A stretch of 64,000 nucleotides of DNA. It comes from an uncultured virus (IMG/VR IMGVR_UViG_3300024255_000007) (lineage: Duplodnaviria; Heunggongvirae; Uroviricota; Caudoviricetes). Position numbers and translations under genes: made by a program. The notes beneath the pieces are model-generated. The model saw nothing but the letters and a program-made list of their open reading frames with translations, was not told the origin of the DNA and did no database searches. The stretch lies in IMG/VR virus record IMGVR_UViG_3300024255_000007; one strand, written 5' to 3'. Shown piece by piece: positions 1 through 64,000 of this stretch (positions are counted from its first letter, which is position 1; each line of letters begins with the position of its first letter).

Positions 1-440
1 TTAACCCTACTGGAAATTTCGTTATTGGTGGTCCTGACGGTGATGCAGGTGTTACTGGGCGGAAAATTATTGTTGATACTTATGGGGGTTTTGCTCCTCA
101 TGGTGGCGGTGCGTTTAGTGGCAAAGACCCAACAAAAGTCGACAGAAGTGCCGCCTACATGGCACGATGGCTCGCCAAGAATGTAGTAGCAGATAATATG
201 GCAGACTGGTGTAATATCCAGTTGAGCTACGCTATTGGTGTTAAAGAACCTACAAGCATTTATGTAGATTCAAATGGACACAATACTAGTATTGCAAAGT
301 TTATTGAACGTGAGATTGATTTAACTCCAAAAGGAATCATTGACAGGTTTGATTTATTCAAGTATACTAATTATAGTAAAAACTGTACATACGGACACTT
401 CGGTGATAAAGATGTACCATGGGAAAGGATAGGATGGTAA
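1..440 (+). CDS. metK: S-adenosylmethionine synthetase, 5'-truncated by window edge
   Basis: Frame open from base 3: [52 protein letters not shown], later QLSYAIGV and YGHFG; these are MetK signature motifs. The ORF-track start at 159 is an internal Met. Confidence 0.97.
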
Positions 441-443
441 ATT

Positions 444-842
444 ATGGGATGGTGGAATAAATTAATTAGAGATTCTAAAAAAGAAGCTGAAGCTATTTTA
501 GATGAAATAGAAGAAAAGACTCCGGAAGATATTCGAAGAGCAGCATTAGACGAAGAAAAAGAAGCGGCTACAAACGCAAATCAACCGTGGGTTGCTGTAC
601 TAGATACACAAGTTAATCCAGATAATATTAAGAACGGATTCTTTGAACTTGACTGGAATAACGAGTTTATCGAGCAATTACTCGATGCAGGTTATAAAGG
701 TGAATCACAAGAAGAAATTGTTGATGCTTGGTTTAAAACTATTGTAACACAGATGCTAGATGATGAAGGTCAAACAACTGATAGAGAGATGGGCTATGTT
801 AACGTAGTTCCTATCGACAAAGGAAGAAGCGAAGTAAGTTAA
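444..842 (+). CDS. Hypothetical phage protein (132 aa, acidic)
   Basis: Full ORF directly after metK; no recognisable motif. Confidence 0.8.
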   Translation: MGWWNKLIRDSKKEAEAILDEIEEKTPEDIRRAALDEEKEAATNANQPWVAVLDTQVNPDNIKNGFFELDWNNEFIEQLLDAGYKGESQEEIVDAWFKTIVTQMLDDEGQTTDREMGYVNVVPIDKGRSEVS

Positions 843-845
843 TGA

Positions 846-874
846 TTGACATAAGCCAGATCTGGCGCTATAAT
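846..874 (+). promoter_or_regulatory. Consensus sigma70-type promoter with palindromic spacer
   Basis: TTGACA (846-851), 17 nt, TATAAT (869-874); spacer contains the perfect palindrome GCCAGATCTGGC (855-866). Confidence 0.85.
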
Positions 875-903
875 AATACTATAAATTACACAAAGGCAAA
901 CTA

Positions 904-1890
904 ATGGCAACTTATATTCTTGTAGACACTGCAAACACATTTTTTCGTGCAAGGCACGTTGTTCGTGGCGACATTGACACTAAGGTTGGTATGGCATTCC
1001 ATATTACACTTGCTGGTGTTAAGAAAGCATGGAAAGACTTTAAAGCAGATCATGTTGTGTTTTGTTTAGAAGGTCGTAGCTGGCGTAAGGACTACTATGA
1101 ACCTTACAAGCGTAACAGGCAAGTTTCACGTGATGCACTTACTCCTGCACAACAAGAAGAAGATACTGTGTTTTGGGAGTGCTTTGACGAGTTTAAGAAC
1201 TTTGTTACAGACAAGACTAACTGCACTGTTATGCGACATTCGCAACTAGAAGCAGATGATCTTATTGCTGGCTGGGTACAAGCACATCCTAATGACAATC
1301 ATGTTATTATTAGTACTGACGGTGACTTTGCACAGCTCATTGCGCCTAACTGTACACAGTACAATGGCATACAAGATGTTACTATTACACACGAAGGTTA
1401 CTTTGATAAGAAAGGTAATCATGTAATTGATAAGAAGACTAAAGAAGCTAAGCCTGCACCCGAGCCTGACTTTATGTTGTTTGAGAAGTGTATGCGTGGC
1501 GACACTAGTGACAACGTGTTTAGTGCTTACCCTGGTGTACGTAAGAAAGGCACTAAGAACAAAGTTGGTCTTATTGAAGCATTTGCAGACAAAGACAACA
1601 AAGGCTTTAACTGGAATAACATGATGCTACAGCGTTGGACTGATCATGAAGGTACAGAGCATCGTGTACTAGATGACTATCAACGCAATGTTGTACTATG
1701 TGACTTGACTGCACAACCTGCAGACATTAGAGAGATAATTAATAATACTATTACAGAACATGCAAAGCCTAAAGAAGTATCACAGGTAGGCATGCGTCTT
1801 ATGAAATTTTGTGCTAAATGGGATATGCAACGTATTGCAGACCAGGCAGCGCAGTTTGCAGAACCATTACAAGCGAGGTATCCCCATTGA
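904..1890 (+). CDS. rnh: T4-type RNase H / 5'-3' exonuclease (FEN-like)
   Basis: ILVDTANTFFR, SWRKDYYEPYKRNR, EADDLIA, ISTDGDFAQL and GDTSDNV motifs of the 5'-nuclease family. Confidence 0.9.
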   Translation: MATYILVDTANTFFRARHVVRGDIDTKVGMAFHITLAGVKKAWKDFKADHVVFCLEGRSWRKDYYEPYKRNRQVSRDALTPAQQEEDTVFWECFDEFKNFVTDKTNCTVMRHSQLEADDLIAGWVQAHPNDNHVIISTDGDFAQLIAPNCTQYNGIQDVTITHEGYFDKKGNHVIDKKTKEAKPAPEPDFMLFEKCMRGDTSDNVFSAYPGVRKKGTKNKVGLIEAFADKDNKGFNWNNMMLQRWTDHEGTEHRVLDDYQRNVVLCDLTAQPADIREIINNTITEHAKPKEVSQVGMRLMKFCAKWDMQRIADQAAQFAEPLQARYPH

Positions 1891-2351
1891 TTAAAACAAA
1901 AACAATTCTTAAAGACAAGTTTTGGATTGTCGAAGAAGGCAACGACAAAGTAGGCACTCTTACATGGAATGACGATAAATTTGTTCTATCTTCAAAAGGC
2001 AGTGTAAGCTTTTTTGATACTAAGCGTCAATTAGAAAATACATTAGGATTAAAACTTACAGAAAAAGTAGCGTCCGAGACTAATGTAGATATTACAAAAG
2101 AAGTATACAACTATCCTACAAGTTGTCGACCATTTAATGAAATGTATGATGTAAAAAGAAAACTGCCGTTGTTCACAAAAAGTGCTAAATCTAAAAGCTT
2201 GTACTGTGCAGGATATTACATTATACGCTTTGATAAAGGTTGGGTACAAAGTCATTGTCCTAAGCTAATCACATTAGAACGCTACAATTATAAAGGCCCG
2301 TTTAAAACAGAGTTTCAAATGCGACAGGAATTAAGCAATGCCAAACGCTGA
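1887..2351 (+). CDS. Hypothetical phage protein (probable TTG start at 1887)
   Basis: In-frame TTG overlaps the rnh stop (TTGA) with GAGG upstream; the longer ORF-track start overlaps rnh by 70 nt. Confidence 0.75.
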   Translation: MIKTKTILKDKFWIVEEGNDKVGTLTWNDDKFVLSSKGSVSFFDTKRQLENTLGLKLTEKVASETNVDITKEVYNYPTSCRPFNEMYDVKRKLPLFTKSAKSKSLYCAGYYIIRFDKGWVQSHCPKLITLERYNYKGPFKTEFQMRQELSNAKR

Positions 2352-2583
2352 ACCTCTAAATACTTTACCAATACAGCAATTCATTTCTCAAGTAAAAAGT
2401 GCTGATGCCGGGCAGGCACGAGAAGTAAAGGTAAATATACAGCAAGCTAAAAAACTTGCATTTACTCTAGGTGAAGTAATGACTAGATTAAATGGTGATC
2501 TTGAGAAACTACTTATAGATCAAGCTAAAGGCGAAAATGATTTAATACAAATTCAAATGGACGCAGGAGCAGGCTGGAAATAA
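2338..2583 (+). CDS. Hypothetical protein (81 aa)
   Basis: Coupled ORF with an AGGA RBS-like element upstream. Confidence 0.75.
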   Translation: MPNAEPLNTLPIQQFISQVKSADAGQAREVKVNIQQAKKLAFTLGEVMTRLNGDLEKLLIDQAKGENDLIQIQMDAGAGWK

Positions 2584-2598
2584 CCCACAGGTATATTT

Positions 2599-2811
2599 AT
2601 GGAATGGTACAAAGTTTGGAGGAGCAATCCTAAAAAAGTAAAACATACGACCATTGATGTAATGAAGGATGATGTAGATCCTTCAGAAGTATCAATTGAA
2701 AATGCCTACAAAACTCGATGGATTTGGTATCATACTATATTAGCAATAGGTATCTTTTTTACAAATATTGTATTGATTGCTATACTATTATTACTTGCTA
2801 TAAAGCTATAA
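2599..2811 (+). CDS. Small membrane protein
   Basis: C-terminal hydrophobic stretch ILAIGIFFTNIVLIAILLLLAI. Confidence 0.7.
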   Translation: MEWYKVWRSNPKKVKHTTIDVMKDDVDPSEVSIENAYKTRWIWYHTILAIGIFFTNIVLIAILLLLAIKL

Positions 2812-2836
2812 AGCACGTAGATAACTGCAAAAAGAG

Positions 2837-2875
2837 ATAAATATATGCGTAGTTAATTAGAAGGATTACGCATAT
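2837..2875 (+). promoter_or_regulatory. ATAAATA late-promoter-like motif followed by hairpin covering RBS and start codon
   Basis: ATAAATA 2837-2843; inverted repeat ATATGCGTA (2843-2851) / TACGCATAT (2867-2875) encloses AAGGA and overlaps ATG 2874. Confidence 0.65.
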
Positions 2876-3161
2876 GAGCAGACCAAAGCCAAAAATTTTA
2901 TTAGAATTTACTAATAAAAAAACCTATAGATCAGAACAAGTATTAGATGCCGAAGCAATTTGGGCTGTTTTTTATCAAGGTAAGCCTTTCAATTTAAAAA
3001 GTTCTAATGCACTAACTAACTATCCTGGTCCTAAATATAAAAAAACAAGTTTCTCTAATCCTGGCCATGCACACAATCTTGTAAAAAAGATGAACGATAT
3101 GTTCAATACTACTGACTTCTGTGTTGTTAGACTAACAACAGGTGAAGTTGTTGACGAATGA
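2874..3161 (+). CDS. Hypothetical phage protein (95 aa, basic)
   Basis: AAGGA RBS; ATGA-coupled to next gene. Confidence 0.8.
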   Translation: MSRPKPKILLEFTNKKTYRSEQVLDAEAIWAVFYQGKPFNLKSSNALTNYPGPKYKKTSFSNPGHAHNLVKKMNDMFNTTDFCVVRLTTGEVVDE

Positions 3162-3547
3162 ACTGGAAAGAGACATATACTAAGATCTTTCTAAAAGAAC
3201 TTAACAAAACTATTGACGAAACTAATGTTAAACAGTATATGCCAATATGGTGGAAAAATACACGAAATAAAGGAACAGGTGGATTACGATTAACCGACGA
3301 AGGAATGGAAGTATTACAAACTATAGGATTAGCAACCTACGATATACCATATCCAAGAGACATGCCGTTAACTACACAAGTTATTATTTTTTTAGATCAG
3401 TTAATAGATTGCCCTTACTATATAACTAATAGAGCAATAACAGTAACGAACGAAAAGAAAGCAGTCGAGCTTACACTGTTTTCGGGCGATTTAAGAAAGT
3501 ACGGTATTACAAAAGCAATGAAAAGACAAGCCAAGGATGAAAATTGA
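3158..3547 (+). CDS. Hypothetical phage protein (129 aa)
   Basis: ATGA overlap with upstream gene; full ORF. Confidence 0.8.
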   Translation: MNWKETYTKIFLKELNKTIDETNVKQYMPIWWKNTRNKGTGGLRLTDEGMEVLQTIGLATYDIPYPRDMPLTTQVIIFLDQLIDCPYYITNRAITVTNEKKAVELTLFSGDLRKYGITKAMKRQAKDEN

Positions 3548-3767
3548 TCTACACGGATTGCATATTCACAATGCTTGGAAACATTTCAATCAAGCAATAA
3601 CTGAAGCATATCTATCAAATAATAAAAAAGTACACGTTATAACAGGACAAGGTGCTATTATGCGTGAAGTTGAAGTATGGGCACGTAATCATTCATATGT
3701 TAAAGAGTGTGTTCAGAATCCAAGAAATCCCGGAAGTTTTTCTATTAAATTACAAAAAAGTGGTTGA
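3537..3767 (+). CDS. Stand-alone Smr/MutS2 C-terminal domain protein
   Basis: IDLHG, VITGQG and NPG motifs diagnostic of Smr domains. Confidence 0.85.
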   Translation: MKIDLHGLHIHNAWKHFNQAITEAYLSNNKKVHVITGQGAIMREVEVWARNHSYVKECVQNPRNPGSFSIKLQKSG

Positions 3768-3791
3768 CTTTTCCTGTATTGATGTTATTAT
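3764..3791 (+). promoter_or_regulatory. Probable sigma70-type promoter
   Basis: TTGACT (3764-3769), 16 nt, TATTAT preceded by TGn (extended -10), upstream of the MoxR gene. Confidence 0.55.
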
Positions 3792-3840
3792 AGTTACATA
3801 AGTTATTAATTAGCACTGAAACTTTAGAAGGGTAATACAC

Positions 3841-4929
3841 ATGGAACATATCTCAACACGCACGGTTACACCAAACAGCGCAAAATCTAGCATCAAAGTA
3901 GCACTACGTAAAAAACGTCCAATCTTTTTGTGGGGACCTCCAGGCATTGGTAAGTCCGAAATCGTTGGTCAAATTACAAATGGCTTGCCTAACTCACACT
4001 TAATTGACATTCGCTTGTCATTATGGGAACCTACAGACATTAAAGGTATTCCGTACTTCGACAGCAACTCAGGTACAATGGTTTGGGGTGCGCCTAGCGA
4101 ACTTCCAAGCGAAGAGTTTGCGGCACAATATGATAACATTGTATTGTTCTTAGATGAAATGAACTCTGCGGCGCCTAGCGTACAAGCGGCAGCTTATCAA
4201 CTTATTCTCAATCGTCGTGTAGGACAATACAAACTACCTGACAATGTAATGATTGTTGCGGCTGGTAACCGAGACGCAGACAAAGGCGTTACATACCGCA
4301 TGCCTGCTCCGTTAGCTAATCGCTTCATCCACTTAGAATTAGCAGTATCATTTAATGATTGGTTTGACTGGGCTGTAGACAATAAAATACACAACGAGGT
4401 AGTAGGCTTCCTTACTTTTAGTAAGAAAGACTTATACGATTTCGACCCTAAGTCACCTTCACGCTCTTTTGCAACGCCTCGTTCATGGACGTTTGTATCA
4501 GAACTTATTGAAGATGAGTTAGACGAAAACACCACTACTGATTTAGTTAGTGGTTCAGTAGGAGAAGGCTTGGCTGTCAAGTTTATGGCTCACCGCAAGG
4601 TTGCTGCCAGTATGCCTAATCCAACTGATATCCTAGCAGGTAAAGTCAAAGAGATGAAAGGTAAAGAAATCAGTGCTATGTATTCCCTTACTGTATCTCT
4701 GTGTTACGAGTTAAAAGAAGCTTGTGACCGTGGCGACAAAAAGTTTGATGACAAAGTCAACAACTTCCTGCGCTTTGCAATGGACAATTTTGATACCGAA
4801 CTAGTTGTTATGGGCATTAAGCTCGCACTTACTCAGTACTCATTGCCCATTGATCCAGATGAGGTAGCATGCTTTGACGAATTCCATGATCGTTATGGTA
4901 AGTACATTAAGGCTGCTCAATCATCGTAA
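3841..4929 (+). CDS. MoxR-family AAA+ ATPase
   Basis: Walker A GPPGIGKS, Walker B LFLDEMN, sensor AAGN, arginine finger LANRF, TPRSW. Confidence 0.9.
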   Translation: MEHISTRTVTPNSAKSSIKVALRKKRPIFLWGPPGIGKSEIVGQITNGLPNSHLIDIRLSLWEPTDIKGIPYFDSNSGTMVWGAPSELPSEEFAAQYDNIVLFLDEMNSAAPSVQAAAYQLILNRRVGQYKLPDNVMIVAAGNRDADKGVTYRMPAPLANRFIHLELAVSFNDWFDWAVDNKIHNEVVGFLTFSKKDLYDFDPKSPSRSFATPRSWTFVSELIEDELDENTTTDLVSGSVGEGLAVKFMAHRKVAASMPNPTDILAGKVKEMKGKEISAMYSLTVSLCYELKEACDRGDKKFDDKVNNFLRFAMDNFDTELVVMGIKLALTQYSLPIDPDEVACFDEFHDRYGKYIKAAQSS

Positions 4930-4933
4930 CTAG

Positions 4934-4969
4934 ATGGGTAGGTCTTTTATAGGCCTACCCATTCTTTTT
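4934..4969 (+). terminator. Rho-independent terminator
   Basis: Stem ATGGGTAGG...CCTACCCAT followed by TCTTTTT just after the ATPase stop. Confidence 0.8.
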
Positions 4970-4971
4970 GG

Positions 4972-4999
4972 TTGACATTTCTATAAGATATGTTATAAT
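4972..4999 (+). promoter_or_regulatory. Sigma70-type promoter
   Basis: TTGACA (4972-4977), 16 nt, TATAAT (4994-4999) preceded by TGn. Confidence 0.8.
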
Positions 5000-5029
5000 A
5001 ATAGAGTAATAAAACAAAGGACATAGCAC

Positions 5030-6361
5030 ATGTTTGACTCACAAGTTATCTATAATTTAGACGGTAAGAAGAATTGGCAACCAGACCCTAATATTACAGA
5101 TGCACAATTACTTGTAATGCGAGAAGAAGTATTAGATCGTATTATTGTTGCACGAGTAGGCTTATTACTGCGTCATCCGTTCTTTGGTAATATGGCAACA
5201 CGTTTACAGATTAAGGCAGCAGACGACTGGTGTCCTACAGCTGCCGTAGATGGTCGTAATTTATACTATAATACACAATTCTTTAATGCTATGGACAATA
5301 AAGAAATTGAGTTTGTTATCGCACACGAAATTTTACACTGTGTATTCGATCACTTAGAGCGCCGTACTTGGCAGGGCCGAGACTTAGATGCATTGCTATC
5401 TAATATTGCACAAGACTATATTGTAAACAATACACTAGTACGTGACCGTATTGGTACTAAGCCTAGTTTTATTGATTGCTATCAAGATTTTAAATACGAA
5501 GACTGGACTTCAGAAGAAGTATATGATGACTTGTTTGAAGAAGCTAAAAAGCATGGTGAAGAATATCTTAAAACACTAGGCGAAATGTTAGACGAACATC
5601 TCGAACTAGACGACGAAGGCGGTAATGGTGGAGACGACGGAGACGGTACTGACGGCAACGGTAACAAGATAAGTCAAAAAGCACCTAAGTATTCTAAAGG
5701 CGAAATACAAAAAATTAAGGACGAAGTAAAAGATGGTATGCTACAGGCTGCACAAGCCGCAGGTGCAGGCAATACACCTAAGGGTGTGCAACGTATTATA
5801 CAACAACTAACTGAGCCTAAAATCAATTGGCGTGAATTGTTACGCCAACAAATTCAGTCTACCATTAAAAGTGATTTTACATTTAGTCGTCCTTCACGTA
5901 AAGGACAAATGAGCGGAGCAATATTGCCCGGAATGAACTTTGAAGATACTATTGATATTTGTACATGCATTGACATGAGCGGATCTATTGGTAACGCACA
6001 AGCAAAAGACTTCTTAAGTGAAGTACAGGGCATTATGGACGAATACAGAGACTATAACATTAAAGTTTGGTGCTTTGATACTAGTGTCTACAATGAACAA
6101 GACTTTACTACCGACAACGGCGAACGGTTAGAAGAGTACGAAGTCATAGGTGGCGGCGGCACTGACTTTATGGTTAACTGGACATATATGAAAGATCAAG
6201 GTATCGAACCTAAAAAACTTATTATGTTTACAGACGGTTATGCGTGGGATAGTTGGGGAGATCCAGACTATTGCGAAACTGTGTTTATTATTCATAGTCA
6301 TGGGGATAAAAATTTGCAAGCACCGTTTGGTGTAACTGCACATTATGACGAAACTGCATGA
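5030..6361 (+). CDS. HExxH metallopeptidase-like + vWA domain protein (DUF2201-like), MoxR partner
   Basis: TAAVDG..LYYN, HEILH, acidic Gly-rich linker, MIDAS DMSGS, GGGGTDF and FTDG. Confidence 0.88.
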   Translation: MFDSQVIYNLDGKKNWQPDPNITDAQLLVMREEVLDRIIVARVGLLLRHPFFGNMATRLQIKAADDWCPTAAVDGRNLYYNTQFFNAMDNKEIEFVIAHEILHCVFDHLERRTWQGRDLDALLSNIAQDYIVNNTLVRDRIGTKPSFIDCYQDFKYEDWTSEEVYDDLFEEAKKHGEEYLKTLGEMLDEHLELDDEGGNGGDDGDGTDGNGNKISQKAPKYSKGEIQKIKDEVKDGMLQAAQAAGAGNTPKGVQRIIQQLTEPKINWRELLRQQIQSTIKSDFTFSRPSRKGQMSGAILPGMNFEDTIDICTCIDMSGSIGNAQAKDFLSEVQGIMDEYRDYNIKVWCFDTSVYNEQDFTTDNGERLEEYEVIGGGGTDFMVNWTYMKDQGIEPKKLIMFTDGYAWDSWGDPDYCETVFIIHSHGDKNLQAPFGVTAHYDETA

Positions 6362-6636
6362 AAACAATAAAAGAACCTAATCCTCTTAACTTCTTTAATG
6401 TAAGGAAAGTAAATATACTTCCTCCTCATTTTGAAGTTGTGGTACAACCTATGATGTACAATCTAGAAGATAGTGTCGGTCGTTGGATTAAGACACATCT
6501 AAAAGGAAGGTATTTTGTAGGCAAAGGAGTAGCACTCCAAAACTCGAGTATTGAAACAGTATACAAAATAGGATTTGAAGATCCTAAAGAAGCAAGTTAT
6601 TTCATGTTGGCGTGTCCACATTTGAAATATAAGTAA
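6358..6636 (+). CDS. Hypothetical protein (92 aa)
   Basis: ATGA-coupled ORF. Confidence 0.75.
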   Translation: MKTIKEPNPLNFFNVRKVNILPPHFEVVVQPMMYNLEDSVGRWIKTHLKGRYFVGKGVALQNSSIETVYKIGFEDPKEASYFMLACPHLKYK

Positions 6637-6675
6637 ATACTATGCACATATATATTATTACAAAAGGAGATTAAT

Positions 6676-6903
6676 ATGAGCGAAGAAAAAGCACCAGACC
6701 TAAGTGTACAGGATCTAACTGCAATGAAGACTATTATCGATGTTGCAAGTCAACGTGGCGCATTTAAGCCAGGTGAGATGACTACAGTCGGTACAGTATA
6801 CGATAAATTAGAAAAGTTTCTAAACGCTGTAGCGGATCAGCAAGCGGCATCAGAAGAAGATAGCGCCGAAGTTCCTACAGAAGAAGCTCCACAAGGAGAA
6901 TAA
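6676..6903 (+). CDS. Hypothetical phage protein (75 aa, acidic tail)
   Basis: Strong AGGAG RBS; GTAAATA motif at 6633-6639 upstream. Confidence 0.8.
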   Translation: MSEEKAPDLSVQDLTAMKTIIDVASQRGAFKPGEMTTVGTVYDKLEKFLNAVADQQAASEEDSAEVPTEEAPQGE

Positions 6904-6904
6904 T

Positions 6905-7519
6905 ATGCCAGACATGAAACATGTCGGAAGACAAATAAACAACCAGCGCAAGTGTTTTGTTGCATACAGAGTTGTTCCAAAAGATCCAGAGAACTGCTTA
7001 GTAGTCTTTAGTGACTCGCTCGATGCATCTTATCACGATTCATTAGTTGAAGTAGTAGAGTCTAATGCAGGACAAACTGCATACGAACTTGCTGATGCAA
7101 TGATGCGTGTAAAACTTGCAGACGGAAGAAATATGTTAACACACTTTTCTGCTACAGGCAAGCTAGTAAAGATGCCTACTAGAGATATTGAAATGACTCC
7201 TAACTTTAGTGCTAAAGTAAACCTTGCTGAATTAAACAGCATAATTGCACAACAAAAAGGTGTTGCAGTAGAAGATTTAGCATTGCAAAACGGTGACGAT
7301 AAAGAATCACCAGGCAATCCAGATCCTGTTGCAGTGTACACTGAGCAACCTGCTCCAGTAGCTGCTCCGGATAGTGGTGTATTGAGTGATGAAGATTTAG
7401 CATCACAATATAGATCACAAGCTGATGCAATGTTTAAAGAAGCACAAATACTACGTAAGCAAGCTGAAGAGCTAGTACCTACAAAGAAAAAGGCAGTGAA
7501 GACTAAAGCTAGTGCCTAA
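6905..7519 (+). CDS. Hypothetical phage protein (204 aa)
   Basis: AGGAG RBS; full ORF. Confidence 0.8.
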   Translation: MPDMKHVGRQINNQRKCFVAYRVVPKDPENCLVVFSDSLDASYHDSLVEVVESNAGQTAYELADAMMRVKLADGRNMLTHFSATGKLVKMPTRDIEMTPNFSAKVNLAELNSIIAQQKGVAVEDLALQNGDDKESPGNPDPVAVYTEQPAPVAAPDSGVLSDEDLASQYRSQADAMFKEAQILRKQAEELVPTKKKAVKTKASA

Positions 7520-7823
7520 GAAGAAGAATAATATATCTCCGGAAGTAGCCGATCATTGGCCAGGTGTACTCGATGACGTCGACATAAAAGTCGTTCCAAT
7601 CGAGTACATCAAGTCCGTCGAAGTAAAATTTGACGATGGTAAGGTCTGGGTAATGGATATCGACCGCGAAGAAGCTGATGCTGAAGAATTAGACATTGCT
7701 CTTGAAGAAATTCTTGAAACATACGAAGACGAAATAGAAGGTGTTAACTTTGTTGTTGATATTCCTAAAGTAAAACACGATATTATAAAGCGTACTAGAA
7801 TGTTTATGAAGAAAAAGAAATAA
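7512..7823 (+). CDS. Hypothetical protein (103 aa, GTG start)
   Basis: Coupled ORF, acidic core with basic termini. Confidence 0.7.
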   Translation: MPKKKNNISPEVADHWPGVLDDVDIKVVPIEYIKSVEVKFDDGKVWVMDIDREEADAEELDIALEEILETYEDEIEGVNFVVDIPKVKHDIIKRTRMFMKKKK

Positions 7824-7867
7824 AAAGGCATAAATACATATAGCAAATAAACTAGGAGTTGTTGGTA

Positions 7868-8884
7868 ATGGCCTTAAAACTAAGACGCGGAACTGATGTC
7901 GAAAGACAAGCAATAACACCCGAAGCCGGAGAGCCGATTTGGGTTGATAACAATACATTATATGTAGGTGATGGCTCTACACAAGGTGGCATTAAAATTA
8001 CTGGCGATATCAACGCTGACTTAGCCACTGCAAGTATAGGTGCGTTAAGTGACGTAGATACAAGTAGTGTAGGACATGTTCCGTCAGATGGTGATTCGTT
8101 GTTATGGCACGATTCAATGGGCCATTGGATGCCAGGTACACCGTCCTTAACATTAGACGATATATCCAACGTTAATCTTACATCTAATCCTCCTACTGTT
8201 AATCAAGTTTTGTCATGGTCAGGCACAGAATGGGTTCCACAATCTGCTGTAGTTGGAACAATTTTTGATGGTGACATTATTGGTAGTGTGTTCGGAGACG
8301 ATAGTACATTAATCGTTGACGGCATTAATAATACCGTAACTCCTTTAACTCTTAAAACTGGTGAAATTGTTGCAGATAAACTAGACCCATTTTCACTAGT
8401 TAATAACTCAGTCGAAGTATCTGCACAAACATTAGATGATGTTGGGATTAGACTACGTAGACTTAGTGCTGTAGCAGATGCTGTACAAACGGATATCGGT
8501 TCTATATATTTTGACGGCATTGATAAGAATAATGAGGATTTCCAAAGTACTGCATCGTACATTATTACCTCTGCTGAACAATCAGGTGCAGACCCTTATT
8601 TAAAATCTAAACTAATATTCGGTGTAATCGGTGCTGACGGAAATGCAACCGGCGATAATCAAGTAACTATTACTTGGGACGGAAATGTCGGTATGGGGAC
8701 TAGCACTCCTAGTGCAAAACTAGACGTACAAGGTCCTATCTTACCAGGTGTATATGCAGATGCTACTGCACGTGATGCAGCTATCACTAGTCCAGTAGCT
8801 GGCATGATGATATTTGTAACCGACGTAGCAAAGTTCCAAGGTAACACCGACGGTACTATTACTGGCTGGGTTAATTTAAACTAA
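7868..8884 (+). CDS. Short tail-fibre/virion appendage-like protein
   Basis: N-terminus ALKLRRGT..ITPEAGE..LYVGDGSTQGG resembles phage fibre (Mtd/hyaluronidase-like) N-termini; LSDVD/LDDISNV fibre repeats; GNVGMGTSTPSAKLDVQG. AGGAG RBS before ATG 7868 and ATAAATA at 7830-7836. Confidence 0.75.
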   Translation: MALKLRRGTDVERQAITPEAGEPIWVDNNTLYVGDGSTQGGIKITGDINADLATASIGALSDVDTSSVGHVPSDGDSLLWHDSMGHWMPGTPSLTLDDISNVNLTSNPPTVNQVLSWSGTEWVPQSAVVGTIFDGDIIGSVFGDDSTLIVDGINNTVTPLTLKTGEIVADKLDPFSLVNNSVEVSAQTLDDVGIRLRRLSAVADAVQTDIGSIYFDGIDKNNEDFQSTASYIITSAEQSGADPYLKSKLIFGVIGADGNATGDNQVTITWDGNVGMGTSTPSAKLDVQGPILPGVYADATARDAAITSPVAGMMIFVTDVAKFQGNTDGTITGWVNLN

Positions 8885-8902
8885 TCACTTATTAAGACTC
8901 TA

Positions 8903-8940
8903 GGTATTATATCAACTAAATATTGATATAATACCGGAGG
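8903..8940 (+). promoter_or_regulatory. 13-bp perfect hairpin with CTAAATA in the loop, abutting the GGAGG RBS
   Basis: GGTATTATATCAA (8903-8915), CTAAATA, TTGATATAATACC (8923-8935), then GGAGG. Confidence 0.75.
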
Positions 8941-8944
8941 CTAT

Positions 8945-9697
8945 ATGAATAATCATAATACTGTTGTAAGATCTCTTCAAGTTTTAACACACATTTTGCT
9001 CTTGTTCGGAGTATACTACACCTTCTCAACTTCTGCATGGGGATGGTTACTATGTAGTCTATTTGTATATTGGACTATCGGAGTACTAGGAATTAACATA
9101 GGATTCCATCGTTTAATTTCACATAGAAGTTTTGAGACTTATAAACCGATTGAATATTTTTTAGCACTTGTCGGAATCATCACTACTATAGGCTCACCGC
9201 TAGCATGGAGTGCTTTGCATAGACAACACCACGGACATACTGAAACCGAAAAAGATCCGCACTCCCCTTATCAACTAGGCTGGTTCAGAGCTTGGTTCGG
9301 GTTATGGGATGTAAAGCATATTAATTTAAGACTTGCTAAAGACTTAAGAAAAGAATCATTTTATAAGTATACTCACAAATATTACTTACATATTATCGTT
9401 GTATATAATATAATTTTAGCATTGATCAATCCTTTACTAATAGTATTTGTGTATGCTATACCTGCTGTACTGGTCTTACATAGCTCAAGTGCAATCATTG
9501 TTATTGCACATATGCACGGGTATAAAACACATGATCTAGGCCACGAAGAAGCAAGAAACAGCTGGATAGCTAGTTTGATTACACTAGGTGAAGGATGGCA
9601 TAACAACCATCATCATAATAGTAAAGCGTGGAATAATCAAGAACGCTGGTGGGAAATAGACCCTAATGCATGGATAATTAGAGCAATTAAAAAATGA
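8945..9697 (+). CDS. Membrane fatty acid desaturase (delta-9/DesC-like)
   Basis: His boxes HRLISH, HRQHH and GEGWHNNHH; WWEIDP; hydrophobic helices. Confidence 0.92.
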   Translation: MNNHNTVVRSLQVLTHILLLFGVYYTFSTSAWGWLLCSLFVYWTIGVLGINIGFHRLISHRSFETYKPIEYFLALVGIITTIGSPLAWSALHRQHHGHTETEKDPHSPYQLGWFRAWFGLWDVKHINLRLAKDLRKESFYKYTHKYYLHIIVVYNIILALINPLLIVFVYAIPAVLVLHSSSAIIVIAHMHGYKTHDLGHEEARNSWIASLITLGEGWHNNHHHNSKAWNNQERWWEIDPNAWIIRAIKK

Positions 9698-10440
9698 ACT
9701 ACGGAACTAAAGTACAATTATTAACATTAATTAATCATATAATGTTAGGCGCTGGCATATATTTTACCAATAACTGGAATTGGTTATGGCTAGGAGCTGT
9801 TATGTATCTGTTTGTAGGAATATTTGCTGCAAATATATCTATGCATAGGTACTTGTCACATAGAAGTTTTGAAACAGGTCCAATACGTGATAAATTTTTA
9901 AAGTATGTAAGTATACTTTCGTGTTTTGGAAGCCCGCTTAGTTGGGCAGCACTGCACAGACATCATCATAAAACTAGCGATACAGAAAAAGATATTCAGA
10001 ATCCGAAAGAAGTTGGAGCATTACGAAGCTGGAGTAGTTTGTACCCAGAAGCAAACATCAGCCCTAGATTAGTAAGCGATATGCTAAGAGATAAGGATGT
10101 TAAATTTATACACAACAACTATTTTAAAATAATTGTAGGTATTTACATAGTATTAGCATTAGTTGAGCCTATGATTTTAATATGGGGATTTATATTTCCA
10201 GCGGTTTTAAGTTTTCATGGCGCTGCTGCAATTGGAGTAATTCCTCACTATAGTTGGGCGGGATATAAAGTAGTTGACTCAAATGACGACAGCGTTAACA
10301 GTCCGTTAGCATGTTTATTAAGTTTAGGCGAAGGGTGGCACAACTATCATCATTACAAATCTTCTGATCATAGACATGGTCACAAATGGTGGGAATTAGA
10401 TCCTAGTGCCTGGTTAATTGAAAGGATATTTATAAAATGA
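9694..10440 (+). CDS. Membrane fatty acid desaturase, second paralog
   Basis: His boxes HRYLSH, HRHHH and GEGWHNYHH; WWELDP. Confidence 0.92.
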   Translation: MNYGTKVQLLTLINHIMLGAGIYFTNNWNWLWLGAVMYLFVGIFAANISMHRYLSHRSFETGPIRDKFLKYVSILSCFGSPLSWAALHRHHHKTSDTEKDIQNPKEVGALRSWSSLYPEANISPRLVSDMLRDKDVKFIHNNYFKIIVGIYIVLALVEPMILIWGFIFPAVLSFHGAAAIGVIPHYSWAGYKVVDSNDDSVNSPLACLLSLGEGWHNYHHYKSSDHRHGHKWWELDPSAWLIERIFIK

Positions 10441-10994
10441 CACCAGATGATTACTATATGAACTTTGCATATGTCAGTGAAAAATGGTTGTTTGAATATA
10501 TGACTAAGAATTATGCAGATTCAGACAATAAAGAATGGCTAGAGCAAATTGAAGACGAACACAAGCATACTTTAATGTGTGAAGGTGCGTTACGTAAACA
10601 GAACGTAGACTATTACAAAGATACAAGTAAAAGCATAGAACATGCAATATACGGAGAGCTGGGTAATTTTTATCCTAGCAACGACGAAGAATTTAGTGCA
10701 TTGAGTTGGATCGTAGAAAAACGTGCATTATTCTTGTATCGATATTATATGCGCAATGGCAATAACGAACTTTATAAAAAAATTACACAAGGCATTATTG
10801 ACGATGAAATAAAACATGTTGGGTTTCATAACGAAGAAATTACGCCATCGCACGAACGTATACGAGATATTGACAAAGCTATATTCACTGCATTTAACGA
10901 AACATACGGTCGTAAAGGTATGTTCGGCCAAGAGTTCTGGGAAGATCTTTTTACAGGCAAATTAAAGGAAAAGGTAAATGTCAAACTACCTTGA
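10437..10994 (+). CDS. Ferritin-like di-iron carboxylate protein
   Basis: E..(D)ExxH..E..(D)ExxH pattern: VSE, EDEHKH, IVE, DDEIKH. Confidence 0.75.
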   Translation: MTPDDYYMNFAYVSEKWLFEYMTKNYADSDNKEWLEQIEDEHKHTLMCEGALRKQNVDYYKDTSKSIEHAIYGELGNFYPSNDEEFSALSWIVEKRALFLYRYYMRNGNNELYKKITQGIIDDEIKHVGFHNEEITPSHERIRDIDKAIFTAFNETYGRKGMFGQEFWEDLFTGKLKEKVNVKLP

Positions 10995-11742
10995 TTATGT
11001 AAGTAATACAAGTTGGGTAGATATAACACCAATGTTTACTAAATGTCCTGTAGATCAAATTATGCAGGAAATATATTCTGTTGAAAGTATGTTTTTAGAA
11101 GAACGTGATCCTGAACAATATAAAGAAATGCAAGAAAAAGGTGCTGTTGGAATAGGCGAACACTTTGACAATCAGAAAAGTTGGGAAGCCGTAACTTTGT
11201 TTAGCAGCACAGGAGATTATAAAGATATTCTTACACAGGGGATACTTCCTAATCAAGATCTTAAAACATACATGGAAAGTTTTAGAAACTTACGTAATCA
11301 TAAATGGACTCAATTAGCAGAATTAATGCCAAATACTGTTTCATGGATCAAACAAGAAATAGGACAGTATATGCAGTTTAGTTATATTAAAATTGCTAAA
11401 CTAGGTCCAGACGGTGACGTTCCTGTACATACAGATGTGCCTCACGAAGACTTCGATTTTTTAAATACACAAAATACATATAACATGCTTAACAGTTTTT
11501 TAGTAGAACTAAACTTTCCCAAAGGTGTTACAGCATGGCATGATGGTGTTGAATTACCATATCAGCAAGGATCTGTAATATTTTGCAATCAAAGTAAGTC
11601 ACACGGTACTACTAATAAAGGCACTAAAACTAGATACAATCTTAGAATACAAGGATTACATAATAAAAGATTTAGAGAAGTTCTATTGAAGTCTGCTAAA
11701 GACTTTACTATGTATCCAAACTCTAGTAAACAGTTTTTATGA
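10978..11742 (+). CDS. Fe(II)/2OG oxygenase, aspartyl/asparaginyl beta-hydroxylase-like
   Basis: IAKLGPDGDVPVHTD (HxD), HGTTN, RYNL. Confidence 0.8.
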   Translation: MSNYLDYVSNTSWVDITPMFTKCPVDQIMQEIYSVESMFLEERDPEQYKEMQEKGAVGIGEHFDNQKSWEAVTLFSSTGDYKDILTQGILPNQDLKTYMESFRNLRNHKWTQLAELMPNTVSWIKQEIGQYMQFSYIKIAKLGPDGDVPVHTDVPHEDFDFLNTQNTYNMLNSFLVELNFPKGVTAWHDGVELPYQQGSVIFCNQSKSHGTTNKGTKTRYNLRIQGLHNKRFREVLLKSAKDFTMYPNSSKQFL

Positions 11743-12305
11743 TCAAGTACAACTTTAAAAATGTCACTATAGATCAATATTATCAAATTAAAGATGACGT
11801 TGAATTTTTAATGTCACAAATGCAAGACGATAAGTTATCAGCAAATTATACATATGATAATTTTTTTAAAGACGATCCGTTGTTTATAAGTATTATTTAC
11901 AAATACAATCAACCATTCGAAGTAAGCACTGTAATAAAAAGAGATATGTTTAATGGCGGTTGTCGAGTATTAAACAGATTAATGGTAAGCCCTTTATTGC
12001 GAGAAAAGCATACAGCAGTAGGTATTCCTGAGACTACATTAACAATGTTAAAGAGTCAGATTGAATTTGCTAAAGAGCACTTCAACTTTGCATTTATAAG
12101 TCGACAGTTTAATACTTATAGATTCTGTAAACGCTTTGCACAAGATGCTAATAACTTTTTAGATACTAAATGGTTATACGAAAAAGATCGTTTTTTAGTA
12201 TGTAATGATAAGAACCCGAACAGCAGTTGTTGGCAAAATATAGCATGGACTAACTTTAAAGGCCTTGATACTTTTCCTTTACAAGCTCAGTCATCTTTCC
12301 ACTAA
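11739..12305 (+). CDS. Possible GNAT-fold acyltransferase
   Basis: RVLNRLMVSPLLR...QIEFAKE...AFISR resembles GNAT motif A and the following strand; weak. Confidence 0.5.
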   Translation: MIKYNFKNVTIDQYYQIKDDVEFLMSQMQDDKLSANYTYDNFFKDDPLFISIIYKYNQPFEVSTVIKRDMFNGGCRVLNRLMVSPLLREKHTAVGIPETTLTMLKSQIEFAKEHFNFAFISRQFNTYRFCKRFAQDANNFLDTKWLYEKDRFLVCNDKNPNSSCWQNIAWTNFKGLDTFPLQAQSSFH

Positions 12306-13092
12306 GACATTCGGATTCGCTCATAAAGATTAAATCAGTAGGTGTATCAGTACATTGTAGTTGTAGATCTCTATAATTATCCCACAAATAATCATTAGGA
12401 TACTTCTTCATCAACATAGTAGCAAGTGCCATATTACCAATAGGCAAGTATGCTACATCATTTAATAATCCTTTATCTATTACATATTCTTTAGAATACC
12501 ATAGGCCTAGTCTATTAAGGGCTAATCCAAAATTTTTAGAAAAACTAAAAAATATATTAGTTACACTTTTAGGTATTTTAAATTCAACAGGCTTGCTAGC
12601 ACCATAATATGCACAATCTAACCAGCATTCAATATCTTCTTGATGACACTTTTCCAATAGTTGATGTTGTAGTTCATGCACTTTGCCATCTCTACAGAAC
12701 GGTACACTAGTTACAAACACGCAGGCGTCTGTTAGATCTTCAACAGTTTTAACCCAAACAATTTCAATACCGTACTTTTTTGCAATAAAAGGATACCATC
12801 TGTATTCGTTTTCAACCATTGCAATTTTTTTATTTGTATGAGATAATGCTATTAAACACTGTGTTATAGCTTCTGTACTGCCGTTTACAGCATACTTTCC
12901 AAAGTTTGGTAGTTTGATGCCGACCCAAGTTTCGAATGTGCTGTAGAAGCTGTCTATTGCTTTAAATCGTGTTTTTATATCCCAATCTTGATCAAAATAG
13001 AAGTACTCTCCCATAGGAAAATTCATAATATCATTATGTATTTCTGGAGGTCTAAAAGGTACAATCACATCTTTAATATTTCTTATACGCAT
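12256..13092 (-). CDS. PLP-dependent fold-type-I aminotransferase-like enzyme (short)
   Basis: NGSTEAI, WLDCAYY (DxAY) and FSFSKNFGL..NRLG (Schiff-base Lys motif). Confidence 0.85.
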   Translation of the reverse strand: MRIRNIKDVIVPFRPPEIHNDIMNFPMGEYFYFDQDWDIKTRFKAIDSFYSTFETWVGIKLPNFGKYAVNGSTEAITQCLIALSHTNKKIAMVENEYRWYPFIAKKYGIEIVWVKTVEDLTDACVFVTSVPFCRDGKVHELQHQLLEKCHQEDIECWLDCAYYGASKPVEFKIPKSVTNIFFSFSKNFGLALNRLGLWYSKEYVIDKGLLNDVAYLPIGNMALATMLMKKYPNDYLWDNYRDLQLQCTDTPTDLIFMSESECLSGKMTELVKEKYQGL

Positions 13093-13649
13093 TACTGCTC
13101 CTTTAATAGGTTATCACACAAATAATCAAAACTATAACTATCGTCCCAGTGAAAACTTAAAACTATCCTAGATCCAGAATTTTCATTAATAACTTGGTGC
13201 CATTCTGTGGCTCTAAACAATCCGCCGCAGGTTGTACTAGGATACCATCGTTCACTAACTTCATAGTTTCCTTCTTCAGAATCCCAAAACTTAACATAAC
13301 TTTTGTCCCATTCGCCGTATACCGGAAAGTTTAATGCTCCAACTCTTGATTCAATATCTACATGTATAGGACCAGTTCCTGCGTCACTTTTAATAAATGC
13401 TGCATATTTAGGTGTAATAGCTAACTTATCTGTAATAGGTTTAAAACATTCAAAACGAGGGTCATTGCTGCCACAATAATGCATTTGTATGCCTCCTGGA
13501 CCAATATGAAACCATCCCTTGTCAGCTTTCATTATATCATCAACTTGCGGTTCGTTTGTATTAAACGGATTAGGTAAATTATCTAAAAGATATTGTTGGC
13601 CTAATTCAGGTGTCCAATTTAATTCTGGAAATTCCTTAAAATAAATCAT
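13092..13649 (-). CDS. Fe(II)/2OG oxygenase-like (DSBH) protein
   Basis: PIHVD, ALNFPV, WHQVIN, RIVLS; likely start MIYFKEF at 13649. Confidence 0.65.
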   Translation of the reverse strand: MIYFKEFPELNWTPELGQQYLLDNLPNPFNTNEPQVDDIMKADKGWFHIGPGGIQMHYCGSNDPRFECFKPITDKLAITPKYAAFIKSDAGTGPIHVDIESRVGALNFPVYGEWDKSYVKFWDSEEGNYEVSERWYPSTTCGGLFRATEWHQVINENSGSRIVLSFHWDDSYSFDYLCDNLLKEQ

Positions 13650-14355
13650 TAGTTTCTTTCCAATCACTTTCCATTATCATCCCAGTAAGTGTTACACGCA
13701 TGTTCTCGCCTGCATCAGAATCAACTCTAGTTATTCCGTGTACAACTCTTTTATTAATTAGTATTAATCTGTTTGGCTTAGGGCTAACAAACATTCCGAG
13801 ACCGTAATCTATAATAGGTTTATATTTGTCAGCTTGCTGAAACATTTCCATAGGACTGTTAGTGTTTGTATAACAGTCGTGATGCACAGTACCTTCTTCT
13901 AAAGGAAGAACTTGCTGATAGTCTACACTTCCAAGGGGGCATATAAGGAGTGTGCTATCCCAATTTATTTGCCAGTGTCTGTGTAAATAATAAGTGTAAG
14001 TTGTAAATCCTAAATCGTTGTGCCACGGGTTTTTACTGTTGACCGGATATGCATGGCAGCGCATCGCAATTTCTATATAGTCTTTAGCAAAAGGTTTTGC
14101 TTCGGGGCATTTATTAAGAAATTCTGTAAAGTGTTTAAACCACAGATCACTGTTGTCATTAAAAGGACCTTCAGTGAGCCAACGCTTATTATTTTTATAG
14201 TTTGCGCCGTCAGTGTAATGCCAAAATTTATCATCTGCACCTGATTGACTCCATTTGTCAACTTGTACTTGATTCCAAATTTTATCCCAAATGTCTTGAG
14301 GTAAGAAATCATCTATTACTAGTGCTTCTGGTGTGTTTATTACAATATTATACAT
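13636..14355 (-). CDS. Fe(II)/2OG oxygenase (prolyl-hydroxylase-like)
   Basis: VIDDFLP, WHND, YYLH..W..NW, PKPNRLI, HGITRV, RVTL. Confidence 0.85.
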   Translation of the reverse strand: MYNIVINTPEALVIDDFLPQDIWDKIWNQVQVDKWSQSGADDKFWHYTDGANYKNNKRWLTEGPFNDNSDLWFKHFTEFLNKCPEAKPFAKDYIEIAMRCHAYPVNSKNPWHNDLGFTTYTYYLHRHWQINWDSTLLICPLGSVDYQQVLPLEEGTVHHDCYTNTNSPMEMFQQADKYKPIIDYGLGMFVSPKPNRLILINKRVVHGITRVDSDAGENMRVTLTGMIMESDWKETNDLF

Positions 14356-15370
14356 AAGACTGTCGTTCGCCTTCTCTACTTAAATCTAGTGTTACGCAAT
14401 GTAATCCGCTATCCCAAAAGTACTTATGTCGAAAATCAAAAGGTATCATATCAACACCGTGTTTTTTAAGTTTACGTTCTACTTCAGGATCATGACCATT
14501 AGTTATTACAGTATTAGCATCTATGCTTACTACATTAATATCGAACACAGTCTCGTCTACATAACCGATCCAATGATCTAACCAACTTGTGACTTTATCT
14601 TTGTAAAAGTGCTGGATTTTAATATCATTAAAATAATCAGGTAGCGGCTTGCGTTCTAGTTTAATATAGTCCCAACTTTTTAATTCTTCTGGTATTGCAC
14701 TAGGATCCCAACAGAATAGCAGTCCGGGTTTGATTAGTGCAATTTTTCCGTCTGCATGTCCTGTTCTAGGTATTTCTGCCCATTTAACATCATAGCCTAT
14801 ATTACGTTTTATCCAGTCTAATCCTGCATATGTTCCTCTTCCGTGCTGCTCCGGTGCATAAGGCTGCGTGTGTAACAACATGTCGCCGCACTTAATAATG
14901 TTTGCTGCATGCCATAGTATTTGGCCTTCTAGTTGTTCGTACTCCTTGTAGTCGCTTTGTAGTAGCGGCTTAGGCATACTTATATAGTTGCGTCCTTCTT
15001 TGAATTTTTTAAGCATAATGTCTAAGAAGTAATCGCTTTCTGTATATCTATTACAGTCTCCACCGATAGTACCTAGTATTGTATTTCCGTACACAACATG
15101 AAAATCTCTAGGACATATTGCAGGATAAGGATACTTTGAATTCCAAGTTCTAGTGTTTTCTTTTAATAAGGGCAGTTGTTTAGGCCTATGTACTTTAACA
15201 TTATAACTTTTAAATATGTCAGAGAGTTTAGAAAAATCTTGTTCTGTTTCCTCTAAAATTTTAGCCATTCCATCTATAAACTTGTTATCGTCAAATTGCT
15301 GTAACGATTCTAAATCATATGTAGAACCTACTACAACTTCTGTTAACTTATCCCATTCAGTAAATATCAT
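14348..15370 (-). CDS. Amidinotransferase (glycine/inosamine-phosphate amidinotransferase family)
   Basis: TEWDKLTEVVVG, CPRD, GHADG and SGLHCVTLDLSR (catalytic Cys). Confidence 0.88.
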   Translation of the reverse strand: MIFTEWDKLTEVVVGSTYDLESLQQFDDNKFIDGMAKILEETEQDFSKLSDIFKSYNVKVHRPKQLPLLKENTRTWNSKYPYPAICPRDFHVVYGNTILGTIGGDCNRYTESDYFLDIMLKKFKEGRNYISMPKPLLQSDYKEYEQLEGQILWHAANIIKCGDMLLHTQPYAPEQHGRGTYAGLDWIKRNIGYDVKWAEIPRTGHADGKIALIKPGLLFCWDPSAIPEELKSWDYIKLERKPLPDYFNDIKIQHFYKDKVTSWLDHWIGYVDETVFDINVVSIDANTVITNGHDPEVERKLKKHGVDMIPFDFRHKYFWDSGLHCVTLDLSREGERQSYV

Positions 15371-16542
15371 TTATATGTATTCCACCAATTATTATATGCT
15401 TCTATATCTTTATCATATTGTACCAAATCAGAGTTTGATAAAGAAACCATACCTAGACTACTTAACATACTAGTCGAAGGATTAACTTTTTTTGGTAAAT
15501 TAAAAAGTATATTGTGATCTATTTTTCCAATAAAGCTAGGAATCTCTTCTAACATTGGCCAGTTAATACTTTCAATATACTTAGAACTTTCTACATTAAC
15601 CCAGAATCTTTCATATGGCTGATTATAATCGTAGTAAGAAATTCTGTTTTTAAATTTATCAGTATTTAAATATAAATTACTAACATGTGTAGATAGTTTT
15701 ATGCCTGAAGATAGATAAACTCCGTGATCACTTATGTGTCCGTGTTTTCTAAAATTTATTTCAACTAGATGTATTTTGTGTTTCTCATCTACTATTACTT
15801 GTGCGCAAGTAACACCGAAATTCCAGTTTAACGCATCTAAACATAAACATACATACTCGTACAATTCGTCAATGAAATATCTATTCTCTGTATAATTCAT
15901 TACCGATTCTTTATATTGCCATAACGATCCATGTTTTTTACTATACTCTGTAGCAAGTAATAAATGATGTTCGCCGGATGCTGTTGCAATATCTATTGTA
16001 TATTCCGGACCATCAATATATTCTTGTGCTATATAATCGTTAGAATTTAAGGATGGTAAACTAGATAGACTATTCACATAGTATACATTTTCGCTTCCGC
16101 CACGACTTTCTTTAGGTTTTACAACTACAGGATATTCTTCTATATTATTAAGACTGTACTGTCTTGTAGTAACAATTCCTTTTTCTCTAAGTAAATTTAA
16201 ATACAATTCTTTATCTTTGATTATATCAATTGTTTCTAGAGAATTTGATTTTTTGGGTACATAACGATTTTGAAGTTTTAATGCAAGATCAACGCTATCA
16301 TCTCCACTGGGAATACAGGCAATTATTTTATGCGTTTGCGCATATCGATCTATTACTTCTTTAGTATAAACTTCTTCGTAGTGAAAACTCGTATCATCCT
16401 TTCTGTACTTGTTATGTATTGTATTTTTGTCCTCTTCAGACGACCAAAGTATTAATATCTTGTATGTATAATTGTTAAAGACTTCTCTAACTACATCATA
16501 ATGGTCTCTTGCAGGATTTACTATAACTACTAATTCGTTCAT
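15367..16542 (-). CDS. ATP-grasp ligase (L-amino-acid ligase-like)
   Basis: DKELY, YPVVVKP..SRGGSENV, QEYIDGPEYTID, VEINFR. Confidence 0.88.
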   Translation of the reverse strand: MNELVVIVNPARDHYDVVREVFNNYTYKILILWSSEEDKNTIHNKYRKDDTSFHYEEVYTKEVIDRYAQTHKIIACIPSGDDSVDLALKLQNRYVPKKSNSLETIDIIKDKELYLNLLREKGIVTTRQYSLNNIEEYPVVVKPKESRGGSENVYYVNSLSSLPSLNSNDYIAQEYIDGPEYTIDIATASGEHHLLLATEYSKKHGSLWQYKESVMNYTENRYFIDELYEYVCLCLDALNWNFGVTCAQVIVDEKHKIHLVEINFRKHGHISDHGVYLSSGIKLSTHVSNLYLNTDKFKNRISYYDYNQPYERFWVNVESSKYIESINWPMLEEIPSFIGKIDHNILFNLPKKVNPSTSMLSSLGMVSLSNSDLVQYDKDIEAYNNWWNTYK

Positions 16543-17576
16543 GACAAAAAGTTTTCCATCTTATCGTCTCTAGCAAGATCTAATGTTATACAATGTATTC
16601 CGCAGTCCCAGAAAAATCTATGGCGGAAATCAAAAGGTATGCACTCAATACCATATTTTTTACATTTATTAAAGATTTCTTTGTTATATCCGTTTGTTAT
16701 TACAGTATTCTCGTCAATACTTACTACATTAACATCAAAGATTGTTTCCATAGGTAAGTATTCAAATCCTACCCAGTGCGGCATATCTTTCATTATAACT
16801 TCGTTGTAAAAGTCATTTCTAATTCTATTTTTTACATGTTGGGGCAATTCGTGTTTGTCAACTACTATTCTATCCCAATCTTGCATCTCTTTAGGTACAA
16901 GACTTTCATCGTGAATCATTAATAATCCAGGTTTTAACAAAGCTATCTTTCCGTCTACATGTCCAGCAGCAGGAACTTCAGCCCAGTTAACATCGTAACC
17001 AATGTTTTTCTTAACCCAATTAAATCCTGCGTTAGTACCTCGACCTTTTTGGTTAATAGGCCGATCTGCATATTCTTGAGTATCATGAGGCCTAGAATGG
17101 ATTAATGTGTTGCCGCACTTTATAATATTTGCAGCATGATATAATGGCATATTATCATGATCGGCATAGTTTGCATAATGATTCGGAAGTAGCGGTTTAG
17201 GCATACTAATAAAGTTTCTTCCTTCATTAGCCTTTTCGTTCATAATATTGTAGAAAAATAAACTTTCAAGGTATCGATTTGGATCGCCGCCTATCGTTGA
17301 CAATATGTTATTTCCGTATACTATATGGAAGTCTCGAGGACATATTGCAGGCAATGGATACTTAGTTGCCCATTGATTAGTTTTAATTTCATTCAAAGAA
17401 ACATTATCTGGTCTACGTACTTTGACACCGGCATCTTTGAAGATTTTATTTAATACTTGAAAATCTTCTTCTGTTTCTTCTAATACTTTTTTAAGAAAGT
17501 CAGACTCTACTTCGTCAGGATCGTAAACTTTTCCAACTACTACTTCTTTTAATTTCCCCCATTCTGTCCAAATCAT
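16539..17576 (-). CDS. Amidinotransferase, second paralog
   Basis: TEWGKLKEVVVG, CPRD, GHVDG and CGIHCITLDLAR; start MIWTEW at 17576 (ATGA overlap). Confidence 0.88.
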   Translation of the reverse strand: MIWTEWGKLKEVVVGKVYDPDEVESDFLKKVLEETEEDFQVLNKIFKDAGVKVRRPDNVSLNEIKTNQWATKYPLPAICPRDFHIVYGNNILSTIGGDPNRYLESLFFYNIMNEKANEGRNFISMPKPLLPNHYANYADHDNMPLYHAANIIKCGNTLIHSRPHDTQEYADRPINQKGRGTNAGFNWVKKNIGYDVNWAEVPAAGHVDGKIALLKPGLLMIHDESLVPKEMQDWDRIVVDKHELPQHVKNRIRNDFYNEVIMKDMPHWVGFEYLPMETIFDVNVVSIDENTVITNGYNKEIFNKCKKYGIECIPFDFRHRFFWDCGIHCITLDLARDDKMENFLS

Positions 17577-18202
17577 ACTTGACTCCATTGCGACGATACA
17601 TAAGTTCCTTTAGAACCAATATTCATCCCTATACTAATTCTTATACTATCAGTTTTATTTTTTTCTGTAAAGTGTCTAATATATCCCGGAAACATCATTA
17701 GATCGTTTTGCTGCACATTCATAGTTTGTGCAAACTCATCAAACGGAAAGTTTACAGGTTGCGAACCTAGTAGTGCTTCTAACGGATGTTGTAATGTTAG
17801 ATCGCCTGCGTTATCTGTTTTATCTAGATAAAACACGGCTGTAATAGGTGTCGGACCATGAAAATGACTAGGAACAAATCCTCCCCGTGTACTTAATGTT
17901 GCCCACATTTCTTGTATGTACGGCTGAAGGTCAGGATGATAGTTTAGTTCTTTCCAGTACTCGGCTAAGGCTGTATTAACTTCTTTTACAAGTAGATCAG
18001 ACTCTTCCCAAGTTTGCATATGGCGTTCAATTCCATATGTATTAATTGTATTACCGTCTTTCATACCTACTACGCTTATATGATCGCCGTAGTCTTCTAC
18101 ATCCATAAGTTTTAATACTCGTTGTCGAAAACTTTGAAGATTTAAGTCTCCTAAATTTTTCTTGTAAATTGGAATACTAAACATTTGTTCTACATTAGGC
18201 AT
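17573..18202 (-). CDS. Putative Fe(II)/2OG oxygenase (TIGR02466-like)
   Basis: MFSIPIY, SHFH, AVFYL, MFPGYIRH, RISIGMN. Confidence 0.8.
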   Translation of the reverse strand: MPNVEQMFSIPIYKKNLGDLNLQSFRQRVLKLMDVEDYGDHISVVGMKDGNTINTYGIERHMQTWEESDLLVKEVNTALAEYWKELNYHPDLQPYIQEMWATLSTRGGFVPSHFHGPTPITAVFYLDKTDNAGDLTLQHPLEALLGSQPVNFPFDEFAQTMNVQQNDLMMFPGYIRHFTEKNKTDSIRISIGMNIGSKGTYVSSQWSQV

Positions 18203-18635
18203 TTTCGGTTATCTCTTTCAAATAGTGCTCAGGCCAATTTTGATAATAATCTGTAGTCTGCAAGTATGCTCTTTTTTTGTTAATATCGCCTTTGTCTTGT
18301 ATAAAAATACAGTTTGTAAAGTTTTTAACAAAATGACCGCTATTAGTAGTACTTTTAAAGTACAGAAGATTGTCATTTTTTGCTGTTAATTCTTTTATTA
18401 CTTGATCAACATTTAATAAATTATCATTTAACCAAGCTACTCCTAGTTTATACTGTTTGTTGTCAAACTTTGCACAAGCATTAAATACGTCTTGAGTTGC
18501 ATCGATAAATTGTATTTCATTTTTCAACCTGGCTGTTTTAGCAAACGGACATACTGGATATCCGTTATCTTGCACAGGCTCTATATATTCTATTGCCCAG
18601 GTTAGAAAGTTATGTTTAAATTCATCGTATGTCAT
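18195..18635 (-). CDS. Hypothetical protein with CPFA motif (DUF1415-like)
   Basis: W...IE....G.PVCPFAK.A and C-terminal R..L..TDYY..W. Confidence 0.6.
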   Translation of the reverse strand: MTYDEFKHNFLTWAIEYIEPVQDNGYPVCPFAKTARLKNEIQFIDATQDVFNACAKFDNKQYKLGVAWLNDNLLNVDQVIKELTAKNDNLLYFKSTTNSGHFVKNFTNCIFIQDKGDINKKRAYLQTTDYYQNWPEHYLKEITENA

Positions 18636-18653
18636 AGCTATGACAATATTTAT
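18630..18653 (-). promoter_or_regulatory. ATAAATA motif plus 16-bp palindrome containing the start codon
   Basis: TATTTAT 18647-18653 (ATAAATA on minus); TGTCATAGCTATGACA 18630-18645 is a perfect palindrome that includes the ATG at 18635. Confidence 0.65.
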
Positions 18654-18667
18654 GGTGTAGAAGTGTG

Positions 18668-19237
18668 TTATTTGAGTAATGTGGCTACTAGGTGTACGCG
18701 ATCTTCGAGACTAGCATTCATTGCAGTATGCTTTACTAAAGTATTAGTAAGCCACCAAGTATGCTGCGGAAGATGTTTTATTTCTTCTTCAATGATCATA
18801 AAACAACCTTCTTGTGTTTTAATAGGATAGTGTATGCGTTTAGTATCATCCACGTGCCAACTTAAACAAGTCTTAGGTGGGCTTTTCATTAGTCTAACTC
18901 TGCCTACATTATAATTTTCTTTTAATACATTGTAAAGATCTTCAAACACAGTATTTTTAAATACGTTACACAAATTTGTAAAGTCTGCTTCTTTTAACGG
19001 TGTTTCTCTTTTAGCAGGTATATGGCGCATATGACCTTTTTCGTCATAAACTTCTTCACCATTGGACCAATCATAAAACAAACTTCCTGCTCCATATAAA
19101 AAATTATCTTCCTCGCCTTTTACAGTATTGATACAAATTTGATTTAAATCTGTCCAATGCACAACTTTATCTTCAAGCATATTATCTAATATGCTTTTTA
19201 TATCATAGTTCGGAAGATTTAATTTTTCAAAATTCAT
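18668..19237 (-). CDS. Fe(II)/2OG oxygenase, aspartyl/asparaginyl beta-hydroxylase-like
   Basis: GRVRLM, SWHVD, RIHYPI, HTAMN, RVHLV; start MNFEKL at 19237 (ATGA overlap). Confidence 0.82.
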   Translation of the reverse strand: MNFEKLNLPNYDIKSILDNMLEDKVVHWTDLNQICINTVKGEEDNFLYGAGSLFYDWSNGEEVYDEKGHMRHIPAKRETPLKEADFTNLCNVFKNTVFEDLYNVLKENYNVGRVRLMKSPPKTCLSWHVDDTKRIHYPIKTQEGCFMIIEEEIKHLPQHTWWLTNTLVKHTAMNASLEDRVHLVATLLK

Positions 19238-19983
19238 TCTAATTTTCCAAATGCGTATATACGTTCTGCACAAAAGAAACAATAACCACAATGTTTCCAT
19301 TCGTGCGAATGTTTTTGCTCTAATTTATGTTCTTGCCATCTAGTTTCGCAACTATAGCTTAAAGGATATAAGTCGTCTAGTCTATTGTAATATTTATAAA
19401 CTTCAGCAGTAAGCTTTTTATCTTTGTGTACAAACGGTCTAATATTGATAAAATGTCCTGTATCAATTACATTTTGTCCATATTTGTTTTTTCCTAAGTC
19501 TCTATCAAAGTCTCTTTTTACGATATGCTTCTTAGTCAACTCAAATAATTTATCGTCTGGATAATATTGTCTTATAGATTCTAAAAAATCTTCTTCAACA
19601 GGATTACTAGTTAATCCATTGTACACTGCATCAAAATTAAACTTTATATGACTTTCTATTATTAGATTTTTTTGCTCTTTTATATACCAATCTGCTGTTT
19701 GACGATTAGTGTGTTTTTTAGAATACTTAACAATATGTTCTTGTGGACTTTTTCCTGTTAGTTCTGTAACTTTAGCTATAACACGTTTTGCACCTTTACT
19801 ATACCAAGGTTTAAATTTAGTATCAAGAGACATTGGATATATGTTTACATCGTCTCTATCTTTATAATGATCACAAATAGCATAATACATAATTGCACTA
19901 TCTGCGCCTCCTGATAATTTAACTCCTATGTTTTTCCAATTGTCGTTAAAGAAAAACATTTCTTTAATTTCTTGTTCAGTCAT
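19234..19983 (-). CDS. QueC-like PP-loop ATP pyrophosphatase
   Basis: LSGGADSA PP-loop, RPF..KDK, SCE...HCGYCFFCAER Zn-site pattern. Confidence 0.8.
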   Translation of the reverse strand: MTEQEIKEMFFFNDNWKNIGVKLSGGADSAIMYYAICDHYKDRDDVNIYPMSLDTKFKPWYSKGAKRVIAKVTELTGKSPQEHIVKYSKKHTNRQTADWYIKEQKNLIIESHIKFNFDAVYNGLTSNPVEEDFLESIRQYYPDDKLFELTKKHIVKRDFDRDLGKNKYGQNVIDTGHFINIRPFVHKDKKLTAEVYKYYNRLDDLYPLSYSCETRWQEHKLEQKHSHEWKHCGYCFFCAERIYAFGKLE

Positions 19984-20875
19984 AAATTTCAACCCTATCT
20001 ATATTATTGTATTCAGATATTGCTAGTACTATTTCTTTAGAAGTTAGAGAACTTTCTAACATGGCAACCGGAATATTTCCAATTGCATTTTTCGGATCTC
20101 CCTTTGTAAACCCTAATGCAGTTAAATAATTATTATTTTGATCCCACCATAGATCCATGCCTTGTAAAAAGTTTTCAACTGTTTCTATAGGTCGATTAAA
20201 AAAATAAGCTGTAAAATCAGGACTGTACCATTTTAACGGACGTATATTATCTTCCCCAACAATATCATCATTATCTTTATATACATCATACAACGGTTTT
20301 CCTACTTCGCAATAATTGATATATACTTCTCCAAATTTTCTATGTAAAGTAAAGTATTCATAATCGTTATCTGCTAGCAATTCTTTTTTCCTTCCCTTAA
20401 AAGTTACTACAATTCTAGGAGATACTTTTGATGTATTAATTGTGTTTTCTAAATAAAAGTTTTCTGCTCGATGTATAATAACATTATATCTTTCAAGAGC
20501 AAGACGTTCGTTAGGTGATGCATTTAAGTAATAGTCTGCCGAATTTTTAGAAGCACCTCTTAACTCTTCGAAGTAATGATGCAAATGATTTAGCTGTTCT
20601 TGAGGCATTCCGACAAATGCAGTATGCATTATAACTTTAGTTTTAGAATTTATAGTCTCGATGCACTTATTTAACTCTGAAACTATTTTTTCTTCGTTCC
20701 ACTCATCGTCTGGAAAATTATAGAGCCTGTCGGATTCTTTTACTTTATTATCTTTGTTTAGGACTTGCTTACACAACGACTCGTACCATTTAACAGCAAT
20801 AGGTGTATTGTATACTTTATATTTCAAAGTATACTCCTCATTGTCATTATTAGTAAATATTATACAAAATTTCAT
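19976..20875 (-). CDS. Unknown-family protein, paralog 1 (LxxxH..NxxxHxxE)
   Basis: LNHLHHYFE, NVIIHRAE, VYINYCEVGK and NAIGNIP; shared with 22603 and 30009. Confidence 0.75.
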   Translation of the reverse strand: MKFCIIFTNNDNEEYTLKYKVYNTPIAVKWYESLCKQVLNKDNKVKESDRLYNFPDDEWNEEKIVSELNKCIETINSKTKVIMHTAFVGMPQEQLNHLHHYFEELRGASKNSADYYLNASPNERLALERYNVIIHRAENFYLENTINTSKVSPRIVVTFKGRKKELLADNDYEYFTLHRKFGEVYINYCEVGKPLYDVYKDNDDIVGEDNIRPLKWYSPDFTAYFFNRPIETVENFLQGMDLWWDQNNNYLTALGFTKGDPKNAIGNIPVAMLESSLTSKEIVLAISEYNNIDRVEIYD

Positions 20876-21972
20876 CGTGTATGATCTTCTCTAAGTTCTT
20901 TATTTGCACATGTTCTCTTACATATATCTATACATTTAGTAGACCAAGATTTTTCAATTGTCGTTAATAATCCTGCGTTTACAATTTCCGTACCGGTGTG
21001 TTTGTGTAATAAATTAAAGTCTGTATTCTTATTTAAAGTTTTAAAAAATAAATCTACAAAGCTGCTGTATCCGTTATCTAACACTTTTTTGTTATAGTCT
21101 ATTTCCATCCAACAGCATGGCCATAATCGACCGTCTGCACTTATGTATACACTTTCTAATCCTTGCTTTACTTTACATTCTACAACAACAGGACCATTAG
21201 TATGCGGTTCTGATCTACTTTTATCTAATAAATCAAATGGCTGACTTACATAATTATATATTTTGTTGTACCATTCTTTAGATCTATCTTCAGCTTGTAA
21301 TTTTTTATTATTTTTTACATATTCAGTAGGGTATAATCGATCTACTTCGTTAAAGTTCTTATCAACTAAAGAATCATATGCTTTATGAAACCGAACACTA
21401 TCATCACTGTAAAATTCAGCAAATCCTAAATCTTTACTCATTTGCTTACACGCATCAATCTGATGTTCATTATTTCCAAACACATTCATTATCCAGCGAG
21501 CATATCCACCTGCTTTTATATAAGCAGATGCATTTTTAATAACTGTATCAAATCTTGTATTTCTTCTGTACAAGTGATGTGTATCTTCTAAACCGTCTAG
21601 TGCAAATTCTACAATAATGTTAGGTTGGGCTCCTAACCAGCTCCAAAACTCTGTCGCTAACCCGCCGGCATTTGTATTAATTTGTATTTCTCGAAATCCT
21701 TTGTCTAAGAATACTTGAATAAAATCTTTAGGGTTACTATGCATTACAATATCACCATAGTTACCGTTTATTAGAACTTTTCTTATTTTTTTAAAAAAGT
21801 CGTCAGATAATATATTTGTTATACCATCTGCTGTTAGTTCAGTTTGTGGTAAGTTAGGATATGCTTTTAAAGATGCTCCGATTGTTCGAGGACACTGAGG
21901 ACATGCCGCATTGCATCGTTTACTCGGCTCTATGTGTAAATGCTCCGGTAGATCATTATAAATACCAATCAT
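20872..21972 (-). CDS. Radical SAM protein with C-terminal SPASM/twitch-like domain
   Basis: CNAACPQC, GNYGD, ALDG, YISADGRLWPCC, C-terminal CKRTC; start MIGIY at 21972. Confidence 0.9.
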   Translation of the reverse strand: MIGIYNDLPEHLHIEPSKRCNAACPQCPRTIGASLKAYPNLPQTELTADGITNILSDDFFKKIRKVLINGNYGDIVMHSNPKDFIQVFLDKGFREIQINTNAGGLATEFWSWLGAQPNIIVEFALDGLEDTHHLYRRNTRFDTVIKNASAYIKAGGYARWIMNVFGNNEHQIDACKQMSKDLGFAEFYSDDSVRFHKAYDSLVDKNFNEVDRLYPTEYVKNNKKLQAEDRSKEWYNKIYNYVSQPFDLLDKSRSEPHTNGPVVVECKVKQGLESVYISADGRLWPCCWMEIDYNKKVLDNGYSSFVDLFFKTLNKNTDFNLLHKHTGTEIVNAGLLTTIEKSWSTKCIDICKRTCANKELREDHTR

Positions 21973-22619
21973 TTTAATCTCCCAAATGCCCATTGTCTTT
22001 CGTTGCACCACCAGCACTCACCGCAGTGGTCCATTCCAGGATCTTTGCTACTAACAAATTCGTTCCATTCACAACTTCTTGTAACTGGAAAAAGATTATC
22101 TAGTAATTCGTATTCTCTATAAATTTCTGCAATCTTTTTCTTATCGTAATTAGTCCAAGGTATATAACTGAAGTTATATCTAAAAACTTCTCTAACTTCT
22201 TCAGGGTTTCTCGTATCTTCGTAAAAGTTGCCGTAGAACTCATTACGTTCTTCTACAGGCGGAACATTGGTAATACCTGCATATAGAACATTAAATTCGT
22301 TTTTATCTAAATATTCAAACGGTAAGCGTTCTACATATGTATCAATATAATCAGGCGAGTAGTCAATATGATGTTCAAAGTTGTAATTGCCTGTTAATCT
22401 TGCACATTCGTACACTACATTCATTGCTGCTTTTGCGCCTGTAATGTTTTTTGTTCCATCTGCAAGTGTAAAAATATGCAATCTGTCAGTTGAATGTTTT
22501 AATAGGAAGTACAATAATACTGCACTGTCTGCTCCGCCGCTGACACTAATAGCATTAGGTCCTTTATATATGTTTAATTCAACACCACACAGATCAAGTG
22601 TTTTAATTTCTTTCAACAT
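21969..22619 (-). CDS. QueC-like PP-loop ATP pyrophosphatase, second paralog
   Basis: VSGGADSA, TRSCE...HCGECWWCNER.WAFG. Confidence 0.8.
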   Translation of the reverse strand: MLKEIKTLDLCGVELNIYKGPNAISVSGGADSAVLLYFLLKHSTDRLHIFTLADGTKNITGAKAAMNVVYECARLTGNYNFEHHIDYSPDYIDTYVERLPFEYLDKNEFNVLYAGITNVPPVEERNEFYGNFYEDTRNPEEVREVFRYNFSYIPWTNYDKKKIAEIYREYELLDNLFPVTRSCEWNEFVSSKDPGMDHCGECWWCNERQWAFGRLK

Positions 22620-23436
22620 CTATTAGTTCCACCTTTGTTAATTTTCTTTGTAAAATAACTTTTAAAAAATCTTCAGCATACACTTTATGCACTGTCCCTA
22701 GAGGAATATGACCTATTGCATTTTTAGATTTATTAATGTCTATGTTACTATCGTTTAGCCACTTTTTACAGTTTTCAATTTCTGTATGCTGCTTATCTAT
22801 ATAATCTGCTTGCAGTGTAAAAAAGAAACTAGGGCTAAACTTTTCTAAAACTACTGCTGTATCAGGAGTTCTGCCACTTTTATATGTTTTTAAGAAATCT
22901 TCACCCAATGCATTGTAATTTAAATAAACAGTATAAGGTCTAATATAAGGATCGTACAACTTATAGTCGTCATACTCGAGTGGAAGTTTTTCCACATTTG
23001 GAACTCCAGTAATAGGATCTACTATTCTAAATCTTAATCTAGGTGATGCTGATTGATTCTTAATCGCAACTTCTTCAGCATGATGTATATTATCGTTAAA
23101 CTGGTCAACTAACTTTTTTACTTCTAGGTATGTTTCATCTGTTGCAATACTTTCGTATATGAAATGAAGATCACTTAATTCTTGCATTGTAAATTCAAAC
23201 TTATTAGTAAACGATGCAGGAACAGTTCCTTGCTTAAATTTATTAAGATCTTGAAGTGTTTTTCTTAAATTTTTAAATTCACTACCTTGATTAAATCCAT
23301 TTAATGTAACTTCGTATGCATACAAACTATTGTCTAAACACTTTTCAAGTTGGGTTGTCCAACAAGTAACAAAGTTGTTGTCGTTTAAAATAATACTAAC
23401 TGTGTGTCTTTCAAATGTTAGGTTTAGAATCTTCAT
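22603..23436 (-). CDS. Unknown-family protein, paralog 2
   Basis: LSDLHFIYE, NDNIHHAE, VYLNYNALG and NAIGHIP; likely start MKILNL at 23436. Confidence 0.75.
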   Translation of the reverse strand: MKILNLTFERHTVSIILNDNNFVTCWTTQLEKCLDNSLYAYEVTLNGFNQGSEFKNLRKTLQDLNKFKQGTVPASFTNKFEFTMQELSDLHFIYESIATDETYLEVKKLVDQFNDNIHHAEEVAIKNQSASPRLRFRIVDPITGVPNVEKLPLEYDDYKLYDPYIRPYTVYLNYNALGEDFLKTYKSGRTPDTAVVLEKFSPSFFFTLQADYIDKQHTEIENCKKWLNDSNIDINKSKNAIGHIPLGTVHKVYAEDFLKVILQRKLTKVELIDVERN

Positions 23437-23716
23437 CTTTATATCTTGTATTTTTAAGATCAGCAACACAGTTACAAGCACGTTTGTCGCAAACTATAGG
23501 CTCAGTTGGTAGGTTCCAAACTTCGTCGTCTACGTGTCCTATAACTCCGCCGACTCGACAAGTACCTCTTATAATTGTTCCATCTTGCTTAATATCAATT
23601 CCTTCTAGTCCTACATGACAAAGCCAGCCGTAGAAATCTGTTTTTTCTGCTTTTACTAGCTCGTTAGCGTACATTTCTTCTGACGCTGTTTCTGTATATG
23701 CAATAATGTCTTTCAT
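23411..23716 (-). CDS. Stand-alone SPASM-like Fe-S domain protein
   Basis: GWLC.VG...IDI..DG....C...G.IG...LPTEPIVC...CNC.AD. Confidence 0.75.
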   Translation of the reverse strand: MKDIIAYTETASEEMYANELVKAEKTDFYGWLCHVGLEGIDIKQDGTIIRGTCRVGGVIGHVDDEVWNLPTEPIVCDKRACNCVADLKNTRYKDEDSKPNI

Positions 23717-24324
23717 GATCGTAAAATATACTCTATCTGTTCTTGTTTATAAGGAGGAATATACGCAGTTCCTTTTGGTCTAATACGTTTCATATGATGT
23801 AATATTTCGTGTTCTTTACAGAAGTCTACCATACTAGTTGCTCTATCCCAGTGTTCAGGCTCCATCATTAAATTAATACTAAATCTGTTTCCAATTTTAT
23901 TATGTACTGCAAGAGCCTTTTCTTTAAACTCCTCGTCTTTACAATAATCAAAATGACTAGAAAACTGTAAACTTCCAACATAGTCCGAAAGTTCTAAATA
24001 ATAATCCGTTGTTCTAGTAGCATTAGAATTAAGTCCCAATTTAAATCTTGGTCTAGTATTTAGATATCTACAAAAGTCTAAAAATGCAGGATTTACTGTA
24101 GGCTCGCCGCCAGTGAACCAAACTCGAATATAAGGATGCGATATGTTGTTTTCAATTTTTTGAGAAATATCTATAAGACTTTCGAGACTACGATGCGGGC
24201 TAGACATATCATGTAAACTATCAGGACAATAAACGCAATCAAAATTACAGCGTTTGCCTAAATTCCAGTGAACATAATAAGTATCTTTAGGTCTTGTTCC
24301 TACAGTTGCGACTATATTGTCCAT
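23713..24324 (-). CDS. Radical SAM core domain protein (no attached SPASM)
   Basis: WNLGKRCNFDCVYC, FTGGEPT, NSNA. Confidence 0.9.
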   Translation of the reverse strand: MDNIVATVGTRPKDTYYVHWNLGKRCNFDCVYCPDSLHDMSSPHRSLESLIDISQKIENNISHPYIRVWFTGGEPTVNPAFLDFCRYLNTRPRFKLGLNSNATRTTDYYLELSDYVGSLQFSSHFDYCKDEEFKEKALAVHNKIGNRFSINLMMEPEHWDRATSMVDFCKEHEILHHMKRIRPKGTAYIPPYKQEQIEYILRS

Positions 24325-25271
24325 TCTTTAGTCCTTATAAACTTTAACTCTTGTTCTGTATAATTATACATCTTATTATTGTTTGCCTTGTCTACAAGAG
24401 GTTCTATATTAATATAGAAATTGTCTGTGTTTATTTCTTTAACTTTAGACACAAAGTCGATAGCAGACTTCGGAGAGTTAGGTAGAAGCATCATTTTTAA
24501 AATACACACTCCTTCCTTTTTGTTATTTGCTATATACATTAATTTATCAAATAATTTGTTAAGGTCAGTAAACTCTTGGTGTACACTAATATGAGTTCCT
24601 CCTTGTTCTGTTAACCATAATAGTTTGTTCTTATTAGCAGTTCCGTTTGTATTAGTATGTACTGTTACGTTCCCTTTATTTCGACAATAGGAAACAATTT
24701 CATTATACTCAGGATTTATTGTAGGTTCTCCGCCTGTAAATGTAACTTTAATCCTCGGTAATTTAATTTGCGAGTAAATTATATCAAATCCTTTTTTAAA
24801 TTCCTCGAACAACAAATGAGGACTATGATTGTCGTGAACTGTACTAGGACAATACGAACAATCATAATTACATCGTTTTCCTATATTCCAATTGATAGAA
24901 AATAGTGCATTATCGCCAATTTTTTCGATGCCGATTACTTCGTCTAAATCTCCTATAGATTCTACTATCGGAACATTCTTATCCATTATCGATAACGCAG
25001 TGTCTTTTGTTTTTGGAATTTCGATATCACTTGCACAATAGCAACTTTTAACAGGACATATAATAGGTTCCGATGGCAACGTTACGTTGTTAAACAAATT
25101 GCCATACTTTCCACTCTGCTTGCATACATTACCATATACATCGCCTTGTCTGTTAATCCATAAAAAGTCAAATCCCGAATAGCATTTCCAGCCTTCAAAG
25201 TTATTGCCTTGCGTTTTTATTACAGAGTGATGACATTGTTCTATAGTATTTCCACTTTTAACTATAATCAT
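24312..25271 (-). CDS. Radical SAM protein with N-terminal SPASM-like domain (permuted)
   Basis: N-terminal GWKC..G...I...GDV...C...LPSEPIIC...CYC..D, then WNIGKRCNYDCSYC, FTGGEPT, TNTNG; start MIIVK at 25271. Confidence 0.9.
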   Translation of the reverse strand: MIIVKSGNTIEQCHHSVIKTQGNNFEGWKCYSGFDFLWINRQGDVYGNVCKQSGKYGNLFNNVTLPSEPIICPVKSCYCASDIEIPKTKDTALSIMDKNVPIVESIGDLDEVIGIEKIGDNALFSINWNIGKRCNYDCSYCPSTVHDNHSPHLLFEEFKKGFDIIYSQIKLPRIKVTFTGGEPTINPEYNEIVSYCRNKGNVTVHTNTNGTANKNKLLWLTEQGGTHISVHQEFTDLNKLFDKLMYIANNKKEGVCILKMMLLPNSPKSAIDFVSKVKEINTDNFYINIEPLVDKANNNKMYNYTEQELKFIRTKEWTI

Positions 25272-26416
25272 AATTCTAGCCACTCTCTAGTCATTGGGCC
25301 GATTACATCTTCTGCAGACATTTTACGTTGTGCTAACAATACTTCAAATTCTTTTTTAATAATTTCTTTAGAATAATTATTATTTCCCTTTACAAGTGCT
25401 TGTTTTAAATTTTTAGATTTAATACGAGATTTTATTGATTCTATAATATGTTCGGGCAAATTTTGATAATTCATTAAATGAGTTATTGGTTTAATTTCTG
25501 TACTATAACCTACTACGTTTTTTACATCTAGAAAGTATTCTTCTATTTCTGGAAGGTATTCAAAGTTAAAGATATTTACAAGATTTGAAACACTGATATG
25601 AATATTGCTTTGATTATTATTTCGTAAATAGTCTAAGTTTTTGTCCATTTTATTCCATTTATGCGGCCAGCGTATAAATTCATAATTAGGACCTATACTA
25701 TCAACACTCAATCTAAGATGAGCATGTTTCGTTTTACTTAAACGATTAAAGATTTCATCGTTTAGTATAGTTCCGTTAGTTGTTACTTCTAAATGTAAAT
25801 CCTTACATTTATTAGTATCTATAACTTCTGAAATTTTATCCCAGTTTTCCTTTAAAAACGGCTCTCCGCCAATAAGTTTTAAAGTATGTACTTTATATTT
25901 GTCTAATACTTCTGCTATTAAATCCGCAGTTCTATAAGACCCTTTGTGAGTAACATCCTTTAACGGAATCCAAGATTGAGGCCTTTCGTTTGGTGTTAAC
26001 TTTGATGACAACTTATCAATAAGACTACTTGCATAACTGCTACAGAAAGGACATGCAAGATTACAACTATTTCCTAGTACTACATCAAGTTTGTTTATAT
26101 CATATTCTGAGTAATCAGTTTCATTAATTTTATTTCTAGGACTTCGTAAGCCTTTACTTTCATAATTAGTACAAGCAATACACGCAGGGGGCAAATCGTT
26201 GTTGCGTTTAAAGTATTTCCTAAAATATTTTAATGATTTGTTTTTTAATAAATCATCAACTGTGTTTATTTTAACAGGAGCTTTATATTCTTGAGGCATG
26301 TAATTTGATGTAATATGGCAACAGGGCTTGATGATAGCATAAAGCTCTCCTTGATGGTCAAAGAGTTTTATTCGTATTCCTTTGTCAACATAATTACAAT
26401 AATTGTCTTTTTTCAT
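25268..26416 (-). CDS. N-terminal twitch-domain radical SAM protein
   Basis: N-terminal C..PCC..CIAC..E..G..S.R, then CNLACPFC, GGEP, TTNGT, FIRWP..W. Confidence 0.9.
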   Translation of the reverse strand: MKKDNYCNYVDKGIRIKLFDHQGELYAIIKPCCHITSNYMPQEYKAPVKINTVDDLLKNKSLKYFRKYFKRNNDLPPACIACTNYESKGLRSPRNKINETDYSEYDINKLDVVLGNSCNLACPFCSSYASSLIDKLSSKLTPNERPQSWIPLKDVTHKGSYRTADLIAEVLDKYKVHTLKLIGGEPFLKENWDKISEVIDTNKCKDLHLEVTTNGTILNDEIFNRLSKTKHAHLRLSVDSIGPNYEFIRWPHKWNKMDKNLDYLRNNNQSNIHISVSNLVNIFNFEYLPEIEEYFLDVKNVVGYSTEIKPITHLMNYQNLPEHIIESIKSRIKSKNLKQALVKGNNNYSKEIIKKEFEVLLAQRKMSAEDVIGPMTREWLEL

Positions 26417-27099
26417 TTAATACCTATCCTCATAAATCGAGTATATTTAGATAATTTTAGCGAGCCTTCATATAGTACTTGGCTCATAGAAGTTTGATTG
26501 GCAAACTCTTCTAAATTATTTACGCAATTTATATGATCGTCGATTTCAGTATAATTATTGTTCTGCAATATAACAATTTTTCCAGTAGGAATATTGTTGT
26601 ACCAATTAGAAAAGTTTTCAATATGTTCGCAGCTAGTATTGATAATAGTATCCGGTGCATCAGATAATTCAACTTCGCTGCCGTCATATCTTTTAGATTT
26701 ATATGTAAAACCTCTATAGTTTATATCGTGTATATTTGCAGTACTTGCTTTAAATCTCCAATTATCTTTAGTATGATGTCTATTAACTGTTTCAGCTATA
26801 CTTGCACAAGCATCATCAATGTCAAAACTTCTAATCTTAAATACATTAACATTACTATCAAATATCATTGCAGCAAGAGTTGCATACCAGCCAGCACATA
26901 AAAATACAGTACCTAAATCTAAGTTAGATTTTTCTAGCTCGTCAACAAGCCATCTCTTGCTTTTTAACTGTCCCCAACTTAATGCATCAGTGAGATCTGC
27001 ATCAAAATTATCAACAGCATTTCTTAAATTATTAAAGAGAGGATTATCAGTTAAAACTAACATCCTGCCAAAGATATCTTTATCGTCTTGAAATTGCAT
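26413..27099 (-). CDS. Class I SAM-dependent methyltransferase-like protein
   Basis: FLCAGWYA (motif I-like), RSFDID (acidic motif II), INTSCEH, LQNNNY. Confidence 0.65.
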   Translation of the reverse strand: MQFQDDKDIFGRMLVLTDNPLFNNLRNAVDNFDADLTDALSWGQLKSKRWLVDELEKSNLDLGTVFLCAGWYATLAAMIFDSNVNVFKIRSFDIDDACASIAETVNRHHTKDNWRFKASTANIHDINYRGFTYKSKRYDGSEVELSDAPDTIINTSCEHIENFSNWYNNIPTGKIVILQNNNYTEIDDHINCVNNLEEFANQTSMSQVLYEGSLKLSKYTRFMRIGIK

Positions 27100-29308
27100 T
27101 AAACTGCTCCTTTAACCAATCAAAATCATTAATTAGTCTCAAATTATCCGGCTTATTGCGATTGTCATAACCAAAGTCACGGCCAGCGCAAGCACCGCGA
27201 ATAGCATACCTTCCAAAGCGAGCTTGGTCTCCTCGTGTACACCAGACATCCAATCTTTTTTCTGTTTCATCATCTACTTGTCCTCTTATAGTCTTACTTG
27301 CTAGTTTTGCACATTCTCTAAATGCACTCTTCCAAGTGTTAAACGGATCAGTGTTGAATGACGTAATATTAGCAATCTGTTGCACAGCATTAAATTTTGT
27401 GCTAATACTAGTTGTCATATCCGCAGTATTCACATCAACGTCAAGTGTTTGTTGCCTAGGAAATAATTTTACACCACCGTATCCGTAAACCATATCATTT
27501 ACAGGATTTTTACTGCGCCATACAAATACATGATCATGCTGCCATTTAGGAACTTGGTAGTCAAAATTAAAATCATCAACAATTATTGCATCGCCGTCTA
27601 CAATCCATATCATATCGGTATTACAGAGCTTTGCAGCAGCTATATGCGCTTGGTGTATTCCTTTTACACCGTGTATACGTTTTGCTCTAGGAAAACGTTG
27701 TTGCAGAGCTATGTAGTTATCGTCTGCATTAGGTTCATTATAACTTATGAATACAATATCATAAGGTGTCGGCATACTAACAGTTATATCAATTTCTTTT
27801 TTATTTCTAAAAAATCTATAATCAAACTCTCGTTGAGATATTTCGTTTTCTTTGTGTATTAGAAACACACCGTCGTGATACTTATCGTTTTTAAATACGT
27901 GTACGTTATCGCGTTCATAATAAGGTATATGGTATTTAAAATCCCAGTCTACTTCTACATCGTTAGGAATTACCCAGACAAAATTACTTGTAACTGTTGT
28001 TAGTTGTAACACATAATCATCATAATTATCAACGTATATCTGTTGATATTTCTTTGGTTTAGATACAATCCTATCAACTTCTTGTTTTTGAACAATAAAT
28101 CCAAAATCAAATTCTTTTTGTGTAATTTTACAATTTTTGCTGCATAGTATTAAGCCATCGTAATAGTCACCGTTCTTAAATACGTGATTAATATTACGTT
28201 CAAATTTATAAGTATCATCAAAATTATTTTGGACTGGATAAACTAGATCAAAAATACTTTCATCTATTATCTGTATACGGTTAGGTATTGCCCAAAACAT
28301 ATCAGTGCTAGTGTTTTCTAATGCAAGTTCGTAGTCGTTATAATTATTAACAACAAACCTGTCATACTGTTTTGTTTTACTAGCAACTATATCCCATTCT
28401 TTTGCACCAACTAAAAATCTATACTCTATTTCTTTTTGAGATACAGTAGATTTCTTTGACAGTAACCATACACTATTACGCAGTAACTTGTCTTCTTCTT
28501 TATGCAAGAAAGAATGATTGATTTCCCTATCATATTTGTTGTCATGACTAAAGTATAAATCAAACAAAAAATCAGATGTATCTACTTCTGACCTTACTGC
28601 CCAAAACATTTCTTTTGAACTATTGTCTACAGCATGTAAATAATCATCGTATGTGTCAACTGTAAATATTTCATACTGCACCGGAGTGCTTACAACATCA
28701 GGCCACTCTTTAGAGCTTACAAGAAATCGATATTCTATTTCTCTTTTGCTAACGGGGGTATGTTTTGAACATAGGAATACGCCGTTGTATAATTGCCTTC
28801 CATTAACATCATGTACAAATGCATGATTTTCCTTTCTGTCATAAGTGTTATCATGACTAAAATAAAAGTTATCAATAAAGTCCTGATTGTGAGTAACGTT
28901 TTGAGTTAACACCCAAAATAGCTCGGTAGAACTAGTTTCTAATGCATGTAAATATTTGTCATAGGAATCGATATAAAATTGATCAAACGGTTTAGGCACA
29001 CTTGCTATGATTTCTAAATCTTTAGTAGACTCATATTCTCTTGTGTCTATTTTTTCTTTTATAACACTTAAATTTTTAGGTGCAAGAACAATGCCATCAT
29101 AAGTTTCTTTGTTTAAAAATCTGTTGACATATGCTGTGTCCCATTCATCAACTGTGTAGTCGAAGTTAAAGTCAGCACTCACTTCTACGTCTGCAGGTAC
29201 AAACCAAAACATTTTTGTTAGTGCTTGTGTTTGAGCCTGTTGGAAGTTAAGTACTTTTTTAGCAGGTGGGATGTTTACATTGTTTCCAGAATAGAATATA
29301 TCATACAT
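27080..29308 (-). CDS. Glycosyltransferase-like (GT-A) protein with five N-terminal ~100-aa repeats
   Basis: C-terminal YDIVFISYNEPNA..HGVKGIHQAH..WIVDGDA (DxD)..YGYGGVKL..AFRE, paralogous to 37850; N-terminal repeats. Confidence 0.75.
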   Translation of the reverse strand: MYDIFYSGNNVNIPPAKKVLNFQQAQTQALTKMFWFVPADVEVSADFNFDYTVDEWDTAYVNRFLNKETYDGIVLAPKNLSVIKEKIDTREYESTKDLEIIASVPKPFDQFYIDSYDKYLHALETSSTELFWVLTQNVTHNQDFIDNFYFSHDNTYDRKENHAFVHDVNGRQLYNGVFLCSKHTPVSKREIEYRFLVSSKEWPDVVSTPVQYEIFTVDTYDDYLHAVDNSSKEMFWAVRSEVDTSDFLFDLYFSHDNKYDREINHSFLHKEEDKLLRNSVWLLSKKSTVSQKEIEYRFLVGAKEWDIVASKTKQYDRFVVNNYNDYELALENTSTDMFWAIPNRIQIIDESIFDLVYPVQNNFDDTYKFERNINHVFKNGDYYDGLILCSKNCKITQKEFDFGFIVQKQEVDRIVSKPKKYQQIYVDNYDDYVLQLTTVTSNFVWVIPNDVEVDWDFKYHIPYYERDNVHVFKNDKYHDGVFLIHKENEISQREFDYRFFRNKKEIDITVSMPTPYDIVFISYNEPNADDNYIALQQRFPRAKRIHGVKGIHQAHIAAAKLCNTDMIWIVDGDAIIVDDFNFDYQVPKWQHDHVFVWRSKNPVNDMVYGYGGVKLFPRQQTLDVDVNTADMTTSISTKFNAVQQIANITSFNTDPFNTWKSAFRECAKLASKTIRGQVDDETEKRLDVWCTRGDQARFGRYAIRGACAGRDFGYDNRNKPDNLRLINDFDWLKEQFNAISRR
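27761..29308 (-). repeat. Five degenerate ~100-aa protein repeats (approximate bounds)
   Basis: Recurring YDxY..A...S.T.(M/L)FW..., NH.F...Y.G..L..K..(S)Q.E..YRF....KE.D...S.P units. Confidence 0.8.
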
Positions 29309-29314
29309 ATTTAA

Positions 29315-29343
29315 ATTATAGCACCTTTTGTAACATGTGTCAA
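29315..29343 (-). promoter_or_regulatory. Consensus sigma70 promoter, probably giving a leaderless mRNA
   Basis: On minus: TTGACA, 17 nt, TATAAT preceded by TGn, then 6 nt to ATG 29308. Confidence 0.82.
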
Positions 29344-29352
29344 CTATTTATG

Positions 29353-29377
29353 TTATAAACTGCATAGTTTATAAATA
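29353..29377 (+). promoter_or_regulatory. Exact T4-late consensus TATAAATA overlapping a 9-bp inverted repeat
   Basis: TTATAAACT-GCAT-AGTTTATAA (29353-29374); TATAAATA 29370-29377, 5 nt before ATG 29383. Confidence 0.6.
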
Positions 29378-29382
29378 TTTGT

Positions 29383-30021
29383 ATGAAACAAGCATTAATA
29401 ATAGGAGGCGGATCTAAATGGGGATCAGTCTTTACAAAAAATCTAGCAGACAACGGGTATACTGTTGATCTAATTACTAGCTCTGCATTTGCACACGCTA
29501 ATGTACACACTTACCCTATAGACTGGATTTCATCTAATGAAAATACTATAAGGCATATTACAGATCAGCTAAAAAACAACACATACGATCTTATATTCTT
29601 TAATCAAAATTCAGGCGGCGGTCCAAACGAACAATGTTTTGCACCTAATCAAAGTTATCCAATAGACCATTGGCACATACAAAACTGGGTAAACAGTATG
29701 TTACCCTACGTAGTTGTACAACAACTTTCTGATAGTATTACAAAAGACACAAAAATTGGATGGATGCTTACTGGATTAATAGACGGTAAAGATCAGGCAA
29801 TGTGGAAATATGCAGGTTATGCAAGTGTAAAGTCTACAAATTTACACATAATGCGTGGATTTGCTAATCAACATAAAGGAATATTTTTTGCACTTAATCC
29901 TTTTTGGTTTCCTGAACAAGAGCAAGAACAAGATGCCGAAACAATTCGATTGTTAATAGAAAAATTAAATGCAAACGACAACGGATGCACAATAGATAAA
30001 AATGGCAACTATTGGATTTGA
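29383..30021 (+). CDS. Short-chain dehydrogenase/reductase-like (Rossmann) protein
   Basis: ALIIGGGSKWG nucleotide-binding loop; YASVK (YxxxK). Confidence 0.75.
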   Translation: MKQALIIGGGSKWGSVFTKNLADNGYTVDLITSSAFAHANVHTYPIDWISSNENTIRHITDQLKNNTYDLIFFNQNSGGGPNEQCFAPNQSYPIDHWHIQNWVNSMLPYVVVQQLSDSITKDTKIGWMLTGLIDGKDQAMWKYAGYASVKSTNLHIMRGFANQHKGIFFALNPFWFPEQEQEQDAETIRLLIEKLNANDNGCTIDKNGNYWI

Positions 30022-30905
30022 ACAGTTTTTAGAGCACAAATGTGTCCGTCATTGACCCAATTGTGCTGACTGATTTCACCAATTGCATATTCTAACGGCA
30101 ATTTAGCATAGTCTAGTTTATAAAATTTTACCCATTTTTGGAATTCTATAGACTTGTATATCTTTTGTCTAGTATTATCAATATCAAATATTATGCCGCC
30201 GTACGTGCCATCCCTACCTGTAACATCAGACTTTCTTGGATCGTCATCGTCTAAGAATGCACGTAAATAACTTTTACCTTGTATTTCATCTGATAATAAG
30301 ACAGTAGCAAGACTATCTTGGTAAATTAATTGTTCGTCATTGTCATAAAAATTCTGCCAACTTGCGTCATGAACGTTGTTATCATTACATGTAAGATGTA
30401 TATACGGTGCAGGGTTAAGTGATGCTACAAATGATTTTTGAGTTGTTTCTCTGCTTACTTCTAGTTTATGAACTTCCGTATTAACTCCGTGAATTAAATC
30501 TAACCATTGTTCTCTTGACGTAATCATGTTGAAAGTAAATTTTGGATCATAAGGATTTTCAACTTGAATGTTATGGAATGTATAATTGTTAATCCATACA
30601 CTATTATCTGTAAAAAATCTATGATACTTGTTAAGGTCTACCTGTGTAGGATTGTCTTTGCGTGTAAATGGATGCTTATATCCTAATGCACTTATATTAT
30701 CAAAGTGTTGCCATAGCCTATCTACATAGATTGTATAATCAATATTACCTTTATCTAATCCTAAAAAAGAATTTAGTCTTGTAACATAGTTGTAATTTTG
30801 TAGCCTGTCTATTACTAGCCTACCTGCTACATTATCGTAGGCACGAAACTTGATATACCTATCTTTTTCAAATGTTAATACTATGTTGCTAGCAATAAAT
30901 TGCAT
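30009..30905 (-). CDS. Unknown-family protein, paralog 3 (more divergent)
   Basis: LNKYHRFF, NTEVHKLE, QGKSYLRAFLDDDDP, YAIG. Confidence 0.65.
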   Translation of the reverse strand: MQFIASNIVLTFEKDRYIKFRAYDNVAGRLVIDRLQNYNYVTRLNSFLGLDKGNIDYTIYVDRLWQHFDNISALGYKHPFTRKDNPTQVDLNKYHRFFTDNSVWINNYTFHNIQVENPYDPKFTFNMITSREQWLDLIHGVNTEVHKLEVSRETTQKSFVASLNPAPYIHLTCNDNNVHDASWQNFYDNDEQLIYQDSLATVLLSDEIQGKSYLRAFLDDDDPRKSDVTGRDGTYGGIIFDIDNTRQKIYKSIEFQKWVKFYKLDYAKLPLEYAIGEISQHNWVNDGHICALKTVQIQ

Positions 30906-31501
30906 ACTATGGCCCTTCTATCTGATTGAACTAACGGCACACTATGCCAGTTGTTTTCAGTATTTAGCCAAAAAGTGCCGGTCCATTTTTGGTTACTTGC
31001 TTCATAAAATTTTCTATCAAGATCTTGTCCCTTGTCAGTCCAATCATGATTAGTTTTGCTAAATGCTGTTTTAGTTTCATTATCAGCTAAATTTATCGAG
31101 CCTGCCCACATACTAAACCTATTGTCTAAATGCCAAGGTTGGTCAAATCCTTTTTTATCGTGTACTAACATAAATGCATGTTTAGCATCAAAATTATTTT
31201 TGTTCCACCAATCATCAAAATTATAAAATACAGGCCAACGTAATTTATCTATTTCTAATAGTGCTTTTGTTACAGTTTTAAACATAGGCGAAAAGTGTGC
31301 AGCTAATTGTTTATAATTATCTAGCCCTCTTGCATCAGGCGTTAATCTTTGTCTGCCGCCATGCACAACTAAGTTTTCAAAACTTAACTGTTCAAAATTA
31401 TCTTCTTTATATAGTGCGTCTATTTTATCCTGTGCAAATGGTTCAAACTCTATTTCTATAATTGCAGGATCTTCATAAACTGTTTTTATTGTTTTTATCA
31501 T
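30881..31501 (-). CDS. Fe(II)/2OG oxygenase-like protein
   Basis: D..GF.QPWHLDNR (HxD), WHSV, R.AIV.N. Confidence 0.75.
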   Translation of the reverse strand: MIKTIKTVYEDPAIIEIEFEPFAQDKIDALYKEDNFEQLSFENLVVHGGRQRLTPDARGLDNYKQLAAHFSPMFKTVTKALLEIDKLRWPVFYNFDDWWNKNNFDAKHAFMLVHDKKGFDQPWHLDNRFSMWAGSINLADNETKTAFSKTNHDWTDKGQDLDRKFYEASNQKWTGTFWLNTENNWHSVPLVQSDRRAIVCNLLLAT

Positions 31502-32695
31502 TTACCATCTTTCTATATTGTATTCATCTGCAAGTTCTATAAAGTATGGGACTGTTTCAAATAAATTTTGTCCACGCTTCTCGTCAAACATTTTTTGTTC
31601 TTGGAAGTATTCACCAACTTTCCTAATATCAATTGGCTTTGTTAGGGCATCATAATAGTTTGCTAATAGATCTTGCATTGGTATTTGATTACGGGCTGGC
31701 ATTGCTTCTAGTATATCAATTGCTTGCTGAATAATATGTTTAGGAGTGATATCTAATGTACATGTGCCAACAACTGGTATAAAGAAAAATGGAACTGCTT
31801 TTCCTTCTAAAGATTGACACCTTTCGATAAGTTTAGGAATATTTAGTGCATTGGTGTTTTGTATTGTTGTACTAATACTAACTTTAATTTTTTCGTCGTC
31901 GCCAAAATTAACTAGAGTTAGTAAATTTTTAAATACTTTGTTCCAATTACCAGGCCAACGTATATAATTATAAACTTCATCACACCCGTCAATACTTGCC
32001 TGTATATGTATTGTTCTAAAGTGTTTCCATTTGTCTATGTAGTCTTCAATTTTATTTACTTGCAAATTAGTATTATAGTGTATACCGATGTTCTTTGCTT
32101 GTCCAGATTCTATTAATAGATCTAATATTTCATCATGAAATGGATTTATTAATGGCTCGCCGCCTAACATATAGATACTGTTTAGATTTTTACTTTTGCG
32201 AAATAACTCTAAAACTTTTTGTTTTGATTCTTCATTTAATTCTAAGTCTATAGGACCGTTGTGTTTACCTAATTCTTTTAGTTGTTTTGCTAATAAACTA
32301 CTACTGGACCAGTTGCACATACGGCATGCAAGATTACACTTGTTACCTAGTGTTATATCTATGTACTCAAGATCCTCAAAATCCATTACTGTTTTAGTAC
32401 TTTTTATTCCACGTTTAACTCCGTGTTCTTTATCATTATTTGCAACATGTCGAAAACTTCTAGATCCCAAGTCCTCCATTTTCCAGCATCTGTCGCATTG
32501 AGAATGTTTTTTATTTTCTTGAAAGTGCTCACGGATATCTTGTATAAAAGGATTGTTTATTATGCCGTTGACATCTAATGCGTCTACGTATGTATTGCTA
32601 GAAGTATAGCCAGCATTACAACACTGTCGTATTTCGCCAGTTGCGCTTATACTAACACTATTAAAAGGTAAGACACAATAATTACTTAGTTCCAT
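31502..32695 (-). CDS. N-terminal twitch-domain radical SAM protein
   Basis: CVLPF..GEIRQCC..CDRCW..E..G..S.R; CNLACRMC; GGEP; YNTN; start MELSNY at 32695. Confidence 0.92.
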   Translation of the reverse strand: MELSNYCVLPFNSVSISATGEIRQCCNAGYTSSNTYVDALDVNGIINNPFIQDIREHFQENKKHSQCDRCWKMEDLGSRSFRHVANNDKEHGVKRGIKSTKTVMDFEDLEYIDITLGNKCNLACRMCNWSSSSLLAKQLKELGKHNGPIDLELNEESKQKVLELFRKSKNLNSIYMLGGEPLINPFHDEILDLLIESGQAKNIGIHYNTNLQVNKIEDYIDKWKHFRTIHIQASIDGCDEVYNYIRWPGNWNKVFKNLLTLVNFGDDEKIKVSISTTIQNTNALNIPKLIERCQSLEGKAVPFFFIPVVGTCTLDITPKHIIQQAIDILEAMPARNQIPMQDLLANYYDALTKPIDIRKVGEYFQEQKMFDEKRGQNLFETVPYFIELADEYNIERW

Positions 32696-33917
32696 CGCCG
32701 CCGCCATTTAAGTAACTATTTTGTTTGTCGCCTAGTTCGCCAAAGTCAAGACCATTCCATTCTACACCACAGCACTGCCCGCATTTAGCAGGACGCATAC
32801 TTGTATTGCCGCTTTCATTATCCCATGTGTCGGGTATAAGTTTACGGAATAAGTCTTTATCAAGTATATCAAACAAATTATGGTCGTGCATATTAAATGC
32901 ACGTTGTCCGCCATCAATATCAACAATTTTTAAATAGTTATCGTCTCTTGACCTTTGTTTAGGATTATGAAACGGTTCACTTCCTAAAAAACAACATGGA
33001 GATACAAAACCGTCTGCTGCTATATAAATTTCGTTGTTAGGATGATGCGGTCTTGCGCCTGCACAACTTCTGCATGCTATTGACAAATCATTTAATTTAA
33101 TAGTATGCCATTCACCGTTTGCATATCTATTATCTCCATTATCTCTGCCTTTCATATTTTTAAAATCTTCTAGTGTAATACTTTGATTTTCTTGATTTTT
33201 AAAAAGTGTAGCATCTTCAAAGTTATGCTTAAATGCAACTTCTGATGGCTGTTTTAGATCATATAAGTATTTGCCTTTTTCATATACTTTATATGCTCCT
33301 TGGTCATTGTCGTATCTTTGCCATCTAGTAGTTCTCTTAATATTAAAGTTTTTAAATCCCATTTCAATAGCTAGATTACGTGCTTCTTCAACTTGATGTT
33401 CGTTGTATTCAAATACAATATAGTCCCAATGTGCTACTCCGCCAGCATCGATAAACGCTTTAGCATTTTCGATTATCTTTTTAAAGTTTGTTTTACGTCT
33501 ATATAGATGATTTGTATCTTCTAAACCGTCAATACTAAATGTGCAGTAATTGCCAGGATTTTGTTTTTCTGTCATTACTGCGCCTAAACGTGCCCACCAA
33601 TCAGGTGTTCTTAGACTTCCGTTAGTATTACACGCTAACCCTACTCCGGGATTTAGTTCTCTTACATATTCGTAAATATCAACAAATTGTCTACATGCAC
33701 ACGGATCACCAAAATTACCACATGCTAAAATTTTCTTTAAATTACGTTGAATAAACTCTACAGGCCATGCTGCTTTAAATTGGTCTAAAGTCCATTCAGT
33801 ATTTGAAAGTGTTTCTACTTCAAATCCGTCTTTTGTGTATCGTGGACACATTGGACACATACTGTTACATCTATCAGTAGGCTCCCAATGAACTTGAAAC
33901 TTTTCACCTCTAAACAT
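32682..33917 (-). CDS. Radical SAM protein with C-terminal SPASM/twitch-like domain (paralog of 20872)
   Basis: CNSMCPMC, GNFGD, SIDGLEDTNHLYRR, YIAADGFVSPCC, CGQCC. Confidence 0.92.
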   Translation of the reverse strand: MFRGEKFQVHWEPTDRCNSMCPMCPRYTKDGFEVETLSNTEWTLDQFKAAWPVEFIQRNLKKILACGNFGDPCACRQFVDIYEYVRELNPGVGLACNTNGSLRTPDWWARLGAVMTEKQNPGNYCTFSIDGLEDTNHLYRRKTNFKKIIENAKAFIDAGGVAHWDYIVFEYNEHQVEEARNLAIEMGFKNFNIKRTTRWQRYDNDQGAYKVYEKGKYLYDLKQPSEVAFKHNFEDATLFKNQENQSITLEDFKNMKGRDNGDNRYANGEWHTIKLNDLSIACRSCAGARPHHPNNEIYIAADGFVSPCCFLGSEPFHNPKQRSRDDNYLKIVDIDGGQRAFNMHDHNLFDILDKDLFRKLIPDTWDNESGNTSMRPAKCGQCCGVEWNGLDFGELGDKQNSYLNGGGDGTK

Positions 33918-35109
33918 TGATGTACTCCTTTGCTAAATTGTAATATTCTGGAAATGTTTCTTGGAAACTTTCATTACGGACTTTATCTCTTAACCGTATT
34001 TCTTTCCAAAAATTGTTCCAGTCATGTTCACTGTATTCTGTATTACGCAATAGATTACAAATCATATCACGCTGCCTAGTCCAGTCATGTACATCATATT
34101 TGCTTTCTGTTGCTTCTAATCTTTTTATTAACTTTTGTTTTAATTCTGTAGGAATAATTCTTACTCCGTGATGATCATGTACTGTGTTTACATACATGCG
34201 TAGTCCTTTGGCTGCATAATGTTCATACGTTTCAAAAAAATCAAATACATTAAATGCACTTACACTTAAACATGCGCCAATATACCATGTTGTCTTTGCA
34301 TTATCTTTAGCCACTAAAAATTTATCTATATTTTCTTCACACAATTCAAATGGACTTCCGTGTCGTAAATAATCAAACTTTTTACCTATACCATCTGAAC
34401 TTATTTGTATATCAACTGTTTTAAATTTGTCCAATAAATCTATATATTTGGTCGGATAAATGGTACCATTTGTGTTATAATGTAAATATTGATTCTTACT
34501 AAAGCCTTGTGTAACACTGTGTTCTATCATTTTCCAATGTGCAGGAATGTAAAAAGGCTCTCCGCCAGCAAAATCAAAACGTTCTGCATGTTCTAGTAAC
34601 TCCTTTATATCTTCCCAAACAAAGTCGTTAGTTTGTTCAAAACTTTCTTTAGCAATTAACCATTTAGGTTGTTTCATGTAACCTTTTATGTCCTTAGGAC
34701 TGTGTATTTCTGCTTCCTCACGTAGCCACGGAGTACTATGTCTTGGCGAACAAATGCGACACTTTAGGTTACATAAGTTGCCCATGCTTAGATCTAGCAC
34801 AACTGGCAAACTTTCAAACTCAAATGTTCTATCTTTATATTCTCTGTTGTCTCTTATGCGCTTGCTTTCTTTGCCAGCATCTTCTTCCTGCCAACATGCT
34901 GTGCAATCTGATATCCTTTCGCCGCTGTCTAGTGCGTCTGCAAAATCTTTACGATCTTTACTATACCAAAAATCTTTAATGCTTGCTTTGTCTAATGAAG
35001 TTTCGCCTGTATCAGTTGTTAAGAATTTATCACTCATACAACAAGGTCGTACACCTCCAGTAGGGTGTATACTTAAATTCATATAAGCATTAACGCACCC
35101 GTTAGCCAT
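33910..35109 (-). CDS. N-terminal twitch-domain radical SAM protein
   Basis: C...GGVRPCC..CTACW.EE.AG.ES.R; CNLKCRIC; GGEP; YNTNGT. Confidence 0.92.
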   Translation of the reverse strand: MANGCVNAYMNLSIHPTGGVRPCCMSDKFLTTDTGETSLDKASIKDFWYSKDRKDFADALDSGERISDCTACWQEEDAGKESKRIRDNREYKDRTFEFESLPVVLDLSMGNLCNLKCRICSPRHSTPWLREEAEIHSPKDIKGYMKQPKWLIAKESFEQTNDFVWEDIKELLEHAERFDFAGGEPFYIPAHWKMIEHSVTQGFSKNQYLHYNTNGTIYPTKYIDLLDKFKTVDIQISSDGIGKKFDYLRHGSPFELCEENIDKFLVAKDNAKTTWYIGACLSVSAFNVFDFFETYEHYAAKGLRMYVNTVHDHHGVRIIPTELKQKLIKRLEATESKYDVHDWTRQRDMICNLLRNTEYSEHDWNNFWKEIRLRDKVRNESFQETFPEYYNLAKEYINV

Positions 35110-36454
35110 AATTATCATGCACCTCTTTACAATAATTAAAGAAATCTGTATATTCAGGAAATACTTCTAACAAATTTAGTCCAACACGTTTATCATTTTC
35201 TGTAAAGAAACTATAAAAGTCTCTGCGACCTTGTTGTATTTTAAGAGGATCAACAGGATTTTCTTTCATGTAGTTTCTAACACGCTTGAACTTTTCATAC
35301 TCATCCGGATTAAATTTATCCATATTTGTATCAATAAAACTAAGTGTTTCGTCCATGTATAATAAGAATGATTCTGGTAAAATATTAATCATCCAATGCG
35401 GCGGCTCTTTTAAATACGGTGTATCAAAACCAATAGCATGGTGTCCAAACTCTTCTCTCCACTCAATTACTTTATGTAACAGACTTTTGAAGTTTGTAAC
35501 ACACAAAACATTAAATGTACACATTAGACTTACTTGAAATCCCCTGCGCAATGCTTCTTTTAGATTACGTTCCCAGTGTACTAGATTCATTCCAGTACGC
35601 ATGTATTCTGCTTGCGGTCCCCATGTATCTATACTTGTAAACAAGCTAAACTTTTTAATTTTTTTATTTTCTAGTAAAGATTCTACTCTATCATAAAATT
35701 TGTCTATCTTGTTTGTTGAAACTCCTAGATTACTATTGAGACTAATTCTTAAATTTGGAGCAGGCTCTTTTTCTAATAGATCTAAAAACTGCATAGATCC
35801 CGGGTTCATTAAAGGTTCTCCGCCAGTAATACGTAGTGTGTGTAGATCATTGCGTAAACTAGGCCACCATTTCCAAAATGCTTCGATATATGGATTGTCG
35901 TCTTTAGGACCGTAGTATGTTCCGTTTTCTAAAAAGTCTATACCGTATTGATTGTAGGTTAAATCGTAGTTGCCGTGTTTTTTAATTTCGTCCATCCATA
36001 ATGTACTTGCTTGTGGACAGCAATAGCCACAACGATAGTTACACCCGTTACCAAAACTAACTTCCAAATAGCGAGGATTTATATCTTTATCCCAAGGCAT
36101 AGTTGCAAGTGTTTCAATCACAGGCTCAGCATAAGAACTAGCACTATGAAAATGCCGATCACTTAAATGCTCGCCAGGTAGATCTTCAATATTCCAGCAG
36201 TAATAACATTCATCAGGACGACCACCTTCTAGCATAGTCTTACGTTGCTGCTTTTTCCATTTTGTATTATGTAAAGCACTTGGATTATCTTGTATTTCTT
36301 GTAAAGGTATATGTTGAGGTCGTGGATGATAACAACTGTGATTATCGCCTGTATGAAGATAAAGTGTTTCGTGCAACCATTTTTGTGTGCAAAACCCTTT
36401 ACCTATCTTGTTTAGTCTTTCTTTTACTGCATCTACTCGTTTATCTCTGCTCAT
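35102..36454 (-). CDS. Radical SAM protein with N-terminal Cys/His twitch-like domain
   Basis: FC..KW...HSCYHP..ECYYCW; CNYRCGYC; ITGGEP. Confidence 0.92.
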   Translation of the reverse strand: MSRDKRVDAVKERLNKIGKGFCTQKWLHETLYLHTGDNHSCYHPRPQHIPLQEIQDNPSALHNTKWKKQQRKTMLEGGRPDECYYCWNIEDLPGEHLSDRHFHSASSYAEPVIETLATMPWDKDINPRYLEVSFGNGCNYRCGYCCPQASTLWMDEIKKHGNYDLTYNQYGIDFLENGTYYGPKDDNPYIEAFWKWWPSLRNDLHTLRITGGEPLMNPGSMQFLDLLEKEPAPNLRISLNSNLGVSTNKIDKFYDRVESLLENKKIKKFSLFTSIDTWGPQAEYMRTGMNLVHWERNLKEALRRGFQVSLMCTFNVLCVTNFKSLLHKVIEWREEFGHHAIGFDTPYLKEPPHWMINILPESFLLYMDETLSFIDTNMDKFNPDEYEKFKRVRNYMKENPVDPLKIQQGRRDFYSFFTENDKRVGLNLLEVFPEYTDFFNYCKEVHDNYG

Positions 36455-37853
36455 ATTTTTCTTTACACTCTCTATAAAAATGTTCTAAACTTGGAAAGGT
36501 TTGTAATAAATCTGTATTACGTCTACGATCGTGTTCTTTAAAAAACAAGTAAAAGTTTATTTTTGCTTGTTCCTCTTCAAATGTATTTAACGATGCACAT
36601 GCCCAATCGTATAGTCTTCTGACTTTGTCTACTTCAAAGTCCTTAAATCCTTTGTATCTATTTTGTGTAGTCTCTGGATTACTTTCCATAAACTGTATAC
36701 TATCTAATAACGGCTCTAACATATCACTAGTTGCTAGTTGCATACTTTGCCATTTAGGATCGTGCAACATAGGAGTATCAAACCATATTAACTGTCTGTC
36801 TGTATTAAACTCTTTGCGCAACTCTAAAATATTATGTATATATTCTTTATAGCCCGGTAAACTTAATAAATTTGCTGTAATTATAAATGTTAAACTATGT
36901 CCGGTACCTTCTGCAAGATACTGCCGAATATTTTTATACATTATATCAAAATCTAAACCGTGTCGTATATACTCTGCTTGTGTCCCCCAGCTATCTAAGC
37001 TACAAAATAGCATAAAGTGATCGATAGCAGGTGATACTTCTTTTAAATCATCAATAAACTTTTGCCATTGTCCCTTAGGAGGACAGCAATTGCTTGTAAT
37101 ACTTAATTGTAAATCTGATTTAGGATTTTGTTTTACATAATCAAACACTTTAAAAGTGTTTTTATCCATCAAAGGCTCGCCGCCTGTCATACGAAATGTT
37201 TTTAATGTAGGATATACTTCTGGAAAATACTCCCAAAAGGCTTGTATATACGGACTATCAGGGGCATTGTTAATACGCATTCCTTCTACCCACAACGGGT
37301 CATTATGATTACCGTGTGCTAATTTGTATGCCCCATGTTTTTTGACTTCTTTGTGCCACTCTGTGCTTAGGTGCGGACTACAATAACTGCATTTAAGATT
37401 GCATGCTTGGTTAAAATTTACTTCTAAATATCTAGGTTTAGGATTTTCTTCAATTTGTGCTGCTTGGATAAGCTCAGGCTCGTATACATCTTTACTACGA
37501 TATGCTCTATCACTTATACTGCCTTGGTCTTCTAATGCCCAGCAAAACTCGCACTCTTTAGGACGTTCTCCTTTAAGCATTTTAGCACGTTGTTCTTTTT
37601 TATATTGTGTATTATGCAATGCATCAGGCGATACAGCAAGTTCTTCAAGGGGAATATGATGACTAGGTGGGTGATAACAACTATGTGTTCTACCAGTTGG
37701 TAAATGTAAACTCACACTATACCATTTAGCCAAACAGAAGCTAGGACTAACTTGATTTAATCCTTCTAAAAGATCTTTACTACTTTCAAAGTATACGCTT
37801 TGATATTTGCCTTTAAGTAGTTTAACTTCATCACCTTTTTGATCTTTGCTCAT
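36441..37853 (-). CDS. Radical SAM protein with N-terminal Cys/His twitch-like domain (paralog of 35102)
   Basis: FCLAKW...HSCYHP..ECEFCW; CNLKCSYC; MTGGEP. Confidence 0.92.
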   Translation of the reverse strand: MSKDQKGDEVKLLKGKYQSVYFESSKDLLEGLNQVSPSFCLAKWYSVSLHLPTGRTHSCYHPPSHHIPLEELAVSPDALHNTQYKKEQRAKMLKGERPKECEFCWALEDQGSISDRAYRSKDVYEPELIQAAQIEENPKPRYLEVNFNQACNLKCSYCSPHLSTEWHKEVKKHGAYKLAHGNHNDPLWVEGMRINNAPDSPYIQAFWEYFPEVYPTLKTFRMTGGEPLMDKNTFKVFDYVKQNPKSDLQLSITSNCCPPKGQWQKFIDDLKEVSPAIDHFMLFCSLDSWGTQAEYIRHGLDFDIMYKNIRQYLAEGTGHSLTFIITANLLSLPGYKEYIHNILELRKEFNTDRQLIWFDTPMLHDPKWQSMQLATSDMLEPLLDSIQFMESNPETTQNRYKGFKDFEVDKVRRLYDWACASLNTFEEEQAKINFYLFFKEHDRRRNTDLLQTFPSLEHFYRECKEKYEQR

Positions 37854-38776
37854 TCTGGGTCAATTATATACTGTTGTTGTGAACTTCGGCTTGGATTTTG
37901 ATACACTGTTTTAAAGAACTTACTTTGTTGTGCATTAAGACATTCTTCAGCAATAGGAATTTCAAGTTCGTTAATAAGTTTAATACCATATTCTTCAATG
38001 GAGTCTTCTAGTCCGTCCATTGATACTTTAGGTTCAATTTCTTTCCACATGCGATTAAGATATTCAAAATCTCTTACATTTACAAAATCCCAATCAGTAC
38101 ACATTGTTTTGTACAGGCCTTCACGGGCGCCATAGATTGCCCATTTACCGTTGTCAACATCTGCACCAACCATAAGCCATATCCACAGTCGATGTAAGTT
38201 TTTCCAATGCCCTCGTAAAAAATCATCTTTAGTAGGTTTTATACCTTGGTCAAGTGCCATTTTAACACCCTCTCTAAATCCAGCTCGCCATGCTTGATGT
38301 GGTGTTGCGTTATTATACACATCACTATACCAACTATTTTGCTGTATGTATTCTAGATCCCAACAAAAGTCTACCTGTGCTTGCAAATTATTTGGATCAG
38401 CATTTTCATGTGTTTTCATATTCAACACATAATTCTTTGGCCAGCACTTTAACCCACCGTTGCCGTACATTAACCCATTAATAATATTTTTGCCACACCA
38501 ACTTATTACACTATTTTCTAAATTAGGATGCTTAGAGAGATCTAGCACTTGTGTAAAAAACTTAGGATGTACAATATTGTCACCATCAACTGTAATAAAT
38601 CTATCTGTCTCTGATAATTTTGCACATGCTTTGTGTGCAGCGTCACTTCCTTCTACACCGTGTACACGTTTTGCCCATGGCACTTTAGTTAATAAATCTG
38701 CATAGTTTTTATCAGCATTTGGTTCATCGTACGACAAATATATAATGTCATAATCTAAAATTTTAATTTGGCTCAT
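37850..38776 (-). CDS. Glycosyltransferase-like (GT-A) protein
   Basis: YDIIYLSYDEPNA, RVHGVEG..AAH, ITVDGDN (DxD), YGNGGLK, RAGFREG. Confidence 0.72.
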   Translation of the reverse strand: MSQIKILDYDIIYLSYDEPNADKNYADLLTKVPWAKRVHGVEGSDAAHKACAKLSETDRFITVDGDNIVHPKFFTQVLDLSKHPNLENSVISWCGKNIINGLMYGNGGLKCWPKNYVLNMKTHENADPNNLQAQVDFCWDLEYIQQNSWYSDVYNNATPHQAWRAGFREGVKMALDQGIKPTKDDFLRGHWKNLHRLWIWLMVGADVDNGKWAIYGAREGLYKTMCTDWDFVNVRDFEYLNRMWKEIEPKVSMDGLEDSIEEYGIKLINELEIPIAEECLNAQQSKFFKTVYQNPSRSSQQQYIIDPE

Positions 38777-39368
38777 GTATTTCTCTTTTAGAATAGGATA
38801 CTAGTCTCTTATTAGTATATATACTATATTTGGTTACATCTGTTTCCTTGTGATTTAAAAATTTAAAAGACACAGTTTGCTCATTTATAAGTTCGTGCAT
38901 ACTAGCTGAGAAATGTCTGTATAGTATATTTGGATTATTTTCTTGTGTTATACTAAACCATAATATTTCGTCTAAAACTCCAGCATTATTAATATTATTT
39001 TTTGCTGTTAAGTTAAGATCAAGGTGTAGTTGCCATTCGTTTAATATATTATCCTTTATAATACATAGTTGTGCTGGACCAGACTGGGTAATTTTATGTA
39101 TTAGATTATCTACATCTAATACAATCTTATCATCTTTATGTACAATATGGAATTTTGTTTTTTGTAAATCGTATGTAACTTTATAATTAATTAAACTTTT
39201 AGTTCCGTCTATAAATTCGCATACTTCGTTAAACGTAGTTGTAAAATGAGTATCTAAAGACGGCTTGTCTTTAATTGAAATAGAAATAATTTGACCAGTG
39301 GCTTTTTCGTAATATACCTTATAATATAATGGCTCAGTTTTTTTTGTTTTAGGTATTTTAAATCGCAT
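38763..39368 (-). CDS. Hypothetical protein (201 aa)
   Basis: Coupled ORF in the glycosyltransferase operon; no firm motif. Confidence 0.75.
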   Translation of the reverse strand: MRFKIPKTKKTEPLYYKVYYEKATGQIISISIKDKPSLDTHFTTTFNEVCEFIDGTKSLINYKVTYDLQKTKFHIVHKDDKIVLDVDNLIHKITQSGPAQLCIIKDNILNEWQLHLDLNLTAKNNINNAGVLDEILWFSITQENNPNILYRHFSASMHELINEQTVSFKFLNHKETDVTKYSIYTNKRLVSYSKREIHEPN

Positions 39369-40199
39369 CTAAATTCCAATTATTTTTTCATATGTGTTAA
39401 TTACATCACTTGTAATAAAATCATCTTCTGTATAATGAAATATATTACTTTGTTTGTAATTGCCAACATATAGTTGTGCATCATCTGTTAGATAAGTGCC
39501 AACTTCTTTTTGCCAACTATCTTTTAGTCCTTGCCAATTTTGTATGTTTGCCTTCATATGAGTAAACATAGGTGCATAGTGACTATTATTAGTAATAACA
39601 GATTCACAATCTAATATTGCTGTAGCAAGACTACTACTAATATCCATACTTGCAAAATTTTGTAAATTCATATTATGCAGATTAAAAAAGTCGCTATAAT
39701 TATTAACAATAATATCTAGCAATCCATAAAATTCGTATGCAAATTTAGACTTTTTAAAATAATGCAGTCCGTAATACACATTAGGAAGTTTAAATTTATT
39801 TAATTTTTTTCTATAAAACTGATTATTAACTATCTCGTTGCGATATGTTTTTACGTTATTACATATCCAAAAGTCATACTTTTCAAAATGTGTTTGCCAG
39901 TTAGAAAGATCATTTAGTATTAGCATGTCAGTATCAATAACAACAGTGTCGCTAAAAGGACATGCATGAATAATCTTAAATCTGTTATGTATTTTCCATT
40001 CATATTTGTGAGCAGAGTCTCCCCATGGAATTTCTACTACTGCATCAAATAGTTCTTTGTACTTACTTGGAACTGCGTCATTAGTAATTAAACAGATCTT
40101 ACTTGTAGGGTTTGTATGTCTTATGCTCATTGCAGAAACACATGCTTGTTGTACGTAATCTACGTCCGTACTATTCTGAGCTAACATTGTAAAATTCAT
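39369..40199 (-). CDS. GT-A glycosyltransferase-like protein (GT8-like)
   Basis: YVQQA...AMSI, LITND, PF..TVVIDTDML (DxD), YFKKS, FTHMK, FHY. Confidence 0.75.
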   Translation of the reverse strand: MNFTMLAQNSTDVDYVQQACVSAMSIRHTNPTSKICLITNDAVPSKYKELFDAVVEIPWGDSAHKYEWKIHNRFKIIHACPFSDTVVIDTDMLILNDLSNWQTHFEKYDFWICNNVKTYRNEIVNNQFYRKKLNKFKLPNVYYGLHYFKKSKFAYEFYGLLDIIVNNYSDFFNLHNMNLQNFASMDISSSLATAILDCESVITNNSHYAPMFTHMKANIQNWQGLKDSWQKEVGTYLTDDAQLYVGNYKQSNIFHYTEDDFITSDVINTYEKIIGI

Positions 40200-41019
40200 T
40201 TAACAATTCTCCCAAACTAAACTTATTCATTACATGCACATTTATATTTTTTGTTTTAGATAGGAAATATTCTCCAGGATGTGTTTTCTTTTCAAGCAAG
40301 AAAGTAAGATTATTATCATCAATTTTATGGCAGTGATCTCTGTCGGTAATATAATATTTTTTACCCGGCATTTGTTTTGCAAATGACCCTTGTTGAAATC
40401 CGTTCATTATATGTATAGCAATACTAAAAGCAAAATCGTTTCTATATGTAATATAACTTAATCTATAAACAGATTTATAATGATGCCAATTTTCTTGTAT
40501 ATGTTGGAGAAGATCAAAAAAGATTTTGTTACGTTCTGTTTTTGTAAAATATACACACGTAGCCCAATAAAAATCTATACTTGTATCACTAATTTTACTA
40601 AACTCAGTTGTTTTAGAAAACTGTGTATTAATATTAGTAGCGTCTTTATAAATTAGAAAATCATCGTTTACTTGAAAACAATTTTTAAAACTATCATTAG
40701 ATATAATATAATCTGTATCTAGTAATAATGTTTTATCATAAGGCGAAAGTTCGTACGCATAAACTCTTGTATCATTTTTAAACGCTGCGGATTTATTATA
40801 AAACGCTCCGCAGTGAAACTTTCTTTTGTTAGAACTTGAATTAGGTTTATATATTACCTTATCAAAATTTGTAAAAGTATTAGCGTATTCAACATCACTT
40901 GTAACAATTGATGTAGGTATATCTAAATGTTTTTTTATTCTAGCGGCTAGAAAATCTGCCTGCATAATATAATCAAATAATCCATTATTGTATGCAAATA
41001 ATAAACATCCATTAGTCAT
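40171..41019 (-). CDS. GT-A glycosyltransferase-like protein (paralog of 39369)
   Basis: G.LLFA.NN..DY, SPYDKTLLLDTDY (DxD), WAT..YF.K, RNDFAFSIA, HVMNK. Confidence 0.75.
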   Translation of the reverse strand: MTNGCLLFAYNNGLFDYIMQADFLAARIKKHLDIPTSIVTSDVEYANTFTNFDKVIYKPNSSSNKRKFHCGAFYNKSAAFKNDTRVYAYELSPYDKTLLLDTDYIISNDSFKNCFQVNDDFLIYKDATNINTQFSKTTEFSKISDTSIDFYWATCVYFTKTERNKIFFDLLQHIQENWHHYKSVYRLSYITYRNDFAFSIAIHIMNGFQQGSFAKQMPGKKYYITDRDHCHKIDDNNLTFLLEKKTHPGEYFLSKTKNINVHVMNKFSLGELLNEFYNVSSE

Positions 41020-41359
41020 TAATAATATCCGTTATAGACCGTTTTACTTTTATATTATTATATTCATTTAGGTATACGTTTGTAGCTGTTGCATAACAAT
41101 CAACTAACTCATCTGTAAACTGTTTAAGATTTTCAATATTACACGGCAAATCGTTACAATCTATTAGTATTGCAGTTTCTTGTTTAAGTTGTAGTAACGA
41201 TGTACAAAAAGAAATTAATGCAGGAGTTGCTAGAAATTTTGATCCATTATGATACGTGTCAATACTAGCATAGTATTGCTCTTTTAGATTGTTTTTTTGT
41301 GCTTGATGCGTTAGCATTACATTACTAAAATCTAATGCTTTTGATAGTTTTTCGTCCAC
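41012..41359 (-). CDS. Hypothetical protein (115 aa, GTG start) heading the GT/rSAM operon
   Basis: AGGAG RBS; consensus promoter immediately upstream. Confidence 0.8.
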   Translation of the reverse strand: MDEKLSKALDFSNVMLTHQAQKNNLKEQYYASIDTYHNGSKFLATPALISFCTSLLQLKQETAILIDCNDLPCNIENLKQFTDELVDCYATATNVYLNEYNNIKVKRSITDIIND

Positions 41360-41381
41360 GAAACTCTCCTAATAATTACAT

Positions 41382-41410
41382 ATTATACAGTATAATTAAG
41401 AAGTTGTCAA
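41382..41410 (-). promoter_or_regulatory. Consensus sigma70 promoter
   Basis: On minus: TTGACA (41410-41405), 17 nt, TATAAT (41387-41382); the -10 lies in the inverted repeat ATTATAC-A-GTATAAT. Confidence 0.85.
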
Positions 41411-41413
41411 GTC

Positions 41414-42457
41414 CTAAAATTCATCGTTTATAGTTAATGCAGGATACTCTTTGCCTAATCCGGTTGCTGTTCTTGCTGTTACTACTGCGGTTATTGTGCC
41501 TGTAACATTTTCATCTGCAGGATTTGAATATTCATCTCCATCTACATCGTCTCCGATATCGTTATCACTATATGTTAATAAAAATCTTATTGAATTAGTA
41601 TTAGTTTGCCATGCTTCTATTTTAAATTCATTTTCGCTATATATTCCAGTTCCGGATTTAGACATAACAGTAAGCCTATTAGAATTATTATATGCTGACC
41701 AATCAGTGGCATTAGAAGTATCAGAGTAAATTCCGCTGACTCCTGAATTTATTGTTGCAGTGCCTGCTACAACTTCACTTCCAGATACACTAATTTTGTA
41801 TGTTCCCATATTATTAAGCATTGTTTGCCATATTTCGTCTTTGGTAGCCGGAGGAGTATTTACTTCATTTCCTGGAATCGAGGTGCCGCCTGCTAAATTA
41901 CTAGCAATTGTAATATACCCTCCAGAATTAAACCAAAATCGTCTTTCTTCAAAATTTTCCCAAGTAAGCGTAAATCCAAATGTAAGCGAACCGTTCCAGT
42001 TAGTAACTCTAGCATTTGTAGCAAGTGTAGATATTTCAGACTGTCCTGCTCCGACTAAGAATTTACCACTTTCAATATCATTAGCTGCATTTTCAAAATC
42101 TAAAAATCCTTCATCTAAATCAGATGTTGCAGTAGCACTAGTGCTGTTCCCACCTGGACCTACGTCAGCTGCAAAAACACCCACAAGTTCACCAGTAGAC
42201 GGTGAACTTAATCCGTCTGTGGCGGTTGACCAAGTTACTGGGATACCAACTTGATGTTGTCTAGCTTTAACAAGGTCGTTATATAAAGCCTGCATATCAC
42301 TTGCTTGTATAATGTCGTTGTCAACTTTAGTTGAGCTTTCTAGTGGAATTCCGTAGCCTCTAGTTCCGCTGTCGCCGGATCCGAGAATACGATTTGCTTT
42401 ACTTCGAATAGCATTAAACGAACTTGCTGTAATTATTTGATCTACTTGTGCTGCCAT
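41414..42457 (-). CDS. Virion structural protein (347 aa), paralog of the N-terminal part of 42474
   Basis: Ser/Thr/Gly-rich; shares EGFLDF, R..FN.GG.I, KDEIWQTMLN, YSEN and DENVTGT with its neighbour; lies in the structural block. Confidence 0.7.
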   Translation of the reverse strand: MAAQVDQIITASSFNAIRSKANRILGSGDSGTRGYGIPLESSTKVDNDIIQASDMQALYNDLVKARQHQVGIPVTWSTATDGLSSPSTGELVGVFAADVGPGGNSTSATATSDLDEGFLDFENAANDIESGKFLVGAGQSEISTLATNARVTNWNGSLTFGFTLTWENFEERRFWFNSGGYITIASNLAGGTSIPGNEVNTPPATKDEIWQTMLNNMGTYKISVSGSEVVAGTATINSGVSGIYSDTSNATDWSAYNNSNRLTVMSKSGTGIYSENEFKIEAWQTNTNSIRFLLTYSDNDIGDDVDGDEYSNPADENVTGTITAVVTARTATGLGKEYPALTINDEF

Positions 42458-42473
42458 TTATTTTCTCTCTAAT

Positions 42474-45236
42474 TTACGGATCATTGTTTGCGCTAATTCC
42501 GAAACCTTTTGTAGCTAAAATTGTTCCGGTGCTTTGTTGACGAATATCAACAGTGCCAGCAATACTTGACGAATTTGGATTTGTGCCTGAATCTCTAATT
42601 CTAAGTTTATGTTGATTTTCTGCAGGATACCAAGTTCCAGATACAGGTATTGTACCACCAGATGAAACAATAGTATTAGTATAAGATCCAGATGTGGATC
42701 CTCCACCAGTTAATGTAGTAGTATAAGTAAATCTTACTTCATAATCAGAAGCATTGCCTGAGTTTAACCAAGTTACTGATGGAGTAGAGGACCCAGGATT
42801 ACCAAACGCACCGGTGGCAACTGTTCCAGCAGAGCCATCCCAAGTTAAGTTAGCACTACAACTTCCACTTAATCCATTACTATCTGCATAAGCAGTTAAA
42901 TTACCATCAATCGAAACTGGGTCAGCAGCAGTTGTTAAATCTTGTTTTAAAATAATTGCTTCATTAACATCATTAGTTGCAGCTCCCGATCTACGAATTT
43001 TTAAATTAAGTTCTGAATTCCCAAGTTCACCTGTTGCTGTGTCAGCGGCATAAACTGTAATAGGATCAGTCATTGTAATCCACGTTCCAAAAGGATCTGA
43101 TGTAGATGTATAAAGATTACTATTTGAATTTGATACTGATGTAATCATAACTTGCCAGTTATCTCCAGCATCTGCGCTTTGAATTGGTGTTGGTAACCAC
43201 GGAGTGCCTGCGGTAGTACTCGGTGTAATTGAATAATTGCTATTATTATATATTAATAGATATCGATCAGTAGTTCCGTCTGTATTCAATGTAAATCCAA
43301 TACGCTCGGTTCCGTCGATAGTATTTTCATTACTGTCGTCATCAGCAACCCATAATGAATTAATTTCTTGTGCTGTTTCCACATACTGGGCTTCTAGAGT
43401 TACAGTATTACCACTAGAAGATCGTATAAATGTACCGTTATCATCTGTTATTTTAACTTCAAACACTACATCAGACCCACTAGTTAATCCCCTAGTACTA
43501 GAAGCAGCACTAGTATCTTCGGCAATCCAATCAAATGTTCTTGATGCACCGTCTGCTAATGTATACCAATTTGAAGGTGTTGAAAGGTTAGCAGGTGTTC
43601 TACTACCATCTTGCTGGTTAGATGTCATAACTGTTACTGTATATCTAGCTTCGATAGTAACTGTTCCAACTCCTACATAGTTAATATACCCTGTAAAATC
43701 TGTAGGTGGAGTTGCAATATTAGTAAATGTTCTTGAAGTTATAGCAATTCTACTATTTGCATTATCATTTGTTATAGTAACATCAGCAGTTGCTCGTGCT
43801 GTTGTATTAGTGCTATCAACAAAATGCGTTATTACTCCCCATCCAGTGTGTGGAATTGTTGAAGGGAAGTTTTCAGAACTAGATAAAACTGTTGTATCAG
43901 TAATTGTAACCTCTGCTGTGCCTCCAAATCCGTTGTCTAATGTTAAACTAAAAATTTCGTCGCCTTCATTACCGGCAGCATCTGCTGTGGCTGTGAAAGT
44001 TAATGCCCGTGTGTTACCTTGTATATTAAATGAGCCAGTTAGGCTGGCAGCGTTTATATCAGCTGTTGTAACTCCTGTAATTGTGTAAGGTACTAATGTT
44101 CCGTTTGGAACATTAGTTGTATCAAGAGTAATTATAAATTGTTGGCCTTCGTCAACTGCTGAATTATTTGTGCTTAATGTATAACTTGTAGGCGTTGAAC
44201 CGTCAAGTGTTAAATCTTCTGTAGCACTAGGTTCAGGTATTCCTAAAAATGCACTAGGTGTTACACTTTGTACAACACTAGTAACAGTACCTGTAACATT
44301 TTCGTCAGTTCGGTAATTATATGCATCAGCATTTCTATCATCTCCGAGATCTGCATCAACAAACGAAACTGTAAATCTAATACTTTTAGTAGACACATTT
44401 CTTGCTTTAATTTGATAATAGTTTTCAGAATAAACTCCGCTACCGTTTTTTGTAAAAATAGTTTGATCTGTATTTGTTAGTTGATAATTGCCAATTGCAG
44501 TAGCCGGAGTACCCGAAGCTGAGCTTGGTTGGGTTGTTCCGTCTCTTCCAAAATCAATATTAGACATTACATTAAGCATAGTTTGCCAAATTTCATCTTT
44601 TTGGTATGCAGGACTATCTGGATAAGTTTGAGTTTGGTCACCTGCAACACTGTTACCGCCTGTTAAACTTGCAGTGAATCTAATACGTCCACCTGCATTG
44701 AAAAAATATCTACGTGCATCAGCATTGGGAAAATTTACTGTAGTTGTATGCGAGACAGTTCCGTTCCAGCCCGGTGTTCTTGTATCTGAAACTAATCCGT
44801 CAACTGTGAAGCTTCCAGCCCCCGGAAAACTTGTAGGGAAATTATTTGCAAAAGTAAGTATATCAGTAGCAACTGCCGAAAAGTCTAAAAATCCTTCGTC
44901 ATCATCAGTTGTACCGTCAGTTACATCTATCGAAGCATCTGCGCCAATAATTTCAACTGCTGATGGAGCGTTTAAACTAAGTGTAGGTGACCAACCAAAT
45001 GAAGGGTCTGATTCAGCAAAACCATTTTGATGTTCTTTAATAAGTTCTAAGTCGTTATATAATGCTGTCATATCAGCCGAAGAGATAATATCTCCTTCGC
45101 TTCTAGCAGAACTAGATACAGCACGACCATAGCCGATCTTTTGATCAGCGCCGTCGTCGCTCAAAACTTTTATAATCTTATTTCTAATTCCGTTATAATC
45201 ATCTGCATCAATGATACTATCAGCTGCTATTGCCAT
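42474..45236 (-). CDS. Virion structural/fibre protein (920 aa) with Ig/Calx-beta-like and Ser/Thr-rich C-terminal domains
   Basis: Shared N-terminal domain; Y.LS...AVDEG..F.ITL.TTNV..GT.VPYTITG..EG.E.F.LTL..V.I.DT Calx-beta/Ig-like unit. Confidence 0.7.
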   Translation of the reverse strand: MAIAADSIIDADDYNGIRNKIIKVLSDDGADQKIGYGRAVSSSARSEGDIISSADMTALYNDLELIKEHQNGFAESDPSFGWSPTLSLNAPSAVEIIGADASIDVTDGTTDDDEGFLDFSAVATDILTFANNFPTSFPGAGSFTVDGLVSDTRTPGWNGTVSHTTTVNFPNADARRYFFNAGGRIRFTASLTGGNSVAGDQTQTYPDSPAYQKDEIWQTMLNVMSNIDFGRDGTTQPSSASGTPATAIGNYQLTNTDQTIFTKNGSGVYSENYYQIKARNVSTKSIRFTVSFVDADLGDDRNADAYNYRTDENVTGTVTSVVQSVTPSAFLGIPEPSATEDLTLDGSTPTSYTLSTNNSAVDEGQQFIITLDTTNVPNGTLVPYTITGVTTADINAASLTGSFNIQGNTRALTFTATADAAGNEGDEIFSLTLDNGFGGTAEVTITDTTVLSSSENFPSTIPHTGWGVITHFVDSTNTTARATADVTITNDNANSRIAITSRTFTNIATPPTDFTGYINYVGVGTVTIEARYTVTVMTSNQQDGSRTPANLSTPSNWYTLADGASRTFDWIAEDTSAASSTRGLTSGSDVVFEVKITDDNGTFIRSSSGNTVTLEAQYVETAQEINSLWVADDDSNENTIDGTERIGFTLNTDGTTDRYLLIYNNSNYSITPSTTAGTPWLPTPIQSADAGDNWQVMITSVSNSNSNLYTSTSDPFGTWITMTDPITVYAADTATGELGNSELNLKIRRSGAATNDVNEAIILKQDLTTAADPVSIDGNLTAYADSNGLSGSCSANLTWDGSAGTVATGAFGNPGSSTPSVTWLNSGNASDYEVRFTYTTTLTGGGSTSGSYTNTIVSSGGTIPVSGTWYPAENQHKLRIRDSGTNPNSSSIAGTVDIRQQSTGTILATKGFGISANNDP

Positions 45237-45244
45237 TGGTTGTC

Positions 45245-45282
45245 CTCATAAATTCGGTTATCACCTTACTATGAGTATTTAT
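45245..45282 (-). promoter_or_regulatory. ATAAATA motif followed by short hairpin covering the GAGG RBS
   Basis: TATTTAT 45276-45282; inverted repeat CTCATA (45245-45250) / TATGAG (45270-45275). Confidence 0.5.
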
Positions 45283-45302
45283 CAAAAATTAGTCTGTCAA
45301 AT

Positions 45303-46787
45303 TTATAACTTTAAAATACACTCAACTAGCTTTTCAGCTATATCTAAACTGGTTTCTAATGCAACACCAACTCTAGGATTTCCATTATACTTAGTACTAG
45401 CAGTACCATCAGCATCTACATAGACAATTTGACCTTTTCGAACTTCGCCAATACATCTTACCGGAACACGTCCTTCTAACGCAATTGCTTGTCCGCTTGA
45501 TTCGCTATTCATTAAATAAGCAGGATTTTCTGATATAACGCCTACTGGAAAACTATCTAGTAAACACGGAGCAATTTCATGTGCGACATCTTCGCATACG
45601 TGCATAACTGTTCCTACTGGATGTGTTTCTCCAGTAGTATATTTCTCTGCCAAGTCAGCAAATCTAGCACTTGTTGCTACACCTTCAAATACATCTGCAA
45701 GTATTTTATTGTCGGCTGTTCTAATTGCAATTGTGCCACCTGTAGATGATTCAGAAGCATATGTATAAGCACTACCTGTATTCCCGTTACGTAATTGATT
45801 TGCATTATCTGCAATGCCCTTAAACGAAACTGCATGTACTTCATCAAATTTTAAGTTAGTTTCACCTATATTAAATGTTTCAGTAACAGCAGGTGTTAAT
45901 CCAGCACTTGTTATTGTTAAAGAATGTACATTGTTGCTTGATGCATTTTGTGTTATAAATTTAATTTCGTTAGAAGCGCCACTAGTGTTTTTAATTACGC
46001 CTGTATCATTTGCGGCGCCAGCTTCAGTAGTTAAACTAAACACTCCGTCTATAATCATTCCTTGTGATGCTTCAATAAGTTGATCAAATGTTGGATCTCC
46101 AGATTGTACAAAACTTGATGCTGATAAACCTTGTAATCTATCAGTATCAGTTGCTGTACCGTGGAATCTATATGCCGAAGTAGTTTCGCCTGTAGCACCA
46201 TCTGAATCACGTAATGTAATACCTTGTCTTACTACAGTAAATCCATCAATGGTATTTCCAGCAACGTTTTTAATTGTAAATGTTTCAGGGGAGAATACAG
46301 AAATTGGAACATTATTTACAGTTGAAATAATTACTGCTTTGGCTATATCTGAAGTATCTAAAACAGTTTTACTAACCATTTGAGTAGTATTTTCGCCTGC
46401 TCCTTGTGGACCAATTAAAATAAATTCTGTACTGTTGTAAACATATAACTGATCGTTAGCAGTATCCCACCAAAAATCACCTTGTGCAAGTCCTGTCGGT
46501 TGTGTAGAACTTGTCTGAGAACCACCAATTGTTCTCCAACTGCTGTTACCATCTCTAAACTTCATTTTATCGCTAGAGCTATCATACCAAACTTGACCGC
46601 TTAATGGTTTAGGTGGCTCATTTGCTCCTGCAAAATTTTCTAATAAAAACAAAAAGTTTTCATTGTGTATTTCGCCGTATCCAGCGTAGTTTTTACCAAC
46701 AAATTTTATATCTGTTGTTTCATCCAAAGTACCGTCTTGAACTGTAACAAGTGGTGTCCTGTTAAATCTATCAATTTGATAAGCCAT
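45303..46787 (-). CDS. Tail fibre/baseplate-associated protein with probable C-terminal chaperone/autocleavage-like domain
   Basis: Shared N-terminus VGKNYAGYG..ENF..LLENFA..GQVWYD; C-terminus ARFADLAEKY..GVIS.NPAYLMN..AL.GRVPV resembles fibre C-terminal (peptidase G2-like) domains. ATAAATA upstream at 46819-46825. Confidence 0.72.
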   Translation of the reverse strand: MAYQIDRFNRTPLVTVQDGTLDETTDIKFVGKNYAGYGEIHNENFLFLLENFAGANEPPKPLSGQVWYDSSSDKMKFRDGNSSWRTIGGSQTSSTQPTGLAQGDFWWDTANDQLYVYNSTEFILIGPQGAGENTTQMVSKTVLDTSDIAKAVIISTVNNVPISVFSPETFTIKNVAGNTIDGFTVVRQGITLRDSDGATGETTSAYRFHGTATDTDRLQGLSASSFVQSGDPTFDQLIEASQGMIIDGVFSLTTEAGAANDTGVIKNTSGASNEIKFITQNASSNNVHSLTITSAGLTPAVTETFNIGETNLKFDEVHAVSFKGIADNANQLRNGNTGSAYTYASESSTGGTIAIRTADNKILADVFEGVATSARFADLAEKYTTGETHPVGTVMHVCEDVAHEIAPCLLDSFPVGVISENPAYLMNSESSGQAIALEGRVPVRCIGEVRKGQIVYVDADGTASTKYNGNPRVGVALETSLDIAEKLVECILKL

Positions 46788-46828
46788 TTCGTGCTTCCCC
46801 TAATATGTTTACTATGTATATTTATTCA

Positions 46829-48685
46829 TTATGGACTAGGACTTGCATCTACTGTCCATACTCCGTTAGCAACAATAAATGCTCTAGTTTCTCGTGAAAC
46901 TACTAGCGTTACTGCTGTTGTAAGTGAATTTGGTAATGTAATACCTTGTACTACTGTAACTGGACTTCCTGTGCCACCTACAGGCTCAACATCTACAGTA
47001 CTTACTACTGTAGATCCTGATATGTTTATCGGATCAGTAGTTTGGTTACCATAGAATGTACAAGCTACTCTTGCTTGTTTACCGTTGTTTACTTGTGCCA
47101 CAGGATATAAATTAGTTAGCAATAAAATTATCTGATCGTTTGTTGTTGATGCCCAACCTGTTGTATCAAGTCCAAATATAATTCGCTGTGTTAAGTTTTG
47201 TGTATCTACGTAGGTTTTATTAGTTGCGTCTGCACCGGCTGTTGGTGTTAATAAATTTGTAATTTTACTAGCAGAAACATCAATGTCGCCGCCTACGTTT
47301 ATTGTAAATCCTGTACCAGACGATCTTGACAGTGTACTTCCGTCTATTCTAGTAGTGTCAACATTTAGTTGTGTTAGTGTGCCTAAGTTTTGTAGATTAC
47401 TGTTAACAACACTACTTGCTATTGTTGTTTGTGATAAAATATTAACATTATTAATTTTGTAAGATTTATTGTTTGCTAAATCAATATTTTCACTTGACGT
47501 CCAACTATCGCTGCCGTTTACCCAATTAAAAGTTTTGTCAGTAGCACCTTTTAACGTAATGCCGCCATCTGCTGCTGTAAGATCTGTAGGAGTAGTAACG
47601 TTACCAAGTACAATGTTTTTGTCCTCAACTTCTACAGTTTCGACATTAGTTGTTACGCTATCGCCTTCAACTGTTAAGTTTCCAGTAACACGCACGTCTC
47701 CAGTAACATCTAAGTTATAGCTAGGATTACCGTTAAAAATACCAACTCGTTGTGTGTTAGATTTAATAGTTAATGCGTTTGACTGACTTAAAGATGTTAA
47801 CACGCCGCCACTAGAGTTAACTACAATATTAAAATCTTGATTTGCTCTAGTATTTCGTATAGTATAACCATTTTCAATAACATGTGTTGTTTCGCCGTTA
47901 ACACCTACTGTTAATCCTTGGCTTGATTGCAGTTCTAAACTACCTTGAATTACTCCATTTTCGTCATTCTTCAACAGTCTAGATTCAGGAATAATTTCTC
48001 CTACAGCACTAACTAAATTTTCAGAGTTAAGAGATGTTCCTCTAAACTTAAAATCATCAATTGTGTCACTAGTACTAGGAAGAATATTTACTCCACGTTT
48101 AATAGTTCCTGCAGGATTAGACTCTGTTACTAATTCAGAAATTATGTTTCCAGGTAAAGGGTTAGGATTGAAGTCTGTGCCTGCACTTATTACTGCTTGT
48201 AAGGAATTGTTTACAAAAAGTTTTAATACTGTGCGTCCTCGTAGTCCGCTATCAAATATAGTGTCTGCAAATACACCTGTTTGCCCTTGATTTTTAGTAT
48301 AAGATGGACCTATTAATGTCCACTCTAAACCAGAGTATAAGTAAAATTGATTTTTTGTTGTATCGTACCAAGTATCTCCTTGTATAGCACCGCTAGGTTG
48401 TAAGTTACTGATGTAACTACCCGCAGCACTTTGAAATACTGTTCCGTCATAAATTTTAAGTTTGTTTTCGCTAGTATCATACCAAAGTTGTCCTTGTATT
48501 GGACTTACTGGTTCGTTTGGATTAGAAAAATTTTCTAAAAGTTTTACAAAGTTTTCATTGAAAGATTCACCATATCCTTTGTAGTTTCTACCTACTAAAC
48601 TTAAATCTGTAGTACTTGTATCAATAATCCCGTCGATTAAATCTACAAGTAGTGTACCGTCTGTTTTGTTTACTTGATATGCCAT
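46829..48685 (-). CDS. Tail fibre/baseplate-associated protein (618 aa)
   Basis: Same N-terminal module (VGRNYKGYG..ENF..LLENFS..GQLWYD); fibre motifs LDVTGDVRVTGNLTVEG and DATNKTYVD. Confidence 0.75.
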   Translation of the reverse strand: MAYQVNKTDGTLLVDLIDGIIDTSTTDLSLVGRNYKGYGESFNENFVKLLENFSNPNEPVSPIQGQLWYDTSENKLKIYDGTVFQSAAGSYISNLQPSGAIQGDTWYDTTKNQFYLYSGLEWTLIGPSYTKNQGQTGVFADTIFDSGLRGRTVLKLFVNNSLQAVISAGTDFNPNPLPGNIISELVTESNPAGTIKRGVNILPSTSDTIDDFKFRGTSLNSENLVSAVGEIIPESRLLKNDENGVIQGSLELQSSQGLTVGVNGETTHVIENGYTIRNTRANQDFNIVVNSSGGVLTSLSQSNALTIKSNTQRVGIFNGNPSYNLDVTGDVRVTGNLTVEGDSVTTNVETVEVEDKNIVLGNVTTPTDLTAADGGITLKGATDKTFNWVNGSDSWTSSENIDLANNKSYKINNVNILSQTTIASSVVNSNLQNLGTLTQLNVDTTRIDGSTLSRSSGTGFTINVGGDIDVSASKITNLLTPTAGADATNKTYVDTQNLTQRIIFGLDTTGWASTTNDQIILLLTNLYPVAQVNNGKQARVACTFYGNQTTDPINISGSTVVSTVDVEPVGGTGSPVTVVQGITLPNSLTTAVTLVVSRETRAFIVANGVWTVDASPSP

Positions 48686-48695
48686 TTATTTTTCC

Positions 48696-50786
48696 TTATT
48701 CCTTGTTTGCAAATATAATATAATTAACAGTTGCATAGGGAGGCATAATATCTAAGTTTCTACCTACGAGTTCGTTATCTACAGTGTTATATTGATCATT
48801 AGCATCTATACCGCCGCCTCGGATTTGACCTGATGATGGTATACCACTTACGTTTTCTGCACCTGTTGGTATACTTAATGACGGAACGTTATTACTTTGA
48901 TCCTCTTCAGCCGGTAAATCATCTCTAATAGCATAATGTTGTATGCCGCCCGGTGAAACTAAACTGTGTTCGTGTGCAGGTAAGTTATTTTTCTTAATTG
49001 TTTTACTCTCAGTGCCTGCTTTTCCGCCTACAAAACTTGCAGCAACATTCTGTGTTGTTTGTGCCGGGACGCCGCCCATTGTATCTGCACCTAGTAAAAA
49101 TCTTCCTCTAAAATCTGGTAATGCAAAATGTGTTGCTAAAGAATTTACTAGCTGACTTGCATCTTTAAAATTATATTGTATAATACTAAATAATTCTTGG
49201 TATACTTGTATTTGTATTTCTCTACCATCGCAAATTAACCATCCCGCTGGAGCTATTAATCCAGCAAATGGAACAATCATACCAACAGGATTTCTTGGTA
49301 CAGTAGAAATAAGATTAGCTTGTGTAATCCTATGTAGACCGTCTTGATCTCCTACTACTCTATTAATTAATATTTCGTCACTAGTTTCAACTGTATCTGT
49401 CAGTGGTTTATCAGAAACAAATCCTGGAGCAATACTTGTAGTAAATGTTTTAATAAGCGATCCTGCTCCGTCAAATGTAAACGATTCAGAACTAACATCA
49501 CCTAACATCCTAAATTCAGTTGCGTTTGTTAGTTTTGATGCCTCTGACGAAGCACCTGTAACTGTACCTTCAAATGTACCGTCAAATACTCCTGAGAATC
49601 TAGTTGCTTCGATTAAACTAAATCCAGTTAAAGTAGGAAGACTAGCAGCATCTAAATCAGGATCAGTAGATATGTTACCTGCAACTTTTATCTGTGATGC
49701 AAATGTTGTATCTCCTGCTACTTTCATATTACCTGCAATGCTTGCGCCGCCAGCTAACACTAATGCTCCTGAGGAATAATCATCATTAAATAGTACGTCA
49801 GCATCGTCTGTTCCAGAAATACTAACATTAGTTAAAACCTTTAAATCTCCCGAAACATCTAAAGTTGCTTGCGGATCTTCATTAGCAATACCTACAGAAT
49901 CATTAATTGTTCGAATTATAGTTTTGTAATTACCTGACGCTTCTTTAAGTTGTACGTCTATACTTGCACCTGTAAAGTTATTTCGTATCAAAGCACGATC
50001 ATTTGCTGCGCCTATAGTAACTTGTCCGTTTTCACCTACAGTAATACCTTGGTTATTCTTGATTTTCAAGGTACTAGTACTTGTGCTGTTAACATCTCCT
50101 CTAAGGAAATTTTCAGCAGGAACATTAGAATTGCTTATAACAAGGGATTCTGCACTTTGTGCAATACCGTTGTATTTAGGTACACCATTTTCAAAATTTC
50201 TTGTGCTTAAATTGTACCCAGGACTTAATTTTGTAAATCCTCTAATTGTAACTTTTGGTGTAAATCCTTGTTGCGAAACAATTGCTACTGGATTATTATC
50301 AACTTCAATTCTTAATATTGTGTATAATCGGTCATCTGTTCCTAAAATTTGCTCTGCTCTTACACCTGTAGCAAGCCCTTGACTAAATTCAGGTCCTACT
50401 AATATCCATGCTCCGCCATTATTAAGATATAATTGTTGGTTAGCAGTATCAACCCAAAGGTCGCCTTTGATACTAGTATCTATATCAGGTTGATTATTAC
50501 CTTTTTTAACGCCGCCGCTTGCAACCCAGTTTGTTCCATCATAAACTTTAAGTTGATTAACAGTTGTCGAATTATCATACCAAACTTGTCCTTCAGCAGG
50601 ATTAGCTGGTGGATTTGGTGCAGCAAAGTTTTCTAATAAGTGTAAAAAGTTTTCAGCAATATCTTGGCCGTAACTTGTACTTTGTTTTCCAGGAAATCTT
50701 AAACTTGTATCAGTATTAATTTCTCTGTCTTCAACAATGAGCTCACCCTTATTAATGTTGTCAGTAAATCTAACGGTATAAGGCAT
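48696..50786 (-). CDS. Tail fibre protein with tail-collar domain (696 aa)
   Basis: Same N-terminal module; PVGMIVPFAG..PAGWLICDG..Y.ELF..FALPDFRGRF..G collar motif; NLPAHEH; MPPY..VNYII. Confidence 0.88.
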   Translation of the reverse strand: MPYTVRFTDNINKGELIVEDREINTDTSLRFPGKQSTSYGQDIAENFLHLLENFAAPNPPANPAEGQVWYDNSTTVNQLKVYDGTNWVASGGVKKGNNQPDIDTSIKGDLWVDTANQQLYLNNGGAWILVGPEFSQGLATGVRAEQILGTDDRLYTILRIEVDNNPVAIVSQQGFTPKVTIRGFTKLSPGYNLSTRNFENGVPKYNGIAQSAESLVISNSNVPAENFLRGDVNSTSTSTLKIKNNQGITVGENGQVTIGAANDRALIRNNFTGASIDVQLKEASGNYKTIIRTINDSVGIANEDPQATLDVSGDLKVLTNVSISGTDDADVLFNDDYSSGALVLAGGASIAGNMKVAGDTTFASQIKVAGNISTDPDLDAASLPTLTGFSLIEATRFSGVFDGTFEGTVTGASSEASKLTNATEFRMLGDVSSESFTFDGAGSLIKTFTTSIAPGFVSDKPLTDTVETSDEILINRVVGDQDGLHRITQANLISTVPRNPVGMIVPFAGLIAPAGWLICDGREIQIQVYQELFSIIQYNFKDASQLVNSLATHFALPDFRGRFLLGADTMGGVPAQTTQNVAASFVGGKAGTESKTIKKNNLPAHEHSLVSPGGIQHYAIRDDLPAEEDQSNNVPSLSIPTGAENVSGIPSSGQIRGGGIDANDQYNTVDNELVGRNLDIMPPYATVNYIIFANKE

Positions 50787-51397
50787 TACGAATTACCTCC
50801 GCTTAGACTTTGCACTCTAACAGTATAATCAATTTGTATAAGTCTGTTTAATGATTTTTGTACAGGATGAAAAACAACGTGGGTAAGCAGTCTACCTCCG
50901 CCTAAACTTCCTGTAGAACTTGTAGAACGTAATCCTAATTCGTCAAAGACATAAAGCGCATCTTGATCAGTGGCAGTATCAAAAGCATCTTGTCCATCTG
51001 GTTCACCATAATCAAGTAAACATGTAACTAAAATATCAGTATAGTTTGTACCATTTAAGTGTCTAGTTTCAATTTTGTTTCTAGTAGGATCAATATTATT
51101 CTTATTTCTATCATCTACAATTTTTGTAAATGTTTGGTTATATAATCCTGCATTTGTGCCGGTACTATTTGGTGTCAAATATGTAATAATTCCGGTTGGG
51201 TCAACATTTGTACCGCCATTACCAAAGCTCATCTCTGCGATTGGGCCTTGTCCTGAATTGCCCAAACTCTCTGCTAATGCAATACTCATATTTTCGTAAT
51301 GTATTGCGTTCTTTTTGTCTACAAAAACTTCACCAGATTCAGGATTGTGAATCTTTATATGTCCTTGTAAATATACGCCACTGTTTTCATTAATCAT
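50786..51397 (-). CDS. Probable virion structural (baseplate/tail) protein, 203 aa
   Basis: AGGAG RBS and ATAAATA at 51421-51427; FDELGL...LLTHVVFHPVQKSLNRLIQIDYTVR; position between the giant gene and the fibre genes. Confidence 0.7.
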   Translation of the reverse strand: MINENSGVYLQGHIKIHNPESGEVFVDKKNAIHYENMSIALAESLGNSGQGPIAEMSFGNGGTNVDPTGIITYLTPNSTGTNAGLYNQTFTKIVDDRNKNNIDPTRNKIETRHLNGTNYTDILVTCLLDYGEPDGQDAFDTATDQDALYVFDELGLRSTSSTGSLGGGRLLTHVVFHPVQKSLNRLIQIDYTVRVQSLSGGNS

Positions 51398-51423
51398 TAG
51401 TTTGTTTACTCCTGCTAGTGTAT

Positions 51424-54400
51424 TTATTCAGGTAATTCACTTATGCTTCCGCGCAAGAAATTTCCAATGTCATTTTGTAAGTCTTTTATAGGAGTTCCTG
51501 TTGGACCCCATATTTGACCTGTTTTTCTAATTATTGTTACTCGTTTATCTTCTTCAATTGGGGTTAAAAGTACTAATGTACTACCCGATAATGTAAATTC
51601 AGGAGCAAGTGTTATATCGCCTTCGGGCGAATCTAATTCTGATCCTATTACAAATTTTTCTAATGCTGTTTTTCTTAACCGTTTACCAGCTGCAAATACT
51701 TCAAATTCATTTACACTATTCGGTACAAAGTCTAATTCAAAATTTGTTTGACCCTGTGTTGCAATAAAATTTTGTACATGCGTTTTGTCAGCATACGGAA
51801 TATTTTTCTCTCTACCTGCTGGTTCAATTTTTGTACCAGCATAATGTATATCTTTAATACCTGTACCTAATGTACCTCTACGCAACTGTCTTAACAAATT
51901 ATTATCTTTTACAAGATATTCTATTCTTTCGCCATTAATGAAAACAACACCTGGAATATTATTACGTCTGTCTGGATCAGGTAATTGCGATGTATCTACT
52001 ACATTAATACGCAAATCATCGTTAAGTAAATCTGTTTGTAAAGTTATATTTAACGCATTGTCTAGTCTCTTATACATATTTCTGTTTAATATGTCTTGGA
52101 ACTGTCTCCATGCAATTTTAGGTGTAGATAATGGAGCTGAGAAATGTATAACATCTACAGTGTCATTTTCTGTTAATTGGGTATTAAGTATTACATGCTG
52201 TTTGTCATCACTTAATGAATAATCAACATTTGGTTGTAATAGTTCACCGTTTATAATTGTCCAAACGTACTGCGATGCTATAGCAGGATCATTAAGTCTA
52301 ATCTTACCTCCTAAAATACTATGGAAGCGAGTAAACTCATCTGTTCCTACAGTTAAACTACTACGTGCTAACGCTGTATACGAATATCTTTCTATTTCGT
52401 TAACACCGTGATTACTAAATGTGTAAACATTAATTATATCGTCTTGTTGTGGTCCAGCAAAGTTATCTGTAAATGTTAACACATTACCTTCAATTATGTA
52501 ATCAGCTAAATCCATTGTAAACAACTCGAGCTTATCACCTAATTTTAATATACCCGGATCAAGTATAATACTTGAATTACCAATGTTTACAAGATATTGT
52601 GTTCCTTGGTTTAATAATGTATCGTTGAGATAAACTTTAAGTAATGACGGTTGTAATGTAGATACTGCTACTTGGAATTTTTCAAATTCATATTCTCTTG
52701 TTAACGGGCTGTCTATAGTAAACTGTCTACTATATCCTGGCATTAACACTTTATTGTCAACTTCAACTATTGTATAAAATCCTTCAGGCTTACTATACAA
52801 CGGAGTTACAGGTAACGTATATGTTTTAGTGCCGCCTGTTGCTACTAATACAGATTTAGCAACTTTACTATAATTAATTTCATCTTTGTTACTATAAATT
52901 TCATACTCTAGTGTGGAGCCTGCTTCTGTACTAACTGTAAATTCAAACTCTACTCGATTATTAGCACTCTTACGTGCATTTACTGCTTCTGGTGAATGTG
53001 CTTCTCCGTCTATTGTAGTAACAATTTGAAGATCATCTTGCCATGCAACACTTGTTTCAAAAATAGTAGTACTACCGTCAGCAACGTGAGAGTCAATATC
53101 TAATATATTTTGTCCGTTTTTACCAATTGTTAAAATTGTTAATAGTTGATCTACAGTAGGTGCTGATGTAAACGTTAATGTATTCTGTTTAAGATCTATA
53201 GTATAGTCATGGACTATATTAGAGTTAATCTTAACAATAACTGCATCAGGACTATTTGGTTGTATTACTAAATCATAAACTGTTGTGCCGTCTGTAATAA
53301 AGTTTTGGCTATATATTTGTCCTGTGCCAGTACCTGATCTTTCAAATACTTTTATATCTACTGTATCTAGTACTTGTCCTGCAACTAGTTCTTCAGTGCC
53401 AGCTGCGTTGTTCGGAGTTACAAATAAGTCTCCGTCTACTATAATATCTTCAGAAGCTGTTCCGCCGGCATTACCATAATTTAATTGGCCGCCACTAAGT
53501 TGTGTATCATAACTATCAGTATCAGGATTTACTGTACCTTCACTTGTAATTTTGCGTACAATTAAGATATCGTCAGTATTTAGATCTATACCTAATTCTG
53601 CGAGATTTATCAACGTTTGTTGGCCGTCTCCTACAATCGAAGTCATAATAGCATTAGGATTTGTAGGATTAGCTGGGTAATTAGAATCATCTATTCTAAC
53701 ACCATTTCTGTATATATTGTATGTAACACCGTCTTCTAATGCACTATCTAACTCAATTATAATAGTTGTACCGTCTGCATAAAAAACATGATCTTCATAT
53801 GTATTATCATATGTGTCCCATGGTGTTGTAAACCATCCATCAGTGTCCCATCCTGACTCAGTATCAAAATCAAAGCTACGTACTTCAACACCGCCAAAAT
53901 CAATACCTGTCATAACTTGTGATAATTCAGCGCCTAACATACCTGTAGTTGGGTCGTAAAAATTAGTTACTCTATCAGCTGCATTTAACATGCTAACATC
54001 TTTAGAATAACTTACAGTTATTACACTGTTAAGTGCAGGGGGAGTTACAAAATTAATACGTCCTAACGATCTAGTATAGGACTTAGTAGTATCTTTTACG
54101 TTTTCATATGTGTACTGACTTCTTAATTGTTTTTCTCCGTCTATAATAATCTCAAGTTTATTAGTTCTAAGATCCATTGGATATTTTAAATCAAATACTA
54201 ATTTTGCAGCAGTACCGGTAAATGTTTCTATTTCAGGCAATACGTTATATACAAAAGTTTTTGACGTTCTATCAAACTTCATTGCAACATGCATTGTTTT
54301 TGTGAGTGTTTCGCCTAATATTGCAGTAGCAATAGCAGTTTCTCCGCCATCTTGAACACTACCTTCTAAAATTACTGTTGGAGCACTAGTATAGCCGCTG

Positions 54401-57400
54401 CCAGGATTAGTTATTTCAATTTTATTAACTTTTCCTCTAGCAATATATGAATGAGCTACTGCACCTGTGCCGCCGCCACCTTCAAAGATCACCTTAGGTG
54501 GATAAGTGTAACTGTTGCCGCCATCATAAATTTCTACCGAAGTAATTTTATAACCTGCATTATCATACCAATTCTTATCAGGGTATTCATTAAATCTTCC
54601 TTCAGATCCAATAAATTGATTACCTCTAACTTTTAAATTGCTGGGAACTATTTTACCGTCTTGATAAATCGGCGGTACATCAAAATCTGATGTAAGAGTA
54701 TTAGTATTGTCAGTTCTTTCATAAGAACTTAGATATTCTCTAATATTTGTTTTATAAGGTTTTACTTCCTCAATATACTCATTATAGCTTGGTAAGTTAT
54801 CGTTGTTAAATGTAATGTCTTCTCTTAATTCACCTACATTGTGTTTTGCTTTAACAAAACTAGTTTTGAATACCCAATCTACATTAGGTTGCTCACTTAG
54901 TACATAACGTATACTGCTGAAAAATAATTCATTATACTCAGATCTTAAATTATCTACTAAAATATCATACCTTAGTGCATCTAATATGTTTCTAATTTCA
55001 ACATTTGGTTCATTATCATAAAAGTTGCCGTCGAATGTAAAACTATCAAATCCCGATGCATTAGTTGAAACTGTATAAACAGCTGGATCAATTTCAATCG
55101 TTCCATTTTCACGACCAATTGTAGTATAATCGTCAGTGTAATTTCTACTGCCTGTGTCAGCAGTCTTCTGTAATAATAACCAACCGCCGGAACCAATGTT
55201 ACTAATCTTAGTTATATCTCCGATTCTATCGTCAACGTTTTCTAGTTCATAACTTTGTGAAACTAAATGGTTTATAGTTGTAAATTGATTGTAACCTGCT
55301 GCAAACCAATTTGTATAGTTCCAATAATTACCAGTATTATAAGACTGTACTTGTACTCTTTCCCATATTAAATCTATATGATTCCACTCATATATTGACC
55401 AACGTCCGTTTGCTGTTTCGTCATTATTAACTAGTACACGTAACTTTCTAAATAATAACTGAGTAGTATCTTCAAAATTTGTGCCGCCATTTAAAATCTC
55501 TATCGATGCTAGACTGCCGTCAATATTATTAATTGTAGTAGCAATTTCTAAATCTGATCCTGCACCTACAATATTATACGACGGTCCTTTAAGTGTACCG
55601 TTAATATCTTTGTACGATCTGCCTCTATCTAGTATTCGAGCCCTAGTAACAACACCTTCATTAACTATTAAATCAACAATCGCAGGTCTTGCCTTTGCTG
55701 TTCCAACAAATTGTAAATCATCAATTGTATCAATTACAACATCGTATTCTCTTTTATATGTGCTAGGTGGAGTATCTTTACTTGTCAATCTTGTAAAATC
55801 AAAATCATCAACTATAATATTTTCTTTTAATACAGAATTTGCTCTTTCGACAACTTGTTTTAAAGCCTCATGTCTATTAATAAACCAACTTTGTCTTGGC
55901 TGATAGTTTATTCCGTACTTTTCTCTAACTGTTAAATCGTTATCTGGAACATGACGTCCTTGGACATCGTATCCTACTAAACTGTCTATCCATTTTTGTG
56001 ATATTTCAGCAGACGGTTCACTAGTTTCTAATCCTTGTGATATTAATTGATACTGTGTATGTATATTCTGTTCTTGATTATCAAGTGTATAATAATCAAC
56101 ATGCAATACAATATCATCGTCTTTGAAAAGACTTTGACAATTATATAACACAAATCTATCATTACTTAATAATGCTGCAAATTGATATCCTTGAGCTTTT
56201 GGATTTCCTATTAACGAAGATACTTGACCAGCACTTATAGTTCTACTTTGATCGCTAGGTATAGTTAGTTTGTTTTTAACCCAATAAAAATACTTTGTGC
56301 CAAAAGATTTACTAACATTATCATATGTTAATTTTTGTGAGTAAGCAGCATCACTGTATTTTGTTTGTCCACTTATTCCTTTAGCATACCCTTCTGGTGT
56401 ATCGGCCTGTGCGTCCCATTCTGAAGGTAATAAACTACTTTCTACCCATTCATACACATCTATAGAATATGTACTAATCATTGAGTGCCATGTTTGTGCT
56501 TGCTCTAATGGTTCTCCTTGGTAATGGTTATGGAATCTAGCGGTACTAATGTCCCACCATAATTTTCCTACATAATTAGATTCCCAATTATCAGTATCAT
56601 TAAATATATTAATATCAGAAGTAACATTATATTTTGCAAGATCAATAGAACTTTTAAAAGTTAATTCTTGTTCTGCAGGACCTGGAATTTTTCCTTGATG
56701 TATATCAACATAGTCTAGATTTTTAACTAGCTGTCCAGTTTTTCTATTGTATAAGAATACTTTTCTAATTTTAGTTGTATCAACAACTGGATTAGCTGAG
56801 CGGATAACATTCCAAGATTTTGTTCCTTTTGGTGAAATATAATTAATAACTTGTCCATCGTTTATTACATCTTCTGATGCAGGTTGTCCTGCACAGCCTA
56901 CGTAAATATGATTTCTGTTTATTAATAAAGTTTCAGCAAATCTGCTAGATTTTATATTACTATATTCTAGCTCTTCAGCAAATATATACCCGTTATCAAA
57001 TTTTTCGTAAAGTGTAACACTTCCGCTATCAATTTGAGTATTAACAAATTTAGTAAATCTATTATCAAGTATTGTCGTATCATCATCATATGTAGTATTA
57101 GCTGTTATATCTCCGTTGAACGATGATATAGCAATGATATCTTCTGTAGCACTTACTTTTGTACCAAACTTTCTTGCTAATTCAGTTTCGTTTCCAATTA
57201 ATGTGTCAGTAAGTACGAAACTTGTACCAATGCGAGTGTAAACATATACTTTACCGGTATCATATCCGTTATCGTCATTTCCGGGATCTCCAACAACTAG
57301 TGTATTACCATTAGGAGTAACATCGATACTTGATGCCCATTGTGTATTACTTGTTGGTGCAACAAGTGTTTGGCTCCAAATATATCTACCTTCTGAATTT

Positions 57401-60400
57401 AATCTATAAATTACAACTTTATTATCTGCATCCGATGTAGTATTAGTTTGTATACTTATAACTAGTACTTGACCATCTTCACTTACTGCCATATCTTTAC
57501 TAAAGTCTAGTACAGTATCTACACTATCAAACAACGTATCTGAATATATGTTACCAACGTTTGTATTAGGTACAAAGAAATTGTTTTGTATGTTTTGATC
57601 AAGTAGTATCCAATTATTAGTATTAGTTGTTGGAACTGCAAAACTAAAAGTTTTAGACTGATATAAATTTCCTTCAAACAATACAATTTCGTCTTTTGCA
57701 TAAGGAACTAATGTACTATACGTTCCTCTATATCTATTATCAATGTCTAACGCAAAATTATATTCTATATCATTATTGTCAACACCGTGTTTAATAACAA
57801 AAACTTTATCTTTAGAACTTACAAATATTCTATACAAATCTTTTTCTTGGCTTATTTCAACTTGCTTACCTAATTGCTCAACTGTAGTTTGAGGACTTGC
57901 AGGATTATATTCTGCATTATTAGTTGTAACCGGAACTGTATACGTTCCTCGACGTTGCCATTCTGTTCCTGCTTTAGTGTATACCATAAACACACCAGAA
58001 TTATTATAAAATCCTGAAGTTCCAGTACCAATTATAGGAATATTGTTTGTTAATGTCCAATCTCTGTTTGTTGAAGCAGGATAACTAGCAGATAGGGTTG
58101 CTCCTGCTTCGTCTGTTTTTTCAGAATATATCCAATATTCTTTGTTTATATAACCAAATACATTTAAATCTTTAGTAGCGTCTGTTGAACCATAACTATC
58201 AGGATGTGGATCAAACGTAAACAAACTAGGATTAGAATTAAAGTAATTTTCAGGTGTATATCCAGCTGGGTTTTCTGAACTATCATAAAACTTAGGTGCT
58301 GTACTTGCAGTTACGACTAAGAATTTGCCTAAAGATGAATCATGTCCTGTGCCTGCAATACTTACTTTTTGTATTTGACCCATTGGTCTACGCCCTAAAC
58401 TATACGGCGTAAAATCAACCCTAATATCATTTCTATTTTGAAATCCTGTATTTGTAATTGTAATATCTTTAACATATACTCTTACATCAGCAATATTTCT
58501 TTTAATGTAATGTACAACTTGAGCTCTAGCGCCTGTAACGCCGTCTTCGATATAATCACCTACACTAGGTTCAAAATAATCACTTATATCAGTATCAATG
58601 TCACTTGGTACATCAATGTCAGCAGTTTGTTTTGCTGTTAATAAGATATCAATATATCCGTCCCAAATATCATTTACTATATGAGGCAAATCATTATGCT
58701 CATTGTTGTTTACTTTAAGTACAACTTGATCACCTGTTTGACCATCTAATTTAGATAAATCGTTAATTCCTTCTTCAGTATTAATCCAAACTCTAAACTC
58801 GTCGTCTTCACTAAAGGACGCAGCAGCAGGAGCTCTAATTATCCATCTGCTGTCTTTAATATCTCTTACACCTGAAACTGCATCGTATGCATCGCCTCTA
58901 TGTGAAAGTATTTGTAAATGTCCAGGTTCTTTATTTGGTGTTGCTCCGACATTATCTAAACTATTGTAGTAAAATCTGTTAGTACTACTATAGCTATCAT
59001 TAGTTTCGTCATATACTAGTACATCTTTATATACTAAGCCATACGCAGGTATTCCAAATTTACTTAGATCTGAAAATTCGTTACCATTATAGTAACCGTC
59101 AGCTTCTGCTGCTATATACCAAAAGCCGCCTAAGCCGTTATTTGTCGTATTGTTTGGTTGAGTGTAATCACCAATAACAACACTTTCTAGCGATACTGTA
59201 GAATCTGTTGGGAAAAATCCATTAGTTTCTGTTATATAAACTACCAATCTGTCTACTTTAGAAATTACCTTTACAACTTTTGCAGATCCAGTAGAGCAAT
59301 CAACAGTATCATTTACTTCTGGTACAATTAACGGATTTACAATGTAAAGTACATGATCAACTTTATGTATTATTTCATGTTCATTATTAATAAAACTAGA
59401 TCTTGGTGCAACGTATGTTTTGTTATTACTGTCTGGTTGTCCAGTATTGTTTAATGAAATACTATTAGTAAATAATTCAGTACTTGTATATTGATCAGAT
59501 GCTCTATTAAATCCTGTATAACGATTCCAGCCAAGTACTATCTTATCTTGAGGTTTTGTTGCCCTGTATTGATCTAATGGAGCTCTTACAAGAATATGAT
59601 CAGTTACACTATTTGGCAAATAAGGATTACCTTGTAATATCAATGTAAGTTGTCTGCTATTAATGTTAACTGGTGCAGCTTCTTCTAAAGTATTAATTAT
59701 ACCTGAAGCACCTGATTCTTTACCTACTATTTGATCACCTTGTTGTATGTCTCCAGTTGGTGATGATAGTGTTAAACGTTCGCCAACTTTGTTACCAGAA
59801 CCATTAAGTATAATTTGTATATCTTCAACGATAGCTGATACATTATTAGACTGTACGTTTACAATTTCTTTTTGTTCAAAAGATCCAAGTTGATCAACTG
59901 TAATACCGTCATCTTTTAAAGGAAAATTAATTACTAACGTTTCAGGTAAAGGTTGTATAGTTTCTTCAAAAAATGCATAACTGTCAAATGTACTAAATTC
60001 TATTGCATTATTTTCAGCAGGAATATTTCTTACTGCTTTCCAATAATTTTCATTATATTTAACAATGTCACCTGTCTTATATTCAGCATCTGCAACTCCA
60101 ACAGGTCCAGCTTCTCTAAAATCACCTTTGATATTATCTGAAATGTTAGTTGCATTTGGTGCACCAACTACTGCTAACTTACCATCTGGGCTGATTGCAA
60201 CATCATGACCAAAGTTTGATTTTAAACTATAGCCGTTGGATTTAAGTATAAGCCCACTTATAAATGTACCATATGATGTAGTATCAATAGATTGTGTTAA
60301 TCCGACGTCACTGTACATTGAGATAGTATTTTCATTAATTACGTTTGCGTAAAATTCAAGATTGTTTAGCGCAGTCATTCCAGAAACTTCTTTAAATCTT

Positions 60401-63400
60401 ACTAACTCTCCTGATTGTAAGTTATGGTCTGTTGCTGTAACTACTCCTGGATTTGCATTAGTAACACCAATCCCAAATACTGCCGATGTTTCAGGAGTAA
60501 GCTCACCCATATTTCTTAAATTATTTGAACTGCTTGCTCTTGAATAGAAATGCACAACACCGTCTTCTACTGTCTCGTCGCCAACTAATAAGTTTGTATT
60601 TCCTAAACTAGTTGCCATACTATTGCTAAAGTTAGTTTCGGTAGCAACCAAGTACGGATTGTCAATTACATTATAATCAGTAAACGTTTCTTGCCTCTTT
60701 ATAACTTTCCAGTCATTATTAGATGTGCCGTCTAACCAAATTACTTGGTCATGTAATTTAAATTTTTCTAAAATTAAGTTTGCTTCATCTAATGACGAAG
60801 CTCTAACACTTCTAAGAATACTTACATATCCGTTTAAGTTTTCAGAATCATTAACTAATGTTCTGTCTTGTACGCTTGCAATTGCAACTGTATTATTAAT
60901 TTCTTCTATTTGATAAAAACCCCAGTTACCATTACCAACTTGTTGTAAGCCAACAATATCACCAGGAATAAAATTAGTAGTTCTATCAAATGTAATTTTA
61001 ACAGCTGGACTAGCACTGCGATCAATTGCATCAACTAGTTCAGTAAATCCTTCAATTGATGTTACGTGGTAATCTGTAGTGATATGTTGTAGTACGTCCC
61101 AGTCTTCTGTAGTTCCAGTTATCCATACATAATCACTAATTCCAATTGAGCTAGGAAGACTTTGAAGTAAATCTGCTTTAATTTTTACTTTGTATACAAC
61201 ATCTTTGTCATTTACATATCCCGAAGTCTTAACACCAATATGGGGTGCATTTGTTGTTGGGAAAGGCTTATGGTTATAATCTTTAGGCCTGTAATAAACA
61301 TCATTTGGTATAATTTTGTAAATATCGTCTGTATCATTTGCTGGTATACTTTTTACTAGTTGTACCGTAGTCGGATCTATTTTAATTTTGTCTTCGTCGA
61401 TAATAAATTCAACTTCATTAAAGTTATCAGTAGCACCGTACTGACCTGCTCTAATAGCCCATTCTTCATAAAAGTCTATACTATCTTTATCTGCACTACT
61501 CAGCGCATCAAATAACTTATCTAAAGAATTTATAGTACCTTTATCTTGAATCATTCCTTGATAAAATTTATATTGGCTTACGTCATCGTTAATGATATTT
61601 TGTAGGTATTGTCTTTTTTGGTAGCCAATTAAATGCTGTGCATGTTTTTGTTGCTCAACATCAAAGTTATCACTATCTAAATCATAAAAGTCTGCAAACT
61701 GATTAATTCGATAATCAAAGTTAGGATACATCTTTGGCTGAGGACGTTCATCTAAACGCTCCCAGTCATTTTCATTAAATTTTTCAACTCCAGTAAGATC
61801 AATTGTGCTTACATAATAAAATTCTTTATATTTTACTAATGAGCCAATAGAGTAATCTTTGTAACTTGTCCACTCATCTACAATAGCTTCGTCATAAACA
61901 AATCCAGGGATGTTTAGGCCGCCTGTCCAGCCGTCGCTTTTATATCCAACAACTTTAATACGCTCTTGTCTATAACCTGCAGGTTGATCATAAATTACAT
62001 CGCCGAATACTGTTTCGTTATCTAGTAAAACTACATGTTCTTTTTGAACAAGTGGTAATTTTATATGATAAATGCCGTCTTGCGTATTCTTTGGTAATAT
62101 TCCAAAAGTATTTTGGTTATCTCTTACAATACTAGTAAACGATTTGTCAAGTCTTGTACCGTCTGATTTAAACAACGAGTAATCGTAAAACTTATCAAAT
62201 ATATCGTCAACTACACAATAATCTTTTGAAAATGTTATTTCAGAAGCTGCTGGGCTTAATGACAGAACTGATCCAGCTGCCCAATTCTGTGTAGTCCAAA
62301 ATAAGAATTCTTTTACAGACAAGCTCCAATTTGACACTTGACTAAGCTCATCATTGTAATAGTTAAACTCAAATCCTTTTTCAACTAGGCTTGCTTCGTA
62401 TCCTAGTAAAAAGTCAATTACTTCTTGTCGAGTTTTTAGTAATGTTCCGTAAGGTATAGATAACTCACGTGTTGTAAACTCTCTTCTAAGTATTGCAGAG
62501 CTACCTCCTATAAGTGGAAGTGTTGCAATCTGTTGAAACTTTTCTACATCTATCGTAGTTCCACTTACATGACTTTCTTTACATCTATAAAATGATCCAG
62601 AAAATCTAACATTTTGTGATTTAACATACTGTTTTCTTTCACTCCACTCAACAAATGTTTCGCTTATGCCGCCTATGTTAATACTAGGATCATTTGCTCT
62701 TACAAATGGTTGTTTGTACTCAAAAGTTGCTTTTTCTCTATCATATCCTCTAATAATAAATCCGTTAGACTGTTTTTCAACTATAACTCCGCTATAACTT
62801 ATCGTAGTAACAGGTGAGCTGCTATTTAAAAATACTTTATAGTTTTCTTGCGGGACAAATACATTTCCTTTATTTAAAGGTGTACGTGAATCTAGTATTA
62901 ATTTAAATTTTTCTTGCTCAGTAAATCCGCCTACTTTTAAAGATATTCTATTATTAATATTTGATATTAAATTTTGATATGATTTATAATTTGAAGTAGT
63001 ATTACTTGCAAGATAATTATAAACAAAATTTACTAATCCGCTAGTTGTCTGACGGGTATTATCTTTTACTGTATTAGGAAATACAATATCTTTTAATCTA
63101 ATACAGTTATTAGTTTTTGTTGATACTAGGTTTCCAACTAAATCACGTTTGATACGACTAATGTCAAAGCCTATACCTAGTACTTTAGCAGGTTGATTTA
63201 ATACCCAACTTAGTAACACTGCAAACGGATATTCAGCTGATTTTCTCCATGCTGTTTCTGCTGGGTTGCCGTCACCATATCCAAATAATTCTTTTGTAGG
63301 ACCAGCAACATAATTTTGTGCAAAGTTACTTTCTAATGGACTTAATAATACTCCTGTGTCATCTACAGGAATATGGTTTACTAGCCCAGGTCTTGAATAT

Positions 63401-63999
63401 TTTTTATTTGATTTTATTGCGGAAGACGGATCTCTAATTATACCGTTTTGTAAATCTTCCCAAAGTAATGTGTTACTTCTAGTATATGGTGAAGGACCGT
63501 ATTCATCTTTCCACCATTTTGGTTCTATTGTAAATCCTAACATTTCCCAAGGGTGTGTGTGAGGACGATCAGTATCATATGCTTGTATATAAACCTGTCT
63601 CCACCAACCTGGTAACTGATTACCTTGTGGTGAAATCATAGTTTTGTAATTATATGTAAAACTATTACCTTCAATATAATATTCATTTGAAGTATAATCA
63701 GGATTACCAGCAAGTGTAGTCCATTGTATAAAGTCAGCAGTATAAGATTTGTCTATAGCTTTTTTAGTAAACTTAGTATCTCTATATTCGCCGCCAATAA
63801 AATCATGTATGTCTAGTAGGTTAGTATTATACGCTTGTTTTAAATTATTAAAAATTCTTAATTCTAGTTCTAATATTAAATCATCTCTAAAATCGTCATA
63901 TGCTTTAACAATACTTCCGTCGTGTCCTTGAATCATTGTTACTGGTTCAATGTATGTATTATCAGTAAAAATCTTAGGCTGGTACTTAGGGTATAAACC
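51424..63999 (-). CDS. Giant virion structural protein (>4,190 aa; baseplate wedge/tail-like), 5'-truncated by window edge
   Basis: Frame stays open upstream of Met 63936 to the window end (GLYPKYQPKIFTDNTYIEPVT-M). Contains FG-GAP-like propeller blades, carbohydrate-binding-like Y..GDIV.Y motifs, G.GYT.AP repeats and many F...G....F.L beta units. Confidence 0.85.
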   Translation of the reverse strand, partial: GLYPKYQPKIFTDNTYIEPVTMIQGHDGSIVKAYDDFRDDLILELELRIFNNLKQAYNTNLLDIHDFIGGEYRDTKFTKKAIDKSYTADFIQWTTLAGNPDYTSNEYYIEGNSFTYNYKTMISPQGNQLPGWWRQVYIQAYDTDRPHTHPWEMLGFTIEPKWWKDEYGPSPYTRSNTLLWEDLQNGIIRDPSSAIKSNKKYSRPGLVNHIPVDDTGVLLSPLESNFAQNYVAGPTKELFGYGDGNPAETAWRKSAEYPFAVLLSWVLNQPAKVLGIGFDISRIKRDLVGNLVSTKTNNCIRLKDIVFPNTVKDNTRQTTSGLVNFVYNYLASNTTSNYKSYQNLISNINNRISLKVGGFTEQEKFKLILDSRTPLNKGNVFVPQENYKVFLNSSSPVTTISYSGVIVEKQSNGFIIRGYDREKATFEYKQPFVRANDPSINIGGISETFVEWSERKQYVKSQNVRFSGSFYRCKESHVSGTTIDVEKFQQIATLPLIGGSSAILRREFTTRELSIPYGTLLKTRQEVIDFLLGYEASLVEKGFEFNYYNDELSQVSNWSLSVKEFLFWTTQNWAAGSVLSLSPAASEITFSKDYCVVDDIFDKFYDYSLFKSDGTRLDKSFTSIVRDNQNTFGILPKNTQDGIYHIKLPLVQKEHVVLLDNETVFGDVIYDQPAGYRQERIKVVGYKSDGWTGGLNIPGFVYDEAIVDEWTSYKDYSIGSLVKYKEFYYVSTIDLTGVEKFNENDWERLDERPQPKMYPNFDYRINQFADFYDLDSDNFDVEQQKHAQHLIGYQKRQYLQNIINDDVSQYKFYQGMIQDKGTINSLDKLFDALSSADKDSIDFYEEWAIRAGQYGATDNFNEVEFIIDEDKIKIDPTTVQLVKSIPANDTDDIYKIIPNDVYYRPKDYNHKPFPTTNAPHIGVKTSGYVNDKDVVYKVKIKADLLQSLPSSIGISDYVWITGTTEDWDVLQHITTDYHVTSIEGFTELVDAIDRSASPAVKITFDRTTNFIPGDIVGLQQVGNGNWGFYQIEEINNTVAIASVQDRTLVNDSENLNGYVSILRSVRASSLDEANLILEKFKLHDQVIWLDGTSNNDWKVIKRQETFTDYNVIDNPYLVATETNFSNSMATSLGNTNLLVGDETVEDGVVHFYSRASSSNNLRNMGELTPETSAVFGIGVTNANPGVVTATDHNLQSGELVRFKEVSGMTALNNLEFYANVINENTISMYSDVGLTQSIDTTSYGTFISGLILKSNGYSLKSNFGHDVAISPDGKLAVVGAPNATNISDNIKGDFREAGPVGVADAEYKTGDIVKYNENYWKAVRNIPAENNAIEFSTFDSYAFFEETIQPLPETLVINFPLKDDGITVDQLGSFEQKEIVNVQSNNVSAIVEDIQIILNGSGNKVGERLTLSSPTGDIQQGDQIVGKESGASGIINTLEEAAPVNINSRQLTLILQGNPYLPNSVTDHILVRAPLDQYRATKPQDKIVLGWNRYTGFNRASDQYTSTELFTNSISLNNTGQPDSNNKTYVAPRSSFINNEHEIIHKVDHVLYIVNPLIVPEVNDTVDCSTGSAKVVKVISKVDRLVVYITETNGFFPTDSTVSLESVVIGDYTQPNNTTNNGLGGFWYIAAEADGYYNGNEFSDLSKFGIPAYGLVYKDVLVYDETNDSYSSTNRFYYNSLDNVGATPNKEPGHLQILSHRGDAYDAVSGVRDIKDSRWIIRAPAAASFSEDDEFRVWINTEEGINDLSKLDGQTGDQVVLKVNNNEHNDLPHIVNDIWDGYIDILLTAKQTADIDVPSDIDTDISDYFEPSVGDYIEDGVTGARAQVVHYIKRNIADVRVYVKDITITNTGFQNRNDIRVDFTPYSLGRRPMGQIQKVSIAGTGHDSSLGKFLVVTASTAPKFYDSSENPAGYTPENYFNSNPSLFTFDPHPDSYGSTDATKDLNVFGYINKEYWIYSEKTDEAGATLSASYPASTNRDWTLTNNIPIIGTGTSGFYNNSGVFMVYTKAGTEWQRRGTYTVPVTTNNAEYNPASPQTTVEQLGKQVEISQEKDLYRIFVSSKDKVFVIKHGVDNNDIEYNFALDIDNRYRGTYSTLVPYAKDEIVLFEGNLYQSKTFSFAVPTTNTNNWILLDQNIQNNFFVPNTNVGNIYSDTLFDSVDTVLDFSKDMAVSEDGQVLVISIQTNTTSDADNKVVIYRLNSEGRYIWSQTLVAPTSNTQWASSIDVTPNGNTLVVGDPGNDDNGYDTGKVYVYTRIGTSFVLTDTLIGNETELARKFGTKVSATEDIIAISSFNGDITANTTYDDDTTILDNRFTKFVNTQIDSGSVTLYEKFDNGYIFAEELEYSNIKSSRFAETLLINRNHIYVGCAGQPASEDVINDGQVINYISPKGTKSWNVIRSANPVVDTTKIRKVFLYNRKTGQLVKNLDYVDIHQGKIPGPAEQELTFKSSIDLAKYNVTSDINIFNDTDNWESNYVGKLWWDISTARFHNHYQGEPLEQAQTWHSMISTYSIDVYEWVESSLLPSEWDAQADTPEGYAKGISGQTKYSDAAYSQKLTYDNVSKSFGTKYFYWVKNKLTIPSDQSRTISAGQVSSLIGNPKAQGYQFAALLSNDRFVLYNCQSLFKDDDIVLHVDYYTLDNQEQNIHTQYQLISQGLETSEPSAEISQKWIDSLVGYDVQGRHVPDNDLTVREKYGINYQPRQSWFINRHEALKQVVERANSVLKENIIVDDFDFTRLTSKDTPPSTYKREYDVVIDTIDDLQFVGTAKARPAIVDLIVNEGVVTRARILDRGRSYKDINGTLKGPSYNIVGAGSDLEIATTINNIDGSLASIEILNGGTNFEDTTQLLFRKLRVLVNNDETANGRWSIYEWNHIDLIWERVQVQSYNTGNYWNYTNWFAAGYNQFTTINHLVSQSYELENVDDRIGDITKISNIGSGGWLLLQKTADTGSRNYTDDYTTIGRENGTIEIDPAVYTVSTNASGFDSFTFDGNFYDNEPNVEIRNILDALRYDILVDNLRSEYNELFFSSIRYVLSEQPNVDWVFKTSFVKAKHNVGELREDITFNNDNLPSYNEYIEEVKPYKTNIREYLSSYERTDNTNTLTSDFDVPPIYQDGKIVPSNLKVRGNQFIGSEGRFNEYPDKNWYDNAGYKITSVEIYDGGNSYTYPPKVIFEGGGGTGAVAHSYIARGKVNKIEITNPGSGYTSAPTVILEGSVQDGGETAIATAILGETLTKTMHVAMKFDRTSKTFVYNVLPEIETFTGTAAKLVFDLKYPMDLRTNKLEIIIDGEKQLRSQYTYENVKDTTKSYTRSLGRINFVTPPALNSVITVSYSKDVSMLNAADRVTNFYDPTTGMLGAELSQVMTGIDFGGVEVRSFDFDTESGWDTDGWFTTPWDTYDNTYEDHVFYADGTTIIIELDSALEDGVTYNIYRNGVRIDDSNYPANPTNPNAIMTSIVGDGQQTLINLAELGIDLNTDDILIVRKITSEGTVNPDTDSYDTQLSGGQLNYGNAGGTASEDIIVDGDLFVTPNNAAGTEELVAGQVLDTVDIKVFERSGTGTGQIYSQNFITDGTTVYDLVIQPNSPDAVIVKINSNIVHDYTIDLKQNTLTFTSAPTVDQLLTILTIGKNGQNILDIDSHVADGSTTIFETSVAWQDDLQIVTTIDGEAHSPEAVNARKSANNRVEFEFTVSTEAGSTLEYEIYSNKDEINYSKVAKSVLVATGGTKTYTLPVTPLYSKPEGFYTIVEVDNKVLMPGYSRQFTIDSPLTREYEFEKFQVAVSTLQPSLLKVYLNDTLLNQGTQYLVNIGNSSIILDPGILKLGDKLELFTMDLADYIIEGNVLTFTDNFAGPQQDDIINVYTFSNHGVNEIERYSYTALARSSLTVGTDEFTRFHSILGGKIRLNDPAIASQYVWTIINGELLQPNVDYSLSDDKQHVILNTQLTENDTVDVIHFSAPLSTPKIAWRQFQDILNRNMYKRLDNALNITLQTDLLNDDLRINVVDTSQLPDPDRRNNIPGVVFINGERIEYLVKDNNLLRQLRRGTLGTGIKDIHYAGTKIEPAGREKNIPYADKTHVQNFIATQGQTNFELDFVPNSVNEFEVFAAGKRLRKTALEKFVIGSELDSPEGDITLAPEFTLSGSTLVLLTPIEEDKRVTIIRKTGQIWGPTGTPIKDLQNDIGNFLRGSISELPE

Positions 64000-64000
64000 T

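Follow-up and report, generated by a model that had tools for sequence, protein, structure and literature searches.

The chlorovirus PBCV-1 encodes soluble, multi-domain GT-A transferases, A064R and its partners, which are cytoplasmic and act on virion protein. A64R matches the core protein P308 of the phage island described here at the level of structure alone (Foldseek). PBCV-1 differs as a eukaryotic virus without the radical SAM, amidinotransferase and Fe/2OG tailoring set. Mycobacteriophage-encoded glycosyltransferases reportedly decorate capsid and tail proteins. These are said to be small gene sets without radical SAM tailoring, likened to the island by description alone.

Comparable modules have been described, with no function assigned, in pelagimyophages (2020, available part of PMC7029224), in Campylobacter phages CP220/CPt10 (2010, PMC2853527) and in cyanophage S-SCSM2R (2025, available part of PMC12801897). 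The kind of module is already known, and 'undescribed', the wording of the first-pass annotation, is too strong. The host recognition cluster of pelagimyophages and cyanomyophages is a hypervariable island amid tail-fibre genes, with GT8 genes and exchangeable radical SAM cassettes (available part of PMC7029224). It belongs to T4-like phages of ~150 kb, whereas the phage analysed here is of the jumbo type, and the islands are likened by description alone. The CP220/CPt10 module has five radical SAM (rSAM) genes, an amidinotransferase and two GT-A-fold genes and adjoins baseplate genes (Timms et al. 2010, PMC2853527). It was called 'interchangeable', being exchanged as a block between sister phages (PMC2853527). 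The CP220 amidinotransferase is 26% identical to our w14348. One CP220 protein matches the mixed N_Twi profile A6 (E 1e-9) and none matches core profile A8; the CP220 GT-A genes, in contrast to the shared features, were not detected by our core profiles.

The cultured Ralstonia phage RsoM2USA (MG752970; Front Microbiol 2021, PMC8504454) carries an eight-gene core (ORF354-347) in identical order behind fibre genes, beside a giant structural protein, sheath and fibre-like genes. Its core proteins share 31–47% identity with those of the window. Among 50,697 phage records, RsoM2USA alone was matched by P308, P276 or the core rSAM. It differs in being limited to the core (~6.4 kb): there is a single rSAM, tailoring cassettes are missing, and the core has no sigma-70-consensus site in front of it. 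The eight genes are all annotated as hypothetical and, in the available part of PMC8504454, are absent from the 10 identified virion bands.

The window, the whole analysed stretch of 64,000 nucleotides, comes from a giant marine phage that has not been cultured. It clusters with jumbo phages of the Atu_ph07, Phosso, PA5oct and Rak2 types and represents a lytic-type jumbo myovirus relative; no lysogeny genes were seen in the window. Between positions 8945 and 41359, 38 intact ORFs of 101–742 aa form the enzyme island, where about 37 nearly gap-free genes had been counted at first. The coding fraction is 0.997. Neighbouring genes overlap at 33 of 37 junctions, nine times by 4 nt. Five genes (8945-12305) and a single one (29383-30021) lie on the plus strand, the other 32 on the minus strand. 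Pseudogene-like decay, considered in the first-pass annotation, was not seen in any island gene. With dN/dS values of 0.03–0.25 where synonymous differences are informative, the island genes are under purifying selection. By hydropathy, all island proteins are soluble except two desaturase-like ones. Fibre/baseplate-type genes, fibre-like by PHROGs, form the right flank (41414..51397, minus strand) and include two paralogue sets with common N-termini. A fibre-like gene had also been proposed on the left; the gene at 7859-8884 has a single weak match, to a PHROG of unknown function. Fibre genes had been described as rich in Ser, Thr and Asn. Their Ser plus Thr fraction is indeed raised (0.16–0.26 vs 0.07–0.15 in island enzymes); a composition count gave no enrichment of Asn. 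Marine RNA-library contigs hold pieces of island and fibre genes at at least 99% identity, which is weak evidence with DNA carry-over possible.

The core genes are all on the minus strand. The small P115 (41012..41359) comes first; it is conserved over its full length (alignment A5), shares 32% identity with RsoM2USA ORF354 and had no match in Pfam or PHROGs. P282 (40171..41019; 36% to ORF353) and P276 (39369..40199; 31% to ORF352) are GT8-like GT-A proteins. P282 has a conserved D-x-D (consensus LDTDYII, alignment A2), the P276 profile (A3) matches glycogenin-1 (E 6e-5, residues 4–105, DxD included), and the two alignments match each other with an hhalign probability of 99.7%. Pfam GT8 and GT2 models matched no core protein. 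The following 'slot' is always filled, by a highly variable protein (alignment A4): an ORF of 173–278 aa is present in 54/54 distinct loci with a mean pairwise identity of 0.26 and covaries most with P282 (rho 0.64). The slot protein of the window, P201 (38763..39368), has no named family and in the Atlas only viral hypothetical clusters. P308 (37850..38776), the most conserved core gene, encodes a GT-A domain at the N-terminus, in which D64 and D66 are invariant, and a helical domain at the C-terminus. Among its best matches in Foldseek are the peptide-glycosylating ThuS/SunS and A64R, the capsid glycosyltransferase of PBCV-1 (2p6w, 2p72, 2p73; E 8e-4 to 2e-3), and bacterial P308 homologues contain Sel1 protein-binding repeats. 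The multi-domain GT-A-type protein P742 (27080..29308; 45% to ORF348) has related repeated segments in its N-terminal part; residues 516–738 form a conserved core unit of ~226 aa, paralogous to the P308 N-terminus. This agrees with the four GT-A proteins of the first-pass annotation. P228 (26413..27099; 32% to ORF347) is Rossmann/methyltransferase-like by motif reading alone (A7), and its profile had no match in the PDB. A methyltransferase-like enzyme had been proposed; P228 (w26413) offers the motif resemblance and no tool match.

The proposed number of nine radical SAM enzymes was correct: 9/9 have CX3CX2C and match PF04055 at E<=3e-4, six of them above Pfam's cut-off. Five are members of the catalogued family NF033640 (N_Twi_rSAM), above its curated cut-off (177–318 bits vs 170); in these, a Cys-rich domain at the N-terminus precedes CX3CX2C. 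The core rSAM (36441..37853; 318 bits) is 36% identical to ORF349 and has a 34% paralogue beside it (35102..36454; 310 bits). A variable cassette enzyme (33910..35118; 290 bits) has a SPASM-type match at residues 8–76, and a further member lies at 31502..32707 (281 bits). The fifth (25268-26416) is part of a four-gene rSAM cassette (23411..26416), together with an rSAM with N-terminal Cys-rich domain (24312-25283) and a minimal rSAM (23713-24324), whose Cys-rich domain is split off as w23411 (23411-23716, 101 aa). This is the suspected free SPASM-like domain; seven relatives of ~309 aa carry its homologue as a C-terminal Cys-rich domain, fused to the rSAM core. A second family comprises the enzyme at 32682..33917 (PF04055), which is related to CP220 rSAMs, and its paralogue at 20872-22017 (29% identity). 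All nine genes and w23411 are on the minus strand. Fusion to both a WbsX-type glycosyltransferase domain and a methyltransferase is seen in two of ten long N_Twi homologues. No NF033640 member above cut-off occurs in 14 control genomes, and a literature search on the N-terminal twitch domain found no tested member of the family. The AF2 model of the core rSAM has a pLDDT of 92.7. Its structural scores tie (SkfB 13.5, BlsE 13.3, DesII 13.0, SuiB 12.6), and the model does not tell relatives that act on sugars from those that act on peptides.

The other tailoring genes form cassettes. Two minus-strand ORFs (30009-30905, 30881-31501) have no match in Pfam, NCBIfam, PHROG or PDB sequences. The single opposite-strand gene (29383..30021, plus) is weakly SDR/Rossmann-like (NF006035, E 2.7e-4). 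A duplicated cassette (19234..23481, minus) encodes a ~295-aa protein without named family and a QueC-like protein (22603+21969 and 19976+19234), with the rSAM at 20872-22017 between the copies. Both QueC-like ATPases of the first-pass annotation are PP-loop proteins, mutually 30% identical; the QueC matches are weak (Pfam E 3.9e-5 and 0.032; PHROG 1550), far under family cut-offs. The guanidino/amino-acid cassette (12256..19300, minus) has nine genes, given by start coordinate: an Asp/Asn-hydroxylase-like 2OG enzyme (18668), a 2OG-FeII_Oxy_5 (17573), two amidinotransferases (16539, 14348), an ATP-grasp protein with family match (15367), a weak 2OG (13636), a PLP-like protein (12256) and two proteins without named family (18195, 13092). 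It shares 97–100% amino-acid identity with two related loci, L097/L098, whose flanks reach only 49–78%. Amidinotransferase w14348 matches the inosamine-phosphate amidinotransferase StrB1 (1bwd, E 2.6e-20) over its full length, with the C-terminal His-Cys pair aligned, and is also close to HsvA and SxtG; w16539 is its 51% paralogue, and both predicted amidinotransferases stand. In contrast to the StrB1 setting, the island has no cyclitol synthase. The convergent block (8945..12305, plus) comprises two membrane FA_desaturase-like proteins (8945, 9694), a ferritin-like di-iron protein (10437), an Asp/Asn-hydroxylase-like 2OG enzyme (10978) and a protein without named family (11739). A desaturase homologue is also located within the island of a 335-kb relative (C57). 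The ATP-grasp and desaturase assignments were upheld by the tools. From six proposed Fe/2OG oxygenases, three are firm (w10978, w17573, w18668), w13636 is weak and two were not recovered. The PLP-, SDR-like and di-iron proteins (w12256, w29383, w10437) have weak matches alone, and no tool supported the GNAT-like protein.

The order fibre, P115, P282, P276, slot, P308, rSAM was found in all 45 related loci of at least 18 kb. Tailoring genes between and after the core are exchanged among relatives. The pattern proposed at the outset, in which a glycosyltransferase core stays constant beside tail genes while the tailoring genes vary, is present; RsoM2USA shares the core and its place beside structural genes. 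NAD sugar epimerase/dehydratases occupy the island position in 13 loci of relatives, where B12-rSAMs and a FkbM methyltransferase also occur. The island of C57 includes a UDP-glucose/GDP-mannose dehydrogenase, a DegT aminotransferase and a hexapeptide acetyltransferase. As relatives' islands hold such classical nucleotide-sugar enzymes, the prediction of a glycan-building island is well supported. Spearman coefficients are 0.25–0.39 between adjacent fibre and core genes and 0.50–0.71 among P115, P282, P276 and slot, calculated from pairs that are not independent.

A sigma-70 promoter with perfect consensus (TTGACA-17-TATAAT; 41382..41410, minus) lies 23 nt before the P115 start and fills part of the 54-nt gap after the fibre-like gene 41414-42457. 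For P115 homologues, 51 distinct upstream regions were compared: the site is complete (12/12) in nine, 11/12 in 21 and 10/12 in three. With a sigma-70-consensus promoter of its own, the core is not simply coupled to the fibre genes. A second perfect consensus with TG extension (29315..29343, minus) has its -10 ending 6 nt before the P742 ATG. This spacing recurs before P742-type genes in relatives and suggests a possibly leaderless mRNA. Of 42 genes scanned behind sigma-70-consensus promoters in C57, seven are of DNA/RNA/nucleotide metabolism, one has a weak tail match and none is a head gene. Core expression may be early, because in C57 this class of promoter lies ahead of genes for replication and nucleotide metabolism rather than structural ones.

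Most likely, the island genes make an unusual sugar chain and modify it chemically. The predicted pathway is cytoplasmic and would first assemble, then tailor the glycan; its core is conserved, and its cassettes can be exchanged. The core, consisting of P115, the two GT8-like transferases, the slot protein, P308, one to two N_Twi rSAMs, the P742-type GT-A unit and P228, would be transcribed from a strong promoter of its own, of host type. With four to six soluble GT-A domains, the pathway may build a short chain of sugars on an acceptor that is itself soluble. The rSAM enzymes would edit sugars by C-H activation, and Fe/2OG and di-iron enzymes may oxidise them. The two amidinotransferases would add guanidino groups, amino or acyl groups may be attached or converted by ATP-grasp and PLP-like enzymes, and an ATP-dependent amidation could fall to the QueC-like PP-loop enzymes.

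The product could also be a free soluble glycoside, made in the infected cell and off the virion, aminoglycoside- or peptidyl-glycoside-like with guanidino groups, serving as antibiotic, anti-defence compound or signal. The closeness of the amidinotransferases to StrB1 of streptomycin, HsvA and SxtG, the ATP-grasp and PLP-like enzymes and the DegT-type aminotransferases of relatives are consistent with it, as are the promoter class shared with replication genes and the tie of the rSAM model with BlsE and DesII, whose substrates are free sugar nucleosides and NDP-sugars. The amidinotransferase/rSAM/AHBA_syn trio of S-SCSM2R was named 'antibiotic synthesis genes' (available part of PMC12801897). 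Such a product is nevertheless unlikely: the window was searched without finding a cyclitol synthase, a scaffold synthase, a resistance gene or an exporter; most small glycosides need fewer than four to six GT-A domains; and the place directly behind fibre genes is fixed in the 45 long loci and RsoM2USA. It is quite unlikely that the island alters the host's surface glycans (LPS, capsule, lipid) or the precursors of these in the cytoplasm, so as to exclude rival phages or aid release. Searches of Pfam, NCBIfam and PHROG type gave no match in the island to families of polyprenyl-phosphate transferases, flippases, polymerases or exporters; a lipid-carrier glycosyltransferase, ligase or transporter was not found either, the glycosyltransferases have no membrane segments, and the phage is of a lytic type. 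This reading draws on the membrane desaturase-like proteins, the LpxO-family (PF05118) hydroxylase-like genes, the host-type promoter class that may act early and the host O-chain modification favoured for the GT8 genes of the pelagimyophage cluster (Zaragoza-Solas et al., available part of PMC7029224).

Two readings concern other chemistry. SPASM/twitch-type rSAMs, ATP-grasp enzymes and hydroxylases of PF05118 are usual in peptide tailoring, and SkfB, SuiB and anSME are among the top structural neighbours of the rSAM model. A sugar-free, RiPP-style modification of protein or peptide by rSAM, ATP-grasp and Asp/Asn hydroxylase-type enzymes is still improbable, given the invariant four GT-A proteins and the nucleotide-sugar enzymes of relatives. 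Family searches of the window found no PKS/NRPS scaffold, precursor-like peptide or base transglycosylase, as first stated, and matched no RRE-type domain; P115 is conserved full length, and a conserved 74-aa ORF of 24 relatives is missing from the window. Most improbable is hypermodification of phage DNA by base glycosylation or deazapurine elaboration. The weak QueC-like and QueE-like matches and the promoter class of replication genes fit it, and CP220, with a partly homologous rSAM/amidinotransferase module, has DNA fully modified with 7-amido-7-deazaguanine (available part of bioRxiv 10.1101/2023.04.13.536721). Against it, thymidylate-synthase-like and TGT/DpdA-like genes were not found in the window and the QueC-like scores are low. 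In the MAG holding C57, PF00303 and PF01702 match only other contigs, although a divergent DpdA could escape, and PHROGs gave no QueC, QueE, FolE or DpdA around the QueD-like gene of C57.

For the sugar chain, the acceptor is most likely a virion protein, probably a neighbouring Ser/Thr-rich fibre. The likeness of P308 to ThuS/SunS and A64R and the Sel1 repeats of its bacterial homologues hint at a protein acceptor. The core's own promoter, its promoter class and the weak covariance with fibre genes count against the virion. The virion-glycan proposal of the first-pass annotation holds for the glycan-type transferase and tailoring island and is tentative for the acceptor. We favour the whole reading, cytoplasmic glycan assembly and tailoring with a virion protein as acceptor, tentatively, at slightly under an even chance. 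If the virion is the acceptor, cassette swapping would diversify the particle surface.

The island at 8945-41359 is real, intact and widely conserved in phages. It holds 38 ORFs, close to the about 37 near gap-free genes of the first-pass annotation, with 99.7% coding sequence and overlaps at 33 of 37 junctions, nine of them of 4 nt. All nine genes proposed as radical SAM (rSAM) enzymes encode a CX3CX2C motif and match PF04055. Five exceed the curated cut-off of 170 bits for the N_Twi_rSAM family NF033640 (177, 281, 290, 310 and 318 bits); the other four score below it. The N_Twi rSAMs share four invariant N-terminal cysteines ahead of CX3CX2C (33-sequence alignment). The free SPASM-like domain (ORF at 23411) turned out to be the split C-terminal Cys-rich domain of an approximately 309-aa enzyme, which is fused in seven relatives. 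Both suggested amidinotransferases were recovered, one by a StrB1 match and the other, the ORF at 16539, as a paralogue with 51% identity. Membership in the AGAT/StrB1 family is supported by a phmmer alignment with 1bwd (E 2.6e-20, residues 18-339) including the C-terminal HC pair. Family models also identified the expected ATP-grasp protein and two PP-loop proteins with weak QueC-like matches. Two fatty acid desaturase-like proteins are present as proposed, and no other island protein has hydrophobic segments. Other assignments held in part. Of the six proposed Fe/2OG oxygenases, three were firm and one weak; the PLP-like, SDR-like and di-iron proteins had weak matches only. GNAT-like and methyltransferase-like enzymes were supported by none of the searches. 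Eight island ORFs had no family match, and a PDB sequence search gave no match for the ORFs at 19976 and 30009. Island genes are under purifying selection, with dN/dS values of 0.03-0.25 where synonymous changes were informative.

The window has a G+C content of 31-40%, and no tRNA genes were found in it. The AAA ATPase (3841-4929) and a baseplate-side protein (50786-51397) have their nearest relatives in the jumbo myoviruses Phosso, Atu_ph07, PA5oct and Rak2/CBB-type phages (38-54% identity). Fibre-like genes lie to the right of the island (41414-50786). They form two paralogue sets with common N-termini and unlike C-termini: 41414 and 42474 share 37% identity over ~340 aa; 45303, 46829 and 48696 share 32-34% over ~260-340 aa. 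Beyond them, a giant ORF (51424-63999, minus strand; more than 4,170 aa) continues past the window end and has weak similarity to ORF361, a 2,541-aa virion protein of RsoM2USA, a cultured jumbo phage of Ralstonia. At the DNA level, megablast queries of 8 kb and 24 kb from the window had no match among 50,697 phage records. The nearest DNA record, the 32-kb IMG/VR fragment G001, shares 95% identity over 35103-48900 only and diverges beyond. Short contigs of marine RNA libraries (four libraries from four studies) match the island and fibre genes within 26000-45999, many with at least 99% identity; they may include DNA carry-over, yield no transcript start, strand or level, and are uninformative for uncovered bins.

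A core of the island, whose proteins are named by their length in amino acids, is shared by many phages. An IMG/VR scan with P308 detected 398 related stretches, from which 80 loci were retained; homologues of the core rSAM number more than 6,000. All 45 loci of at least 18 kb have fibre genes followed by P115, P282, P276, the slot position (P201 in the window), P308 and one or more N_Twi rSAMs. Most of them continue with a P742-type unit and P228, and then with more rSAMs. The complete core set including the slot ORF was present in 67 loci, 54 of them distinct. RsoM2USA encodes the same eight core genes in the same order (ORF354-347), every one annotated as hypothetical, beside a giant structural protein, sheath and fibre-like genes. 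It was the sole match among the 50,697 phage records for P308, P276 or core rSAM queries. In locus L091, homologues of the window genes 6905, 5030 and 3841 follow directly after the core, so the 32 kb of the window represent the same site in an expanded form. A strongly conserved ORF of ~74 aa lies directly after the P228 homologue in 24 loci (L015-L081, e.g., L025:13810-14034).

A scan of genome contigs with one core protein alignment revealed nine loci, all in MAGs. Seven lie among phage fibre genes, which makes them probable phage contigs that were placed in bacterial bins. The two clearly bacterial loci have P308-like genes only and lack the core. There, Sel1 repeats are fused to the P308-like GT-A proteins (L095:5721-11263 and L096:1394-5396), and a two-domain GT7C+GT8 protein and a caspase-Sel1 protein lie next to them. 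Phage fibre genes and the island also occur on two contigs, C57 (335 kb, loci L100-L116) and C77 (153 kb), of a bin with the label of a Neomarinimicrobiota MAG. With their 96% coding density and near-identical stretches in common, these are probable jumbo-phage contigs that ended up in a bacterial bin.

Several core proteins resemble glycosyltransferases. A P276 profile matched glycogenin (GT8) with an E value of 6e-5 over residues 4-105 only, which is the nucleotide-binding half including the DxD motif. P282 is a paralogue of P276 (hhalign probability 99.7%). Neither protein matched Pfam PF01501 at E<=1; given this and the partial glycogenin match, they are named GT8-like and not filed as GT8 members. 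P308 has a GT-A Rossmann-like fold with a conserved DxD; hhalign found no relation between P308 and P282. Searches of PDB sequences with P308, P282 and P228 profiles gave nothing meaningful. The last 226 residues of P742 are paralogous to the N-terminus of P308, and related segments recur in the N-terminal part of P742. For P115, P201 and P228, no family match was found, and an Atlas search with P201 returned viral hypothetical clusters only. The predicted complex of P282 and P201 scored 0.14 (mark 0.32). A role of P201 as a fibre-specific adaptor is not supported: it covaries with P282 (rho 0.64) and P276 (0.55) versus 0.36 with the fibre, the pairs not being independent. Of ten long homologues of an N_Twi rSAM, two have a WbsX-type glycosyltransferase domain and a methyltransferase as fusion partners; most others, about twice one unit in length, may be tandem pairs. 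An rSAM fold search singled out no substrate class, and BtrN was absent among the 50 matches listed.

The enzymes around the core vary. Loci L097 and L098 share window genes 10437-19300 at 97-100% amino acid identity, with near-zero synonymous change in several genes, whereas the flanking genes have only 49-78% identity. Between the window and G001, identity falls within 6 kb from 100% (P115 to P276) to 84-89% with dS above 1 (rSAMs). Judged by these sequence comparisons, cassettes move. The plus-strand block (8945-12305) travels with the guanidino/amino-acid cassette (12256-19300, minus strand), and a desaturase homologue is located inside the C57 island; the block was therefore counted in the island. 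A separate role of this block in lipid chemistry is possible.

The most likely function of the island is to build and radically tailor a sugar structure. The variable region of relatives encodes NAD-dependent sugar epimerases/dehydratases in two clusters (seven and six loci), B12-binding rSAMs, an FkbM methyltransferase, a nitroreductase and 2OG oxygenases. The C57 island (152.8-184.3 kb) codes for a UDP-glucose/GDP-mannose dehydrogenase, a DegT-type aminotransferase and a hexapeptide acetyltransferase, along with GNAT, ATP-grasp, TauD, PhyH and QueC-like proteins and the desaturase homologue. The window contains no polyprenyl-phosphate transferase, flippase, polymerase or transporter/exporter family of a lipid-carrier polysaccharide pathway, and hence the acceptor should be soluble.

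Transcription of the core appears to start from host-type promoters. Four perfect TTGACA-16/17-TATAAT sites occur in the window (0.23 in shuffled sequences), all of them intergenic. They are located just before the exonuclease gene 904 (846-874, plus strand), gene 5030 (4972-4999, plus strand), P742 (29315-29343, minus strand) and P115 (41382-41410, minus strand). The P742 start codon follows 6 nt past the end of the -10 element (TATAAT-TTAAAT-ATG; 29303-29348, minus strand), which suggests a leaderless mRNA; the same spacing was found upstream of P742-type genes in relatives. P115 homologues are preceded by a site with at least 11/12 matches in 30 of 51 distinct upstream regions. No sigma-70-consensus site precedes the RsoM2USA core. 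C57 has 66 sites of this class, 18 of them perfect. A gene starts within 150 nt downstream of 45 sites, and 42 of those genes were scanned. Seven belong to DNA, RNA or nucleotide metabolism (RNR, exonuclease, SbcD-like, SSB, helicases and DnaB-like); others encode the ATPase, a kinase, a QueD-like protein, S21 and sugar-nucleotide enzymes, and many are small ORFs without an assignment. There was one weak tail match and no head gene. The P115 promoter and this survey make the core a transcription unit of its own with the promoter class of replication genes. By analogy with T4-type biology, this class would be 'early'. The T4 late-promoter motif TATAAATA gave no signal in the window (4 occurrences versus 15.7 expected).

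The acceptor may well be a virion protein, at somewhat below an even chance. The location behind the fibres is invariant, fibre proteins are rich in Ser and Thr (S+T 0.16-0.26), the fold-space neighbours of P308 include protein glycosylators, and the truly bacterial P308 homologues bear Sel1 repeats. The promoter class of the core is neutral or speaks against a virion acceptor, as does the weak covariation of the adjacent fibre with every core gene (rho 0.25-0.39, pairs not independent). A free glycoside is rather unlikely as the product but a serious rival, given the StrB1-like amidinotransferases, the ATP-grasp protein and the aminotransferases. In its elaborated form, which we consider improbable, the island would be a phage natural-product pathway: early, host-type promoters would drive synthesis of a free, heavily edited glycoside with guanidino and amino-acid groups, similar to aminoglycosides or peptidyl glycosides. 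The N_Twi rSAMs would perform new C-H chemistry on sugars, and the product would act on host or competitors instead of decorating the virion. A host structure is a doubtful target too; host O-chain modification is the guess offered for the fibre-region island of pelagimyophages by Zaragoza-Solas et al. (2020; PMC7029224), who described GT8 genes in it together with radical SAM cassettes that can be swapped.

Protein modification without any sugar is very unlikely. A RiPP cluster would have a precursor peptide gene with a variable core and a peptide-recognition (RRE) domain; P115 is conserved over its whole length, no RRE or precursor family was matched in the window, and the 74-aa ORF of relatives is absent from it. 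DNA is disfavoured as the target, with a very small chance. The window encodes no thymidylate-synthase-like or DpdA/TGT-type enzyme, although a divergent DpdA could escape the models. Within the bin that holds the 335-kb relative, matches to PF00303 (ThyA-like) and PF01702 (TGT-like) fall on other contigs only. The lone QueD-like gene of C57 has no pathway partners nearby: QueC, QueE, FolE and DpdA were not seen. This gene lies behind a perfect promoter and close to a PHROG glycosyltransferase (L103:12027-13921; C57 72.0-73.9 kb).

Related modules have been described. Timms et al. (2010; PMC2853527) reported an interchangeable module of five rSAM genes and an amidinotransferase in the Campylobacter phages CP220 and CPt10, which differ in their modules. 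We found two GT-A-fold genes in the CP220 module as well, and the amidinotransferase and rSAMs that it encodes are distantly homologous to those in the window. For cyanophage S-SCSM2R, a 2025 paper (PMC12801897) terms a trio of amidinotransferase, rSAM and AHBA_syn 'antibiotic synthesis genes'. Literature searches found no paper joining radical SAM, jumbo phage and glycosyltransferase, and nothing on the N_Twi_rSAM family in work on the N-terminal twitch domain. The chemistry can be tested now, as the cultured RsoM2USA has the core and CP220 a partly homologous module. In this phage lineage, which is abundant in the sea, N_Twi-family rSAMs coupled to sugar transferases take up as much as a tenth of a jumbo genome. 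Decoration of fibres by the product would give phages a new means to vary or mask the surface that recognises the host, and a free glycoside would count as a secondary metabolite made by a phage.

Follow-up and report, generated by a model that had tools for sequence, protein, structure and literature searches.

Several described systems come close to parts of the locus analyzed here. QueC, the 7-deazaguanine-pathway enzyme (Bacillus subtilis, 3bl5; Escherichia coli, b0444), has four residues that are essential for CDG conversion, Y35, R99, Y131, and Y189, and Cap9 and QatC are QueC-family protein deazaguanylases (PMC13329287). In pelagimyophages and cyanomyophages, the parts of the published description considered here present a host recognition cluster that is hypervariable, lies on the tail side, and contains GT8 glycosyltransferases along with radical SAM (rSAM) cassettes that are gained or lost; its product is proposed only (PMC7029224). 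Those parts do not name the U and QueC-like genes that are the subject of this study, and the lineage examined here is instead that of a jumbo phage.

The window is the whole stretch of 64,000 nucleotides that was analyzed, from an uncultured virus (IMG/VR record IMGVR_UViG_3300024255_000007). Relatives of this lineage measure 330 to 450 kb, and a core is common to Ralstonia phage RsoM2USA; statements at the genome level come from related phage records and not from the genome of the window itself. In our best reading, the two triplets are part of a freely shuffled tailoring island that, in a T4-like jumbo phage, adjoins the genes for the tail. As a whole, including an optional U, a separate QueC-like subfamily, a putative metal enzyme, and a glycan product, we assign this reading a probability of about 0.5.

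Gene content and order of the island

The first-pass annotation had described an rSAM protein, an unknown protein with an HxxE motif (U), and a QueC-like ATPase, encoded twice in this order. The seven open reading frames concerned are all present; they lie on the minus strand, begin with ATG at 24324, 23716, 23436, 22619, 21972, 20875, and 19983, and run as claimed: rSAM1 with a SPASM-like protein, U1, and QueC-like 1, then rSAM2, U2, and QueC-like 2. The features discussed are as follows.

12256..41359, minus strand: whole tailoring island, beside tail/baseplate genes
18668..19300, minus strand: AspH-like (Asp/Arg hydroxylase-type) oxygenase (PF05118, E 9.6e-9)
19234..19983, minus strand: QueC-like 2 (phrog_1550, E 9.7e-8; motifs)
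19976..20875, minus strand: U2, modeled as a cyclophilin-like barrel into which a helix bundle is inserted (about residues 55-150)
20872..21972, minus strand: rSAM2, of another subfamily than rSAM1 (PF04055, E 3e-4, below cut-off)
21969..22619, minus strand: QueC-like 1, QueC-fold PP-loop ATPase with zinc motif (PF06508, E 3.9e-5)
22603..23436, minus strand: U1, of the U1 clade of the unnamed family (H91, E95, N114, H118, and E121 invariant)
23411..23716, minus strand: free twitch/SPASM-like domain (C33, C53, C76, C81, C83, D86)
23713..24324, minus strand: rSAM1, radical SAM core whose SPASM/twitch domain is encoded separately (PF04055, E 4.7e-12)
24312..25271, minus strand: rSAM with an N-terminal twitch/SPASM-like domain (PF04055, E 2.9e-14)
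30009..30905, minus strand: U3, distant third U paralog (hhalign probability 72%, E 3.4e-5; hmmsearch E 0.0017)

The island contains nine rSAM genes, a GT8-like pair, oxygenases, an ATP-grasp gene, a PLP enzyme gene, and, on the plus strand, an SDR-like gene; tail genes start at 41.4 kb and run onward. The 39369/40171 pair matches glycogenin (GT8; E 7e-4), and the presumed glycosyltransferases at 37850-38776 and 27080-29308 gave no library or PDB match. Between 12256 and 29308, 18 of the 19 gene junctions overlap, so gene coupling does not set the triplets apart as units. In one metatranscriptome run, 17% of the words were present and 30 short contigs lay over 24 of 30 bins, from which neither level nor operon is readable.

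Seven of the rSAM genes, one of them directly upstream of rSAM1, had gone unmentioned in the first-pass annotation, and U3, which has no QueC-like neighbor, had been overlooked. The two triplet rSAMs were said to belong to different subfamilies, and they do: both carry a CxxxCxxC motif, and they align with 22% identity over 92 aa (E 0.06-0.12). rSAM1 lies above the PF04055 cut-off, whereas rSAM2 scores 21.5 against 29.5 bits. rSAM2 is a paralog of the protein encoded at 32682-33917 (29% over 341 aa, E 8e-34). The 170-bit cut-off of N_Twi_rSAM (NF033640), a model of proteins with an N-terminal twitch domain, is passed by five of the nine window rSAMs, and U partners in bacteria are likewise of these types. 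In contrast, the triplet rSAMs fail it (34.7 and 30.9 bits), and their auxiliary domains are C-terminal or split.

The SPASM-like call at 23716 proved correct, as this free domain carries a conserved cysteine set (five Cys and one Asp in 40 of 40 relatives, C53 in at least 90% of the rows). Relatives of rSAM1 include unsplit proteins of about 300 aa. Relatives show the same split, as does an independent, near-identical contig, which rules out an assembly error. The product of 24312-25271 is a paralog of the split pair (30% identity to 23713-24324 and 30% to 23411-23716), and gene maps place it upstream of the split pair across the U1 clade.

The two U proteins share 21% identity over 247 aa (E 4e-7) and fall in separate deep clades in a tree built by a quick method, and the two QueC-like proteins share 30% over 229 aa. 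Together with rSAMs that are barely alignable, these values uphold the earlier statement that no recent duplication took place. Our results show that the twofold rSAM>U>QueC-like order belongs to a single lineage and is built from two old paralog sets.

Gene neighborhoods of U

Neighborhoods were taken around the best 80 each of 198 U, 504 QueC-like, and 511 rSAM matches. The U set gave 45 viral representatives (dereplicated at 60%), expectations came from shuffled gene order, and the adjacency counts share ancestry and are not independent. In this set from the best 80 of 198 U matches, U adjoins an rSAM gene in 32 of 45 loci (19.0 expected, p 0.0005). The link is strong from the other side as well: in rSAM-centered loci, picked independently of U (best 80 of 511), U is adjacent in 9 of 32 (1.8 expected). 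The predicted enrichment of neighbors was thus found for rSAM, but not for QueC-like genes, which adjoin U in 3 of the same 45 loci, no better than in shuffled order (1.7 expected, p 0.24); two of these three adjacencies are the window's own genes.

This shows that U accompanies twitch/SPASM rSAMs without being obligatory. U has no rSAM neighbor in 13 of the 45 viral representatives (from the best 80 of 198 U matches), in 14 of 27 metagenome representatives, and in 23 of 30 short bacterial loci. In phages, QueC > rSAM > (optional U) > rSAM is seen more often; U is inserted in, e.g., L227 and L259 and absent in, e.g., L226 and L265. U-rSAM fusions occur in P0161 and L404, a U>twitch rSAM pair lies amid housekeeping genes in L099/L100, and U stands beside DNA polymerase genes in L013 and L014. 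Agrobacterium phage Atu_ph07 encodes a U-fold protein with degenerate ligands among the rSAMs of another system, which we take to be His-Xaa-Ser.

The rSAM, U, and QueC-like proteins could form a dedicated three-step unit, in which a carboxylate is made and adenylated, put to two uses on two substrates. Within the 45 loci from the best 80 of 198 U matches, the order rSAM>U>QueC occurs in 3 (0.3 expected, p 0.002; 7 of 64 at 90%) and a QueC-like gene is found somewhere in 17; both U and a QueC-like gene are present in 13 of the 80 rSAM-centered loci (best 80 of 511). The second triplet is also present in L010 (39, 57, and 43% identity), the order returns, with an rSAM of a third type, in L366, a distant phage, and a bacterial locus (L379) has an rSAM2-type gene, U, and an asparagine-synthase-like amidotransferase gene. 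However, two of the three cases come from the window itself, and among QueC-centered loci U is found in 4 of 80 (best 80 of 504), all close kin. QueC is missing behind U in L083, the nearest U1 sister beyond near kin, and in most of the subclade of U2; U3 is without it; in L004, a single rSAM gene and a single U gene stand in a row with two QueC-like genes; and RsoM2USA has a QueC-like gene and no detectable U. Neither 31 short bacterial loci nor 16 wider regions have a QueC-like gene in the vicinity of U. We consider a dedicated unit quite unlikely, and the claim of a fixed three-part unit in the stated order fails on the counts of 3/45 and 4/80. What looks like a three-gene unit deployed twice is largely a matter of local gene order and no fixed machine. 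The chemistry suggested along with it, in which a carboxylate is produced and then adenylated, may apply. Among QueC-like genes (best 80 of 504), the AspH-like oxygenase is a commoner neighbor than U, adjoining them in 9 of 44 representatives (4.4 expected).

A separate subfamily of QueC-like proteins

The QueC-like proteins are a subfamily of their own, whose association is with the island and not with U. Their label was well chosen, as the QueC fold, ATP loop, and zinc motif are all present. The model of QueC-like 1 (pLDDT 82.8) superimposes on QueC 3bl5 with Z 12.7 and rmsd 3.0 over 162 aligned residues; phrog_1550 matches both proteins and PF06508 only QueC-like 1. The SGGxDS PP-loop is found in both window proteins and in 84 of 89 family members, the four zinc cysteines (C-x(n)-CxxCxxC, with a spacer longer than x8) in 86, and the equivalents of P159 and K165 of QueC in all 89. 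In contrast, the canonical QueC signature is missing from the window's two proteins and nearly so from the family (YPDC, 0/89; VPxRN, 2/89; YxQxHxxE, 3/89; Y189, 0/89), whereas E. coli QueC, the positive control, carries all of these motifs. The position of Y189 is Glu in 84 of 89 members, and the QueC model TIGR00364 gives 19.7 bits against a cut-off of 150.

These proteins might nevertheless substitute for a QueC missing from the 7-deazaguanine pathway of the phage, with the island hypermodifying DNA. No folE, queD, or queE is annotated in the window, and relatives carry them at other loci: related phage records contain FolE (5/5) and QueD (5/5, and both near-complete records), QueE-like genes, and a TGT-like lead. 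None of the IMG/VR records among them has a QueC above the Pfam cut-off, and island-type QueC-like genes are found in all three near-complete records searched. The TGT-like protein, of ~540 aa, matches nothing in Pfam, PHROG, NCBIfam, or the PDB; its assignment comes from an Atlas lead (0.93), PF01702 being found on 17% of that cluster. However, a DpdL homolog with the motif LxxxHRHxF, at the same locus, marks a QueC-independent dDG route, so that QueC is unnecessary; the idea was downgraded after this homolog turned up. Moreover, the family lacks Y35, R99, Y131, and Y189, required for CDG conversion (PMC13329287), and RsoM2USA has a QueC-like gene and gives no match to QueD or to the TGT-like protein. 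We regard this explanation as very unlikely.

Cap9 (9nto) is the second-best structural match of QueC-like 1 (Z 11.9), and it shares PF(x)4K and the Cys-Glu at the zinc motif, the latter found in 82 of 89 family members (PMC13329287). This, together with the position of the island beside tail genes, would fit an island that tailors virion proteins in a RiPP-like manner, in which U would be a helper of cyclophilin fold that binds peptides and the QueC-like protein would be a protein N-terminal ligase like Cap9/QatC. A gene of the Atu_ph07 rSAM/U-like cluster also has His-Xaa-Ser-like repeats at its end. However, no such repeat tail was seen, by eye, on the window's structural proteins; five of the nine rSAMs are N_Twi_rSAM, and none comes close to the cut-off of a peptide maturase model; and bacterial U genes have sugar genes as neighbors. 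The Cap9 motifs Y/FxQ(x)5E and YxDC are each found in 0 of 89 members, the QueC-like genes are phage encoded, and annotation of the window shows neither CD-NTase nor qat genes. Tailoring of virion proteins therefore seems rather unlikely.

Fold, putative metal site, and distribution of U

Clustering at 50% identity divides the U family into 1,091 groups, and none of Pfam, PHROG, and NCBIfam has a model for it. The AlphaFold2 model of U2 (pLDDT 96.8) has a barrel that aligns with cyclophilin-fold chains (VIA; Z 9-11.2, 116-146 residues aligned, rmsd 3.0-4.3), and the 30 best rows are cyclophilin-fold without exception (Z 9.4-11.2). Similar barrels are those of the cyclophilins 2ose and 2mvz, TM1367 (1zx8), 3kop, and the N-terminal domains of the Pictet-Spenglerases McbB (3x27) and KslB (9k0a). 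U2 differs from cyclophilin-like proteins in sequence (5-13% identity), in an inserted helix bundle of about 100 residues, and in its His/Asn/Glu site. Pfam finds no cyclophilin sequence signature in U, and a PDB sequence search with the U profile returned only de novo helical bundles (E 0.04-0.2) and no solved cyclophilin. For U2, Foldseek against the PDB gave no match at E 0.001, the ESM Atlas no usable match (best 0.86, poor model), and tblastn against GenBank phages no match, nor did a single-protein scan of viral contigs. A search of the literature, mainly of open-access papers, found no description of the U family or of an rSAM>U>QueC module.

The HxxE to which attention had been drawn is conserved and lies in the likely metal site of the predicted structure. 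The bundle of U2 carries H99, E103, N131, H135, and E138, and outside it are Y188, G192, K193, and D203. Over 319 rows, H99 is conserved in 315, N131 in 317, H135 in 318, E138 in 316, and Y188 in 315; in the U1-clade alignment, the five bundle positions are identical in 76 of 76 rows. The His/Glu ligand candidates are near-invariant and spaced i, i+3/4 along two bundle helices. Conservation and helix spacing in the model make the His/Asn/His/Glu set a likely, putative metal site, and the conserved Y188, K193, and D203 suggest a candidate substrate pocket.

U may instead be a noncatalytic rSAM accessory, serving iron or cluster delivery, repair, or as a scaffold, with cargo iron held at the His/Glu site. 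Repair proteins such as YtfE have His/Glu iron sites, U pairs with several unrelated rSAM subfamilies and its presence is optional, and the Atu_ph07 protein keeps company with rSAMs despite its degenerate ligands. However, fusions to SCP2, glyoxalase, and AspH-like domains and many rSAM-free contexts fit a small-molecule enzyme better, and the possible pocket outside the bundle points the same way. An accessory role is unlikely.

In the tailoring-island reading, U would be a mononuclear metal enzyme, its metal held by His/His/Glu from two bundle helices at the mouth of the cyclophilin-like barrel, and it would act on the substrate or the product of the neighboring rSAM. The QueC-like proteins would adenylate a carboxylate and convert it to an amide at another step of the pathway. 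The common product of the island may be a heavily modified sugar or glycan, which glycosyltransferases would place on the virion or host surface. We tentatively raise the possibility, itself doubtful, that U founds a new metalloenzyme class (His/His/Glu on a cyclophilin-like barrel) that completes radical-SAM sugar chemistry in jumbo phages and predatory bacteria and, with a new subfamily of QueC-fold amide ligases, builds an undescribed virion or host-surface glycan.

The repeated triplet itself is no new machine. What is left of interest is a large family without a model, with a confident structure model, a candidate active site, and a link to twitch/SPASM rSAMs; the QueC-fold subfamily is a second lead. 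The functions of both would reveal the products of the tail-side enzyme islands of jumbo phages, which bear on host recognition and the exclusion of competing phages, and could bring new radical or metal chemistry.

In line with a possible glycan product, viral U loci contain genes for UDP-glucose dehydrogenase, DegT, and hexapeptide transferase, and the neighbors of bacterial U include GT2, GT1, DegT aminotransferase, and NDP-sugar epimerase. U is present in 44 of 401 genomes sampled from the phylum of a Bdellovibrionota genome, at times as an rSAM fusion or next to sugar genes; among 401 genomes of the phylum of a Myxococcota seed, it was found in the seed genome only. One bacterial U-AspH fusion is adjoined by an ABC-2 exporter.

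Two triplets and the U family

The triplet pattern is real but was over-read, and it holds a worthwhile uncharacterised protein family, here called U. The genes concerned, with rSAM for radical SAM, are as follows.

23713-24324, rSAM1, with a free SPASM/twitch gene at 23411-23716 (triplet 1)
22603-23436, minus strand, U1 (triplet 1)
21969-22619, QueC-like 1 (triplet 1)
20872-21972, rSAM2 (triplet 2)
19976-20875, minus strand, U2 (triplet 2)
19234-19983, QueC-like 2 (triplet 2)
30009-30905, minus strand, U3, a distant third U paralog

The seven ORFs and start positions named in the first-pass annotation stand, and the rSAM/SPASM split recurs both among relatives and on a contig nearly identical to the window. 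Its view that the triplets are not a recent duplication agrees with the identities between paralogs (U, 21%; QueC-like, 30%; rSAM, 22% over 92 residues). For both rSAM1 and rSAM2, another rSAM of the window is a closer paralog than the other triplet's rSAM, and a quickly built tree comprising 56 U sequences places U1 and U2 in separate clades (U1 clade support, 100). Judged by sequence comparison, the paralog sets of both triplets are old.

U3, which has no adjoining QueC-like gene, keeps the N..H..E motif but not the first Glu; L083-L085 contain syntenic relatives. The adjoining rSAM paralogs 24312-25271 and 23411-24324 differ in where the auxiliary domain lies: the former has it at the N-terminal end, whereas in the latter it is split off as a gene downstream, the opposite position. 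In loci L087 and L088, a QueC-like gene lies between the split rSAM and SPASM halves.

U has no match in Pfam, PHROG, or NCBIfam, and no description of the family, or of the window-type QueC-like subfamily, was found in the literature searched. In BFVD, the U2 structure model (pLDDT, 96.8) has matches to ten phage proteins, none of them characterised; in VIA-align, its barrel matches cyclophilin-fold chains and residues 55-150 match generic bundles. Residues H99, N131, H135, E138, Y188, and G192 (U2 numbering) are each kept in 315 to 318 of 319 aligned members, and E103 is kept in 303 of the 319; among the bacterial copies, 23 of 33 have it. We infer a putative mononuclear His/His/Glu metal site adjoining a pocket on the barrel, which we take to resemble 2-His-1-carboxylate sites. 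An enzyme built on a cyclophilin-like barrel has precedent, since in McbB/KslB, cyclophilin-fold entries among the VIA-align matches, the barrel also carries catalysis.

U tracks rSAM genes, and QueC-like genes do not track U

Viral neighbourhoods came from 79 U2 loci (fetched from the best 80 of 198 confirmed) and all 16 U1 loci. The 110 U genes gave 45 representatives after dereplication at 60% identity and removal of genes without both neighbours, and expected adjacency was obtained by shuffling gene order within each locus. Among these representatives, which partly share ancestry and are not independent, an rSAM or split SPASM gene adjoins U in 32 (19.0 expected, P = 0.0005) and the broad cluster including rSAM1 in 25 (6.3 expected), whereas a QueC-like gene does so in 3 (1.7 expected, P = 0.24). 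Thus, of the enrichment anticipated by the first-pass annotation, the U-rSAM part held and the U-QueC part, at 60%, did not. With 90% dereplication, the counts are 48/64 for rSAM (27.3 expected) and 7/64 for QueC-like (3.1 expected, P = 0.03). The exact order rSAM-U-QueC does exceed the shuffle (3/45 versus 0.3 expected); however, the window itself supplies two of the three cases, and the other, L010, carries triplet 2 by inheritance. The order rSAM-U-rSAM is far more frequent (19/45). In the metagenome set (78 loci from the best 80 of 143, with L294 excluded), 14 of 27 U representatives lack both neighbours, 10 have rSAM alone, and 3 show rSAM-U-QueC; one of these three, L366, belongs to a distantly related phage whose rSAM is of a third type.

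When loci were centred on QueC-like genes (best 80 of 504 matches), U lay within 6 kb in 4 of 80, and these four are closely related to one another; screening the other loci with a broader profile and hhalign revealed no further U. An rSAM gene adjoins 22 of 44 QueC-like representatives (16.3 expected, P = 0.02), an AspH-like gene 9 (4.4 expected, P = 0.02), and U 1 (0.4 expected). Around the best 80 of 511 rSAM1 relatives, U occurs in 21 loci, QueC-like in 43, and both in 13; among 32 representatives, 10 hold U, which adjoins the rSAM in 9 (1.8 expected). The cassette QueC-like, twitch rSAM, rSAM recurs both with and without U between its rSAMs. U is therefore an optional rSAM companion and QueC-like an independent island member. 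These results show that the rSAM-U-QueC order is local, that U tracks rSAMs, and that QueC-like does not track U. The fixed three-gene functional module proposed earlier, disfavoured by the U-QueC adjacency and the QueC-centred loci, is quite unlikely. A family that follows rSAM genes and bears a putative metal site might instead be an iron or cluster accessory, which we consider unlikely.

In another phage group (L164, L169, L171, L176, L177, L180, L182, L184, L185, L187-L191, and L193), the QueC-like gene is an isolated neighbour of the terminase large subunit gene, at a distance from any rSAM.

Beyond phages, a sample of 401 genomes belonging to the same phylum as a Bdellovibrionota genome contains U in 44, with at most 5 copies per genome. 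As raw counts, rSAM lies in 7 of the 30 best bacterial U loci (1.5-kb flanks) and near or fused to U in 7 of 16 wider regions chosen for long frames or second U copies; a QueC-like gene was found in 0/30 and 0/16, respectively. Bacterial neighbours include GT1, GT2, DegT, and NDP-sugar epimerase; one locus reads rSAM, U, asparagine-synthase-like, and an ABC-2 exporter adjoins a U-AspH fusion. Among the best 150 of 1,091 clusters, U is fused with twitch rSAM, SCP2, and glyoxalase domains. The homologues P0221, P0232, and P0270 are long, being extended at the N terminus and interspersed with low-complexity sequence, and are eukaryotic-looking.

The phage and its putative tailoring island

The window is phage DNA, with baseplate and tail genes from 41.4 kb onward and RNase H-like and MoxR/vWA genes in its left part; no tRNA was found in the 64,000 nt. 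Near-complete IMG/VR relatives measure 330 to 450 kb. The island is the following block.

12.3-41.3 kb, enzyme genes: 9 rSAM genes, several oxygenases, ATP-grasp, PLP enzyme, glycogenin/GT8-like pair

Five of the 9 rSAMs exceed the N_Twi_rSAM cut-off. From sequence motifs, with no library match, we take 26413-27099 to be a methyltransferase, the genes at 14348 and 16539 to be amidinotransferase-like, and those at 37850 and 27080 to be glycosyltransferases. The triplets are not set apart within the block, because 18 of 19 gene junctions across 12256-29308 overlap. The island core is shared by RsoM2USA, a Ralstonia phage in culture with 344 kb of DNA, where it follows the tail genes, and the window island looks like a core of this type with many inserted genes. 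Islands of this kind, lying beside tail genes and combining glycosyltransferases with rSAM cassettes, have already been published (PMC7029224, in the part available), and phage rSAM and QueC-like genes are merely listed in the available portions of PMC11898562 and 10.1101/2024.01.25.577265.

The minimal RsoM2USA core (L110:11436-17797), straight after the tail genes, reads GT8-like pair, GT-like, twitch rSAM, GT-like, methyltransferase-like. In the window, two 51% identical phrog_25854 paralogs flank the ATP-grasp gene (14348-17588); loci L001-L003 lack that gene and one paralog. Two fatty-acid-desaturase-like genes with one ferritin-like and one AspH-like gene (8945-12305, plus strand) converge toward the island. 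The 742-aa product of 27080-29308 contains an internal repeat in its N-terminal region, and its C-terminal domain is a relative of 37850-38776.

QueC-like proteins and a possible pathway

The nearest folds of the QueC-like proteins are QueC and Cap9. The ATP loop and zinc cysteines of QueC are kept, but four residues shown to be essential in E. coli QueC (PMC13329287, available text) are absent. On their sequences, these proteins are not QueC members; they likely adenylate a carboxylate as QueC does. Related genomes encode FolE, QueD, and QueE, and canonical QueC was not found in them, which first suggested a stand-in for the missing QueC. However, the deazaguanine locus of a related phage (checked in one record) has a DpdL homologue, which points to the dDG route via DpdL, described as QueC-free in the portion seen of 10.1101/2023.04.13.536721. 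A deazaguanine role for the QueC-like proteins is thus very unlikely. At this DpdL-type locus (L201:301-6312, genome record G004), related jumbo phages carry an ~540-aa TGT-like protein, DpdL, FolE, and QueE, along with a possible glycosyltransferase and UDP-glucose dehydrogenase.

We favour, with a probability of about 0.5, a joint reading of the island. The rSAMs would oxidise, epimerise, or rearrange a sugar, which is the usual chemistry of twitch rSAM enzymes; U would act on the rSAM substrate or product at its putative metal site; the QueC-like protein would amidate a carboxylate; and the glycosyltransferases would put the product on the virion or host surface. Direct tailoring of virion proteins by this tail-side island is quite unlikely.

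The cultured Agrobacterium phage Atu_ph07 has a cluster on the tail side (L116:10998-18647) in which four rSAMs accompany a cupin and a gene of the U fold whose ligands are degenerate. A gene of this cluster terminates in His-Xaa-Ser-like repeats, which makes its product a candidate substrate for an rSAM.
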